From Coprobacillaceae bacterium (GTDB lineage Bacteria > Bacillota_I > Bacilli_A > Erysipelotrichales > Coprobacillaceae): a stretch of 32,000 bases of DNA. This document shows, piece by piece, positions 1 to 32,000 of this stretch. Every line of letters begins with the position of its first letter. Positions within the stretch are counted from its first letter, which is position 1. The DNA lies in the NCBI GenBank assembly GCA_963675515.1, contig OY776328.1, positions 1,170,001-1,202,000 of the forward strand, read 5' to 3'. The notes beneath the pieces were generated by a model. That model saw only the letters and a list, made by a program, of their open reading frames with translations, ran no database searches and had not been told where the DNA came from. A program made the translations under genes and the position numbers.

Positions 1-4
1 AATT

Positions 5-505
5 ATGGACGGAATGATTCAATGGTTCATCGCTACTTTTGGCGGGGTGTTTTCAAAAGAAATGATTGTGTTTTTGGTGTCGATAACACCGATTCTCGAA
101 TGCCGGGGCGGCTTGATCGTGGCATCGTTATTGGGTGTCAGCCTTACAACGGCATTGCCGATTGCGATATTGGCCAATGTGGTGATTATTCCGTTCATCC
201 TGATTTTCATCAAGCGACTTTTCGCCTTCTTGAAGCAGTTCTCAATTTTCAAAGGGCTGATTGAAAAAATCGAGGCCCGGGCCCTTCACAAAAGCAAGGA
301 TCTCGACAAGGGCGAGTTTATCGGGCTTTTGCTTTTCGTGGGGATCCCGCTTCCGGGCACCGGAGCCTATACCGGAACGCTTCTTGCTTCATTGCTTGAG
401 ATGGATGTCAAGAAAGCTTCCCTGGCCATATTCCTGGGGGTGCTCATGTCATCGACGATCATGTCGATATTTTCATACGGGCTCTTGGGTCATCTGTTTT
501 TCTGA
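5..505 (+). CDS. Small multidrug export protein family membrane protein (COG2426/PF06695-like)
   Basis: 166-aa ORF with several hydrophobic helices. The N-terminal ...ITPILECRGGL... and central GIPLPGTGAYTG motifs are typical of this family. The ATG at position 5 means the upstream signals are off-window. Confidence 0.7.
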   Translation: MDGMIQWFIATFGGVFSKEMIVFLVSITPILECRGGLIVASLLGVSLTTALPIAILANVVIIPFILIFIKRLFAFLKQFSIFKGLIEKIEARALHKSKDLDKGEFIGLLLFVGIPLPGTGAYTGTLLASLLEMDVKKASLAIFLGVLMSSTIMSIFSYGLLGHLFF

Positions 506-525
506 TTGGATAGGGAGGAATCATA

Positions 526-1023
526 ATGGAATTTGTCAAAGTTGAAGCCGGCGACAGAAAGGCCATCGAAGAACTTTCAGCCATGGCGTGTACGATTGTC
601 AAGGAATACTACGAAAAGCTCCTGGGAAGTGACCAGAATGATTATATGATCGAGAAGTTCCAGTCTTTTAAGGCGATAACAACCCAGCTAGATTCAGGCT
701 ATAATTACTATGTCCTGGAAAGTGACAATGAACCGGTCGGTTTCATCGGCTTCTATCCCAATGGGAAAAGGATGTACCTGAGCAAGTTCTACTTCGCCAA
801 ATCCGCCAGGGGCAAAGGGCTAGGTAAAAAGACACTGGCGTTTCTGGTTGATAAGACCCGTGCAAAGGGGCTTGAGAGCATCTATCTCAATGTGAACAAG
901 TACAACGAGTCGATCAAAGCGTACGAGAAAATGGGCTTTGCCAGGATCGGCGAGGAAGTGAACGATATCGGCAACGGCTATGTCATGGATGATTATGTCT
1001 ATGAATACAAATTGTTTGATTGA
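526..1023 (+). CDS. GNAT family N-acetyltransferase
   Basis: 165-aa ORF preceded by the SD GGGAGGA. It carries the acetyl-CoA binding motif region ...AKSARGKGLGKKTL... and the YEKMGF motif typical of GNAT folds. Confidence 0.85.
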   Translation: MEFVKVEAGDRKAIEELSAMACTIVKEYYEKLLGSDQNDYMIEKFQSFKAITTQLDSGYNYYVLESDNEPVGFIGFYPNGKRMYLSKFYFAKSARGKGLGKKTLAFLVDKTRAKGLESIYLNVNKYNESIKAYEKMGFARIGEEVNDIGNGYVMDDYVYEYKLFD

Positions 1024-1039
1024 ATTGCCACAAATTGTT

Positions 1040-1068
1040 AAAAGCTCCGCTACGGCGGAGCTTTTTTC
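1040..1068. terminator. Bidirectional rho-independent terminator between convergent genes
   Basis: The stem GCTCCGC (1044-1050) pairs with GCGGAGC (1055-1061) across a TACG loop. An A-run lies 5' and a T-run 3' (1062-1067). Confidence 0.7.
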
Positions 1069-1078
1069 TCGACTTTGA

Positions 1079-1783
1079 TCAGGTTACGGAAAACATGTTG
1101 TAGAGCTTAAGCAGCCTGATGTCTTCCTTGGAGATCTTCAGCTGGCTGATAAGCTGCTCGTCTTCGACCAGTTTTTCCTTGGAAAGAAGCATCTTTGAGG
1201 CAACGGGCATCATCGGCCGCGATGAGAATCCGTTGAAAAGCCCCCATTTCACCGGAGCGTCCAAAAAGGCTGCCAGGATCTGGACACTTGCCTTTTCCAT
1301 GGGCGAGTCCTGGTTGGTCAGGAAGATGTTCGTGATGGCATCGTAGTGCTCCATATGTCCGGTGTAGGTGTTTTCGCAATTCTGGTACGAATCGAATTCA
1401 TTGATGTTCATATACATCATCAGCTTGAAGGTGTTGTCGGCGATCTCGTCGATGACGATAAAAAGGCATCGAATCAGGATGTTCGCCCGGCCGTCGTAAA
1501 AGTAGCCATAGAAACGTCCGACGTTCTTGAAAAAGGCTGGCATATCCTTTTGAGTCCGGGCTGTTTCGCTTTGGGGATAGTAAAGAAGCTTGTCGACGGA
1601 GACATCAAGGGCTTTGGCGATGTCGTATAGGGTTTCGATGTCAAGGGCGATTTCTCCCTTTTCGTATTTGGAAATGGCCGATTTGCTTTTGAAGATAAGT
1701 TGGGCTAGTTGTTCCAGGGTAAGTTGACGCATTTTCCGGTACGTCCGGATATTCTTTCCTACTTCCTGCTTGATATTGTGCAT
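1079..1783 (-). CDS. XRE-family helix-turn-helix transcriptional regulator with an uncharacterised C-terminal domain
   Basis: 234 aa. The N-terminal HTH_3 signature is IRTYRKMRQLTLEQLAQLIFKSKSAISKYEKGE. The SD AAGGAG lies upstream of the ATG at 1783. The gene is divergent from the C-S lyase gene. Confidence 0.85.
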   Translation of the reverse strand: MHNIKQEVGKNIRTYRKMRQLTLEQLAQLIFKSKSAISKYEKGEIALDIETLYDIAKALDVSVDKLLYYPQSETARTQKDMPAFFKNVGRFYGYFYDGRANILIRCLFIVIDEIADNTFKLMMYMNINEFDSYQNCENTYTGHMEHYDAITNIFLTNQDSPMEKASVQILAAFLDAPVKWGLFNGFSSRPMMPVASKMLLSKEKLVEDEQLISQLKISKEDIRLLKLYNMFSVT

Positions 1784-1935
1784 GATCTCTCCTTGGGTTT
1801 CCTACAAATCCACAAAAAGCGGATTTTGACAGTTAATTTTTCCTTCCAGTCAAAATGTACCACGGATCAGGTCAAAAATCTACCCAGAAGAAACAATAAA
1901 CAAAAAAAGTTTCTTCCAAGGAAACCTGGGGTCAT

Positions 1936-1964
1936 TTGTAAACATCCTTTCATACTGCTAGAAT
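1936..1964 (+). promoter_or_regulatory. Candidate sigma-A promoter for the C-S lyase gene
   Basis: TTGTAA (1936-1941), 17-nt spacer, TAGAAT (1959-1964), about 45 nt upstream of the ATG at 2009. Confidence 0.35.
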
Positions 1965-2008
1965 ATGTGTGTATACTAAAAGCAGCTGCCAATTTGAAGG
2001 AGAATATT

Positions 2009-3220
2009 ATGTTTGATTTTGATGAGATTATCGATAGGAACAACACCAATGCCATCAGCGTCGAGGGGTATCAAGATTACTTGTTCGCATCTAACTCCGG
2101 TTTAAAGCTTAATGAAGGGAGCGGGATTGTAAGAATGTGGATCGCCGATATGGATTTTGCCACCCCGGATTTCGTCCTGGATGCCATCAAAAAGCGCCTG
2201 GACCGGAAAATCCTTGGTTATTCCAAGATCTTCGACCAGGAATATTATGAAGCATTCAATTCCTGGCTGGCAAGACAATATGACTGGCAGGTCGATTCCG
2301 CCCACGTGCTCCCTTCGCTGGGAATCATTCCGGCACTCAATGACCTGGTGGGCCTGCTGACAAATGAGGACGAGAAGGTCCTGATTCTCACCCCGTCTTA
2401 TGGCTACTTTGAAAAAGCGGTGGAGCAAAGCAACCGGAAGCTGGTATGCTCGAACCTTATCAACAATGACGGTCACTTCGCCATCAACTATGAAGAGATT
2501 GAGGATATTGTCAAGGATGAAAAGGTGTCCATGTGCATTTTCTGCCACCCTCACAATCCGACCGGACGGCTCTGGAAAGAAGAGGAACTGACCCGCCTGG
2601 GGAACATCCTGATCGAAAGAAACATCTGGATTGTCAGTGACGAGATCCATTGCGATCTGCTGCGGCGCGGCAAGAGACATCAGCCACTGGCCAAGCATTT
2701 CCCGGACTATACCCGGGTCATAACCTGCATGTCCTGCTCAAAGACATTCAACATGGCCGGGATGATGCTGGCCAATATCATTATTCCTGACGATCAGGCC
2801 CGGACGCTGTGGCTGCAAAAAAACCAAGGAATGGTAAATCCCCTGGCTATTGCCGGAGTCAAGGCGGCCTATGAACACGGAGTACAATACTTGAACTGCC
2901 TGCAAAGCTATCTTGATGAAAATTTTGCTTTTTTGGATGACTACCTGGCAACCCATCTGCCCTTGGCAAAATTCCAGATACCTGAGGCAACTTACCTTGC
3001 CTGGATCGATCTCAATGATTATCTTGACGATGCCCAGAAGGATGTGATCGGTTTGGATATCGCCACAAAAGCCGGTGTGATCGTCGAGGGGGGCGACATG
3101 TTCGTGCAAAACGGAAAGGGATTCATCCGATTGAACATCGCTGTGCCTAAACCTGTACTGGCGATTGGACTTGATTGGCTTTGCCGCTATCTAAATGGAT
3201 CGCTTGAAAGAAGAGTCTGA
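2009..3220 (+). CDS. patB: PLP-dependent cystathionine beta-lyase / C-S lyase of the MalY/PatB aminotransferase class I/II family
   Basis: The tracked ORF 1709-3220 is trimmed to the ATG at 2009, which is preceded by the SD GAAGGAG (1996-2002). The N-terminus FDFDEIIDRNNTNA is typical of PatB/MalY. The PLP-lysine motif is SCSKTFNMAG and HPHNPTG is also present. Confidence 0.9.
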   Translation: MFDFDEIIDRNNTNAISVEGYQDYLFASNSGLKLNEGSGIVRMWIADMDFATPDFVLDAIKKRLDRKILGYSKIFDQEYYEAFNSWLARQYDWQVDSAHVLPSLGIIPALNDLVGLLTNEDEKVLILTPSYGYFEKAVEQSNRKLVCSNLINNDGHFAINYEEIEDIVKDEKVSMCIFCHPHNPTGRLWKEEELTRLGNILIERNIWIVSDEIHCDLLRRGKRHQPLAKHFPDYTRVITCMSCSKTFNMAGMMLANIIIPDDQARTLWLQKNQGMVNPLAIAGVKAAYEHGVQYLNCLQSYLDENFAFLDDYLATHLPLAKFQIPEATYLAWIDLNDYLDDAQKDVIGLDIATKAGVIVEGGDMFVQNGKGFIRLNIAVPKPVLAIGLDWLCRYLNGSLERRV

Positions 3221-3243
3221 ACTTAAAAGTTCCGATTTTTTTT
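3216..3243 (+). terminator. Weak rho-independent terminator after the C-S lyase gene
   Basis: TCTGAAC (3216-3222) pairs with GTTCCGA (3229-3235) with one mismatch and is followed by a T8 run (3236-3243). Confidence 0.45.
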
Positions 3244-3252
3244 GAGATGTTA

Positions 3253-3280
3253 TTGACATATGCCCGAAATGGCGTATACT
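3253..3280 (+). promoter_or_regulatory. Orphan near-consensus sigma-A promoter
   Basis: TTGACA (3253-3258), 16-nt spacer, TATACT (3275-3280). No convincing ORF lies in the following ~220 nt. Confidence 0.4.
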
Positions 3281-3500
3281 GTAAGTGTAAAGAACATATG
3301 TCCTAAACGTAAAGCTGCTGTAGCTAAAGATAAGGACATCAAATAAGAAAACATGGCACCAAATTGTGCCGGTGAAAAAGGGGGACGGGCAATATGATGG
3401 ATGGTTGATCAACCAATAAGGTATGGAATAAAAAAATCGATAAATGGAAGTGTCGCATTATTGGATTGCCCCATTGGTTCTATCTTCCAATCAAATCCAT

Positions 3501-3529
3501 TTCAAAGGTGATTACTGTGGTGATATAAT
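3501..3529 (+). promoter_or_regulatory. Candidate extended -10 promoter for the MBL-fold/DUF5320 operon
   Basis: TTCAAA (3501-3506), 17-nt spacer ending in TGA, then TATAAT (3524-3529). This leaves a ~140-nt leader before the ATG at 3673. Confidence 0.45.
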
Positions 3530-3672
3530 TGATACCAGGTATTACTGATCGGATATGGCTTGGAACAACATGCTTAGAATATTGGAATATCCGGCATTCT
3601 ACTGATTCACGCGGGTGACTTGATTCTGGCGGGGCTTTGTCACAATGACTAAAATAAAAGGATGGCAATCAT

Positions 3673-4509
3673 ATGGGCGTAAGAATAACAACACTAATTG
3701 AAAACAATCCAGACAGCAATGGCGAACTTTTGGTTGAGCATGGGCTCTCACTTTATCTGGAAGTCGACGGTTTGAAAATACTGTTTGATACAGGGCAATC
3801 GGGGAAGTTCCTTGAAAATGCAAAAAAAATGAATATTGATTTAAGCCGGCTCGATTATATCATTATCTCCCATGGTCACTATGATCATGCCAATGGATTG
3901 AAAGAACTGCTCAAAGCCACAGATGCAAGGCCGACCCTGATTGTGGGCAGCGAATTCTTCAAAAAAAAATACAAGCTTCTTGATGATGGAGGATATCGCT
4001 ATAATGGGATCAACTTCTCTGAGGGGTTTATCGCTGAAAATATGCCCATGATAAAGGTTCATGGCGATGTATATCAGCTAAGTGAGAACGTGACTATTTA
4101 CCATAATTTTGACAAAACCAATGATTTTGAGGGATTGAACAAGAAATTTTACTGCCAGGAAGGATCGGATAAAGTCATAGATGATTTTGCGGATGAAATC
4201 TCACTGGCTGTCAATACCAAGGAAGGACTGGTGGTCATTGTCGGGTGCTCCCACGTTGGAGTTGTCAATATCCTGAATACCATTGCTACAAAAAACAACA
4301 GTCCTTTATTCGGGGTGGTCGGAGGAACCCATCTGGTTGAAGCGGATTCAGCCAGAATCGATTCGACAATCGCATTCTTTAAAGAAAAGAATCTGAAAAT
4401 GGTGGCGGTGTCCCACTGTACCGGAGAACAAGGATTGAAAGAAGTTATGAAACAAATGCCCGAGGAATTTGTCTTCAACAATTCCGGGAATGTGATAACT
4501 TTGGACTGA
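3673..4509 (+). CDS. MBL-fold metallo-hydrolase (COG1237-like)
   Basis: 278 aa. It has the HxHxDH zinc motif in IISHGHYDHANGL and the N-terminal ITTLIENN...VEHGLSLYLE pattern typical of COG1237 MBL proteins. Confidence 0.85.
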   Translation: MGVRITTLIENNPDSNGELLVEHGLSLYLEVDGLKILFDTGQSGKFLENAKKMNIDLSRLDYIIISHGHYDHANGLKELLKATDARPTLIVGSEFFKKKYKLLDDGGYRYNGINFSEGFIAENMPMIKVHGDVYQLSENVTIYHNFDKTNDFEGLNKKFYCQEGSDKVIDDFADEISLAVNTKEGLVVIVGCSHVGVVNILNTIATKNNSPLFGVVGGTHLVEADSARIDSTIAFFKEKNLKMVAVSHCTGEQGLKEVMKQMPEEFVFNNSGNVITLD

Positions 4510-4592
4510 TCAAAATATGCAGCACTAAAAATTAATCAGACGGTGCCGCCTTTCGAGGCGCCATAAGGATAAAAAAGAAAAGGAGAATAAAA

Positions 4593-4898
4593 ATGCCAGC
4601 TAGAGACGGAACAGGACCGATGTCACAAGGTCCAAAAACAGGAAGACAAATGGGAGATTGCGCCAATATGGACAATCAGGGATTTACCCGTTGTGGATCA
4701 GGTGAACAGAAATTCGCACGCAGGGGGAAAGCTTATTGCAATAACCCTCGTGGACGTCGCTTTTTAAACCAGAGGTTTGCCAGCGCGAAAACCGATGGTT
4801 ATCAAAAAGAGGTTTTGGAAAAAGAAGTGGCTGAACTTGAAGGCCGTTTGAATGATGTCAAAGCCCAGTTAGGACGGCTTAATTCAAGCGAAGACTAG
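4593..4898 (+). CDS. DUF5320 family protein
   Basis: 101 aa, preceded by the SD AAAGGAG. The N-terminus MPARDGTGPMSQGPKTGRQMGDC matches the conserved DUF5320 opening, and the C-terminus is a coiled coil. Confidence 0.8.
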   Translation: MPARDGTGPMSQGPKTGRQMGDCANMDNQGFTRCGSGEQKFARRGKAYCNNPRGRRFLNQRFASAKTDGYQKEVLEKEVAELEGRLNDVKAQLGRLNSSED

Positions 4899-4902
4899 AA
4901 TC

Positions 4903-4932
4903 AAGAGGAAGAATCAAACTTCCTCTTTTTTG
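4903..4932 (+). terminator. Rho-independent terminator
   Basis: AAGAGGAAG (4903-4911) pairs with CTTCCTCTT (4919-4927) and is followed by a T-run. Confidence 0.7.
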
Positions 4933-5020
4933 GTTAGTGTAGTGTTATGGAGTACGCAATTTGTGGAATTATTCTGATTCGGGTTGAAATCAGCGGGAAA
5001 TTAGAAAATGGCGGACAGGA

Positions 5021-5050
5021 AAAAATACCGGTTGACTTCAACCGGTATTT
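5021..5050 (-). terminator. Rho-independent terminator for the oxidoreductase gene
   Basis: ATACCGGTT (5025-5033) pairs with AACCGGTAT (5040-5048). The A-run at 5021-5024 reads as a T-run on the minus strand. Confidence 0.65.
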
Positions 5051-5054
5051 GGCT

Positions 5055-6410
5055 TTATTTATCATTTCGCAACTTAAGTAGTGCGTTTTGCGCGGCTTTG
5101 ATGATAGGATATGCTGCCGGTGAAGCCGTCAACATAGGCTGAGTTCCGATTTGCGACACCAACAGATCCATCAAGGTCAATCCCCCCTGGATAATGAAAC
5201 CAAGGACATTGGTCAGTTCACCGGCGCTGACGCCCCCAATGACTTCCCCACCCAATATTTTCAAGCTGTCCTTGGAAACAATCAGCTTGACCATCTGCTT
5301 GTGGGCGTTGTTAAGTTTTCCAGGATGACGGTCAATCCCGGCAAATGAACCGGTAATTACGCTGAAACCCTCATTCAGGGCGGTGCGCTCTATCAGCCCT
5401 GCAACCCCGTAGGCAGACTCGCCGATGCTTGTTGAATAGATTCCGATCGTACCTCCAAATGATTGGTAAGTTGAAAGGTGGAAGAGGTTCAATCCTGCGA
5501 CGCGAGCTTCCGCACAGGCGGTTGATGCCAGCATTATTGAAGACGGTTTTCCTGTGGCGAAATCTTTTTTGGCTGCACAGTCGCCAACCGCAAAGATATC
5601 CTTGCGTGAAGTCCGCATATATTGGTCAACTTGAATGAATCCGAGTTCATTAAGACGCAGATTGATATTTTGTGCAAGTTGGGTGTTTGGACAATAACCC
5701 ATAGCCAGGACTACGGCATCGGCATCCAGGGTTTGTCCGTTGGCCAATTTTACTTTTGCCACTTTGTCTGTCCCGATTATTTCTTCGACTCCGATGCCGG
5801 TTATAATATTAACATTGCGTTTTGCAAGTTCCTCCTGGGCATCCATCGCGATGTCCTCGTCAAATGCCGCTCCCAGGATATGAGGCATGATCTCCACCAG
5901 AGTCACATTCTTGTCTTTTTTGTTTATTTCGTCCGATATTTCCACTCCGATGAATCCCGCCCCGATAACAACAATGTTCCGGCAACTGTCCAGTGAAGTG
6001 CTCAATTTATCAAGATATGCTTTGTTTTTTGGAACTGTGAAGACATTATTAAGATCGCTGCCCTTCAACCATCCGGGAATAAAAGGCAAGGAACCTGTCG
6101 CGATAATCAGCTTGTCAAATCCGATCGTATCTCCAGCTACAGTGGTAATCTGATTTTGATCTCTGGATATTTCATCTACAACACCAATCTTGATTTCGAC
6201 TCCCAAATTGATCAATCCTTGATCGGGTAGGATATTTTCATTGGAGCTGTTCAATGAACCAAAGATATAGGGAATGCCACAAGGTATCATCACCTGCTCC
6301 TCTTTGCGGATAACCATAACTCTTTTTTCAGGGGCATTTGCCTTGGCGGTCATGGCTGCGGTCAATCCGGCGGCACTTCCACCAATCACTAAGACATCAA
6401 TTTTTTCCAT
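5055..6410 (-). CDS. FAD-dependent pyridine nucleotide-disulfide oxidoreductase (NADH oxidase / CoA-disulfide reductase-like)
   Basis: 451 aa. The N-terminal FAD fingerprint is VLVIGGSAAGLTAA, a candidate redox Cys sits in MIPCGIPY, and the second dinucleotide fold is VVIGAGFIGVE. An SD GAGGAGG lies upstream. Confidence 0.9.
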   Translation of the reverse strand: MEKIDVLVIGGSAAGLTAAMTAKANAPEKRVMVIRKEEQVMIPCGIPYIFGSLNSSNENILPDQGLINLGVEIKIGVVDEISRDQNQITTVAGDTIGFDKLIIATGSLPFIPGWLKGSDLNNVFTVPKNKAYLDKLSTSLDSCRNIVVIGAGFIGVEISDEINKKDKNVTLVEIMPHILGAAFDEDIAMDAQEELAKRNVNIITGIGVEEIIGTDKVAKVKLANGQTLDADAVVLAMGYCPNTQLAQNINLRLNELGFIQVDQYMRTSRKDIFAVGDCAAKKDFATGKPSSIMLASTACAEARVAGLNLFHLSTYQSFGGTIGIYSTSIGESAYGVAGLIERTALNEGFSVITGSFAGIDRHPGKLNNAHKQMVKLIVSKDSLKILGGEVIGGVSAGELTNVLGFIIQGGLTLMDLLVSQIGTQPMLTASPAAYPIIKAAQNALLKLRNDK

Positions 6411-6692
6411 ACGTTTTTCCTCCTCTTATTGCCTTGATTTTTCCAAAAAGAATCCAAAGCATTTATACTCTAATGTTACCGCTGTAATGAACATATGTCA
6501 AATAAAACAGCTTACATTTATTAACTGGTCGAGAACACTCGTGATTTTAGTAGTGGAGATGATCGACTGGTGTTCGTCCTTGCAACTGTGTTAGACGATG
6601 GCTTTTGTCTTAAATAACTATCGTTGAAATGGATCGGATAAGGACCATATTCTCTTTTATCGATAGCATGCCCCAACACCACATTTGATTAA

Positions 6693-7088
6693 AAACCAAA
6701 GACGGAAGGAAGAGTAGAAATACCTAAACCTAATGGAGAATTACGACCATTGGGAATACCGACGATGCATTATAGACTGATTCAACAGATGTTCAAACAG
6801 ATACTTGAACCAATCTGCGAAGCAAAGTTTCATAAGCATTCATATGGTTTTAGAGACAAACGCTCAACCCATAATGCTTTGTCAATATGTTGCCACATCG
6901 CCGATAATACACACAATCACTATATTGGTGATTTGGATAACGAATCGTTCTTTGACAATGTGGATATACATCTTGGAGTTTGTTGTTGGTGCCGAAAAAA
7001 TATTACTTATATCCAAAAATCCAATGTTTGGCAGTTTTTCATAAGGGACGATAATCAAATATTGAACTCACATGTATATGATGGTTAG
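6693..7088 (+). pseudogene. Group II intron reverse transcriptase (IEP) fragment, truncated at both ends
   Basis: The reading frame gives ...EIPKPNGELRPLGIPTMHYRLIQQ...SYGFRDKRSTHNAL...GDLDNESFFDNVD, which are RT motifs 0-3 of group II intron IEPs. There is no proper start (stop at 6690-6692), the ORF ends long before RT motifs 5-7 and the X domain, and the expected D in DRLIQ is replaced. Confidence 0.7.
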
Positions 7089-7131
7089 TTAAGTAATTAA
7101 ACTGAACCAAATTAAAAGAAGAATTAGACGG

Positions 7132-7165
7132 ACACCGTGAGCGGTGAAAGTCGCATGCACGGTGT
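7132..7165 (+). ncRNA. Group II intron domain V-like hairpin (remnant)
   Basis: ACACCGUG/CACGGUGU forms the lower helix. An asymmetric internal loop follows, then a GCGGU/GUCGC upper helix capped by a GAAA tetraloop. The layout resembles the consensus ..CCGU..GCG.UGAAAGUCGC..ACGG.., but the AGC catalytic triad position is not canonical. Confidence 0.45.
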
Positions 7166-7545
7166 GAAGCGTGGGAAAAGATGGAGATAACATCAAAATC
7201 TTACCTATCGCTGCAGATGTTCAATAGAAATTACTGATAAAATTGAACCGTCACAAACAAAGAGATACATAAAAAATACTGGGATAATGCATTAGGGCTT
7301 CAAAAAGTCGATAAACATACCTATGAATAGGGTATAAAAAATGGCTATTTCTAGCAATTAGTTCTTGATTGGTGATGGCTATCCGTACTTGCTGGCTATC
7401 TTAAAATTGAGCTTATGTGGCAATATTGTGGCAAGCGCAATCAGACAAAATAAAAAACGGCCTTTAATAGCCGTTATTTTCATTATGGTGCGAAGTGCTT
7501 CATCGTATGCGAACTATTTTCAATTTTCTAATCGTAATTAATCAT

Positions 7546-7573
7546 GTGTTGATTATTAAAATCAACACTTTTT
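7546..7573 (+). terminator. Rho-independent terminator-like hairpin in a gene-free region
   Basis: GTGTTGAT (7546-7553) pairs with ATCAACAC (7561-7568) and is followed by TTTTT (7569-7573). It terminates no tracked ORF. Confidence 0.5.
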
Positions 7574-7820
7574 GCGTTTAGATCATTGGAAATAGAATAG
7601 GTTATTGATTAACAGTTGGAATAGCCAAATGGGTTCGCAACATTGAAATGATGGCGACAAAACCTACATTTAAAACTATCTTGGTGAAATAGTAAGGCCG
7701 TGATTCCGCAAGACACACATACTGCGACTAGACTCAAGCAAGTCAGTATATAAGCTGGGAAATGCTATTGCCCATAACGGGGTAGTGGGGAGTACTTCTC
7801 CCTTTCAATAATCATTTTTT

Positions 7821-7873
7821 ATTAATGTATAATCGAATTATCCATTGATACTTATATTATACATTAATATAAA
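7821..7873 (+). promoter_or_regulatory. Candidate promoter of the Rep/Mob-like gene embedded in a 13-bp perfect inverted repeat
   Basis: The IR is ATTAATGTATAAT (7821-7833) with ATTATACATTAAT (7856-7868). TTGATA (7845-7850), a 17-nt spacer and TATAAA (7868-7873) lie ~30 nt upstream of the ATG at 7903. Confidence 0.4.
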
Positions 7874-7902
7874 TCAAATCAAGAAAAAAGAAAGGAAATA
7901 AA

Positions 7903-8853
7903 ATGAAAAGCAACGGAACATATATGCGGTTAGAAAAATTTGAAACAAAAGATGAAGTGTTCGAATTTATTAACGACAGCACAAAAAAATTCAGCAATCA
8001 TGAAAAATATGATGGCATGGTTCAAAAATTGGTGAATTACAAAGTTGAAAATGCTTATAGCTACAAGGAACGAAAAACAGGAACCACCTACAAAACTATC
8101 TTTGCAGACAAGATCAAAGTGGCAATACCTCAATGTTTAGATGAGTGGCAGTATGAAGAATTTATCAAGAAATACCTGCTCTCGTTTGATGTAAGACTGA
8201 AAAACTTATTGTGGATTGCCAAGATAGTCAAAGAAGGAAAAGGTACTTATTTTGTGGCAATGGTGTTTAGCAGGGGGGTATACTCTAAACCAGTAAGCGA
8301 ACAAGATACCTATGATCAAGATTACTATTACAAAAATGGTAGACGGTGTTCGCCGGATAATCCTGATGGCGTTTTGAAAAGGAAGAAAGGTGAGCTAAAA
8401 TTCAATAAAGACGGAACACCAGTGATGATCACTAGAACGGTTCAAAGAGTAGAGGAGCGAATATTCAGAGTAAAGAACATCTACAAACTGACAGAAAAAT
8501 TTAAAAAATTGATTGTCAAGGTAGCCAATGAAATGTGTGAGGATTCTTTTTTCCCGACAAAAATATCGAAACATACAATTACTGATGATTGCTCTAAAAG
8601 CCTCCGAAATTCGTTCAGAAAGCGAAATAGATTTATCGATACAATTATCAATGAAAAGTTAATACGGTTCCAGGATGGAATCATTCAAGCGAAGATCAAC
8701 GAGACAGAAGAAGATATCTTCGCTTTTTTTGATGAGCTAGTTGATAAAGTTAATGCAATCTTATTTGGTGATAGCGGAAAAGAGTTCAACAACCTTGAAG
8801 GCATTATGGATAACTGGTGGGAGCAAAATATCCTGGGTTATTCAATGGCTTAA
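7903..8853 (+). CDS. Hypothetical protein, possible replication/mobilisation initiator (function unproven)
   Basis: 316-aa ORF at the head of the rep/primase/par block. The segment KVAIPQCLDEWQYEEFIKKYL weakly recalls the ALPxEL..eq motif of MobA/MobL (MOBQ) relaxases, but no His triad is present. Coding confidence is high; functional confidence is low. Confidence 0.75.
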   Translation: MKSNGTYMRLEKFETKDEVFEFINDSTKKFSNHEKYDGMVQKLVNYKVENAYSYKERKTGTTYKTIFADKIKVAIPQCLDEWQYEEFIKKYLLSFDVRLKNLLWIAKIVKEGKGTYFVAMVFSRGVYSKPVSEQDTYDQDYYYKNGRRCSPDNPDGVLKRKKGELKFNKDGTPVMITRTVQRVEERIFRVKNIYKLTEKFKKLIVKVANEMCEDSFFPTKISKHTITDDCSKSLRNSFRKRNRFIDTIINEKLIRFQDGIIQAKINETEEDIFAFFDELVDKVNAILFGDSGKEFNNLEGIMDNWWEQNILGYSMA

Positions 8854-8962
8854 GAGAAAATGATATATTGTACATTTAAGAGAAACTTAAATGAATATTT
8901 ACCAAAAAAGATTAAATAAATACCATATATATCTAAGAGAATCTTAGATGTAAATTTACCAA
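8851..8962. repeat. Iteron-like direct repeats (2 full units plus 1 partial)
   Basis: Unit 8877-8905 is TAAGAGAAACTTAAATGAATATTTACCAA and unit 8934-8962 is TAAGAGAATCTTAGATGTAAATTTACCAA; 25 of 29 positions match and the period is 57 bp. A shortened unit starts at 8851 (TAAGAGAAAATGATATATT). Each unit contains a small internal IR (TTAAG..CTTAA / CTAAGA..TCTTAG). Confidence 0.6.
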
Positions 8963-8983
8963 CGAGGGAAGGAAAATTTTATT

Positions 8984-9220
8984 ATGAGACACATAATTTT
9001 TATGGATCGCAAACTGTTTAATAGCGAGCTGGTCTTGAAACGCACGCAAGATTACTTGACGTATCGCCAAGAAGATGACTTGTTGGATATCAAGATATCC
9101 CCTAAGTTCCGTTACAATCTGGTTAAAGTCAAAATCAAGAATGAACCGGTAAAAAGATATGAATTTAAGGGGATATTTCATTATAAGAATTGGAGAACTA
9201 TTGATGGATATCAAGGATAG
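8984..9220 (+). CDS. Hypothetical small protein (78 aa)
   Basis: It has a good SD (GGGAAGGAAAA), the same orientation as its neighbours, and its end overlaps the primase start by 17 nt. It is preferred over the antisense ORF 8933-9214. Confidence 0.5.
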   Translation: MRHIIFMDRKLFNSELVLKRTQDYLTYRQEDDLLDIKISPKFRYNLVKVKIKNEPVKRYEFKGIFHYKNWRTIDGYQG

Positions 9221-10133
9221 AAGAAGGGCGGTAAGTAGCTTTTGTCTGGTTACTTTGGCTGATAAGATGGGGTTTACAACTAAGAAAGTCGGTAGGAAGT
9301 ACTACACTATTGCCGAACATGATTCGGTGAGAATCAACGTTGAAAAAAACACTTATGTTCAGTACTCAACCGGGAAGTATGGTGACCCGGTATCATTCCT
9401 GATGGATTTTTGCACCGATCAGAATACGAGATTCAAAAGCTTGAACTATTGCGTTGCTTATCTTGAAACCCGGATAGATAAAAACAAAGTCAATATCCCA
9501 AAGAAACAAGAGTTTGAATCATTTATTCAAAGTGCAGGGATAACGGTCCTTGAGTTGTCAGAGAAGGCTGATAATCACAATCAAATACATAAATACCTAA
9601 AAGAACACAGGAAAATCTCTGGGGAAGTGGTTGATTATTTTGTTGAAAATAGTTACCTCTACCAAGACAAGAGAAATAACTGTGTTTTTGTATCTTATAA
9701 GCAAAACAAGCCGGTATTCATTTGTGAAAAGGGTACAGGTAGAACAAGGTACATGAAGGAACACCCCGGCAATGATTATGATCATTGCTTTTATATTGAC
9801 AACAAGAAAAGCAACATCATTGTTACTGAATCGATTGTAGACATGATGTCGCTGATGACATTAAACCCGGTAATATTACATTCAAATAATTTTCTGTCAA
9901 TCAATTCAGTTGCCAAAGAAACCGCCATTTATAGCCATTTAAAGAACAATCCATATATCACCTCGATTGTACTGGCACTTGATAATGACGATCCTGGCCA
10001 AGCGGCCGCTAATAGAATTATTGAGAGATTGAAGACTGACTTTCCGACTGTTTACGTTGAGCAATATATACCAAAATATAAAGATATCAACGAGGATTTG
10101 GTCAAGTCTATAGAACAAGAGAGGATAAGATGA
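9204..10133 (+). CDS. Toprim domain primase-like protein (DUF3991/Toprim type common on Gram-positive conjugative elements)
   Basis: The tracked ORF is trimmed to the ATG at 9204, with the SD GGAG at 9192-9195. Toprim motifs are IIVTESIVDMMS (catalytic E) and ALDNDDPGQAAA (DxD). The N-terminal region resembles a primase zinc-finger region (..GDPVSFLMDF) but has no Cys/His ligand pattern. Confidence 0.85.
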   Translation: MDIKDRRRAVSSFCLVTLADKMGFTTKKVGRKYYTIAEHDSVRINVEKNTYVQYSTGKYGDPVSFLMDFCTDQNTRFKSLNYCVAYLETRIDKNKVNIPKKQEFESFIQSAGITVLELSEKADNHNQIHKYLKEHRKISGEVVDYFVENSYLYQDKRNNCVFVSYKQNKPVFICEKGTGRTRYMKEHPGNDYDHCFYIDNKKSNIIVTESIVDMMSLMTLNPVILHSNNFLSINSVAKETAIYSHLKNNPYITSIVLALDNDDPGQAAANRIIERLKTDFPTVYVEQYIPKYKDINEDLVKSIEQERIR

Positions 10134-10297
10134 TGGGAAAAACATTTAAGCCGAACGATTGTGAAAACTGCCATCACAATCGTGGATTCAAGACAACGAA
10201 AACATGTAAGCCGTGCGGATATTCATTTTGTTGTTTTGAAATAATAAGAAAGGAAAGAGAGGATAAAGAAAATGGAACAGCACGAAATCAGGAATAA
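10130..10297 (+). CDS. Small Cys-rich zinc-ribbon-like protein (55 aa), copy 1; not in the ORF track
   Basis: My translation is MMGKTFKPNDCENCHHNRGFKTTKTCKPCGYSFCCFEIIRKEREDKENGTARNQE. The ATG overlaps the primase TGA (ATGA). It has a CxxC-x11-CxxC arrangement, and a paralogue lies at 15463-15600. Confidence 0.6.
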   Translation: MMGKTFKPNDCENCHHNRGFKTTKTCKPCGYSFCCFEIIRKEREDKENGTARNQE

Positions 10298-10430
10298 ACT
10301 TACCCAACTAAAGCTAAAGAAGATCAACACCCATAATGCAGCATCCCGGGAATTGTTGAATATTGAGATTGTCGAACTGGAAGAACAGCTAATTAAAAAT
10401 AAATTGAGAGTCGATATCAATATGAGGTAG
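10272..10430 (+). CDS. Hypothetical small coiled-coil protein (52 aa); not in the ORF track
   Basis: An ATG preceded by GAGAGGATAAAGAAA begins MEQHEIRNKLTQLKLKK...VELEEQLIKNKL. It overlaps the 3' end of the Cys-rich ORF by 26 nt. Confidence 0.4.
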   Translation: MEQHEIRNKLTQLKLKKINTHNAASRELLNIEIVELEEQLIKNKLRVDINMR

Positions 10431-10520
10431 AGCTAGTGGATAAATATTAGGGCCATAGGATTTACGGTTATGATGGAAAACATTTAATCAGGGAAGAAAT
10501 ATCTAAAGGAGCGAAAGAAT

Positions 10521-11291
10521 ATGAAAGTAATTAATATCATCAATGCAAAGGGTGGGGTTGGGAAGACAACTACCGCCCTTAACTTGGCTGTTGGTCTTGC
10601 TGATCTAGGAAACAAGGTGCTTTTGATCGACAGCGACCCTCAAGGCAATGCGACAATCTCAATCGATTTCGAAAACAACGGAAGTGAGCTTGATATCAAT
10701 AACGTGTTGCAGAACACCAATGAGATAACTGAATGTATCTATCACACTGAATTTGAAAACATGGACATATTGCCATCGTTTAACATGGAGTTGATCTCTA
10801 CTGACAAGATCGTTTTCACATCGGTAAACCGGGAGTCTAAACTCGCAAAGCAATTACGCAAGGTACGTAAGATTTACAATTTTGTGATCATTGACAATGC
10901 CCCAACATTCAATACGATAACTGCAAACACTTTGAACTGCGGTGATGATGTGATAATTCCAATGACCGACACCCATTTATCAGAGTGCGGTAAACAGCAG
11001 ACGCTAATGCAATTGGCTGAACTCGGGAGTGAAGATTGCTTAGATAAGCAATTCAACATAAAGATACTCTTTACCATGATACATAGGGGAAACCGGCCAA
11101 AGACCGATGAATTTATTAAGAATACAAAGACTGACAATGATGTTTTCGATACAACAATCGGATACCAGGACGGCGTAATCAAAGATTATGAGATCAATAA
11201 GAAAGTGGTAATCAGAACAGCAGACAAGAAAAAGAAAGTTGGTTATGACTACCAGGAATTTGTCAAAGAATTTGTGAAAGAAAACGATTAA
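10521..11291 (+). CDS. parA: ParA/Soj-type partition ATPase
   Basis: 256 aa with the deviant Walker A NAKGGVGKTTTALNLA and the motif LLIDSDPQGNAT. The SD is AAAGGAG. Confidence 0.9.
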   Translation: MKVINIINAKGGVGKTTTALNLAVGLADLGNKVLLIDSDPQGNATISIDFENNGSELDINNVLQNTNEITECIYHTEFENMDILPSFNMELISTDKIVFTSVNRESKLAKQLRKVRKIYNFVIIDNAPTFNTITANTLNCGDDVIIPMTDTHLSECGKQQTLMQLAELGSEDCLDKQFNIKILFTMIHRGNRPKTDEFIKNTKTDNDVFDTTIGYQDGVIKDYEINKKVVIRTADKKKKVGYDYQEFVKEFVKEND

Positions 11292-11294
11292 ATT

Positions 11295-11318
11295 AAAGGT
11301 GGCAAAATTGCCACCTTT
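11295..11318. repeat. 24-bp palindrome, copy A (AAAGGTGGCAAAATTGCCACCTTT)
   Basis: Perfect 9-bp arms around AAAATT. It starts 4 nt after the parA stop and ends 17 nt before the parB-like ATG. Confidence 0.85.
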
Positions 11319-11335
11319 GCAGAAAGGGGAAGAAA

Positions 11336-12124
11336 ATGCTTAGAAATTTCGTTGATAGTACCAATAAACTTGTCAGATCGACAAGAAATAAGAGGATTGA
11401 TATAGAGGATATCATACCAAACCCAAATAACAGCTTTTCAATGGAGAATCTTGAAGAATTGAAAGAATCAATCATGTTGTATGGCTTGAAGCACAATATA
11501 ACCGTCTATGATGAAGATGACAACGGCAATTATATGATACAGTCCGGTCATCGAAGATTCGAGTGTATCAAACAGTTACAAGATGACGGGTTGATTGATG
11601 ATGAGATTGATGTAATCGTGATTCAACCAGTAAGTGATAACTTGCAGATGAAATTGGATATAGTGTTGGGTAATGCCCATCGGGATATGACAACTGATGA
11701 CAAGATTAATATTGTTGAAATGTTGCTTGATATCTGGGAAGAAATGACCAGCGAACAACGGCCAAATGGGAAAAAGCGAGATTGGATTGCAGGTTTCCTT
11801 GGCTGTTCAGGAAGAACGGCTCAAGAGTATATTAATACATTTAAAAACCCTGATGAACTAATGGGTGATGATGTAGATCAAGCCGGTGCAGATGATGAAG
11901 AAATGAAGGAGGAAAACATCTATGATTTTAACAAGCTGGTAAAAGAACTGCAAGCCACGACCAACAAGTTGAAGAGGATTCATTCAAATTGCATTGACAA
12001 CAATATGAGTGATCTGGTTGTCAATGATGAAAATGGAACTGAATCGAGAATTGGAGATCTGATTGAAGTTGAATTACTGAGAATGAAACGGCTTACTGAA
12101 ACGACCAAAATTCAAACTAAATGA
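11336..12124 (+). CDS. parB: ParB/KorB-like N-terminal-domain protein (ParB/Srx fold with HTH)
   Basis: 262 aa. The ParB-box-like segment is LYGLKHNITVYDEDDNGNYMIQSGHRRFECIKQL, a putative HTH is GFLGCSGRTAQEYINTF, and the C-terminal region is acidic. It lies immediately downstream of parA. Confidence 0.8.
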   Translation: MLRNFVDSTNKLVRSTRNKRIDIEDIIPNPNNSFSMENLEELKESIMLYGLKHNITVYDEDDNGNYMIQSGHRRFECIKQLQDDGLIDDEIDVIVIQPVSDNLQMKLDIVLGNAHRDMTTDDKINIVEMLLDIWEEMTSEQRPNGKKRDWIAGFLGCSGRTAQEYINTFKNPDELMGDDVDQAGADDEEMKEENIYDFNKLVKELQATTNKLKRIHSNCIDNNMSDLVVNDENGTESRIGDLIEVELLRMKRLTETTKIQTK

Positions 12125-12184
12125 CACTTCCTGATATCAATATATAAAGCATATAATCACTAATTATCTTAATAAGTGGAAAAA

Positions 12185-13255
12185 TTATACATGTCTACTA
12201 AATTTCGATATGAACGTTGCCCTTGAAGTCACACCTGTTTTTTCGTAAACCTTTGAAACGTGTTTTTTTACAGTCGTAAGATTAATACCGAGGTCATTTC
12301 CGATTTTTCTATTACCGTGCCCTGACAGAAGTAAATCGGCTACTTCTTTCTCTCTGTCAGTGAGTTGGTAAAAATTCATCAGATAGTTAACAAAAAGACT
12401 TGGGTCTTGAGCATTTGTCAGTTTTTCATAAGTAGCTTTTTGTCTTAATGAGGCAATAATGTCTCCCAATTTGTAGTTATGTACATCTAATAGGTCATAA
12501 GCATAATACACTTTTGAAAATTCGCTTTTGAAATTCAAATTGAAACTGAGCCTTGTAATCTCTCCATCAAGCTCCGAGCATATTGTCGCAATTCGATCTA
12601 AATCAACGCAGTTTAAAACCATAATAAATTCATCGTCTGTGATTCTGGCTGTCCAGAAATTGTTTTCATTTTTGGTACAATACTCGTTGACTACCATGTT
12701 AACTACATAAGCACTGAATTCTTTATCAGGGGTATTAAGGTTTTCAAGGTTCATTATTATTATACCTGTGGTATTACACTGTAAATCATTTTTATTTATT
12801 TCGACAGATAATCTGTCATAAAGGTATTTTTTGTTAAAGAAATTAATATCTTCATTTGCCGTCTCGATATTATCTGATCTCTTTGCAGCGGTAGTAAAAA
12901 AATAGTCCTTAGAGACATCGATTAAACATTCAAGTACAAGCTTTTTGTCACTTATGAGTATAGGAGTTGTAAGTATATTATAAATGGCCGAGTCCAAGGT
13001 TTCCATTTTGCATACGGTCCGATCTAGACAAATTGCATTATAAGAACTGCAGTTGTAACATGGTGAATTGCGATTCCAAAATTCGTAGCAATTAGCTTCC
13101 TCTGGTACCAGCATCTTTGGCATGGTTGCACTGATTGAATAAACAACTCTTTCACTAGGGTCTACAATTCTAACAATATCATATATTTCGATGAGTATAT
13201 CGATGATGTCATTTAGGTCATCAAGATTATTGTAGATTTTCATAACTACCTCCAA
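12185..13255 (-). CDS. LuxR-family transcriptional regulator with a Cys-rich N-terminal domain and a degenerate GGDEF-like middle domain
   Basis: 356 aa. The C-terminal LuxR/GerE HTH is LTDREKEVADLLLSGHGNRKIGNDLGINLTTVKKHVSKVYEKTG. The middle segment ..IIIMNLENLN..ARITDDEFIMVL.. aligns to the DxD..RyGGDEF layout with the GG and metal-binding Asp positions lost. The N-terminal cluster is CYEFWNRNSPCYNCSSYNAICLDRTVC. Confidence 0.85.
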   Translation of the reverse strand: MEVVMKIYNNLDDLNDIIDILIEIYDIVRIVDPSERVVYSISATMPKMLVPEEANCYEFWNRNSPCYNCSSYNAICLDRTVCKMETLDSAIYNILTTPILISDKKLVLECLIDVSKDYFFTTAAKRSDNIETANEDINFFNKKYLYDRLSVEINKNDLQCNTTGIIIMNLENLNTPDKEFSAYVVNMVVNEYCTKNENNFWTARITDDEFIMVLNCVDLDRIATICSELDGEITRLSFNLNFKSEFSKVYYAYDLLDVHNYKLGDIIASLRQKATYEKLTNAQDPSLFVNYLMNFYQLTDREKEVADLLLSGHGNRKIGNDLGINLTTVKKHVSKVYEKTGVTSRATFISKFSRHV

Positions 13256-13364
13256 GGCAAATTTTCTAGACAGTTAAGTATGTTGTATTATAGCACTTCT
13301 TGCTACAAAGTAAACACTGAACTAGAACGCGCATTAGAATAATATAACAAATATTGAAAATAAT

Positions 13365-13386
13365 ATATTGTACTTTAGTACAATAT
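13365..13386. promoter_or_regulatory. 9-bp perfect inverted repeat upstream of the LuxR-type gene (candidate operator)
   Basis: ATATTGTAC (13365-13373), TTTA, GTACAATAT (13378-13386). It lies ~110 nt upstream of the start at 13255, between that gene and the IS. Confidence 0.3.
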
Positions 13387-13441
13387 TTACTCAAAAAATA
13401 ATGCAATATTACCAAACTATTATCTTTTTGAGTTATATATT

Positions 13442-14807
13442 AGTAGTGTCAATATTTTTGTGTAAATTAGTAAAATTAGTTCTTATGATGATCTTGATTA
13501 TTCGTCTTCCATCAGAAACCATCGCTCGTATGAGATTCCTTTGAATCCCTTGTGGGTATGGTTCATGAATTTTTGGTTATATTGCTCAAATTGCGAAACG
13601 ATGTATTTCTCCGCAGCCTCCTCATTTGGGAATTGTTCCTTAGCTTTGATTTTTCGCTTGAGCTGTTTATTGAAACCCTCAATCAGATTGGTTGTATAGA
13701 TGCTCTTGCGTACCGATTCAGGGTACAAATAGAAAGTGAATAGGTTCGAATTCTCTCCGAGTAATTTCGCCACTTTTGGATATTTTTGGCCCCACTTGAT
13801 GGTGAACTCCTTGAGCTGTTCACTTGCCGCCTCTTCGGTTTCACAATGGTAGACGCGCTTAAAATCCTGTGCAATCTCGCTACGGTCTTTCACTCTTACT
13901 TTGGCTACAATGTTTCTTGAAACATGCACCAGGCAACGTTGAATTTTGGCCATCGGAAAAGTGTCTTCAATGGCGTTCTCAACACCAGTTAGCCCGTCAG
14001 TGCAAAACAAAGCAACCTCTTCCATGCCGCGTGTTTTGAACTCTTCGAACAATTCCCGCCATGTTGTCGCAGATTCGGTTGGTGCAATTGAATATCCGAT
14101 TATTTCCTTTGTTCCCTCCAAAGTTATGCCTATGGCGATATGAACGGCCTCTTTAGAGACTGTATCTCGTCGCAAAGGAATGACAGTAGCATCAGTATAA
14201 ACAACTGCGTATTGCTTGTTTAACGGGCGATTTTTAAAGGCTTCAACGTGGGCGACTATTTCCTTGGTGATATTGGAAACAGTCTGTCTAGAGTATTTCT
14301 TACCGTAGATGGATTCAACAGTTTTAACAATGTCACTGTTGGTCATCCCTGAATTAAATAGGTCAATGACAGTGTTGGTGGTAGCCAGATCGTTTCGTTG
14401 ATATTTGGGAACCAAAGGTGAATCAAAGCCACCTTGACGGTCACGTGGTATGCGCAGGTTCAATACACCATATTTGGTGTTGTAATCACGATTGTAATAG
14501 CCATTTCTTGAATTTGAATTCTCAGATCGGTCGTATTTCTCGTAATCAAGAAAAACGGTAAGTTCGGACTTCAAAATATCGTTGATGGCATTCTCCAATT
14601 CGCTCCGGAAAAGTTCTGATACTACTTGCTCAAAAGCTGGCAGATTATTATCATTTGATATTAGACTTCTAAGTAAAGTTGTTGTAAAATAGTTCATGGG
14701 TGTAATCCTCTCGTAAATTGTTTTCGCAGAACTAATTTTACAAGGGTTACGCCCTTTTTTCTACTTGAAAGTTGAAATCCTATTTACACAAAATATTTTA
14801 CACTATC
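13442..14807 (-). mobile_element. Intact IS256-family insertion sequence with an 8-bp target-site duplication
   Basis: The terminal inverted repeats are AGTAGTGTCAATATTTTTGTGTAAAT (13442-) and the reverse complement of the right end, GATAGTGTAAAATATTTTGTGTAAAT. They are flanked by identical TATATATT at 13434-13441 and 14808-14815. The element holds a single transposase ORF. Confidence 0.85.
13498..14697 (-). CDS. IS256-family (Transposase_mut) transposase
   Basis: 399 aa with family hallmarks: RNGYYNRDYNTKYGVLNLRIPRDRQGGF, ..TDATVIPLRRD.., FCTDGLTGVENAI and QRCLVHVSRN. Confidence 0.95.
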   Translation of the reverse strand: MNYFTTTLLRSLISNDNNLPAFEQVVSELFRSELENAINDILKSELTVFLDYEKYDRSENSNSRNGYYNRDYNTKYGVLNLRIPRDRQGGFDSPLVPKYQRNDLATTNTVIDLFNSGMTNSDIVKTVESIYGKKYSRQTVSNITKEIVAHVEAFKNRPLNKQYAVVYTDATVIPLRRDTVSKEAVHIAIGITLEGTKEIIGYSIAPTESATTWRELFEEFKTRGMEEVALFCTDGLTGVENAIEDTFPMAKIQRCLVHVSRNIVAKVRVKDRSEIAQDFKRVYHCETEEAASEQLKEFTIKWGQKYPKVAKLLGENSNLFTFYLYPESVRKSIYTTNLIEGFNKQLKRKIKAKEQFPNEEAAEKYIVSQFEQYNQKFMNHTHKGFKGISYERWFLMEDE

Positions 14808-15347
14808 TATATATTCTTTGCTTGCACTATTTTCTAGGTTGTGTAGTTATCTTTTTAAATTTACTGTTTTGTAAATATATGTAGCATAATACTAGAGCGA
14901 TGACAACTGGTAATACCAGTAGAGAGGGCTAATGAATATGCAATATACAAGTAAATTTCAAGAACATAGCAATAATAGGATTTACATATTCGGAATTTTA
15001 TTGAAACATAATATATTAATAATGCAGAAAATTGCGCTATAGTAACATAAATTATGATTTGTCTAATATGGTACCGTAGTACCATATAAATTAATGGTAA
15101 TTAAGAGTATGATGTTAATGTTATTTTTTGTTAAATAATGTTCAATGGTTCAGGGAGTGAATACTAAATATGTATTCTTTCATCTAGGTGGTGTTGAGTA
15201 TTTTCTAGTGCTTTACGGATTTATTATTTGTATAGTTGGTTCTATGAAGGCGGATCATTGAAGTAAAATGGTAAATTGTGAAATTTTATTTGAATGACCT
15301 CGTAACTCAGGTTGAAAATTAACTTATTGAAATGTCGGAATTTAATC

Positions 15348-15457
15348 GGTCAAAATCCAACAGATTTCTACATTTCAGATTAGATATCTAATTTTCGCAA
15401 ACCTAAAGAGAAGCTTCCTGTGTTATATGGTCATTCAAAAATTTTATTGATTGGAGG
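15348..15457 (+). repeat. ~110-nt intergenic direct repeat, copy 1
   Basis: It aligns with 22510-22620. Identical blocks include ATTTCTACATTTCAGAT (15364-15380 and 22528-22544), TTTCGCAAACC, AAAGAGAAGC and CCTGTGTT. It ends at the SD of the Cys-rich gene copy 2. Confidence 0.65.
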
Positions 15458-15462
15458 ATAAG

Positions 15463-15600
15463 ATGATGGGAAAAACATTTAAGCCGAACGATTGTGAAAA
15501 TTGCCCTCATAATCGGGGTTACAAAAAGACAAATACATGTATGCCTTGTGGGTACTCGTTCTGTTGCTTTGAAAAACTGAAGATGAATGAAAATAAATAG
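15463..15600 (+). CDS. Small Cys-rich zinc-ribbon-like protein (45 aa), copy 2; not in the ORF track
   Basis: My translation is MMGKTFKPNDCENCPHNRGYKKTNTCMPCGYSFCCFEKLKMNENK. The SD GGAGG is at 15453-15457. The first ~48 nt, including 9 nt upstream of the ATG, are nearly identical to 10121-10168. Confidence 0.6.
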   Translation: MMGKTFKPNDCENCPHNRGYKKTNTCMPCGYSFCCFEKLKMNENK

Positions 15601-15622
15601 AATATCTAGAATTACAAATAAT

Positions 15623-15651
15623 GGGCGGAGTTGAGTTAACAACTACCGCCC
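15623..15651 (+). terminator. Hairpin downstream of Cys-rich gene copy 2 (weak terminator)
   Basis: GGGCGGAGTTG pairs with CAACTACCGCCC with one bulge and an AGTTAA loop. There is no strong T-run. Confidence 0.35.
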
Positions 15652-15748
15652 TAAAGCATTTACAGGCATTTATCAATTTGATTTAAAATATTCAAATTAT
15701 ATGTTTCTAACTAGTGTGATCTAAATTAATTATACGAGGAGAGTAAAT

Positions 15749-16042
15749 ATGGGCAAAAAAATATATGTAAGCAATAGGTGGTTGATTAATAATTTCATGT
15801 ATCTAGAAAATTACAAGTATCACGAATATTTCAAAAAAGATATGTTTGAAAACGAATATTACACTTGGCGTGATGAGGTTGCTACCATCCATACAAGATG
15901 GAATTTTATTGGTGAACAAACATCAACAGGAATAAAGGTGTTCACTCCTGCTAATAATATCCAATCAGTTATAGACCGTGTACTGACTAGCAACCATAAG
16001 AAATATGCTAAGTTAATTACTTCAAGTGCAAACAAAAAATGA
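15749..16042 (+). CDS. Hypothetical protein (97 aa)
   Basis: The SD GAGGAGAG is correctly spaced. The protein is rich in aromatic residues and I recognise no family. Confidence 0.6.
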   Translation: MGKKIYVSNRWLINNFMYLENYKYHEYFKKDMFENEYYTWRDEVATIHTRWNFIGEQTSTGIKVFTPANNIQSVIDRVLTSNHKKYAKLITSSANKK

Positions 16043-16205
16043 GGCTAAAGGTGATAATTTGGAAAATCATTTCACGATGATGTGTTAGTAAGGTAATGCT
16101 AAAAAGGGGTTGATCATATTCCACAATAGTACAATATCCGTATATTTGAAATGGTTCTAAAATGAGGTGAGAATTCATAAAATAATTAAAAGAGAGGCTT
16201 TAAGC

Positions 16206-17090
16206 ATGAGTAAAAAGTTGAAAATTACGGCTGCTATCATAGCGTTGGCCGCTGTAGGTATAGGTACTTATAGTTTGAATGTAGTTAATAAAGATTATTT
16301 GGTTATCCCGGAACAAGAATTAGTAAAGGCTGTGGAATTTGGAAACCCTATTTCTACAGATGTATTAGATTATATTGATCAGGCAGGATTGTCAGAAAAT
16401 AGGATAACTGACATCGTTGATAATTCTGTAGTTGATGTGAATGCACCGGCCGAAAAAGAATATCCTGATGTTGGTGAGTATATCGTCACAATAAATTACG
16501 AAGACGAACAAGAAAACGTTTTGATCAATGTGGTTGATACAACAAATCCTATTGTTAAAGTGGATGTGATTACCTTAGATTTCGGTACTGATCTTACTAA
16601 GTATGACTTTAACAAATACGTTACCGTTGATGATCTTTCAAAGACAACAACTACATTTGACTACAGCGGTATTGATACCAGCAAGGCCGGTAAATATACC
16701 CTGAAAGTCAGTGTTAAGGACACTAGCGACAATGAAACTACTGGTAAATACAGTGTAACTGTTAAAGAAAAAGTGGTTGCACAAGCTGCTGAATCTTCAA
16801 CAAAAAGCAGTACTTCATCAAGTAGCACAACAAGCGGTACAACAAAGAAAAGCACTACAAGTAGCAGTTCATCAAGCAGTAGTAGTACAACAAAAGAAAG
16901 TACTACACCAAGCGGTGGTAGCAGTTCATCGTCAAGTTCACAATCAAACGGTAGCAGTACCGCTGACGATAGTGAATCATCATCGAACACATTGATTTAC
17001 GATGGAGAAAAAATAGCAGAAGGAAAGATTAATGAATCCAATACATGGGAAGAATATGAAGATTTTTCTTGGCCGGATTCTTGGGATTAA
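16206..17090 (+). CDS. Membrane-anchored surface protein with Ig-like (DUF5011/Big-type) domains and a Ser/Thr-rich stalk
   Basis: The ORF is trimmed to the ATG at 16206 (MSKKLKITAAIIALAAVGIG signal/anchor). The segments YIVTINYEDEQENVLINVVDTTNPIV and GKYTLKVSVKDTSDNETTGKYSVTV are typical of bacterial Ig-like domains. A long S/T-rich tract is encoded from ~16795 to 16960. Confidence 0.8.
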   Translation: MSKKLKITAAIIALAAVGIGTYSLNVVNKDYLVIPEQELVKAVEFGNPISTDVLDYIDQAGLSENRITDIVDNSVVDVNAPAEKEYPDVGEYIVTINYEDEQENVLINVVDTTNPIVKVDVITLDFGTDLTKYDFNKYVTVDDLSKTTTTFDYSGIDTSKAGKYTLKVSVKDTSDNETTGKYSVTVKEKVVAQAAESSTKSSTSSSSTTSGTTKKSTTSSSSSSSSSTTKESTTPSGGSSSSSSSQSNGSSTADDSESSSNTLIYDGEKIAEGKINESNTWEEYEDFSWPDSWD

Positions 17091-17099
17091 TATTTTATT

Positions 17100-17123
17100 A
17101 AGGACAGATTCTGTCCTTTTTTA
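17100..17123 (+). terminator. Rho-independent terminator between the two surface protein genes
   Basis: AAGGACAG (17100-17107) pairs with CTGTCCTT (17111-17118) and is followed by a T-run. Confidence 0.6.
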
Positions 17124-17138
17124 TTTGGAGGAAAAAAT

Positions 17139-19994
17139 ATGAGAGAATTCAAAATATTCAAAAAATTTATATTTATGTTTTCGTTGGCATTGATGTTGCT
17201 TGGAACAATGAGTACAGATGTCTATGCAGCTTCAAGTATTACGTATAATGGAAAAGTCACTTCAACATACACAACAGCCGGGGATTTTACCGTTGATGGT
17301 CAGCAGGCATTTTGTATTGAGCACGAAAAATCTACAGCTGGAACTAGAACACCTATACTTGGAACAGAGATATATTCAAATGAAATCTTTAGAAAGGCAC
17401 TTTACTATGGTTGGAGCGGGGCTGGACAATGGAGCGGTTTTACATCACGATCTGACGGTATTGTGGCTACATCATTGGTTTTGTCGCACATTTATAATGG
17501 TACAGATATCAAACACGATTCCCAAGCATTTTGGGATTTTTTGCAGACAGCACCAAACGTGCCGTCGACATTTTTAAAGCTTTCAGATTCAAATTTAAAG
17601 TCATATGTATCAGGAAGTTATCAAAGGACAGAAGATACAAGACTGACAGCGATTGGTGTTACTGGTAATGGTAGTGTTACATTCCCATTACCAAGTGGAA
17701 TTACTTTAGTGAACGTTTCAACCGGAAAAACCTATACCGGTAGTGCTACCATCGGCAATGATGAGAAGTTTTATCTTAGGGCTCCGCTATCATACAGTGG
17801 CAATTATGACAGCGGAACACTATCAGGAAATAATATTTTTAAATTTCAAGCTTTAATATTCAAAACTTCCGCAAGTGTTCAAAATTTAGCAATAGGAAAG
17901 CCGATTTTTGACCCGACTGTTACAGTCAGATTAACCGCTGAATTTGCAGCTCAATTAGGGTCAATCAGTGTTACAAAATCATTAAGCAGTGCCGATAGTG
18001 AAAAGGCAACAGTATCCGGTGCCGTTTATGGTTTATATGCAAAAAACAATATCTCAAACGGAACATCAGTAATCTACAATGCCGGTGCATTGATTGAATC
18101 AAAGACTACTGATAGCCTTGGAAAACTGACTTACAGCAATCTTTATGCAGGTAACTATTACGTAAAAGAAATTACAGCCCCTGCATACACTAATTTGAAC
18201 AGCACTCAATATGACGTTACGCTTTCATATTCAGGTAGCATGGACGTAGATGTATCAACAAGTAATGATATCCAAAGAAACAGCGTATCTATTTCAAAGG
18301 TTGATGTTGCAGGGGAAGAAATTCCGGGAGCAACAATGACCCTGATTGATGAAGGAGGAAATACCATCGATGAATGGGTTTCAACTAATGAGGTTCATGT
18401 GATCAGTGGATTGCCAGTAGGAAATACTTATACCTTGAAAGAGGAACTTGCACCACATGGTTATTTAATCGCTAGTGATATCACTTTTACAGTGGGGACA
18501 GATAACCAGGTAATTGAAATGATTGACACTCAACCTGCAGGTACTATCAATCTGACAAAATCATTAAGCAGAAGTGACAGCGAAAAAGCTACACCATTCG
18601 GAGCTGAATATTCTTTATTTTCAAGTGCTGATGAACTGATTGCAACAAAAATAACAGATGAAAACGGTAAGTTATCTTTTGAGGGATTGCCACTAGGTGA
18701 TTACTATGTTCAAGAAACAAAAGCGCCTGCATATACAATCCTGAATGGCAAACAATACAACGTGTCTTTGGCTTATCAAGATCAAAATACCGCAGTAGTC
18801 TTTGAAGAATTGGCAACTAGAAATGATGTAGTGACTAAAGATTTGTCAATTTCTAAAGTTGATGTTGCCGCTGATGAGATTGTCGGAGCGACAATGGAGC
18901 TTTACGATAACAACGGTGATTTGATGGTTACATGGGTTTCAACTGATAAGCCTTATATCTTGGGTAATGTTCCAATCGGGAATACTTATACCTTGAAAGA
19001 AACAATCGCCCCTAATGGTTATGTGTTATCGACTCAAGAAATCACCTTCACAGTTCTTGATGATGGGAATATTGAACAGTCTGTAGAAATGATCGATAAG
19101 GTTGTAAGCATCTCGAAAACCAATCTTACTGGTGAAAAGGAATTAGCCGGAGCTACATTGCAAGTCGTTGATGTTGACGGAAACGTTGTTGACGAATGGG
19201 TTTCAACTGACGAAGCACATAACGTTTCAGGATTGATTGAAGGTAATGATTATTCGTTGGTTGAAGTTGTTGCCCCAGAGGGATATGTATTGTCTACTGA
19301 CAGTATTGATTTCACCGTTTCAAATGATAAGGAAGATCAATACATCGTTATGAAGGATAATTACGTTGCCGTATCAAAAGAAGAAGACAACGGAACTAAA
19401 GTAAGCGGAGCTACAATGCAAGTTCTTGATGTTGATGGTATCGTTGTTGACGAATGGGTTTCAAGTGATGAAGTTCATTATGTATCAGGATTGACTGTTG
19501 CCGGTGAATACACATTGCATGAAGCACAAGCGCCTAAAGGTTACTTGCTTGCTGAAGATATGACTTTCACCGTGGATACCATCGATTCTGTAATCACCAT
19601 GATTGATGATTACACTAAAGTGACAGTCACCAAATATGACATCACAAACAATAAGGAATTGGAAGGAGCTAAACTACAGGTAATAGATTCTCAAGGGAAT
19701 ATCGTTGATGAATGGATTTCTACCAAAGATCAACACTTGATCAAATACCTTGAAATCGGGCAGACATATACCTTAAGAGAAACAATCTCCCCTAAAGGTT
19801 ATTCAATCTCTCAAGATGTCAAATTTACGGTAACTGAAACCGGAGTTGAACAACCGATCGCAATGTATGATGAATTATTGCCGGTGTCTATTATGAAAAC
19901 CGGTGATGAATCACCAGTCTTGTTATTCACTGGTTTGGGAGTAGTTTCATTGGCTACCTTGATTTTTGTATCGAGAAAGAAAAATGAGGAATAG
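17139..19994 (+). CDS. Large cell-surface adhesin with prealbumin-like (SpaA/Cna-B type) repeats and a C-terminal sorting-signal-like tail
   Basis: 951 aa. The signal peptide ends ..STDVYA. Two repeats are of the type SVTKSLS.ADSEKAT..GA.Y.L......YYV.E..AP.Y. Five repeats are of the type SISKVD..G.E..GATM...D..GN.VDEWVST.E.H..SGL..G..YTL.E..AP.GY......ITFTV. The C-terminus is IMKTGD, then a hydrophobic helix, then RKKNEE. Confidence 0.9.
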   Translation: MREFKIFKKFIFMFSLALMLLGTMSTDVYAASSITYNGKVTSTYTTAGDFTVDGQQAFCIEHEKSTAGTRTPILGTEIYSNEIFRKALYYGWSGAGQWSGFTSRSDGIVATSLVLSHIYNGTDIKHDSQAFWDFLQTAPNVPSTFLKLSDSNLKSYVSGSYQRTEDTRLTAIGVTGNGSVTFPLPSGITLVNVSTGKTYTGSATIGNDEKFYLRAPLSYSGNYDSGTLSGNNIFKFQALIFKTSASVQNLAIGKPIFDPTVTVRLTAEFAAQLGSISVTKSLSSADSEKATVSGAVYGLYAKNNISNGTSVIYNAGALIESKTTDSLGKLTYSNLYAGNYYVKEITAPAYTNLNSTQYDVTLSYSGSMDVDVSTSNDIQRNSVSISKVDVAGEEIPGATMTLIDEGGNTIDEWVSTNEVHVISGLPVGNTYTLKEELAPHGYLIASDITFTVGTDNQVIEMIDTQPAGTINLTKSLSRSDSEKATPFGAEYSLFSSADELIATKITDENGKLSFEGLPLGDYYVQETKAPAYTILNGKQYNVSLAYQDQNTAVVFEELATRNDVVTKDLSISKVDVAADEIVGATMELYDNNGDLMVTWVSTDKPYILGNVPIGNTYTLKETIAPNGYVLSTQEITFTVLDDGNIEQSVEMIDKVVSISKTNLTGEKELAGATLQVVDVDGNVVDEWVSTDEAHNVSGLIEGNDYSLVEVVAPEGYVLSTDSIDFTVSNDKEDQYIVMKDNYVAVSKEEDNGTKVSGATMQVLDVDGIVVDEWVSSDEVHYVSGLTVAGEYTLHEAQAPKGYLLAEDMTFTVDTIDSVITMIDDYTKVTVTKYDITNNKELEGAKLQVIDSQGNIVDEWISTKDQHLIKYLEIGQTYTLRETISPKGYSISQDVKFTVTETGVEQPIAMYDELLPVSIMKTGDESPVLLFTGLGVVSLATLIFVSRKKNEE
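18283..19875 (+). repeat. Diverged tandem coding repeats (about 85-90 codons each) inside the adhesin gene
   Basis: Five VDEWVS-type units, with one SVTKSLS-type unit interleaved, are visible in the translated sequence. Confidence 0.7.
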
Positions 19995-20021
19995 GCTAAA
20001 GGAAAATTAATACCTAAATGT

Positions 20022-20045
20022 AAAGGTGGCAAAATTACCACCTTC
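20022..20045. repeat. 24-bp palindrome, copy B (AAAGGTGGCAAAATTACCACCTTC, 2 mismatches)
   Basis: It begins 27 nt after the adhesin stop codon and forms the first of a tandem pair. Confidence 0.8.
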
Positions 20046-20067
20046 TAAAAACTAAAAGAAGATATGC

Positions 20068-20091
20068 AAGGGTGGCAAAATTGCCACCTTT
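20068..20091. repeat. 24-bp palindrome, copy C (AAGGGTGGCAAAATTGCCACCTTT)
   Basis: It starts 46 bp downstream of the start of copy B and ends 29 nt before the ssb ATG. Confidence 0.85.
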
Positions 20092-20120
20092 ACCATTTTA
20101 AGAAAAAGGAGCAATCAAAA

Positions 20121-20498
20121 ATGAATATTGTGGCATTGACCGGACGACTTGGAGCTGACCCGGTAATCAATAATTACAAGAATGAAAATAATGAGGACGG
20201 TGAGATCATCTATTTCGATCTTGCGGTAAATTCGTATGGTGGCGGTGAGGAACATACCGAGTGGATACACTGCAAGGCCTGGAACAAGACCGCCAAGAAT
20301 TTCGTTGATGTAGCCAAACGAGGCGATCTTATAGAAATCGAGGGAGCTATCAGAAATGACCGCTACACTAAAGATGATGTTCAAATAGATAAGACGTTTG
20401 TGATTGTAAAGCGGTTCTGGGTGTACAAGAAAAATACTGATAATCCGGGTATGAATAAAACGGAAGTAGCAAAGGAGCAAGACAAGGAGGAATTTTAA
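20121..20498 (+). CDS. ssb: Single-stranded DNA-binding protein
   Basis: The ORF is trimmed to the ATG at 20121, with the SD AAAGGAG. The OB-fold opening is MNIVALTGRLGADPV, followed by ...WIHCKAWNKTAKN... and a short acidic tail ..KEEF. Confidence 0.9.
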   Translation: MNIVALTGRLGADPVINNYKNENNEDGEIIYFDLAVNSYGGGEEHTEWIHCKAWNKTAKNFVDVAKRGDLIEIEGAIRNDRYTKDDVQIDKTFVIVKRFWVYKKNTDNPGMNKTEVAKEQDKEEF

Positions 20499-21142
20499 TG
20501 GATATTCAATTTCGAACAGATCAACACAGGGAAGCCTACAAAGAATATATGCTTAAATCGAGGATAGATGACAGTTATCATCGAAGTTTGTTTTATACGT
20601 TGGCGATTGATGATGAGTGCCGGAAGCATATTAATGGGATATATGACTTTGAAAATCAGTGCATAATACCTGAAAGCCTAAGCAATCAATGGCAAACTAA
20701 TAGCTCGTTTAAGACGGAATTATTGGCTTTCAATTTATATAATGGATATATAGATGAGGAAGTGCCTGAATTATCATCTCCTTTTGAATTGTTTGCTTGT
20801 AACTATGGTGAATATTTCAGTGAGGCAATCAAGATCAGATTTAAAGACTATTGCAATGAAAAGGAATTGCCCGAATATGAATGTTCATCAATTCCTGTTA
20901 TCGAGATTGATTCAAAACTCGCAAATGACATTGTGGAGGCCCACTCACAAAAGAGGCAGCGTTCACCCGGTAGATACCTGGTTGAGGAATATGGCAGTTG
21001 GACGGCGATTGATGATTCAACTCATAATTGTTGGGTTGAAGTATTCCCGGACAAGCAGACCGCTACCGATTGGCTAAACCACAAATTTGAGATTGACGAA
21101 TACCTGGAACAAAAAGAAAAGTCCAACCAGAAATCAAGATAA
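20498..21142 (+). CDS. Hypothetical conjugative-element protein (N-terminal region DUF6075-like)
   Basis: 214 aa. The start overlaps the ssb stop (TAATG). The pattern ..HREAY.EYM......D.YHRSLFYTLAIDDECRKHI..IYDF...........WQT.SS.K...LAFNLYNG matches what I recall of DUF6075. The C-terminal ..YGSWTAIDDSTHNCWVEVFPDKQTATDWL module is unassigned. Confidence 0.7.
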   Translation: MDIQFRTDQHREAYKEYMLKSRIDDSYHRSLFYTLAIDDECRKHINGIYDFENQCIIPESLSNQWQTNSSFKTELLAFNLYNGYIDEEVPELSSPFELFACNYGEYFSEAIKIRFKDYCNEKELPEYECSSIPVIEIDSKLANDIVEAHSQKRQRSPGRYLVEEYGSWTAIDDSTHNCWVEVFPDKQTATDWLNHKFEIDEYLEQKEKSNQKSR

Positions 21143-21424
21143 ATGGAACTAAAAGTCGGGTGTTGGATAACTATCAATCTTAATGAACGAGATGAGCGGG
21201 CTTTGGTATTATGTATTAAAAAGGAATCCCTGGTTATTATGCTAAAAAATCATTATATTGTAGTTTTTAATTGGAGTGTGATTGATGATAGGATTGTCTG
21301 GGAATACGGTAAACGATTTGATGATTTTATGGAAATGTCAGAATACGTTGTTGAAAAATCTAGCTATCTTAAACATTTCGATAGTGTATTGAATGGTCAA
21401 AAAAAGAGTGGATCACCTAAATAG
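21143..21424 (+). CDS. Hypothetical protein (93 aa), paralogous to the N-terminus of the 21689 ORF
   Basis: It starts directly after the preceding stop codon. It shares MELKVG......IVW.(Y/H)G..FDDF...SEY with the product of 21689-22417. Confidence 0.7.
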   Translation: MELKVGCWITINLNERDERALVLCIKKESLVIMLKNHYIVVFNWSVIDDRIVWEYGKRFDDFMEMSEYVVEKSSYLKHFDSVLNGQKKSGSPK

Positions 21425-21443
21425 ACAGGAAGGAGATTTGAAA

Positions 21444-21656
21444 ATGGAACAAACGATAGCAGTAGGTGTTGGTTATAATTTCGCACTGGTAGACAGCGAG
21501 AAGACATCAAACATAGATTTAACCCAAACCGGGGTCTGTGTCAAAGTAGATGGCATTGAATATCCTCTATACAAAGCAACTACTTATAGGAATCAAGAAA
21601 AGCAGATGAGCTGCTTGACCGGTATGGGGAATATCCAATCAATGATTGCAGGATGA
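21444..21656 (+). CDS. Hypothetical protein (70 aa)
   Basis: The ORF is trimmed to the ATG at 21444, which is preceded by the SD GGAAGGAG. Confidence 0.55.
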   Translation: MEQTIAVGVGYNFALVDSEKTSNIDLTQTGVCVKVDGIEYPLYKATTYRNQEKQMSCLTGMGNIQSMIAG

Positions 21657-21688
21657 AATCAAAACTACAAGAAGGGAGATCGAGATAA

Positions 21689-22417
21689 ATGGAACTCAAA
21701 GTCGGTGATGTTGTAAAAACTTATGCCAGTGAACAAGCGATGATTCTCAATGTCGAAGATGGCTATGCCGTACTTATACAAAATAATGAGTATGTCATTG
21801 CCAATGGTTACAGCGAATATGATGGTAAGATAGTTTGGGATCATGGCAATTACTTTGATGATTTTACCAGTCTGTCAGAGTACATTACCAAAAATTACAT
21901 AACCAAAGATTCAAAGAAAATGTTGTCATTTCTAATTGACGTAGGTAAAGACAATTACGATGAACTGATCAAGGGATTCATGGCTTATGAACTTGACGTT
22001 GAAAACAAATATGCTTTAGACAAGGCTTTTGAACATATGATCAGGTTCGATGATTGTATCAATTTTGAAAATTCAAGTGAGTACATATATGATAATGTTA
22101 GGCCGGTTATCAACCATTATGTCAAAGAATTGGTCGAAACCATTAAGGAGTTAGACCCTTACGAATATATGGATCGCCAAACCAAGACTGTTGAGGAACT
22201 GTGTCAAGATTACTTTGACGATATCATTCATAACCGAAAACAAGAAATAATTTCCGGTATCGACAACATGATCAGCTTGTACCGGGAAGAAAACGAAGTT
22301 GACGACACCATCAAAAAACTGGAAAAGCTAAAAGAAGATTTGAGTGATGATTATTTTGAACCTTACAAAATATCAATGGAGAAAGCAAAATCAAAAGAAT
22401 CATCATATGAGAGATAG
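21689..22417 (+). CDS. Hypothetical protein (242 aa) with an N-terminal MELKVG-type domain and an acidic helical C-terminal extension
   Basis: The SD is GGGAGA. Both the DNA around the start (AGATAAATGGAACT[A/C]AAAGTCGG) and the protein N-terminus are paralogous to 21143-21424. Confidence 0.75.
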   Translation: MELKVGDVVKTYASEQAMILNVEDGYAVLIQNNEYVIANGYSEYDGKIVWDHGNYFDDFTSLSEYITKNYITKDSKKMLSFLIDVGKDNYDELIKGFMAYELDVENKYALDKAFEHMIRFDDCINFENSSEYIYDNVRPVINHYVKELVETIKELDPYEYMDRQTKTVEELCQDYFDDIIHNRKQEIISGIDNMISLYREENEVDDTIKKLEKLKEDLSDDYFEPYKISMEKAKSKESSYER

Positions 22418-22509
22418 AAAAGGAGAACTGTTTACATTAACGATTATATGTTTTGAATGACCATATAGCACAGGATGAAAATTTAAGTAGAGATATTTGT
22501 AAATATGGT

Positions 22510-22620
22510 GGCTCAAAAACCCAACTAATTTCTACATTTCAGATAGGATTTCTCTTTTTCGCAAACCAAAAGAGAAGCACCTGTGTTTTATTGTCATACA
22601 TAATTGTTTTAGAATTGAGG
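22510..22620 (+). repeat. ~110-nt intergenic direct repeat, copy 2
   Basis: See the entry for 15348-15457. This copy is not followed by a gene, and the tracked ORF 22453-22662 across it looks spurious. Confidence 0.65.
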
Positions 22621-22911
22621 TATTTCATAAAATATAATGTAAATAGCATGCGCTTACCATAATTGATGTTGTGTGAAAACGTATATAATGTGAAACTTAC
22701 TTTCATTATTTTGTGGTACAAAAGAAAAAAAGTGAAACATAATTATATAATTAGGAACAAAGTTGAATATATATTTGCTGTAGTATATAATCAAGCCGTG
22801 ATGAATCAAAAGTGATGCGAATTAGATTCGAAACTTAGTTGCATTAGTTTGATTGAACAACTGATATTGTTTATTATATAACTTTATTTATATGGGAATG
22901 GAGATGAATGT

Positions 22912-23649
22912 ATGAATGCATTGGCAAGTGACTTGGATGGAACATTAATATTTAAGGAAATTGAAGGTGGTTTCAAGCAGGATGACATTAATTCAGTCAA
23001 AGAGTATCAAAGACTTGGGTGCTTATTTGGGCTCTGTACAGGAAGACCGTATAGCGGTGTTGTACGCGGTACCATAGATTTTGATTTCTACGTTGTGAGC
23101 AGTGGTGCGCTAATTGTAGACCGCGATGGGAACACTATATATGAGAAATCTATAAATTATGAAACAATGAGAAGTATTTATCGTGATTACAATGATGTGG
23201 TGCATGTATATATTCAGGCTGATAGAAAAATGTTTACAACAAAGAAAGGTCGTTTTCCAATTGAACAGACGCTATTTAAAAACATTGAAGAATTGGTAGA
23301 TCACTCCATTCAAGGAGTTTCAATGGATGCCATGACTGAAGAAAATGCTTGTAAGGTTGCTCACTCAATAAATGAAAAATATGGAGAACATGTCGAAGCA
23401 TTTCAGAATGTGCGCTGTGTAGATGTTGTAAAAAAAGGTTGTTCCAAAGGAGCTGCTTTGACTTTTTTTAAGAATATGATGAATATTGAAGAGATGAGTG
23501 GTATAGGTGACTCATTCAATGATGTCCCAATGTTGGAACACGTTGATTTTGGTTTTACTTTTCCTTATGCTCCCCAGGAAGTGAAAAAACATGCGGACTA
23601 TCTAGTTGAATCTGTTTCAGAGGCTATTACAATTCTAATGAAAAAATAA
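22912..23649 (+). CDS. HAD-superfamily hydrolase, Cof-type (HAD-IIB) phosphatase
   Basis: 245 aa with motif I (SDLDGTL) and motif IV (GIGDSFNDVPMLE). The cap region in between is typical of Cof-like sugar phosphatases. Confidence 0.9.
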   Translation: MNALASDLDGTLIFKEIEGGFKQDDINSVKEYQRLGCLFGLCTGRPYSGVVRGTIDFDFYVVSSGALIVDRDGNTIYEKSINYETMRSIYRDYNDVVHVYIQADRKMFTTKKGRFPIEQTLFKNIEELVDHSIQGVSMDAMTEENACKVAHSINEKYGEHVEAFQNVRCVDVVKKGCSKGAALTFFKNMMNIEEMSGIGDSFNDVPMLEHVDFGFTFPYAPQEVKKHADYLVESVSEAITILMKK

Positions 23650-23821
23650 ATATTATGTTATAAATCCATTGTTGCCACAAATCAAGTGCTCTCTCCATTT
23701 AGATATAGAACAATTGATTATGAAACTTAATTAATAGTGATTTACCGTTTTATAATGCTCTCTACTATTAAAATGCAATTTCAATTTTTATTCTTGTATA
23801 CATCTTTTCTGCAGCTATATT

Positions 23822-24036
23822 GCAACCAACGTTATATTCACAACCTGCCCTTATGATAATTCGCCAATGGAACGCTATTTCAACACTTTTAAAAACGAAT
23901 ATCTAAGGATATTTACATTTAAAACTATAAGCGAGCTATATCAAGGAATTAGTGAATTTAGCTACGTAAAATATAATCTCTAGAGGCCGCATTCATTAAA
24001 TTGTGGTTTGCCACCAAGTATAGATCGATATGCAAT
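23822..24036 (+). pseudogene. IS3-family transposase C-terminal remnant (integrase-core end)
   Basis: The frame reads ..CPYDNSPMERYFNTFKNEYLRIFTFKTISELYQGISEFSYVKYNL*RPHSLNCGLPPSIDRY. This is the conserved DNxxxExxF..lK.E...........i..yi.fYN..RPH end of IS3 transposases, with an in-frame TAG. No upstream catalytic region is present. Confidence 0.6.
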
Positions 24037-24362
24037 ATATAACTTCATACCTTGGTTTTACAATTTTGCTTGACTAGAAAACTTGTGAAAGAAAAGCATG
24101 AAGATTATGTGGGAATATACGAACTGGATATTACAGAAGATGATGGAAGCAAATGCGTTGTTGGAGAAATATTTGAATTAACTTCGAGTACAATTCGTTT
24201 TTTTGAAGATAACAATGCAATGTTCAGGAAGTAACGTAATGGATAAAGTAAAACGATACATTAGAGAATCGACACAAGTGACCAAAAAGCAAATATCCAG
24301 CGTTTTAAATTTATCGGAACCTTATTTTGCACGTAGCTGAGGCATGTGGCCTGTCAAATTAA

Positions 24363-24521
24363 ATGATATATATAATGATCAAAATAGTGATCAAAGCAAC
24401 TATTTTTGTTTTATTGTTATGCTTGGTAGTATATCTGGCCTATGGTTCATTATTGTTACTTATTGTTGGTGGTACGGTACATGGAGTATATATTGATCAA
24501 GTATTTCCGCAGTGGCAATAA
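24363..24521 (+). CDS. Possible small membrane protein (52 aa); not in the ORF track
   Basis: My translation is MIYIMIKIVIKATIFVLLLCLVVYLAYGSLLLLIVGGTVHGVYIDQVFPQWQ. It lies at the head of the T4SS gene run, but I see no clear SD. Confidence 0.3.
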   Translation: MIYIMIKIVIKATIFVLLLCLVVYLAYGSLLLLIVGGTVHGVYIDQVFPQWQ

Positions 24522-24588
24522 AGTTTAAAACGACAATGATGGTATGCAAGATATTGAAATGAACGAAAAATAAGAAGGATAGTGAAAT

Positions 24589-24933
24589 ATGGATAGAATG
24601 ATTAAATACAAACGAAAAGTAATGATTGGATTGAGTACCTTAATTGGTACTCTTTTGTTTAATATGGCAAACGTATATGCAGTAGGATTTGATGAAGGGG
24701 CGGCCAAAAGTCTGATCAGACCGTGGATTGACGGTGTGACTAATGTGATACTCTGGGTTATCCCTGGAGCCTTGTTTTTCTATGTCGGGAAGATTGCTAT
24801 TAAGTACCTCGTATCAAGCGAAGATGAACGGCAAAGAAATAATATCTGGGATAAGATCAGTAAAGGGGTAATCGTTGCCATCGTTGCGGAATCGATTGTC
24901 GCAATTATCAAGATATTTGGTTTCACCTGGTAG
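24589..24933 (+). CDS. T4SS-associated small membrane protein with VirB2/TrbC-like topology
   Basis: 114 aa. A signal peptide ending ..NVYA is followed by two hydrophobic helices. The gene sits immediately upstream of the VirB6-like gene, with the SD GAAGGA. Confidence 0.6.
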   Translation: MDRMIKYKRKVMIGLSTLIGTLLFNMANVYAVGFDEGAAKSLIRPWIDGVTNVILWVIPGALFFYVGKIAIKYLVSSEDERQRNNIWDKISKGVIVAIVAESIVAIIKIFGFTW

Positions 24934-24955
24934 GGTGGCAATTTTGCTACCTTTA
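24931..24955. repeat. 24-bp palindrome, copy D (TAGGGTGGCAATTTTGCTACCTTTA; centre inverted, 1 arm mismatch)
   Basis: It overlaps the TAG stop of the 24589 ORF and ends 19 nt before the TTG start at 24975. Confidence 0.8.
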
Positions 24956-24974
24956 AAAGAAAGGAGGAATTATT

Positions 24975-26783
24975 TTGGCTAGTGATCTTATAAGATCGTT
25001 GATGTGGGCGGTCACCTCACTGTTCTTGAATATTATCGATTCACTCTGGGCAATCGCAAAAATGATTGTTGGGTTGGACTTTGCCAATCAGGATTGGATT
25101 TGGCAGTGGTTGAATATTTTGGATTTGTTCCTGATATTTTTCATTATTCTATTTTCTGCCAAAACTTATCTCAAGGCTTATGTTGATGAAGACTACATGA
25201 GCAAAATTGATATTACCAAAATTATAACCAAGTTGGTTCTGGTCGGATTTTTTGTGGCTGTGTTGCCTTTTACAATCAGAACGGTAAGTACTATGTCAAG
25301 TGCAACTGCAAGCAATATTGAGGTGTTTACCGGGGTTGAGGACGCCAAGTTATCAACCATCATAATCAATTCATCTTCAATGGACTTGTCCGATGTAGAT
25401 AAGGAATTTACCAGTATGGGCGACATCTTGAATGCCGAGTTATCAAGTGCTAATAAATCAATCTTGTCAGAATCAAATTGGCAAACAGCTAGAGATAACA
25501 TCATTAATGCGGTTAATGATTATAGTTTGGCCGGGCTATCCGAATATGAGCGAATATCCAAAGCTAATGAAATGTATAAGGCAACCTATGAGGAATATGT
25601 CCAATGGCAAGAGAGTCTCAATTATGACAACATAATTGCCAATAATTATTGGGTGACCGAAGATGTCAATGATATTGATATCAACAGCGGTGAAACGTCA
25701 GGGCAATGGTATGACTACCTGCTAAGTAAAGTAAGTTTAGGTTTGGCTGGTGATGTAGAAAAGGCCTATTATTTTTTCCCTAGTTGGAGCAGTCTTTTTT
25801 TGGTTTTGATTACAACAATGATATTCACTGTGGTATTTATCGGGGTGATCTTTCAATTGGCTCAAAGGGTGTTTTCAATGGTTTTGAAAATTTTTCTAAT
25901 GCCGTATGCGGTATCGACAATGGTTGACCCGGAAAGCCGGACGTTTTCAACCTGGATAAAATACATGATGGCCGACGTGATGTCCAACTGGTTTCAGCTT
26001 TATTCGATCATGTTCTTGTTTGCCTTTTTAGGTAATGATACCCTGGAAAATCTATTAGTCGGCAGTGGACCGGTGACGATACAGGTTGAGTTTGCCAAGC
26101 TGTTCTTATTGGCCGGAGGCCTAATGGCTATCTATACCGGTCCAAGTGGCATAGCGGCTATTTTAGGTGGTTCGGAAATATCAGCGGCAAGCTCATTGTC
26201 AAATACAACGCAAATGCTTAGAATGGCTACTTCAATGACGGGAATGGTAGCCGGTGGTTTAGGTCTTGGTTATCTGGGAGCGACCGCCGGGGCAAGTACC
26301 GCAGGCAAGTTAGTCAACACAGGAACACGAGGAGTCAGTGCCGGATTGAACGCTGTTACCGGTGGCCGTATGGGTAATTCGTTTTCCAATTCACAGGGCA
26401 TAGCCGGTAGGATCAAGAATACTTCAATTGGGGGAGCATTGCATAGTGGTTTTTATGGTGGTGGGTCACCCGGTGGTGATATGACAGCTGACACATTCAA
26501 TTCAAATCCGACTGACGGTCAGATGAATATGGCCAGCGGTTTAGGTATCAATCCTGATGGAATGAATCAAGGACAATTAGGAATTGAGATCGACAAAGCT
26601 ACAAGAAGTTCATATACGGCCGATACAGGCCAAAACAGTTCAACAGGAACAATGTCTACTAAACTTGATAAAGTGTCAGGAATCGCAAGAAAAACAGGAA
26701 GTATGCACAATGCAATCAAGAACGCATCACGCAATCGGGTGAACAGCAGTGCATTACCAATTTATTTGAAAAAGAAAGGATAG
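24975..26783 (+). CDS. Polytopic T4SS membrane protein (VirB6/TrbL-like) with a Gly/Ser/Asn-rich C-terminal tail
   Basis: 602 aa. A TTG start lies 7 nt after the SD AGGAGG. The protein has multiple TM helices, and its position before the PrgI/VirB3-like and VirB4-like genes is typical of Gram-positive conjugation operons. Confidence 0.75.
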   Translation: MASDLIRSLMWAVTSLFLNIIDSLWAIAKMIVGLDFANQDWIWQWLNILDLFLIFFIILFSAKTYLKAYVDEDYMSKIDITKIITKLVLVGFFVAVLPFTIRTVSTMSSATASNIEVFTGVEDAKLSTIIINSSSMDLSDVDKEFTSMGDILNAELSSANKSILSESNWQTARDNIINAVNDYSLAGLSEYERISKANEMYKATYEEYVQWQESLNYDNIIANNYWVTEDVNDIDINSGETSGQWYDYLLSKVSLGLAGDVEKAYYFFPSWSSLFLVLITTMIFTVVFIGVIFQLAQRVFSMVLKIFLMPYAVSTMVDPESRTFSTWIKYMMADVMSNWFQLYSIMFLFAFLGNDTLENLLVGSGPVTIQVEFAKLFLLAGGLMAIYTGPSGIAAILGGSEISAASSLSNTTQMLRMATSMTGMVAGGLGLGYLGATAGASTAGKLVNTGTRGVSAGLNAVTGGRMGNSFSNSQGIAGRIKNTSIGGALHSGFYGGGSPGGDMTADTFNSNPTDGQMNMASGLGINPDGMNQGQLGIEIDKATRSSYTADTGQNSSTGTMSTKLDKVSGIARKTGSMHNAIKNASRNRVNSSALPIYLKKKG

Positions 26784-26787
26784 GATA

Positions 26788-27120
26788 ATGGATAAGGAAA
26801 GTAAACTTGCAGTCTATATCATACCTAAGAACATCAAGAAAGGGAAAATGTATTTTGGCCGATATAAGCTAACGGATATTATCATAGTCGGGTCGTCATT
26901 GCTGACAATGTTTGTGGGTTCGATTTTGAGCCTGGCTATTCTAAAAGGTAAGCTGATGTTTGTTTTTATATTGATATTTTTACTTGTAGGGGGCGTGGGC
27001 ATGTTATTAACCACGCCCTTTCCCAATTACCATAACGTGAAAGGTTATCTGGTAGAACTGATTGAACATTTCAAATCGGAGCGAAAATATATCTATGGCG
27101 GTAAATACTATGAAGAATGA
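26788..27120 (+). CDS. PrgI family (VirB3-like) T4SS membrane protein
   Basis: 110 aa. The N-terminal ..PKNIKKGKMYFGRYKLTDIII.. is followed by two TM helices. The gene lies directly upstream of, and overlaps, the VirB4-like ORF. Confidence 0.7.
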   Translation: MDKESKLAVYIIPKNIKKGKMYFGRYKLTDIIIVGSSLLTMFVGSILSLAILKGKLMFVFILIFLLVGGVGMLLTTPFPNYHNVKGYLVELIEHFKSERKYIYGGKYYEE

Positions 27121-27769
27121 CAAGCAACAAAAAAAGCAGGACAAGCTGATTAAAAAACGGAAAGGCAAACTACGAAAGACTTTTGAATGGCTGGCCATCG
27201 AACGGATTGAACAAGATCAGGTGGTGCTAAAAGAAAAATCGAAATACTACTACGTCAAAGGTATCCGGGTTGAGCCTAGAAACATTTACATGATGAATGA
27301 TATTGAGCGTAATCAGCTGATCGAATCGCTGACCAGTGCCCTCAACCGAATCAACTTCAAGTTCTATTGGAAGTTCGTATATAACACGCCTTCACTGGAC
27401 ACCCAGAACGAAAAGCTGATCAAACTCAATGAACATTATCAGGCTGATAATCACAGGTTGGATTATTTGACCCAATTATTCCTGGATTTCCATGAGTGGT
27501 ATGTAGACAGCTTCTATGAGATATCGTTTTACCTGGTTGTGGTCGAAGACGAGAAATACTTGGAGAAAAGATTTGACGATCTCTACAAATACTTTAGAAA
27601 CAGCCAGCTGGTAGTCGAGCCAATGAACAAAAACGATTATGTCAACATGATCAAGTATGACTTCAACAACGACAACATAAACGAGTACTATTTTAGCCGC
27701 CTGCTCAATTATGAGAACTATCATTTTAACAATTTGAATCTGGGAATGTCTGATCATTCTATAATCTAA
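27110..27769 (+). pseudogene. VirB4-family T4SS ATPase, N-terminal ~219 codons only (truncated)
   Basis: The sequence ..TFEWLAIERIEQDQVVLKEKSKYYYVKGIRVEPRNIYMMNDIERNQLIESLTSALNRINFKFYWKFVYNTP.. follows the N-terminal layout of Gram-positive VirB4/PrgJ/TraE-type proteins. The ORF stops at 27769 with no Walker A/B region, and the DNA that follows is unrelated and AT-rich. Confidence 0.55.
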
Positions 27770-27853
27770 AATATTTTTCAAGACGTATAGTGCGGCTAAT
27801 TAAAATAATTACTATACTCATGCAAAGATATAACAAAAAAATTGTATCAAACA

Positions 27854-27904
27854 TTGCATTTTTATTAACTATACTGTAAAATAAGTAATAGATAGCGCTA
27901 TCTA
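27854..27904 (+). promoter_or_regulatory. Candidate promoter plus 16-bp perfect palindromic operator of the cargo operon
   Basis: TTGCAT (27854-27859), 17-nt spacer, TAAAAT (27877-27882). The palindrome TAGATAGCGCTATCTA lies at 27889-27904, just downstream of the -10 element and ~73 nt before the ATG at 27977. Confidence 0.45.
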
Positions 27905-27976
27905 GTGTATTAATACTTGCGTTGAGTTATTAATTTTAGGTTTTTGATTTTAAACTATAATAAGAGGAGAAAGATA

Positions 27977-28966
27977 ATGTGTTTTAGAAAGTTTATGGTA
28001 TCGATTTTGGTGCTTTTTATAATGATCTCTTTTTGGGAATTTCCTGTTGAAGCTAAGAGTAAATATGTCTATTCAACTAACACTTTTGAAATCAAAAACA
28101 AAGAGGCCAAGGCAATATATGATGGTCTGATGAAAAAAAATAATGATAATAAGAGTCGGGGAGATGATGGTAGAGAATTTGAAAGTCAAAATTTTGGTGA
28201 AGACGATCTTGTGAATTTTAAGAAACTAGTAAAAATTTCCGACGGTAATAGCAATTTTAATAGTCTATATCAGTATCAAGATGAAAATGTTCTAGACATT
28301 ATCGTATACGATGAATCCGATAATTCTTACGTTGGAATTGAAGAGGATAAAGTAAATAATACTGCAATACTATACATAGATGATGAAATGTATAGTATTT
28401 GTGCAAGTGACAATGATATTTCGCTAAAAAGTGTAGCCGGAGATACGATAAATATTTATGAGGAAGTTTTGGATAGCTCTTCAAATGAAGCGCCGATAGT
28501 TAGCACAGCTATATTGAGTCCAAATGAGGATAGCTATGATGTTTCTGTTCAAGCAATCGTTCCTGAAACCACTTCATCTATTTCTTGGGTTTTACTTGGA
28601 GGTCCATACCACTCCACTACTAAAATTCTTTTTGAAGTTTTACAAATAATTGGAACTGTTGCAGGGATGGTAACCCTTAGCGTTACTTCTCCTATATTGG
28701 GTGTTGTATTGATGACATATGGAGTTGCTGTCAGCGTAGGGGCATCTTTTTACCCAACTATACATTTAAAAATATATCAATACGGCGCATCAGATTGTCT
28801 CACATATATTAGGCAAAAAAAATACTATTACGGAGCCTACAGCGAAGTCAGCGGTACTTGGTATGAACCTATTAAAACCACTAGTGGAGCACTCAAATAT
28901 ACATATTCATATTTTCATAGTGTCAGGCCAGATTACACTGGCAATCCTGCGTGTTTAAAGTATTAG
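27977..28966 (+). CDS. Secreted protein of unknown function with a hydrophobic, Cys-containing C-terminal domain
   Basis: The ORF is trimmed to the ATG at 27977, with the SD AAGAGGAGA. The signal peptide is MCFRKFMVSILVLFIMISFWEFPVEA. The N-terminal part is acidic and low in complexity. The C-terminal ~130 aa contain Gly/Ala/Val-rich hydrophobic stretches and cysteines in ..ASDCLTY.. and ..NPACLKY. Confidence 0.8.
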   Translation: MCFRKFMVSILVLFIMISFWEFPVEAKSKYVYSTNTFEIKNKEAKAIYDGLMKKNNDNKSRGDDGREFESQNFGEDDLVNFKKLVKISDGNSNFNSLYQYQDENVLDIIVYDESDNSYVGIEEDKVNNTAILYIDDEMYSICASDNDISLKSVAGDTINIYEEVLDSSSNEAPIVSTAILSPNEDSYDVSVQAIVPETTSSISWVLLGGPYHSTTKILFEVLQIIGTVAGMVTLSVTSPILGVVLMTYGVAVSVGASFYPTIHLKIYQYGASDCLTYIRQKKYYYGAYSEVSGTWYEPIKTTSGALKYTYSYFHSVRPDYTGNPACLKY

Positions 28967-28967
28967 T

Positions 28968-29402
28968 GTGAAAAAAATTATTCTATTATTGTCTCTATTT
29001 GCATTATCGGTGAGTATGTTATTTGCTGTTTTGAAGCAAACTACTGACACTAAACTAATTACTGTTGAAATTTATGAAATTCCAGGATGTTATTATTGTA
29101 AAAATGCAATAGATGATTTTTCACTATTGCTCACTGATAAGTACGGAAAGTTTGTCGAAGTAGAAATAATTAATGTAGAAGATGGGGATGGATCAAAAAA
29201 ATATTCTAAGTTAATAAATTCTATTGATGAATTTGGCAAAGAATATGAGAATTATTTTCCATTGATTAATATCGAAAATTACTTTGTAGTTTGTGGGTAT
29301 GATTATTATTTTGGTGAAGAAATAATTAACGATATGCGAAGACTAGATGCCGGAATGCATTTGGGCGTCCAACTTGAAGATTATCGATATGTATGGAGGT
29401 GA
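28968..29402 (+). CDS. Membrane-anchored thioredoxin/glutaredoxin-fold protein with a CYYC active-site motif
   Basis: 144 aa. The GTG start lies 1 nt after the previous stop. An N-terminal TM anchor is followed by ITVEIYEIPGCYYCKNA, the beta1-CxxC-alpha1 arrangement of the Trx fold. Confidence 0.7.
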   Translation: MKKIILLLSLFALSVSMLFAVLKQTTDTKLITVEIYEIPGCYYCKNAIDDFSLLLTDKYGKFVEVEIINVEDGDGSKKYSKLINSIDEFGKEYENYFPLINIENYFVVCGYDYYFGEEIINDMRRLDAGMHLGVQLEDYRYVWR

Positions 29403-29406
29403 TAAA

Positions 29407-29655
29407 ATGACTAAACAGAAATGTCCATATTGCAATCAGGAAATGTTAGAGGGTTTCATTGAGAATACCGCTTGCCCACTTGCATGGACTCCAAAAGGTA
29501 AAAATCGGCCATTCTTAAAACTTCATAGAATTGGCGATTATGAAGATGGGATGGGTAATTATGTATTCCCATATGGTTGGCGTGTAAAAGCTTATAAATG
29601 TGATAGTTGTAACGTAATTATCATAGATAATCTGAATAAAAGTAGCAAACACTGA
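29407..29655 (+). CDS. Small zinc-ribbon protein (DUF6487-like; two CxxC pairs)
   Basis: The ORF is trimmed to the ATG at 29407, with the SD GGAGGTG. The protein begins MTKQKCPYCNQEMLEGFI and contains ...YKCDSCNVIII. Confidence 0.7.
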   Translation: MTKQKCPYCNQEMLEGFIENTACPLAWTPKGKNRPFLKLHRIGDYEDGMGNYVFPYGWRVKAYKCDSCNVIIIDNLNKSSKH

Positions 29656-29914
29656 ATTTATCCAGCAAAAATAAATAATCGCAATTATTACAATTGTAAT
29701 TATTGTAGTCAAAACGAAGTGGATCGAAAATGCAATTTATTATTTATGAAATTTTCTATCGCAATTTTTGAAGAAATAGCAAAGATAATTTTGAAAATTT
29801 ATCGTCAAAAGCAGGTAAGGAACTATCCTTGCCTTTTTATATGTATTTGCAATAAATCGGCTTTAGCCACAATGATTACAATAATAGAGATAATAGTAAA
29901 ATTATGGAGATTAT

Positions 29915-30274
29915 ATGGAGAAATGCTTATATTATATCTTGATGAACGATAAATATAAATCAATAAAAGAAAGCGGCAATTATGAATTTGATTATATCGT
30001 CAAGGTAAGATTTGGTGGAAGATAAGGAATCAATATCGATTATTATATTGATGGTTGTTTTGATGAATATGTTGATGATCCTCAACGTTTGCATTGTGTT
30101 ACATTCAAAACATTGGCCGACAATCTAAGTGCCATGAAGATTATGGGTGAACTGACCGGAACGCTCACTTATTATGCAGACGATTATTTGATCCTTGAGC
30201 TAGATCGATACACACCGACTTATCAAAGAGAAACGGAAGAACGCATAAAAGCAGAGAAAGGAAAAACATTATGA
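29915..30274 (+). pseudogene. Possible 119-codon ORF interrupted by one in-frame TAA (30023-30025); alternatively two small ORFs
   Basis: The ATG at 29915 (SD GGAG at 29906-29909) is in the same frame as the tracked ORF 30089-30274. Between them there is a single stop codon and no good restart signal. Confidence 0.3.
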
Positions 30275-30414
30275 AACGACAAAAATATATCCCGGTAGAT
30301 AATTGGGACGAGTTGGAACAAGCAGGACTTACAGTAGATGACTTGGACGATCTAGTGGAAATGACGGAAGAAGATTTTGAGTATGACGATGAAGAATCAA
30401 AAGTTGAGGACTAG
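30271..30414 (+). CDS. Hyper-acidic small protein (47 aa); not in the ORF track
   Basis: My translation is MKRQKYIPVDNWDELEQAGLTVDDLDDLVEMTEEDFEYDDEESKVED, with 19 D/E in 47 residues. The ATG overlaps the preceding TGA (ATGA), and the stop lies 3 nt before the ardC ATG. Confidence 0.55.
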   Translation: MKRQKYIPVDNWDELEQAGLTVDDLDDLVEMTEEDFEYDDEESKVED

Positions 30415-30417
30415 ACA

Positions 30418-31860
30418 ATGGCAAAGAAAAGTTATCCTAAAAAAACCAAAGCAGAAAAATATGACGAATGGCAACAGGGCATAGTTGATTACTTCCTGGA
30501 AGATTTACAAAGGGTCAAAGACGAGCTGGAACAAGGAGTAGAAAACCCACGTTTGGCCTGGGAAAAAGAATGGGTCAACCTAATCCAAAAATCTATGGCC
30601 AGTGGCAAAGACTATGCCGGTAAAAATCAGCTGATCTTGTCATTGCAGACTGCTAGAAAGAGATATACAGACAGTCGGTGGATAACCTACAATCAGATCA
30701 TCAAGCACAATCAGGAATGTAGCGAAAACGAAAAGTGGAACGTGCCTTTGGAATTTCTCAAAAAGGATAACGGCCACATGACCACCGTAACGTTTGTAGA
30801 TATCAAATATACCTATGACAAAGACAAGCGATACTATACTGAAAAGCAGATGAATGAGATGATAAAAAACAGCAACGGTTTGATATCGAAAAACGACTTT
30901 GACAAGAAAATCAATCTCGGCTATAACAACGTCTATAACGTAAGTCTGGTTGAAGGTATCGAACCAGAGATACCGCTGGTGGTAGACTTTGATGATTACG
31001 TCATTGACAAGATTGTCGATAACTACCTTAGAAACAGTGGGGTTGAAGTCATCAATGCCCAACAAAATAGGGCCTACTATGCCCCGGCAGAAGACAAGAT
31101 TTGTCTGCCACCTCAAGGTGCTTTTAATGACAAACAGGGATATTATTCAACCTTGCTGCATGAAGTCGGCCATTCGATCGGTCACAAGGACAGAATGAAC
31201 CGGGAAGGAGTTTCCGTTACCGGATTCACTGATAAGAAAACCTATGCAAAAGAGGAGCTAGTAGCGGAGTTTACCAGTGTCTTGTTGAATACTAAATTGA
31301 ATATCCATACTGATGACAGCAACGAGAGCAAATACAATAACAATCTAGCCTACATTGAAAACTGGATTGAAATATTGAAAGACGATCCAAGCGTGCTGAT
31401 GGATAGTTTCGATCAGGCGGTTAAGGGTTATGATTATTTTGTGGAAAAAAGCAATCTTGAACTTTACAAAGAATATTTCGTGACGGACAAGGAAGATACC
31501 ATGTCAATCGTTAAGAAAAACATACTTGAATATCTCAATGAGACATTTGAAGATACATATGACAATACCTGCTTCAACAACATGGAAGATGTCGGTTTGC
31601 TTGTGACTACAGTTTTTGATAGTGAAGACAACGAGTATCAGTTTGAGGCAGTTGTGGACTTGAAAAATTTCAAATTTACCAAGCTGATTGATGGTGAAAT
31701 CTTCTACCAAAAAACATATGACAATATCGAACAACTTAATGAGGCTGAATTGATGGGATTGAATGAATCAGACTTGATGTATTTTGACGAAGATAAAAAA
31801 GAGATCAAGCAATTTTTTGAAAAACTGAATGGTAACGACCGGGAATTTGCACAAATCTAA
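30418..31860 (+). CDS. ardC: ArdC-family antirestriction protein (N-terminal ssDNA-binding ArdC_N domain plus zincin-like metallopeptidase domain)
   Basis: 480 aa. The N-terminal domain shows ..DYAGKNQLILSLQ...SRWITYNQI.. and the HExxH motif is in STLLHEVGHSIGH. There is an extra C-terminal extension. Confidence 0.85.
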   Translation: MAKKSYPKKTKAEKYDEWQQGIVDYFLEDLQRVKDELEQGVENPRLAWEKEWVNLIQKSMASGKDYAGKNQLILSLQTARKRYTDSRWITYNQIIKHNQECSENEKWNVPLEFLKKDNGHMTTVTFVDIKYTYDKDKRYYTEKQMNEMIKNSNGLISKNDFDKKINLGYNNVYNVSLVEGIEPEIPLVVDFDDYVIDKIVDNYLRNSGVEVINAQQNRAYYAPAEDKICLPPQGAFNDKQGYYSTLLHEVGHSIGHKDRMNREGVSVTGFTDKKTYAKEELVAEFTSVLLNTKLNIHTDDSNESKYNNNLAYIENWIEILKDDPSVLMDSFDQAVKGYDYFVEKSNLELYKEYFVTDKEDTMSIVKKNILEYLNETFEDTYDNTCFNNMEDVGLLVTTVFDSEDNEYQFEAVVDLKNFKFTKLIDGEIFYQKTYDNIEQLNEAELMGLNESDLMYFDEDKKEIKQFFEKLNGNDREFAQI

Positions 31861-31868
31861 CAATGAGC

Positions 31869-31892
31869 AAAGGTGGCAATTTTGCCACCTTT
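31869..31892. repeat. 24-bp palindrome, copy E (AAAGGTGGCAATTTTGCCACCTTT; centre inverted)
   Basis: Perfect arms. It starts 8 nt after the ardC stop and ends 19 nt before the next ATG at 31912. Confidence 0.85.
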
Positions 31893-31911
31893 ATCAATCA
31901 AGGAGGAAAAT

Positions 31912-32000
31912 ATGGTAATGAGATTTGGTTATGAAATTGAGAGGAAAATATTGAATCACCAAATGTTCATTTTAAATCGAGTATATGAAGATCGGACAAT
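31912..32000 (+). CDS. Hypothetical protein, 5' partial (runs off the window)
   Basis: The ATG is preceded by the SD AGGAGGAAAA. The frame is open to the window end (MVMRFGYEIERKILNHQMFILNRVYEDRT...). Confidence 0.45.
   Translation, partial: MVMRFGYEIERKILNHQMFILNRVYEDRT

Follow-up and report, generated by a model that had tools for sequence, protein, structure and literature searches.

Five near-identical palindromes of 18-24 bp lie in the 32,000-nucleotide stretch of DNA analyzed here (the window). We interpret them as copies of one cis-acting recognition site of a mobile element, read by a symmetric factor that the element itself would encode, and give this interpretation a probability of roughly 40%. 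Comparison with related elements shows the sites to be conserved, confined to elements, symmetric and free-centered, and switched together in one relative. Taken together, conservation, concerted switch and free center speak for a reader that is symmetric, specific to the element and acts on duplex DNA, and not for generic terminators. That this reader is a dimeric protein acting on double-stranded DNA is our inference, as is the effect of its binding.

Five palindromes in the gaps of a co-directional operon

Allowing up to two mismatches, we found five matches to GGTGGCAAWWTTGCCACC in the window, where 0.01 are expected by chance; at least five were reached in 0 of 100 shuffles. A previous reading of the sequence only had reported the palindrome at five places. 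The number and positions hold for all copies, with copy D better placed at 24931-24954 than at 24931-24955. All five fit the consensus GGTGGCAA-WW-TTGCCACC with no or one mismatch: the 18-mers at 11298-11315, 20071-20088 and 31872-31889 are perfect, and those at 20025-20042 and 24934-24951 carry one mismatch. On the plus strand of the window, the half-site GGTGGCAA occurs at these five places only. Three centers are AAAATT and two are AATTTT, as reported before.

Copy A (11295-11318; AAAGGTGGCAAAATTGCCACCTTT, perfect) follows the stop codon of parA by 3 nt and precedes the start of the gene for a ParB-like protein by 17 nt. Copies B (20022-20045) and C (20068-20091) form a tandem pair between the adhesin gene and ssb, 46 bp apart from center to center. 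Copy B, the first of the pair, has the core GGTGGCAAAATTACCACC with one arm mutated, which leaves a C·A mismatch in the plus-strand stem; copy C has a perfect core and ends 26 nt upstream of the ssb start codon (20118). Copy D (core GGTGGCAATTTTGCTACC, with a G·T mismatch in the stem) separates a pilin-like gene, whose TAG stop codon forms its first three bases, from a VirB6-like gene that starts 20 nt downstream. Copy E (31869-31892; perfect, AATTTT center) is found 8 nt past the ardC stop codon and 19 nt before the start of the next gene at 31912.

Every copy thus sits in a short gap bordered by co-directional plus-strand genes, with a stop codon on its 5′ side and the next ribosome-binding site on its 3′ side. 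The 24-mers begin at -3 to +27 nt relative to the preceding stop codon, and four of them end 17-26 nt before the following start codon; the earlier claim of four copies close to a start codon stands. Given that 16% of positions 7903-32000 is non-coding, the placement of 5/5 copies in such gaps, also claimed earlier, has p ~1e-4. A hairpin-plus-T-run scan of the window scored no copy as a terminator, in agreement with the earlier view that these are not ordinary terminators.

Conservation and concerted change of the core

The ortholog of copy A is retained in all ParB-bearing relatives, among them L048, L049, L050 and L052. In L049 the copy B ortholog is perfect with the opposite center (AATTTT) and the copy D ortholog is perfect with a flipped center; the copy D ortholog of L048 is also perfect. 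The two copies of the tandem pair are 46 bp apart both in the window and in L050, and 44 bp apart in L049. A Coprobacillaceae relative has a ParB-like protein 54% identical and flanking coding DNA 70-74% identical to those of the window. At three aligned orthologous gaps (parA/parB, after the adhesin gene and before the VirB6-like gene), its palindrome is identical at 17-18 of 18 positions, whereas the gap DNA outside the palindrome cannot be aligned. These alignments indicate that the sites are under selection at the level of sequence. A hairpin kept for its structure alone would be expected to drift through compensatory changes.

The sites are borne by a group of conjugative elements of gut Firmicutes, and the same core occurs 5-11 times in each of four other kinds of element. 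One of these is a complete ICE of ~27 kb, from relaxase to integrase, which carries the core 10-11 times and in which ParA and a ParB_N protein are absent. In three genomes every match to the core lies on the element contig, which upholds the view that the palindrome is not a host REP-like repeat, and the core had no match among 72,556 plasmids.

A syntenic relative (L173/L174), with a VirB6-like protein 35% identical to that of the window, carries a different palindrome, GATGGAAC-WW-GTTCCATC, in ~30 copies. The layout is again 8-2-8, and copies again occupy orthologous gaps (after the adhesin gene, near ssb, at VirB6 and after ardC). Between the GATGGAAC and GGTGGCAA half-site types, 5/8 positions are kept and 3/8 are changed symmetrically. 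Judged by this pattern, the whole set of sites in this relative has changed in concert to a related palindrome. The position that adjoins the center, position 8, is unable to pair if a hairpin has a loop of 2 nt, yet both motif types keep it symmetric (as A/T and as C/G, respectively). The center dinucleotides seen are AA, TT, AT and TA, and AA and TT interchange at orthologous sites between relatives 85-95% identical. A core kept where gaps are not, a free center and a whole set switched in one relative match the dimer-type, two-fold symmetric behavior proposed earlier.

Some copies lie outside intercistronic gaps. Three L173-type copies are in-genic, in frame and all encode DGTSSI. Two of them are in a TopB-like gene, where they are kept in 11-12 strains, and the first aligns without a gap to E. 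coli TopB, with residues replaced and not added. In L011, the copy at 7462-7479 lies upstream of parA between two divergent near-consensus promoters. Such promoter-flanked and in-genic copies do not, by their positions, suit an intercistronic RNA signal.

In-frame copies in three genes recall the Rickettsia palindromic elements (RPE) and would be compatible with a self-propagating palindromic cassette that has no dedicated reader and is tolerated in gaps and a few protein loops. Template switching or short-patch conversion would spread and homogenize such a cassette, both within an element and between elements that reside together. Frequent center flips, as seen here, typify template switching at hairpins; the elements are also mosaics of one another, and conservation extends to the adjacent linker. 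We nevertheless consider this highly improbable, given that the three genomes hold no copies outside elements, that the first TopB copy replaces residues and that orthologous positions are stable across lineages; in addition, we know of no efficient mechanism that homogenizes 18-bp units several kb apart. REP/BIME and RPE are likewise short palindromes in intergenic gaps of co-directional genes, the RPE with occasional in-frame copies in genes. In contrast to these, the sites described here are restricted to mobile elements instead of being spread over the host chromosome, are much shorter, and stand at orthologous positions across lineages.

Hairpin properties of the copies

Folded as RNA, the copies are stable hairpins of -15.5 to -17.4 kcal/mol (z -1.7 to -3.8), placed precisely in the interval from a stop codon to the following SD. 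They could serve as RNA-level punctuation, that is, as inter-cistron hairpins in a polycistronic transcript, acting as weak or conditional terminators with antitermination or as 3′/5′ stabilizers of processed mRNA segments. We take this explanation seriously while judging it unlikely. In a sister-family subset, TTTT directly adjoins the sense side of the stem in 17 cases, against 2 cases of AAAA on the other side; this asymmetry is that of real terminators. In L203 the palindrome accounts for 9/10 terminator-like matches over 12 kb; in L047 two copies with long T runs close transcription units, and in L031 a copy lies between convergent genes. Some sister-family copies, having gained T runs, probably terminate transcription; no copy in the window has such a run. 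With a T run defined as at least 5 T within 8 nt after the stem, 0/9 sites of the window lineage and 1/8 of the Coprobacillaceae lineage qualify, with the core fully conserved there; T runs are not a common feature of the sites.

Several internal terminators combined with processive antitermination are documented in Gram-positive conjugation operons (PMC8191782, PMC8955417), and three U right after the stem are critical for termination (PMC8955417). The window and Coprobacillaceae lineages have the exact core but no U tract, and the TTT after the stem pairs here with the AAA flank. The same type of system is represented by conAn of pLS20 and by Tn916, where internal terminators are read through by processive antitermination. 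The likeness lies in hairpins that punctuate a long transfer operon and in the proper T-run copies of sister families. In conAn-type systems, terminators are bypassed regardless of their sequence (PMC10325885), whereas every copy here shares one core sequence. Further differences are that window copies have no U tract, that copies also occur in ORFs and between divergent promoters, and that no conAn-like genes were identified in the elements.

Flanks beyond the core co-vary to lengthen the stem in one family (permutation p = 0.0004), and pairs at position +/-1 across families are A-T (31), G-C (14) and G·T (8); in these alignments, both are as selection on a hairpin predicts. On the sense strand G·U pairs outnumber A·C pairs by 18 to 8, a difference confounded by base composition. 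The linker to the SD is repeated too, as TTTTAGATTGGAGG in the ParB-less ICE and as NTGGAAAGGAG in the L173 type. For an RNA signal, the uniform sequence would be explained if a cassette of hairpin plus SD had been duplicated or had undergone gene conversion, or if one arm were recognized by an RNA-binding factor; a perfect A-form stem with a free loop, however, is a poor target for sequence-specific RNA recognition. Moreover, structure-only selection fails to explain the same sequence at 54% protein identity or the switch of all sites at once, and there is no RNA rationale for copies in ORFs or between divergent promoters. Strand bias is inconsistent (copy B has its C·A on the sense strand, while copy D folds on the sense strand only), and an Rfam search with the palindrome gave no match.

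Folded as DNA, the perfect copies reach -10.6 to -11.1 kcal/mol. The sites could form hairpins in the incoming single-stranded DNA during transfer, with the stem read by an element enzyme, most plausibly the DUF3991-Toprim primase, and complementary-strand fragments started at ~1-2 kb intervals, analogous to RSF1010 RepB′ at ssiA/ssiB. The window encodes such a primase-like protein at 9159-10133 on the plus strand (Pfam), and homologous architectures occur in the ParB-less ICE, the Coprobacillaceae relative and L173. No other family of nucleic-acid enzymes was seen in all the element families that we examined in full, and under this explanation it would be the candidate reader. Mean spacing in the L173 type is ~1.5 kb by site coordinates, copies are forced into a 2.1 kb gene, and a duplex stem would let the sequence be read in B-form while leaving the loop free; the explanation also fits the element specificity, the extended flanks, and the copies in promoter regions and within genes.

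We regard this mechanism as improbable. Toprim proteins are only putative primases or hairpin binders, the Toprim gene of L173 is split into three ORFs, and the primases of L173 and the ParB-less ICE are homologous, yet the motifs differ. Adhesin genes of 4 kb have no internal copy, window copies B and D fold weakly as DNA (-4.3 to -6.3 kcal/mol), and the symmetry of position 8 is not needed by a hairpin. RSF1010 itself is similar in that a primase-like enzyme of the element goes with a short DNA hairpin of specific sequence, but it has two sites at oriV against 5-30 dispersed sites here, its enzyme family is not the same, and priming here is only proposed.

Candidate readers and the KorB comparison

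A ParA-type ATPase of 256 aa (10521-11291, plus strand; Pfam AAA_31, CbiA and ParA) is encoded directly upstream of copy A, and a 262-aa protein is encoded at 11336-12124 on the same strand. The sequence-only reading had called the latter ParB-like, and Pfam, PDB and Foldseek evidence establishes a genuine ParB/Noc/KorB fold with an HTH. An N-terminal ParB domain is followed by the HTH, at about residues 147-166, by a disordered linker and by a helical/beta domain at the C terminus. A PDB sequence search returned ParB, Spo0J and Noc, and the best Foldseek matches of the AlphaFold model (pLDDT 75) are ParB, Noc and KorB (E 3e-7 to 5e-6). The Pfam ParB_N score, 25.4 bits, is just under the cut-off of 26.3, and GHRRF stands where GERRxR is expected; both count against the protein as reader.

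This protein had been proposed to bind all five sites as a KorB-like partition protein and global repressor. Besides its fold and the adjacent ParA, the retention of copy A between parA and parB is consistent with such a role, as are the sites that flank these genes in all ParB-bearing families, including tandem pairs on either side of parB in L050 and the L011 copy upstream of parA. An 18-bp palindrome with 8-bp half-sites is also in the size class of parS, NBS and OB sites. Against this, the ICE lacking both proteins has the same core; in 31 kb of the family with the switched motif, ParA is present and a ParB-like ORF is absent; and the L011 protein, 25% identical to that of the window and with another putative recognition helix (SESTIRDLTY in L011 versus SGRTAQEYIN), faces the same core. 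Since related elements without ParB carry the same sites, the protein is not the general reader, and its binding to all five sites appears rather improbable. By its modeled fold, it is the best available candidate reader in the window's lineage only. Our comparison found no DNA-binding protein shared by all the families that bear the sites, and their XRE-type HTH proteins have only generic similarity. Of the earlier interpretation, the element-owned symmetric sites are supported; the ParB-like protein as reader is not, and no promoter-like site adjoins any copy in the window.

The analogy drawn earlier with KorB of IncP-1 (RK2/RP4), which has 12 dispersed OB operators (TTTAGCSGCTAAA) and IncC as ParA partner, fits in layout, while a ParB-like reader role is unsupported outside the window's lineage. 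In both cases one palindrome recurs many times along a conjugative element, one site has the genes for ParA and a ParB-fold HTH protein beside it, sites are not limited to promoters, and the site sequence is particular to each lineage; the fold matches of the window protein, moreover, include KorB structures. In contrast to KorB, the sites here lie in stop-to-SD gaps of one long co-directional operon and not at or near promoters, and relatives without a ParB-family protein still carry them. The elements here reside in Gram-positive bacteria of the Erysipelotrichales type, a KorA-like partner was not identified, and binding is putative. Tandem palindromes at 44-46 bp spacing beside parA/parB also resemble sopC of the F plasmid and other plasmid centromeres, and the 43-bp repeat of sopC is close to this spacing. 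Unlike sopC, there are one or two copies per gap here, and most copies are spread over the whole element, many kb from the par genes.

Under the recognition-site interpretation that we favor, the functional unit would be the 18-bp core, with two 8-bp half-sites whose centers are 10 bp, or one helical turn, apart. A two-fold symmetric (dimeric) element-encoded factor would read this core on duplex DNA, and the middle A/T dinucleotide would not be read. The sites fill most usable gaps of the transfer operon, each lying between a stop codon and the next ribosome-binding site, so that a bound factor would mark the element at many points. Occupied sites may block transcriptional read-through, or a ParB-type clamp could load or nucleate on them, and the copy beside parA could double as a partition site. 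Such an arrangement is that of a KorB-like set of global operators and centromeres.

Palindrome copies in the window and their gene setting

A search for the core GGTGGCAAWWTTGCCACC that allowed two mismatches matched at five sites in the window, against a chance expectation of 0.01. The core is perfect at 11298, 20071, and 31872 and carries one mismatch at 20025 and 24934. With their AAA/TTT flanks, these matches are the same five 24-mers that the sequence-only reading had listed (copy A, 11295-11318; B, 20022-20045; C, 20068-20091; D, 24931-24954; E, 31869-31892), and they span 20.6 kb. They lie in a Firmicutes-type conjugative element of 38% G+C, whose genes encode DUF3991/Toprim (9159-10133), ParA (10521-11291), a ParB_N-like protein (11336-12124), a thioester/SpaA adhesin (17139-19994), a TrbL/VirB6-like protein (24975-26783), and ArdC (30418-31860). 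Genes for SSB, DUF6075, a HAD hydrolase, and a pilin-like protein lie between the adhesin and VirB6-like genes, and a LuxR gene and an IS256 transposase are inserted in the element.

As had been proposed, all five copies occupy gaps between co-directional genes, a placement with p ~1e-4 because non-coding DNA makes up 16% of the element. The 24-mer starts -3 to +27 nt relative to the upstream stop codon. Four of the five copies indeed end just 5' of the SD, at 17-26 nt from the start codon rather than the 17-29 nt claimed. No convincing promoter adjoining the window copies was found. Promoters built from the TTGCCA arm lack a usable -10 element at the correct spacing, and a sigma-54 promoter (TGGCA...TTGC) was rejected by inspection, the GG-GC spacing being 9 nt and not 12. 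Folded as RNA, the copies form G+C-rich stems of 9-10 bp (-15.5 to -17.4 kcal/mol); folded as DNA, the perfect copies reach about -10.6 to -11.1 kcal/mol and the mutated ones -4 to -6 kcal/mol. The view that they are not ordinary terminators held in the window, where a terminator scan requiring at least 5 T in the 8 nt after the stem called 0 of 5 copies. No known RNA family was matched, and cmscan (E up to 1) gave no Rfam match at any copy.

Several other features of the window were recorded. The block at 12185-15085, between the ParB-like gene and g15749, holds a LuxR/GerE-type gene (-), an IS256/Mutator transposase (-), and a 74-aa ORF; it is an insertion, because the two flanking genes are adjacent in the 85% identical relative L049, and its LuxR gene is also present in another locus (L052). 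No homologue of the VirB4 ATPase or the cell-wall hydrolase was found by tblastn anywhere in the window, region 27769-30418 included; in loci L173 and L003 both genes come after the PrgI-like and 242-aa genes. Together with an IS3-type fragment at ~23820-24000, their absence suggests that the transfer apparatus in the window is truncated or rearranged. Directly upstream of the first element gene (start 7903), an inverted repeat at 7816-7873 (27-nt arms, 85% complementary, 4-nt spacer), unrelated to the palindrome, could be a promoter/operator or an oriT-type structure. Left of that gene, non-coding DNA at 7130-7214 (+) matches a group II intron domain V/VI model (39.7 bits, gathering score 40) and probably represents the remains of an intron. 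Also in non-coding DNA, the half-site GTGGCAA occurs twice at 7417-7434 as a direct repeat 11 bp apart (GTGGCAAtattGTGGCAAg), which was not seen in the available sequence of the relatives. Between g16167 and the adhesin gene, a terminator-like hairpin with a T run lies at 17100-17118 (+; AAGGACAGATTCTGTCCTT TTTTATTT); the operon therefore also holds a conventional terminator, unrelated in sequence to the palindrome.

Conservation, distribution and a switched site set

Only seven homologues of the ParB-like protein were detectable, and their contigs are syntenic elements. L049 (85% identity) retains copies A-D; both B and D have a perfect core in it, and each has the opposite centre to its window counterpart (AA to TT and TT to AA). 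L048 (54% identity), which derives from a Coprobacillaceae chromosome, retains the 18-mer between parA and parB, between parB and the next gene, after the adhesin, and before VirB6, flanked by G...C in place of AAA...TTT. L050 (53% identity) carries tandem pairs, 46 bp apart, on either side of parB. The gaps of the window and L048 are unalignable except for the palindrome, which is identical at 17-18 of 18 positions, while the coding DNA beside them is 70-74% identical. The palindromes are conserved as sequence and not as structure alone, because a hairpin kept for its shape only would have changed its sequence at this distance. Across the relatives, copy number ranges from 4 to 30.

A 20-mer scan covering one genome per species matched 47 blocks. 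Most of these blocks are single occurrences in unrelated phyla, and one singleton that recurs comes from a pMA67-type tet(L) plasmid; phage contigs also hold singletons only. All of these were treated as chance or ordinary hairpins. Multi-copy matches were all on Firmicutes conjugative-element contigs: CANPIH010000010.1 (10-11 copies; an ICE without ParB), BAHP02000076 (from a VE202-collection isolate), CALWNT010000198 (9 copies, each with the centre ATAT), a Lachnospiraceae contig (L047), and the Coprobacillaceae chromosome. In three scanned genomes, the CANPIH MAG, the VE202-01 isolate draft, and the CALWNT MAG, every match fell on one element contig; the motif is therefore not a host-wide repeat, and the REP-like element of the host named earlier as a competing possibility was rejected. 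PLSDB yielded no DNA relative of the element, no match to the VirB6-like protein, and no multi-copy carrier of the motif. A description of this site set was not found in the literature, where the motif itself matched primer sequences only. Two GC-rich metagenome contigs (L102, L113) carry three GTGGCAA-NN-TTGCCAC palindromes with co-varying flanks; these adjoin a 74-bp-period palindromic-repeat array resembling a CRISPR array, in a context unrelated to the Firmicutes elements.

One relative, represented by loci L173 and L174, has switched its whole site set. Its VirB6-like protein is 35% identical to that of the window, and it shares the gene order adhesin, ssb, pilin-like, VirB6-like, PrgI-like, with VirB4, hydrolase, and ArdC following. 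It has no site with the arm GGTGGCAA of the window's palindrome (motif I) and instead carries GATGGAAC-WW-GTTCCATC (motif II) about 30 times in 31 kb. Motif II has the layout of motif I, with 8-bp arms around a 2-nt A/T centre in either orientation, and its positions match: after the adhesin, near ssb, after VirB6, after ArdC, and around parA, with a tandem pair present. Five of the eight half-site positions (G1, T3, G4, G5, A7) are common to both motifs, and the other three have changed symmetrically in both arms. In the combined alignment, position 2 pairs are G-C (41) or A-T (27), position 6 pairs C-G (36) or A-T (29), and position 8 pairs A-T (37) or C-G (26). This element type is common, as a profile of the adhesin-adjacent surface protein matched 1,793 proteins, well over a thousand being metagenome proteins; among the 120 matches listed, most are 80-95% identical to the L173 surface protein and one is from Faecalibacillus faecis. 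The DUF3991/Toprim primase gene of L173 (20207-21261) lies in three ORFs, reflecting either a pseudogene or assembly errors.

Candidate readers and known systems

The sequence-only reading had put forward the ParB-like protein as the factor that reads the palindromes. The protein scores 25.4 bits with Pfam ParB_N (cut-off 26.3) and has PDB matches to ParB, Spo0J, and Noc. Its structural model (pLDDT 75) matches ParB, Noc, and KorB in Foldseek at E 3e-7 to 5e-6. The protein is genuinely of the ParB/Noc/KorB fold: its N-terminal domain is followed by an HTH (about residues 147-166), a disordered linker, and a C-terminal domain. At the position of GERRxR, the CTP-binding arginine box, it reads SGHRRF, which is invariant in eight homologues.

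The fold and its HTH favor the proposal, but the same core occurs in the ParB-less ICE, so the protein is not the general reader. The CANPIH contig begins with a host dprA fragment, a NikA/MobC-like protein, a MobA/VirD2-type relaxase, and an XRE regulator, continues with surface proteins, adhesin, T4CP, PrgI, VirB4, cell-wall hydrolase, and a VirB6-like protein, and ends with a DnaG-Zn/DUF3991/Toprim primase and a tyrosine integrase. It is a complete ICE of ~27 kb, with the site in ten or eleven gaps and with neither ParA nor ParB. No ParB_N protein was found in CANPIH010000010.1 or in locus L175 despite 10-11 sites, and an HMM made from the ParB-like proteins and run against all six-frame ORFs of the site-bearing loci (--max, unfiltered) gave only noise at E up to 10. 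In 31 kb of the L173/L174 type, ParA is encoded and a ParB-like ORF is absent. The site set is, then, not confined to elements with a ParB-family reader. In CALWNT, ParA and a ParB_N protein are both present with sites on their flanks; this ParB_N protein is 25% identical to that of the window and accompanies the same core, yet the putative recognition helices differ (SESTIRDLTY against SGRTAQEYIN). We consider it improbable that the ParB-like protein is the reader even in the lineage of this window, the only place where it is a candidate; this possibility overlaps the duplex-DNA explanation discussed below.

XRE-type HTH proteins were rejected as a common reader, being only 24-30% identical with differing recognition helices. 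The 180-aa gene after parA in the L173 type was considered as a hidden ParB and showed no such similarity by hhalign, PDB search, or Pfam. No small protein common to the families was detected by phmmer (E up to 0.5). Of the nucleic-acid enzyme families, only DUF3991-Toprim occurs in every family seen in full, and it might read the palindromes as ssDNA hairpins during transfer. In the more radical version of the punctuation-code proposal given below, it could use hairpins of the incoming single strand to prime synthesis of the complementary strand at Okazaki-like intervals. L173, for its part, is a mosaic, with secretion genes like those of the window and with adhesin, hydrolase, and primase like those of the ParB-less ICE, which has the other motif; the motif therefore tracks none of these proteins. 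We regard reading of ssDNA hairpins as unlikely.

Chromosomal parS (consensus TGTTNCACGTGAAACA) has no half-site in common with the core GGTGGCAAWWTTGCCACC. The closest layout is that of IncP-1 KorB/OB, from which the present sites differ in host range, in lying at cistron boundaries and not at promoters, and in forming a set that occurs without any ParB. Because co-occurrence with a ParB-family protein fails, they are not a member of the KorB/OB family.

Proposed duplex-DNA recognition and hairpin signals

The comparisons establish that the sites exist and are enriched, that they are kept at orthologous positions and restricted to the element, that they are symmetric around a free centre, that they switched in concert, and that some carriers lack ParB; in what form the site is read, by which reader, and to what effect are inferences. 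Our main reading, with a probability of roughly 0.4, is that the palindromes would be recognition sites for a symmetric, element-encoded reader acting on duplex DNA, in an arrangement resembling a global operator/centromere set of the KorB type. The centre is A/T and otherwise free, and near-identical strains differ in its orientation at orthologous sites (2 versus 10, 11 versus 1, and 2 versus 9). Position 8, unable to pair over a 2-nt loop, is symmetric in both motif types. Two divergent near-consensus promoters, TTGACA-17-TATAAT and TTGACA-17-TACAAT, flank one CALWNT copy (L011). Serine-recombinase crossover sites were considered for the AA/TT centre (arms plus 2-bp centre) and the resolvase gene of L173, and were set aside because recombination would delete core genes, yet gene order is conserved.

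Restriction of the motif to gaps, true of all five window copies, does not extend to the L173-type genes, where three in-frame GATGGAAC palindromes lie inside coding regions (L174 8139-8156 and 8667-8684; L173 16585-16602), all encoding DGTSSI; such internal copies favor duplex-DNA recognition. Two of them are in variable parts of a TopB-like topoisomerase gene and are kept in 11-12 strains. A palindrome that propagates itself, with no reader, is a further explanation, which we hold to be highly improbable; the first of the TopB-like copies aligns to E. coli TopB without a gap.

RNA-level punctuation, in which the hairpins would be attenuators or stabilisers, is a possible but less probable explanation than duplex-DNA recognition. 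Several signals favor a hairpin. The flanks beyond the core vary among the CALWNT copies yet stay complementary (p = 0.0004), more weakly so in the ParB-less ICE (p = 0.02), and position +/-1 pairs are A-T (31), G-C (14), and G.T (8). TTTT adjoins the sense-side end of the stem in 17 copies, and AAAA the opposite end in 2. In locus L203, nine of ten terminator-like matches are the palindrome, and two copies, both with T runs, come after a strong promoter that precedes the adhesin; in L047, small leading-region-type genes are closed by the palindrome with long T runs. Wobble pairs show a strand bias (18 G.U against 8 A.C), which is confounded as an RNA test by A-rich upstream and T-rich downstream composition. 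A U-rich tract follows the stem in 0 of 9 sites of the window lineage and in a subset of sister-family copies, and in the window and Coprobacillaceae lineages the core is perfectly kept with no T run, a further point for duplex-DNA recognition. In our reading, the universal selected feature is the core sequence, to which some families have added terminator traits at a subset of positions. The internal terminators of pLS20 and Tn916-type operons are bypassed regardless of sequence (PMC8191782, PMC8955417, PMC10325885) and so need not share one; the palindromes differ from them in this respect.

Two further structures were seen in these loci. L047 carries two ~170-nt structured repeats (5275-5105 and 4545-4378, minus), each lying ahead of a small gene of the leading-region type (DpnD/PcfM-like and neighbours, in the vicinity of ArdC and an EcoRI-like methylase) that a motif-I hairpin closes; the repeats may be single-strand-promoter-like elements. 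L203 has, at 700-900, a structured G+C-rich leader that can pair in alternative ways and carries a terminator of its own; this leader is upstream of a 53-aa ORF and parA, contains one motif-II copy, and has no Rfam match.

Most known examples of dispersed operator sets that join partition, transfer, and establishment genes in a single circuit come from Gram-negative plasmids of broad host range, IncP KorB among them. In ICEs of Erysipelotrichales and Clostridia from the human gut, the present sites would provide a Gram-positive equivalent, and the palindromes offer a simple sequence marker for this element group. GGTGGCAA and GATGGAAC form a natural specificity pair that makes the reader experimentally tractable by comparison or pull-down, and whether a 30-kb transfer operon is controlled at every gene boundary becomes a testable question. 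If the reader acts on single-stranded hairpins, the sites would bear on how incoming conjugative DNA becomes duplex, a step poorly understood in Firmicutes. A broader proposal, which we consider doubtful, is a punctuation code: one palindrome at almost every gene boundary, read by an unrecognised element-encoded factor whose specificity switches as a whole (GGTGGCAA to GATGGAAC) and which could be a new DNA-binding family. If true, elements sharing a code could cross-talk, and a code switch would isolate them, in the manner of an incompatibility or immunity type.

Follow-up and report, generated by a model that had tools for sequence, protein, structure and literature searches.

Within the 32,000-nucleotide stretch of a Coprobacillaceae bacterium genome analysed here (henceforth the window), three genes follow one another on the forward strand: P1 (27977..28966), which encodes an exported protein of 329 aa from an unannotated family; P2 (28968..29402), which encodes a thioredoxin/glutaredoxin-like protein of 144 aa with an N-terminal membrane anchor; and P3 (29407..29655), which encodes a soluble protein of 82 aa with two CxxC motifs, belonging to DUF6487 (PF20097). 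This three-gene arrangement, with each of its features and their positions, had been proposed in an initial annotation made from the sequence alone, and we could confirm it. The genes are as tightly coupled as had been claimed: P1 starts with an ATG at 27977, 3' of a Shine-Dalgarno sequence (GAGGAG, 27964-27969), and ends with a TAG at 28964-28966; the GTG start of P2 at 28968 lies 1 nt past this stop; and a further Shine-Dalgarno sequence (GGAGG, 29395-29399) is indeed located inside the end of P2, whose TGA occupies 29400-29402, followed by the ATG of P3 at 29407. When the window was compared with an 88.6%-identical element (L001), dN/dS was 0.18 for P1, 0.15 for P2 and 0.57 for P3, the last value being based on few changes. 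Together with the homologues found in other loci for each of P1, P2 and P3, these values indicate that the three are real genes under purifying selection and not chance open reading frames.

The intergenic region upstream of the cassette (27770..27976, forward strand), as read from the sequence, contains a 14-bp perfect palindrome (AGATAGCGCTATCT, 27890-27903), a TATAAT motif (27956-27961) and the Shine-Dalgarno sequence of P1, and the region including the palindrome is ~95% conserved in L001. The cassette promoter probably lies here, upstream of P1; sites detected in a promoter scan were not above the expectation from shuffled sequences. Downstream of P3, a terminator-like stem-loop followed by a T-run (29813..29834, forward strand) is likewise conserved in L001. 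As a terminator it is only suggestive, and the number of terminator-like sites was again not above the shuffled expectation. Searches for inverted repeats flanking the cassette as boundaries, and for Rfam families in the window, found none.

We then considered P1, for which a signal peptide, an acidic N-terminal half and a hydrophobic C-terminal stretch had been described, and recovered all three. The N-terminus reads MCFRKFMVSILVLFIMISFWEFPVEA and continues with KS, the signal peptide comprising aa 1-26 with a Kyte-Doolittle peak of 2.16; residues 29-200 contain 20% Asp/Glu vs 8% Lys/Arg; and a Gly/Ala/Val-rich segment at aa 216-262 (28622..28762, forward strand) attains Kyte-Doolittle values of at least 1.6, over averaging-window centres 225-250. 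An AlphaFold model built from an alignment of 74 sequences reached a pLDDT of 86.2 and a pTM of 0.78, this alignment having made usable a model that with 17 close sequences was unusable (pLDDT 47). In the model, an N-terminal domain with helices at 42-56 and 75-87 and a beta meander at 94-165 is followed by a disordered acidic linker (175-198) and a conserved C-terminal domain (204-329), in which the hydrophobic segment forms short helices (219-230 and 239-254) with beta strands on either side. The signal peptide was included in the modelling and may pack artificially against this hairpin. The Gly and Pro positions of the segment are kept across the family.

A hydrophobic stretch of this kind can be read in more than one way. 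One explanation is that P1 is a surface protein kept on the producer, with the 216-262 hairpin as a permanent anchor and the beta-rich domains displayed outside; such a protein might serve a mobile element in cell-cell recognition, in entry or surface exclusion, or in adhesion, with P2 folding P1 and P3 regulating or assisting it. The ~44-47 hydrophobic residues, interrupted by a central Pro/Gly turn, would be sufficient for a transmembrane hairpin. However, the predicted helices are short (12 and 16 residues) and are part of a compact domain (pTM 0.78). A permanent anchor would also count against the mechanism that we propose below, in which the hairpin acts on other membranes.

P1 represents a family of ~99 clusters of secreted proteins of ~300 aa that carry no annotation and include both chromosomal members and members borne on mobile genetic elements. 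The earlier statement that no described system of this kind could be recognised held up for P1, which had no match in Pfam, NCBIfam, PHROG, PADLOC or the PDB. None of the searches with all 74 family members against Pfam gave a recurrent match, and the P1 profile found nothing in the PDB below E=1.3. Relatives of P1 were found neither among PLSDB plasmids nor among IMG/VR viral contigs, and two nearby secreted proteins of 261 aa (L020) and 240 aa (L002) that we considered as P1 paralogues were unsupported by hhalign. Foldseek searches with the P1 model returned no credible match (best PDB E=0.14); a single weak match in BFVD (E 2.9e-03) had a TM-score of 0.14 and was not credible either.

Among the Foldseek neighbours, which are weak and none of which reaches significance, most have lipid-binding folds of the beta-barrel or half-barrel type (LolA, lipocalins, EPDR1, ORP1), in keeping with the possibility that P1 is a harmless secreted protein, e.g., a carrier of hydrophobic ligands, or a factor in gut colonisation or host interaction. 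In such a protein the hydrophobic helices would line or plug a binding cavity, with P2 assisting folding and P3, as a small zinc ribbon, regulating the operon; the palindrome conserved 5' of P1 might in that case serve as an operator, and the size of the family, with its mobile and chromosomal members, would also fit. We nevertheless regard this explanation as quite unlikely, given that no fold match is significant, that a 5.2-kb plasmid has P1 as its chief cargo (see below), and that the obligate but swapping small downstream partner would be left unexplained.

The C-terminal domain of P1 also contains the two late cysteines that had been pointed out, Cys274 in ..SDCLTY.. (codon 28796..28798, forward strand) and Cys326 in the C-terminal ..ACLKY (codon 28952..28954, forward strand). 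The SDC motif with Cys274 is invariant in the cysteine-containing subfamily and co-occurs with Cys326, which belongs to a G-x-x-C-[LM]-x-Y C-terminus. Both cysteines were found in 51/74 family sequences, neither in 22/74 and a single one in 1/74 (these sequences being phylogenetically non-independent), and the cysteine-free relatives terminate at ..RPY, just short of the Cys326 tail. Because the two cysteines are present or absent together, we infer that they very likely form an intramolecular Cys274-Cys326 disulfide. Cysteine is otherwise avoided in the exported proteins of the element, which contain 0-1 Cys, compared with 2-6 in its cytoplasmic proteins.

The second gene had been described as encoding a membrane-anchored protein with a thioredoxin fold and a CYYC motif, and the features that we found are in keeping with this: an N-terminal hydrophobic helix (Kyte-Doolittle 2.77), CYYC at residues 41-44 (nt 29088-29099), as expected of the thioredoxin-type active site that follows the first beta strand and opens helix 1, and, at aa 97-100, a cis-Pro loop reading FPLI. 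A CxxC motif (CYYC, CPLC, CPIC or CVSC) and the F-P-[LV]-I cis-Pro loop are invariant in 7/7 P2 homologues, and reading P2 from its GTG start restores a transmembrane helix common to all of them. Two lysines precede the hydrophobic helix, which suggests a topology with the N-terminus inside and the domain outside. In profile comparisons with the PDB, P2 matched 1nho, a glutaredoxin-like thioredoxin (E=8.5e-5), with weaker matches to 1fo5 (0.035) and to Grx3, thioredoxins and MdbA (0.18-0.6). No Pfam model matched P2 at E<=0.1; at the same threshold NCBIfam gave just Uxx_star (20 residues, E=0.028) and TusC fragments, and the NCBIfam scan found no match to the PedC/BrcD model TIGR01295. From these features, P2 would be expected to catalyse disulfide formation in P1.

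The assignment of P3 to DUF6487 was corroborated by Pfam (E=1.1e-14, 55 bits vs a cut-off of 24, model positions 1-64 of 67). Its four cysteines are conserved in homologues and the protein contains no hydrophobic segment. In about ten independent loci, relatives of P1 have a P3 homologue directly on their 3' side, and even a P1 relative that is only 24% identical (L017) is still followed by the start of a DUF6487 gene. DUF6487 is far larger than the P1 family, with at least 337 small stand-alone proteins; it is also found away from any P1 relative (L032), one phage-labelled contig carrying a DUF6487 gene but no relative of P1, and the source genome of the window has a second copy. This size, and the occurrence away from P1 relatives, speak against a bacteriocin reading of the cassette, as does the fact that P3 is soluble and lacks a membrane segment, which would be unusual for a protein conferring immunity against a membrane-active product, although the immunity proteins of the pediocin type are cytoplasmic. 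P3 had no match in PLSDB, and a literature search found no paper naming either DUF6487 or PF20097.

With respect to genomic context, the cassette of the window is situated inside a conjugation gene cluster, directly 3' of a truncated VirB4. Specifically, a VirB3-like ORF of 110 aa and an N-terminal piece of VirB4 of 235 aa (together 26788..27769, forward strand) end just 5' of it; the VirB4 piece matches positions 2-94 and 96-292 of the 894 positions of the NCBIfam model VirB4_plasma, and in L001 VirB4 positions 293-886 are encoded ~4 kb downstream, past the cassette and ArdC. We asked whether the three genes co-occur in other genomes, a check suggested in the initial annotation, and found P1, P2 and P3 together in conjugation clusters of Erysipelotrichaceae, where they take up three different positions, and also beside IS elements. 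In the window and L001 the trio lies between the VirB4 fragment and ArdC; in L002-5 it follows a lysozyme-like/CHAP hydrolase; in L006 it is upstream of VirB6-like genes; in L009 it adjoins IS110 and integrase genes; and in L026 it occupies a chromosomal IS-associated site. P1 and P3 were also found without P2. They are the only obvious cargo of a circular plasmid of 5,179 bp, which additionally encodes a Rep-like gene and YefM/YoeB, and in L014 they sit between IS110 and IS1595.

The description of the trio as self-contained was therefore only partly upheld: it does recur at other loci, but the conserved unit is P1+P3, and P2 is an optional addition to this core. Indeed, three lineages (L014/L027/L007, L028 and L011-13) lack P2 yet retain both cysteines of P1, so that P2 is not obligatory for P1. 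The same absence counts against the mechanism proposed below, in which P2 oxidises this pair. Mirror-tree correlations between P1 and P2 (r=0.89) and between P1 and P3 (r=0.64) show co-inheritance only. By contrast, the label of cargo fits well, since the cassette is portable, with the refinement that here it lies within a conjugation gene cluster.

Most of the trio loci are in or beside conjugation genes, and the cassette of L002 follows a CwlT-like hydrolase, in the slot that in ICEBs1 is occupied by the gene for the exclusion lipoprotein YddJ. Both observations would suit a surface protein involved in entry or exclusion. Yet the position of the cassette within conjugation clusters varies, and it is also found on the 5.2-kb plasmid, which has no type IV secretion genes, and at chromosomal IS-flanked sites. 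Overall, we consider it unlikely, though deserving of attention, that P1 is a permanently anchored surface protein.

The conjugative setting could also suggest that P1-P3 are accessory subunits of the element's Gram-positive type IV secretion machine, with P2 acting as the TrbB-type disulfide isomerases do in F-like systems: in the window the genes are on the same strand as the surrounding conjugation cluster, between the VirB4 fragment and ArdC, and plasmid-encoded TrbB aids assembly of the F-type system (PMC11315126). Like P2, TrbB of F-like plasmids has a thioredoxin fold and is encoded within a conjugative transfer region (PMC11315126). Unlike P2, it is soluble, periplasmic and Gram-negative, and serves cysteine-rich subunits of the secretion system, whereas the other exported type IV secretion proteins of the element here offer no cysteine for P2, which travels with P1 and not with that system. 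Furthermore, the position of the cassette differs in three conjugation clusters, the 5,179-bp plasmid and a site between IS elements carry P1+P3 without any type IV secretion gene, and in the window and L001 the cassette coincides with the break in VirB4 and looks inserted rather than native. We rejected this candidate on account of the shifting position and the loci devoid of secretion genes, and regard it as extremely unlikely; the varied loci, the plasmid and the IS-flanked islands therefore argue for a portable cassette and not for a part of the type IV secretion apparatus.

Distant relatives of P1 are chromosomal and have different neighbours. In L020 the relative overlaps a gene for a 93-aa protein with 3 transmembrane helices; in L021 it lies beside a 111-aa protein with 4 such helices, a divergent LytTR regulator and a HATPase_c_5 kinase; and in L016 and L018 relatives lie beside single-helix membrane proteins of 49-54 aa and an S8 protease (subtilisin). 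An agr-like LytTR/AgrB cluster is also found ~2 kb downstream of the trio in L002. The small downstream partner of P1 relatives thus varies between DUF6487 and proteins with 1, 3 or 4 transmembrane helices. These small membrane proteins could be partner subunits of a surface-anchored P1; the chromosomal location beside quorum-sensing-type regulators and a protease is less easily reconciled with such a role. Together with the occurrence as small-plasmid cargo, these neighbours are contextual pointers to the bacteriocin-like or toxin-like activity, and to the possible immunity role of P3, that the initial annotation had suggested. Pore-forming colicins and similar toxins are soluble when secreted and hide a hydrophobic helical hairpin, and immunity to pore formers is provided by a small multi-pass membrane protein encoded immediately downstream. 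The neighbours with 3 and 4 transmembrane helices match this layout. The putative hairpin of P1 is wrapped by a beta sheet, in contrast to the all-helical bundle of colicins, and there is no fold match, so that any resemblance would be one of mechanism only.

The L020 relative lies ~3.6 kb from Wadjet (JetABCD), near GIY-YIG and HTH genes, and defence genes are frequent on mobile elements, raising the question of whether the cassette acts at the cell envelope to defend against phage or to exclude superinfection. We think this very unlikely: none of P1, P2 and P3 had a PADLOC match, the P1 family was absent from IMG/VR viral contigs, and the association is seen at one locus only.

Among known systems, the cassette most resembles a large-bacteriocin module. 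Dedicated thiol-disulfide oxidoreductases are encoded in several bacteriocin operons, namely PedC in class IIa operons, BlpG(St), which serves thermophilin 13, and BdbA/BdbB, which serve sublancin 168 on prophage SPbeta (PMC4919988). As in our cassette, a secreted and (here putatively) disulfide-containing product is encoded beside its own exported thioredoxin-fold CxxC protein, often on a mobile element (PMC4919988). The peptide substrates in these operons have 37-62 residues and leave the cell through dedicated ABC transporters, whereas P1 is a predicted Sec-dependent two-domain protein of ~300 aa; P2 has no match to the NCBIfam model for PedC/BrcD or to any thioredoxin model in Pfam; and PedC-type operons have no DUF6487 partner. 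Dysgalacticin is a large bacteriocin that depends on Sec and is encoded on a plasmid, next to its immunity gene (PMC8308785). Dysgalacticin and streptococcin A-M57, non-lytic class III bacteriocins of streptococci that disturb the membrane potential, are encoded on small plasmids (PMC8308785), much as P1+P3 are on the 5,179-bp plasmid. We found no sequence relationship of either to P1, and the immunity protein DysI is described as membrane-associated, while P3 is a soluble zinc ribbon.

A further comparison is with EntV (enterocin O16) of Enterococcus faecalis, which is under quorum-sensing control via the LytTR regulator FsrA. EntV is exported through Sec as a pro-protein, acquires one disulfide via a DsbA-type oxidoreductase, and needs protease cleavage as well as DsbA to become active (PMC6606811). 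The disordered inter-domain linker of P1, and the P1 relatives beside an S8 protease and LytTR systems, are reminiscent of this. However, entV does not form a cassette with the genes for DsbA and GelE, and EntV is much smaller than P1 and unrelated in sequence. We conclude that the general kind of arrangement, a secreted effector with a dedicated oxidoreductase, is known, and that the component families found here are undescribed.

Taken together, we tentatively favour the reading that P1 is a large, Sec-dependent, membrane-active antagonist, similar to class III bacteriocins and encoded in a portable three-gene effector cassette of Erysipelotrichaceae mobile elements; we hold it to be plausible, if somewhat short of probable. 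The size and signal peptide of P1 would fit class III (large, Sec-dependent) bacteriocins, and its membrane activity is presumed from the hydrophobic hairpin. Against a bacteriocin, P1 matches no bacteriocin or toxin model and no solved structure. Under the antagonist reading, P1 would be exported via Sec and its signal peptide cut after Ala26, leaving a variable acidic N-terminal domain tied by the disordered linker to the conserved C-terminal domain, which would shield its Gly/Ala/Val-rich helical hairpin within a beta sheet. The Cys274-Cys326 disulfide would staple this domain and pin the extreme C-terminus of P1. Fixed in the membrane by its anchor and exposing its thioredoxin-like CxxC domain on the outer side, P2 would oxidise the cysteine pair in a host that otherwise tends to keep cysteine out of its exported proteins. 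Once P1 is released, possibly with its N-terminal domain removed by proteolysis, the hairpin would insert into target membranes. P3, a probably cytoplasmic zinc-ribbon protein that is translationally coupled and a conserved partner of P1, would protect or mature P1 in the producer, and the element that carries the cassette may benefit from it through competition or addiction.

A bolder version, which strikes us as unlikely but not far-fetched, is that the P1 family constitutes a structurally new class of bacteriocins in gut Firmicutes, with DUF6487 proteins as their immunity or maturation factors. Members of such a class would be large proteins that are exported through Sec, insert into membranes and enclose a glycine-rich helical hairpin in a beta-sheet domain, each paired with a small cytoplasmic zinc-ribbon partner. 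DUF6487, to which hundreds of proteins belong, would thereby receive its first function, and many of its genes, among them the second copy in the source genome, would be orphan immunity genes.

If P1 is antagonistic, it would represent a new family of large bacteriocins from Erysipelotrichaceae, which are poorly studied gut bacteria, carried on elements that move between strains, with a bearing on strain competition in the gut and on the persistence of mobile elements. DUF6487 would gain a role as well. The cassette would further be a case of a mobile element supplying a disulfide-forming enzyme of its own to hosts in which exported proteins otherwise avoid cysteine. Setting toxicity aside, the analysis defines an unannotated secreted family of ~100 clusters, for which there is a confident model but no solved relative, together with a putative disulfide clearly supported by covariation and a conserved two-gene core of P1 and P3.

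The cassette consists of three closely spaced genes: P1 (27977-28966; 329 aa), an exported protein with an ATG start and GAGGAG seven bases before it; P2 (28968-29402; 144 aa), a membrane-anchored protein with a GTG start one base past the P1 stop; and P3 (29407-29655; 82 aa), which starts four bases past the P2 stop and has a GGAGG within the end of P2. On re-reading the window sequence, we found that all statements of the initial annotation about the sequence of this trio hold. Specifically, P1 begins with a typical signal peptide (ending between VEA and KS), has an acidic N-terminal half (20% D/E) and a hydrophobic Gly/Ala/Val-rich stretch at residues 216-262, and carries cysteines at positions 274 and 326, the latter three residues short of the C-terminus; P2 has a hydrophobic N-terminal helix followed by CYYC; and P3, described earlier as DUF6487-like, is a confident member of that family in a Pfam scan (E=1.1e-14). 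The window and its sister element L001 are collinear across 7.4 kb with 88.6% nucleotide identity, and the dN/dS values between them (0.18 for P1, 0.15 for P2 and 0.57 for P3) argue that all three are genes under selection. The cassette is flanked by a perfect 14-bp palindrome, AGATAGCGCTATCT (27890-27903, 74 bp upstream of P1 and identical in L001), and a 24-bp near-palindrome, CAATTATTACAATTGTAATTATTG (29682-29705, just past P3, with three substitutions in L001), which may be operator or transfer-related sites.

An exhaustive profile search placed 99 representative clusters in the P1 family (70 at E<=1e-10), almost all of them full-length (around 280-330 aa) and with a signal peptide; P1 copies of 248 aa without the signal peptide are common. 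For such an exported protein, retention on the cell surface for exclusion or recognition is a possible but rather unlikely role, and that of a secreted but benign carrier or colonisation factor is less likely again. The earlier impression that no system of this kind had been described was upheld, as P1 had no match in NCBIfam, PHROGs, PADLOC or, by profile search, the PDB, and no Pfam match recurred across 74 aligned family members; we consider a defence function of the cassette improbable. An AlphaFold model built on the 74-sequence alignment (pLDDT 86.2, pTM 0.78) predicts two helices followed by a meander of seven strands (94-165), a disordered linker (175-198) and a C-terminal domain made of a strand (204-217), two hydrophobic helices (219-230 and 239-254) and four further strands. 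Foldseek searches of this model against the PDB and BFVD gave nothing significant; P1 thus appears to have no detectable solved relative, a claim that stops short of a new fold. Among close relatives, mean identity to the window's P1 falls from 64% in the C-terminal domain to 41% in its N-terminal counterpart and to 22% in the linker, marking the C-terminal domain, by sequence, as the conserved part of the protein.

At the columns of Cys274 and Cys326, 51 of the 74 family members have both cysteines, 22 have neither and one, with an aberrant C-terminus, is mixed (these being related sequences, and so not independent events). The cysteine-free relatives end at ..RPY, just short of the second cysteine position. 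Because the two cysteines are present or absent together, we read them as the signature of a structural disulfide predicted to pin the C-terminal tail. As for P2, all seven homologues share the N-terminal hydrophobic helix, an invariant CxxC and an invariant F-P-[LV]-I where thioredoxins have their cis-Pro loop, and their conserved blocks are spaced as beta-alpha-beta-alpha-beta-beta-alpha. Neither any Pfam model nor the PedC/BrcD model of NCBIfam matched P2; its profile matched the glutaredoxin-like thioredoxin 1nho in the PDB (E=8.5e-5) and, more weakly, 1fo5, Grx3, thioredoxins and the actinobacterial oxidase MdbA. Given the invariant motifs and the 1nho match, we accept the proposed anchored thioredoxin-fold protein as a thioredoxin-like CxxC protein, probably facing outward.

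That P2 oxidises P1 is suggested by their adjacency, their co-inheritance (P1 and P2 identities correlate with r=0.89) and a cysteine census of the element. The remaining proteins that are exported or membrane-bound (a 307-aa secreted protein and the VirB6-like, pilin-like and VirB3-like proteins) are cysteine-free, a 951-aa adhesin has one cysteine (Cys59, inside its thioester-domain match), and the cytoplasmic proteins have 2-6 each, which leaves P1 as the only visible client within the element for an extracytoplasmic oxidoreductase. Since P2 is absent from lineages that retain the P1 cysteines, it would be a helper and not a requirement. At another locus with the trio, L002, a 240-aa secreted protein directly past P3 (8265-8987) ends in ..DGTCLAYYKW, like the P1 tail (G-x-x-C-[LM]-x-Y); hhalign found no relationship between it and the P1 family, and it could be a further client of P2.

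The mobile element occupies roughly 7.5-32 kb of the window and has a GC content of 30-39%, compared with 41-49% in the neighbouring flank, which looks chromosomal. An RVT_1 (reverse-transcriptase) fragment lies at 6750-7088 and GC falls from about 45% to about 34% at about 7000, probably the edge of the element. Its genes encode a Mutator-family transposase (13498-14697, minus strand), a Toprim/DUF3991 primase-like protein, ParA-like and ParB-like proteins (assigned by eye), a GerE regulator, an SSB-like protein (by eye; the L001 counterpart matches Pfam SSB), a DUF6075 protein, a T4SS-pilin-like protein (a weak resemblance), a VirB6/TrbL-like membrane protein, an ArdC-type anti-restriction/zincin protein beyond the cassette, and the adhesin (17139-19994), which has a signal peptide and a C-terminal membrane anchor as well as a TED_2 thioester domain and seven SpaA repeats. 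Two adjacent ORFs (21143-21424 and 21689-22417), neither with a Pfam match, have a common N-terminal module (MELKVG... IVWEYGKRFDDF / IVWDHGNYFDDF) and are, from this resemblance, a local duplication within the element.

Within this element the cassette lies between a VirB4 N-terminal fragment and ArdC, and in both the window and L001 it sits at a break in VirB4. A 110-aa VirB3-like ORF and the 219-235-aa ORF of the fragment (window 26788-27769; L001 8813-9794) together span positions 2-309 of the VirB4_plasma model; in L001, positions 293-886 of 894 are encoded by a separate 607-aa gene (13937-15760) about 4 kb downstream, past the cassette, two small ORFs and ArdC. This separate gene is known from L001 only, as the two sequences are collinear to the ATG past ArdC and then diverge totally (window 31913-32000; L001 13937 onward), with products starting MVMRFGYEIERK.. 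and MDNTKALKSR.., respectively. The split would reflect either a block of about 4 kb inserted into virB4 or a two-piece VirB4 typical of the element family.

Close relatives of P1 are few (only 16 clusters in a word-index search of 5.8 billion proteins), and their hosts, where assignable, are all Erysipelotrichaceae or Erysipelothrix. When every fetched locus was scanned with HMMs for P1, P2 and P3, the P1-P2-P3 order recurred at several: besides the window and L001, it was found immediately downstream of a lysozyme-like/CHAP hydrolase and an intact 779-aa VirB4 (L002-5), upstream of pilin-like and VirB6-like genes (L006), adjoining IS110 and integrase genes (L009/10) and at chromosomal IS-associated sites (L023 and L026). 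Elsewhere P1 is followed directly by P3, without P2: between IS110 and IS1595 (L014, L027 and L007), in L028 and in L011-13. The trio proposed as a unit therefore does recur, but its conserved core is P1 and P3; P2 is absent from several loci and present only in the sub-clade nearest the window (P1 identity 43-91%). The ORFs upstream of the pair in L027 resemble, by eye, ordinary chromosomal metabolic genes.

L011 and L012 are one 5,179-bp circular plasmid, recovered in two sequencing runs with different breakpoints (0 mismatches after rotation; 30-nt terminal overlap). It carries a Rep-like gene (458 aa; no Pfam match), YefM/YoeB and the P1-P3 pair, its only evident cargo, of which the DUF6487 ORF (L012 3209-3421) was not called as a gene. 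Because these loci differ so widely (conjugation clusters, IS-flanked sites and the small circle), the cassette is, judging by its neighbourhoods, portable and autonomous, which supports its earlier description as cargo. A part as a T4SS accessory is the least probable reading of the cassette, as it is portable and found off conjugation clusters; a fixed T4SS role is ruled out by the varied locations, including the plasmid circle.

P3 has no hydrophobic segment; its four cysteines are conserved, as are its G-[YF] motif, A-W-[ST]-P and also G-x-[RK]-V. DUF6487 has at least 337 matches, all of them small stand-alone proteins without domain fusions, and is also found away from P1 relatives; literature searches for DUF6487 and PF20097 found no mention of it. 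The window's genome (a 2.88-Mb contig of 2,881,239 bp, which also carries the window's proteins P0017, P0260 and P0263) encodes a second DUF6487 copy, P0166, 79% identical to P3, and no second P1 was detected there. P0166 is far nearer to P3 than the orthologues from other loci with the trio are (28-39%); the P1 C-terminal domain is 51-68% identical at the same loci, a comparison by which P3 evolves much faster than that domain. Even at L017, where the P1 relative is only 24% identical, a DUF6487 gene still comes after it.

In P1 relatives without DUF6487, the slot immediately downstream is occupied by other small proteins, i.e., a 93-aa three-TM protein overlapping the P1 relative (L020), a 111-aa four-TM protein (L021/22, Coprobacillus) or 49-54-aa single-TM proteins (L016 and L018/19). 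Next to the P1 relative of L021 lie a kinase (HATPase_c_5) and a divergent response regulator of the LytTR type, a subtilisin-type S8 protease lies two genes downstream in L018/19, and in L002 the trio is followed at about 2 kb, past the 240-aa secreted protein, by an agr-like LytTR/kinase/AgrB cluster. Small membrane proteins linked to a secreted one, LytTR regulation of the quorum-sensing type, a maturation protease and small-plasmid carriage together form, by analogy, the pattern of a Gram-positive bacteriocin or secreted-toxin locus. A further hint is that, of four near-identical metagenomic copies of P1 (L023 1065-1330 compared with L024, L025 and L026), three are frameshifted where poly-A runs have lost a single base (A6 to A5; in L026 also A5 to A4), and P2 and P3 are intact in L026, the only frameshifted copy extending far enough. 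The broken copies could reflect toxin loss with partner genes kept, sequencing error in homopolymers or phase variation. An A8 run is also present in P1 of the window, at about 28131-28139.

Dedicated thiol-disulfide oxidoreductases are known from bacteriocin loci (PedC, BlpG(St) and BdbA/B; PMC4919988), DsbA is the thiol-disulfide oxidoreductase for EntV (PMC6606811), and dysgalacticin is a Sec-dependent, plasmid-borne large bacteriocin with an adjacent immunity gene (PMC8308785). By analogy, the most likely mechanism, which we put forward tentatively, is that P1 would act as a large membrane-active antagonist, with P3 protecting the producer or maturing P1. The anatomy is solid: a portable cassette pairs an exported, disulfide-stapled protein of an undescribed family with a DUF6487 partner, and one sub-clade only has a thioredoxin-like helper of its own. 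Mobile elements that carry a secreted effector together with a dedicated oxidoreductase and a small partner are already known; the protein families found here and the pairing of P1 with DUF6487 were not previously known.
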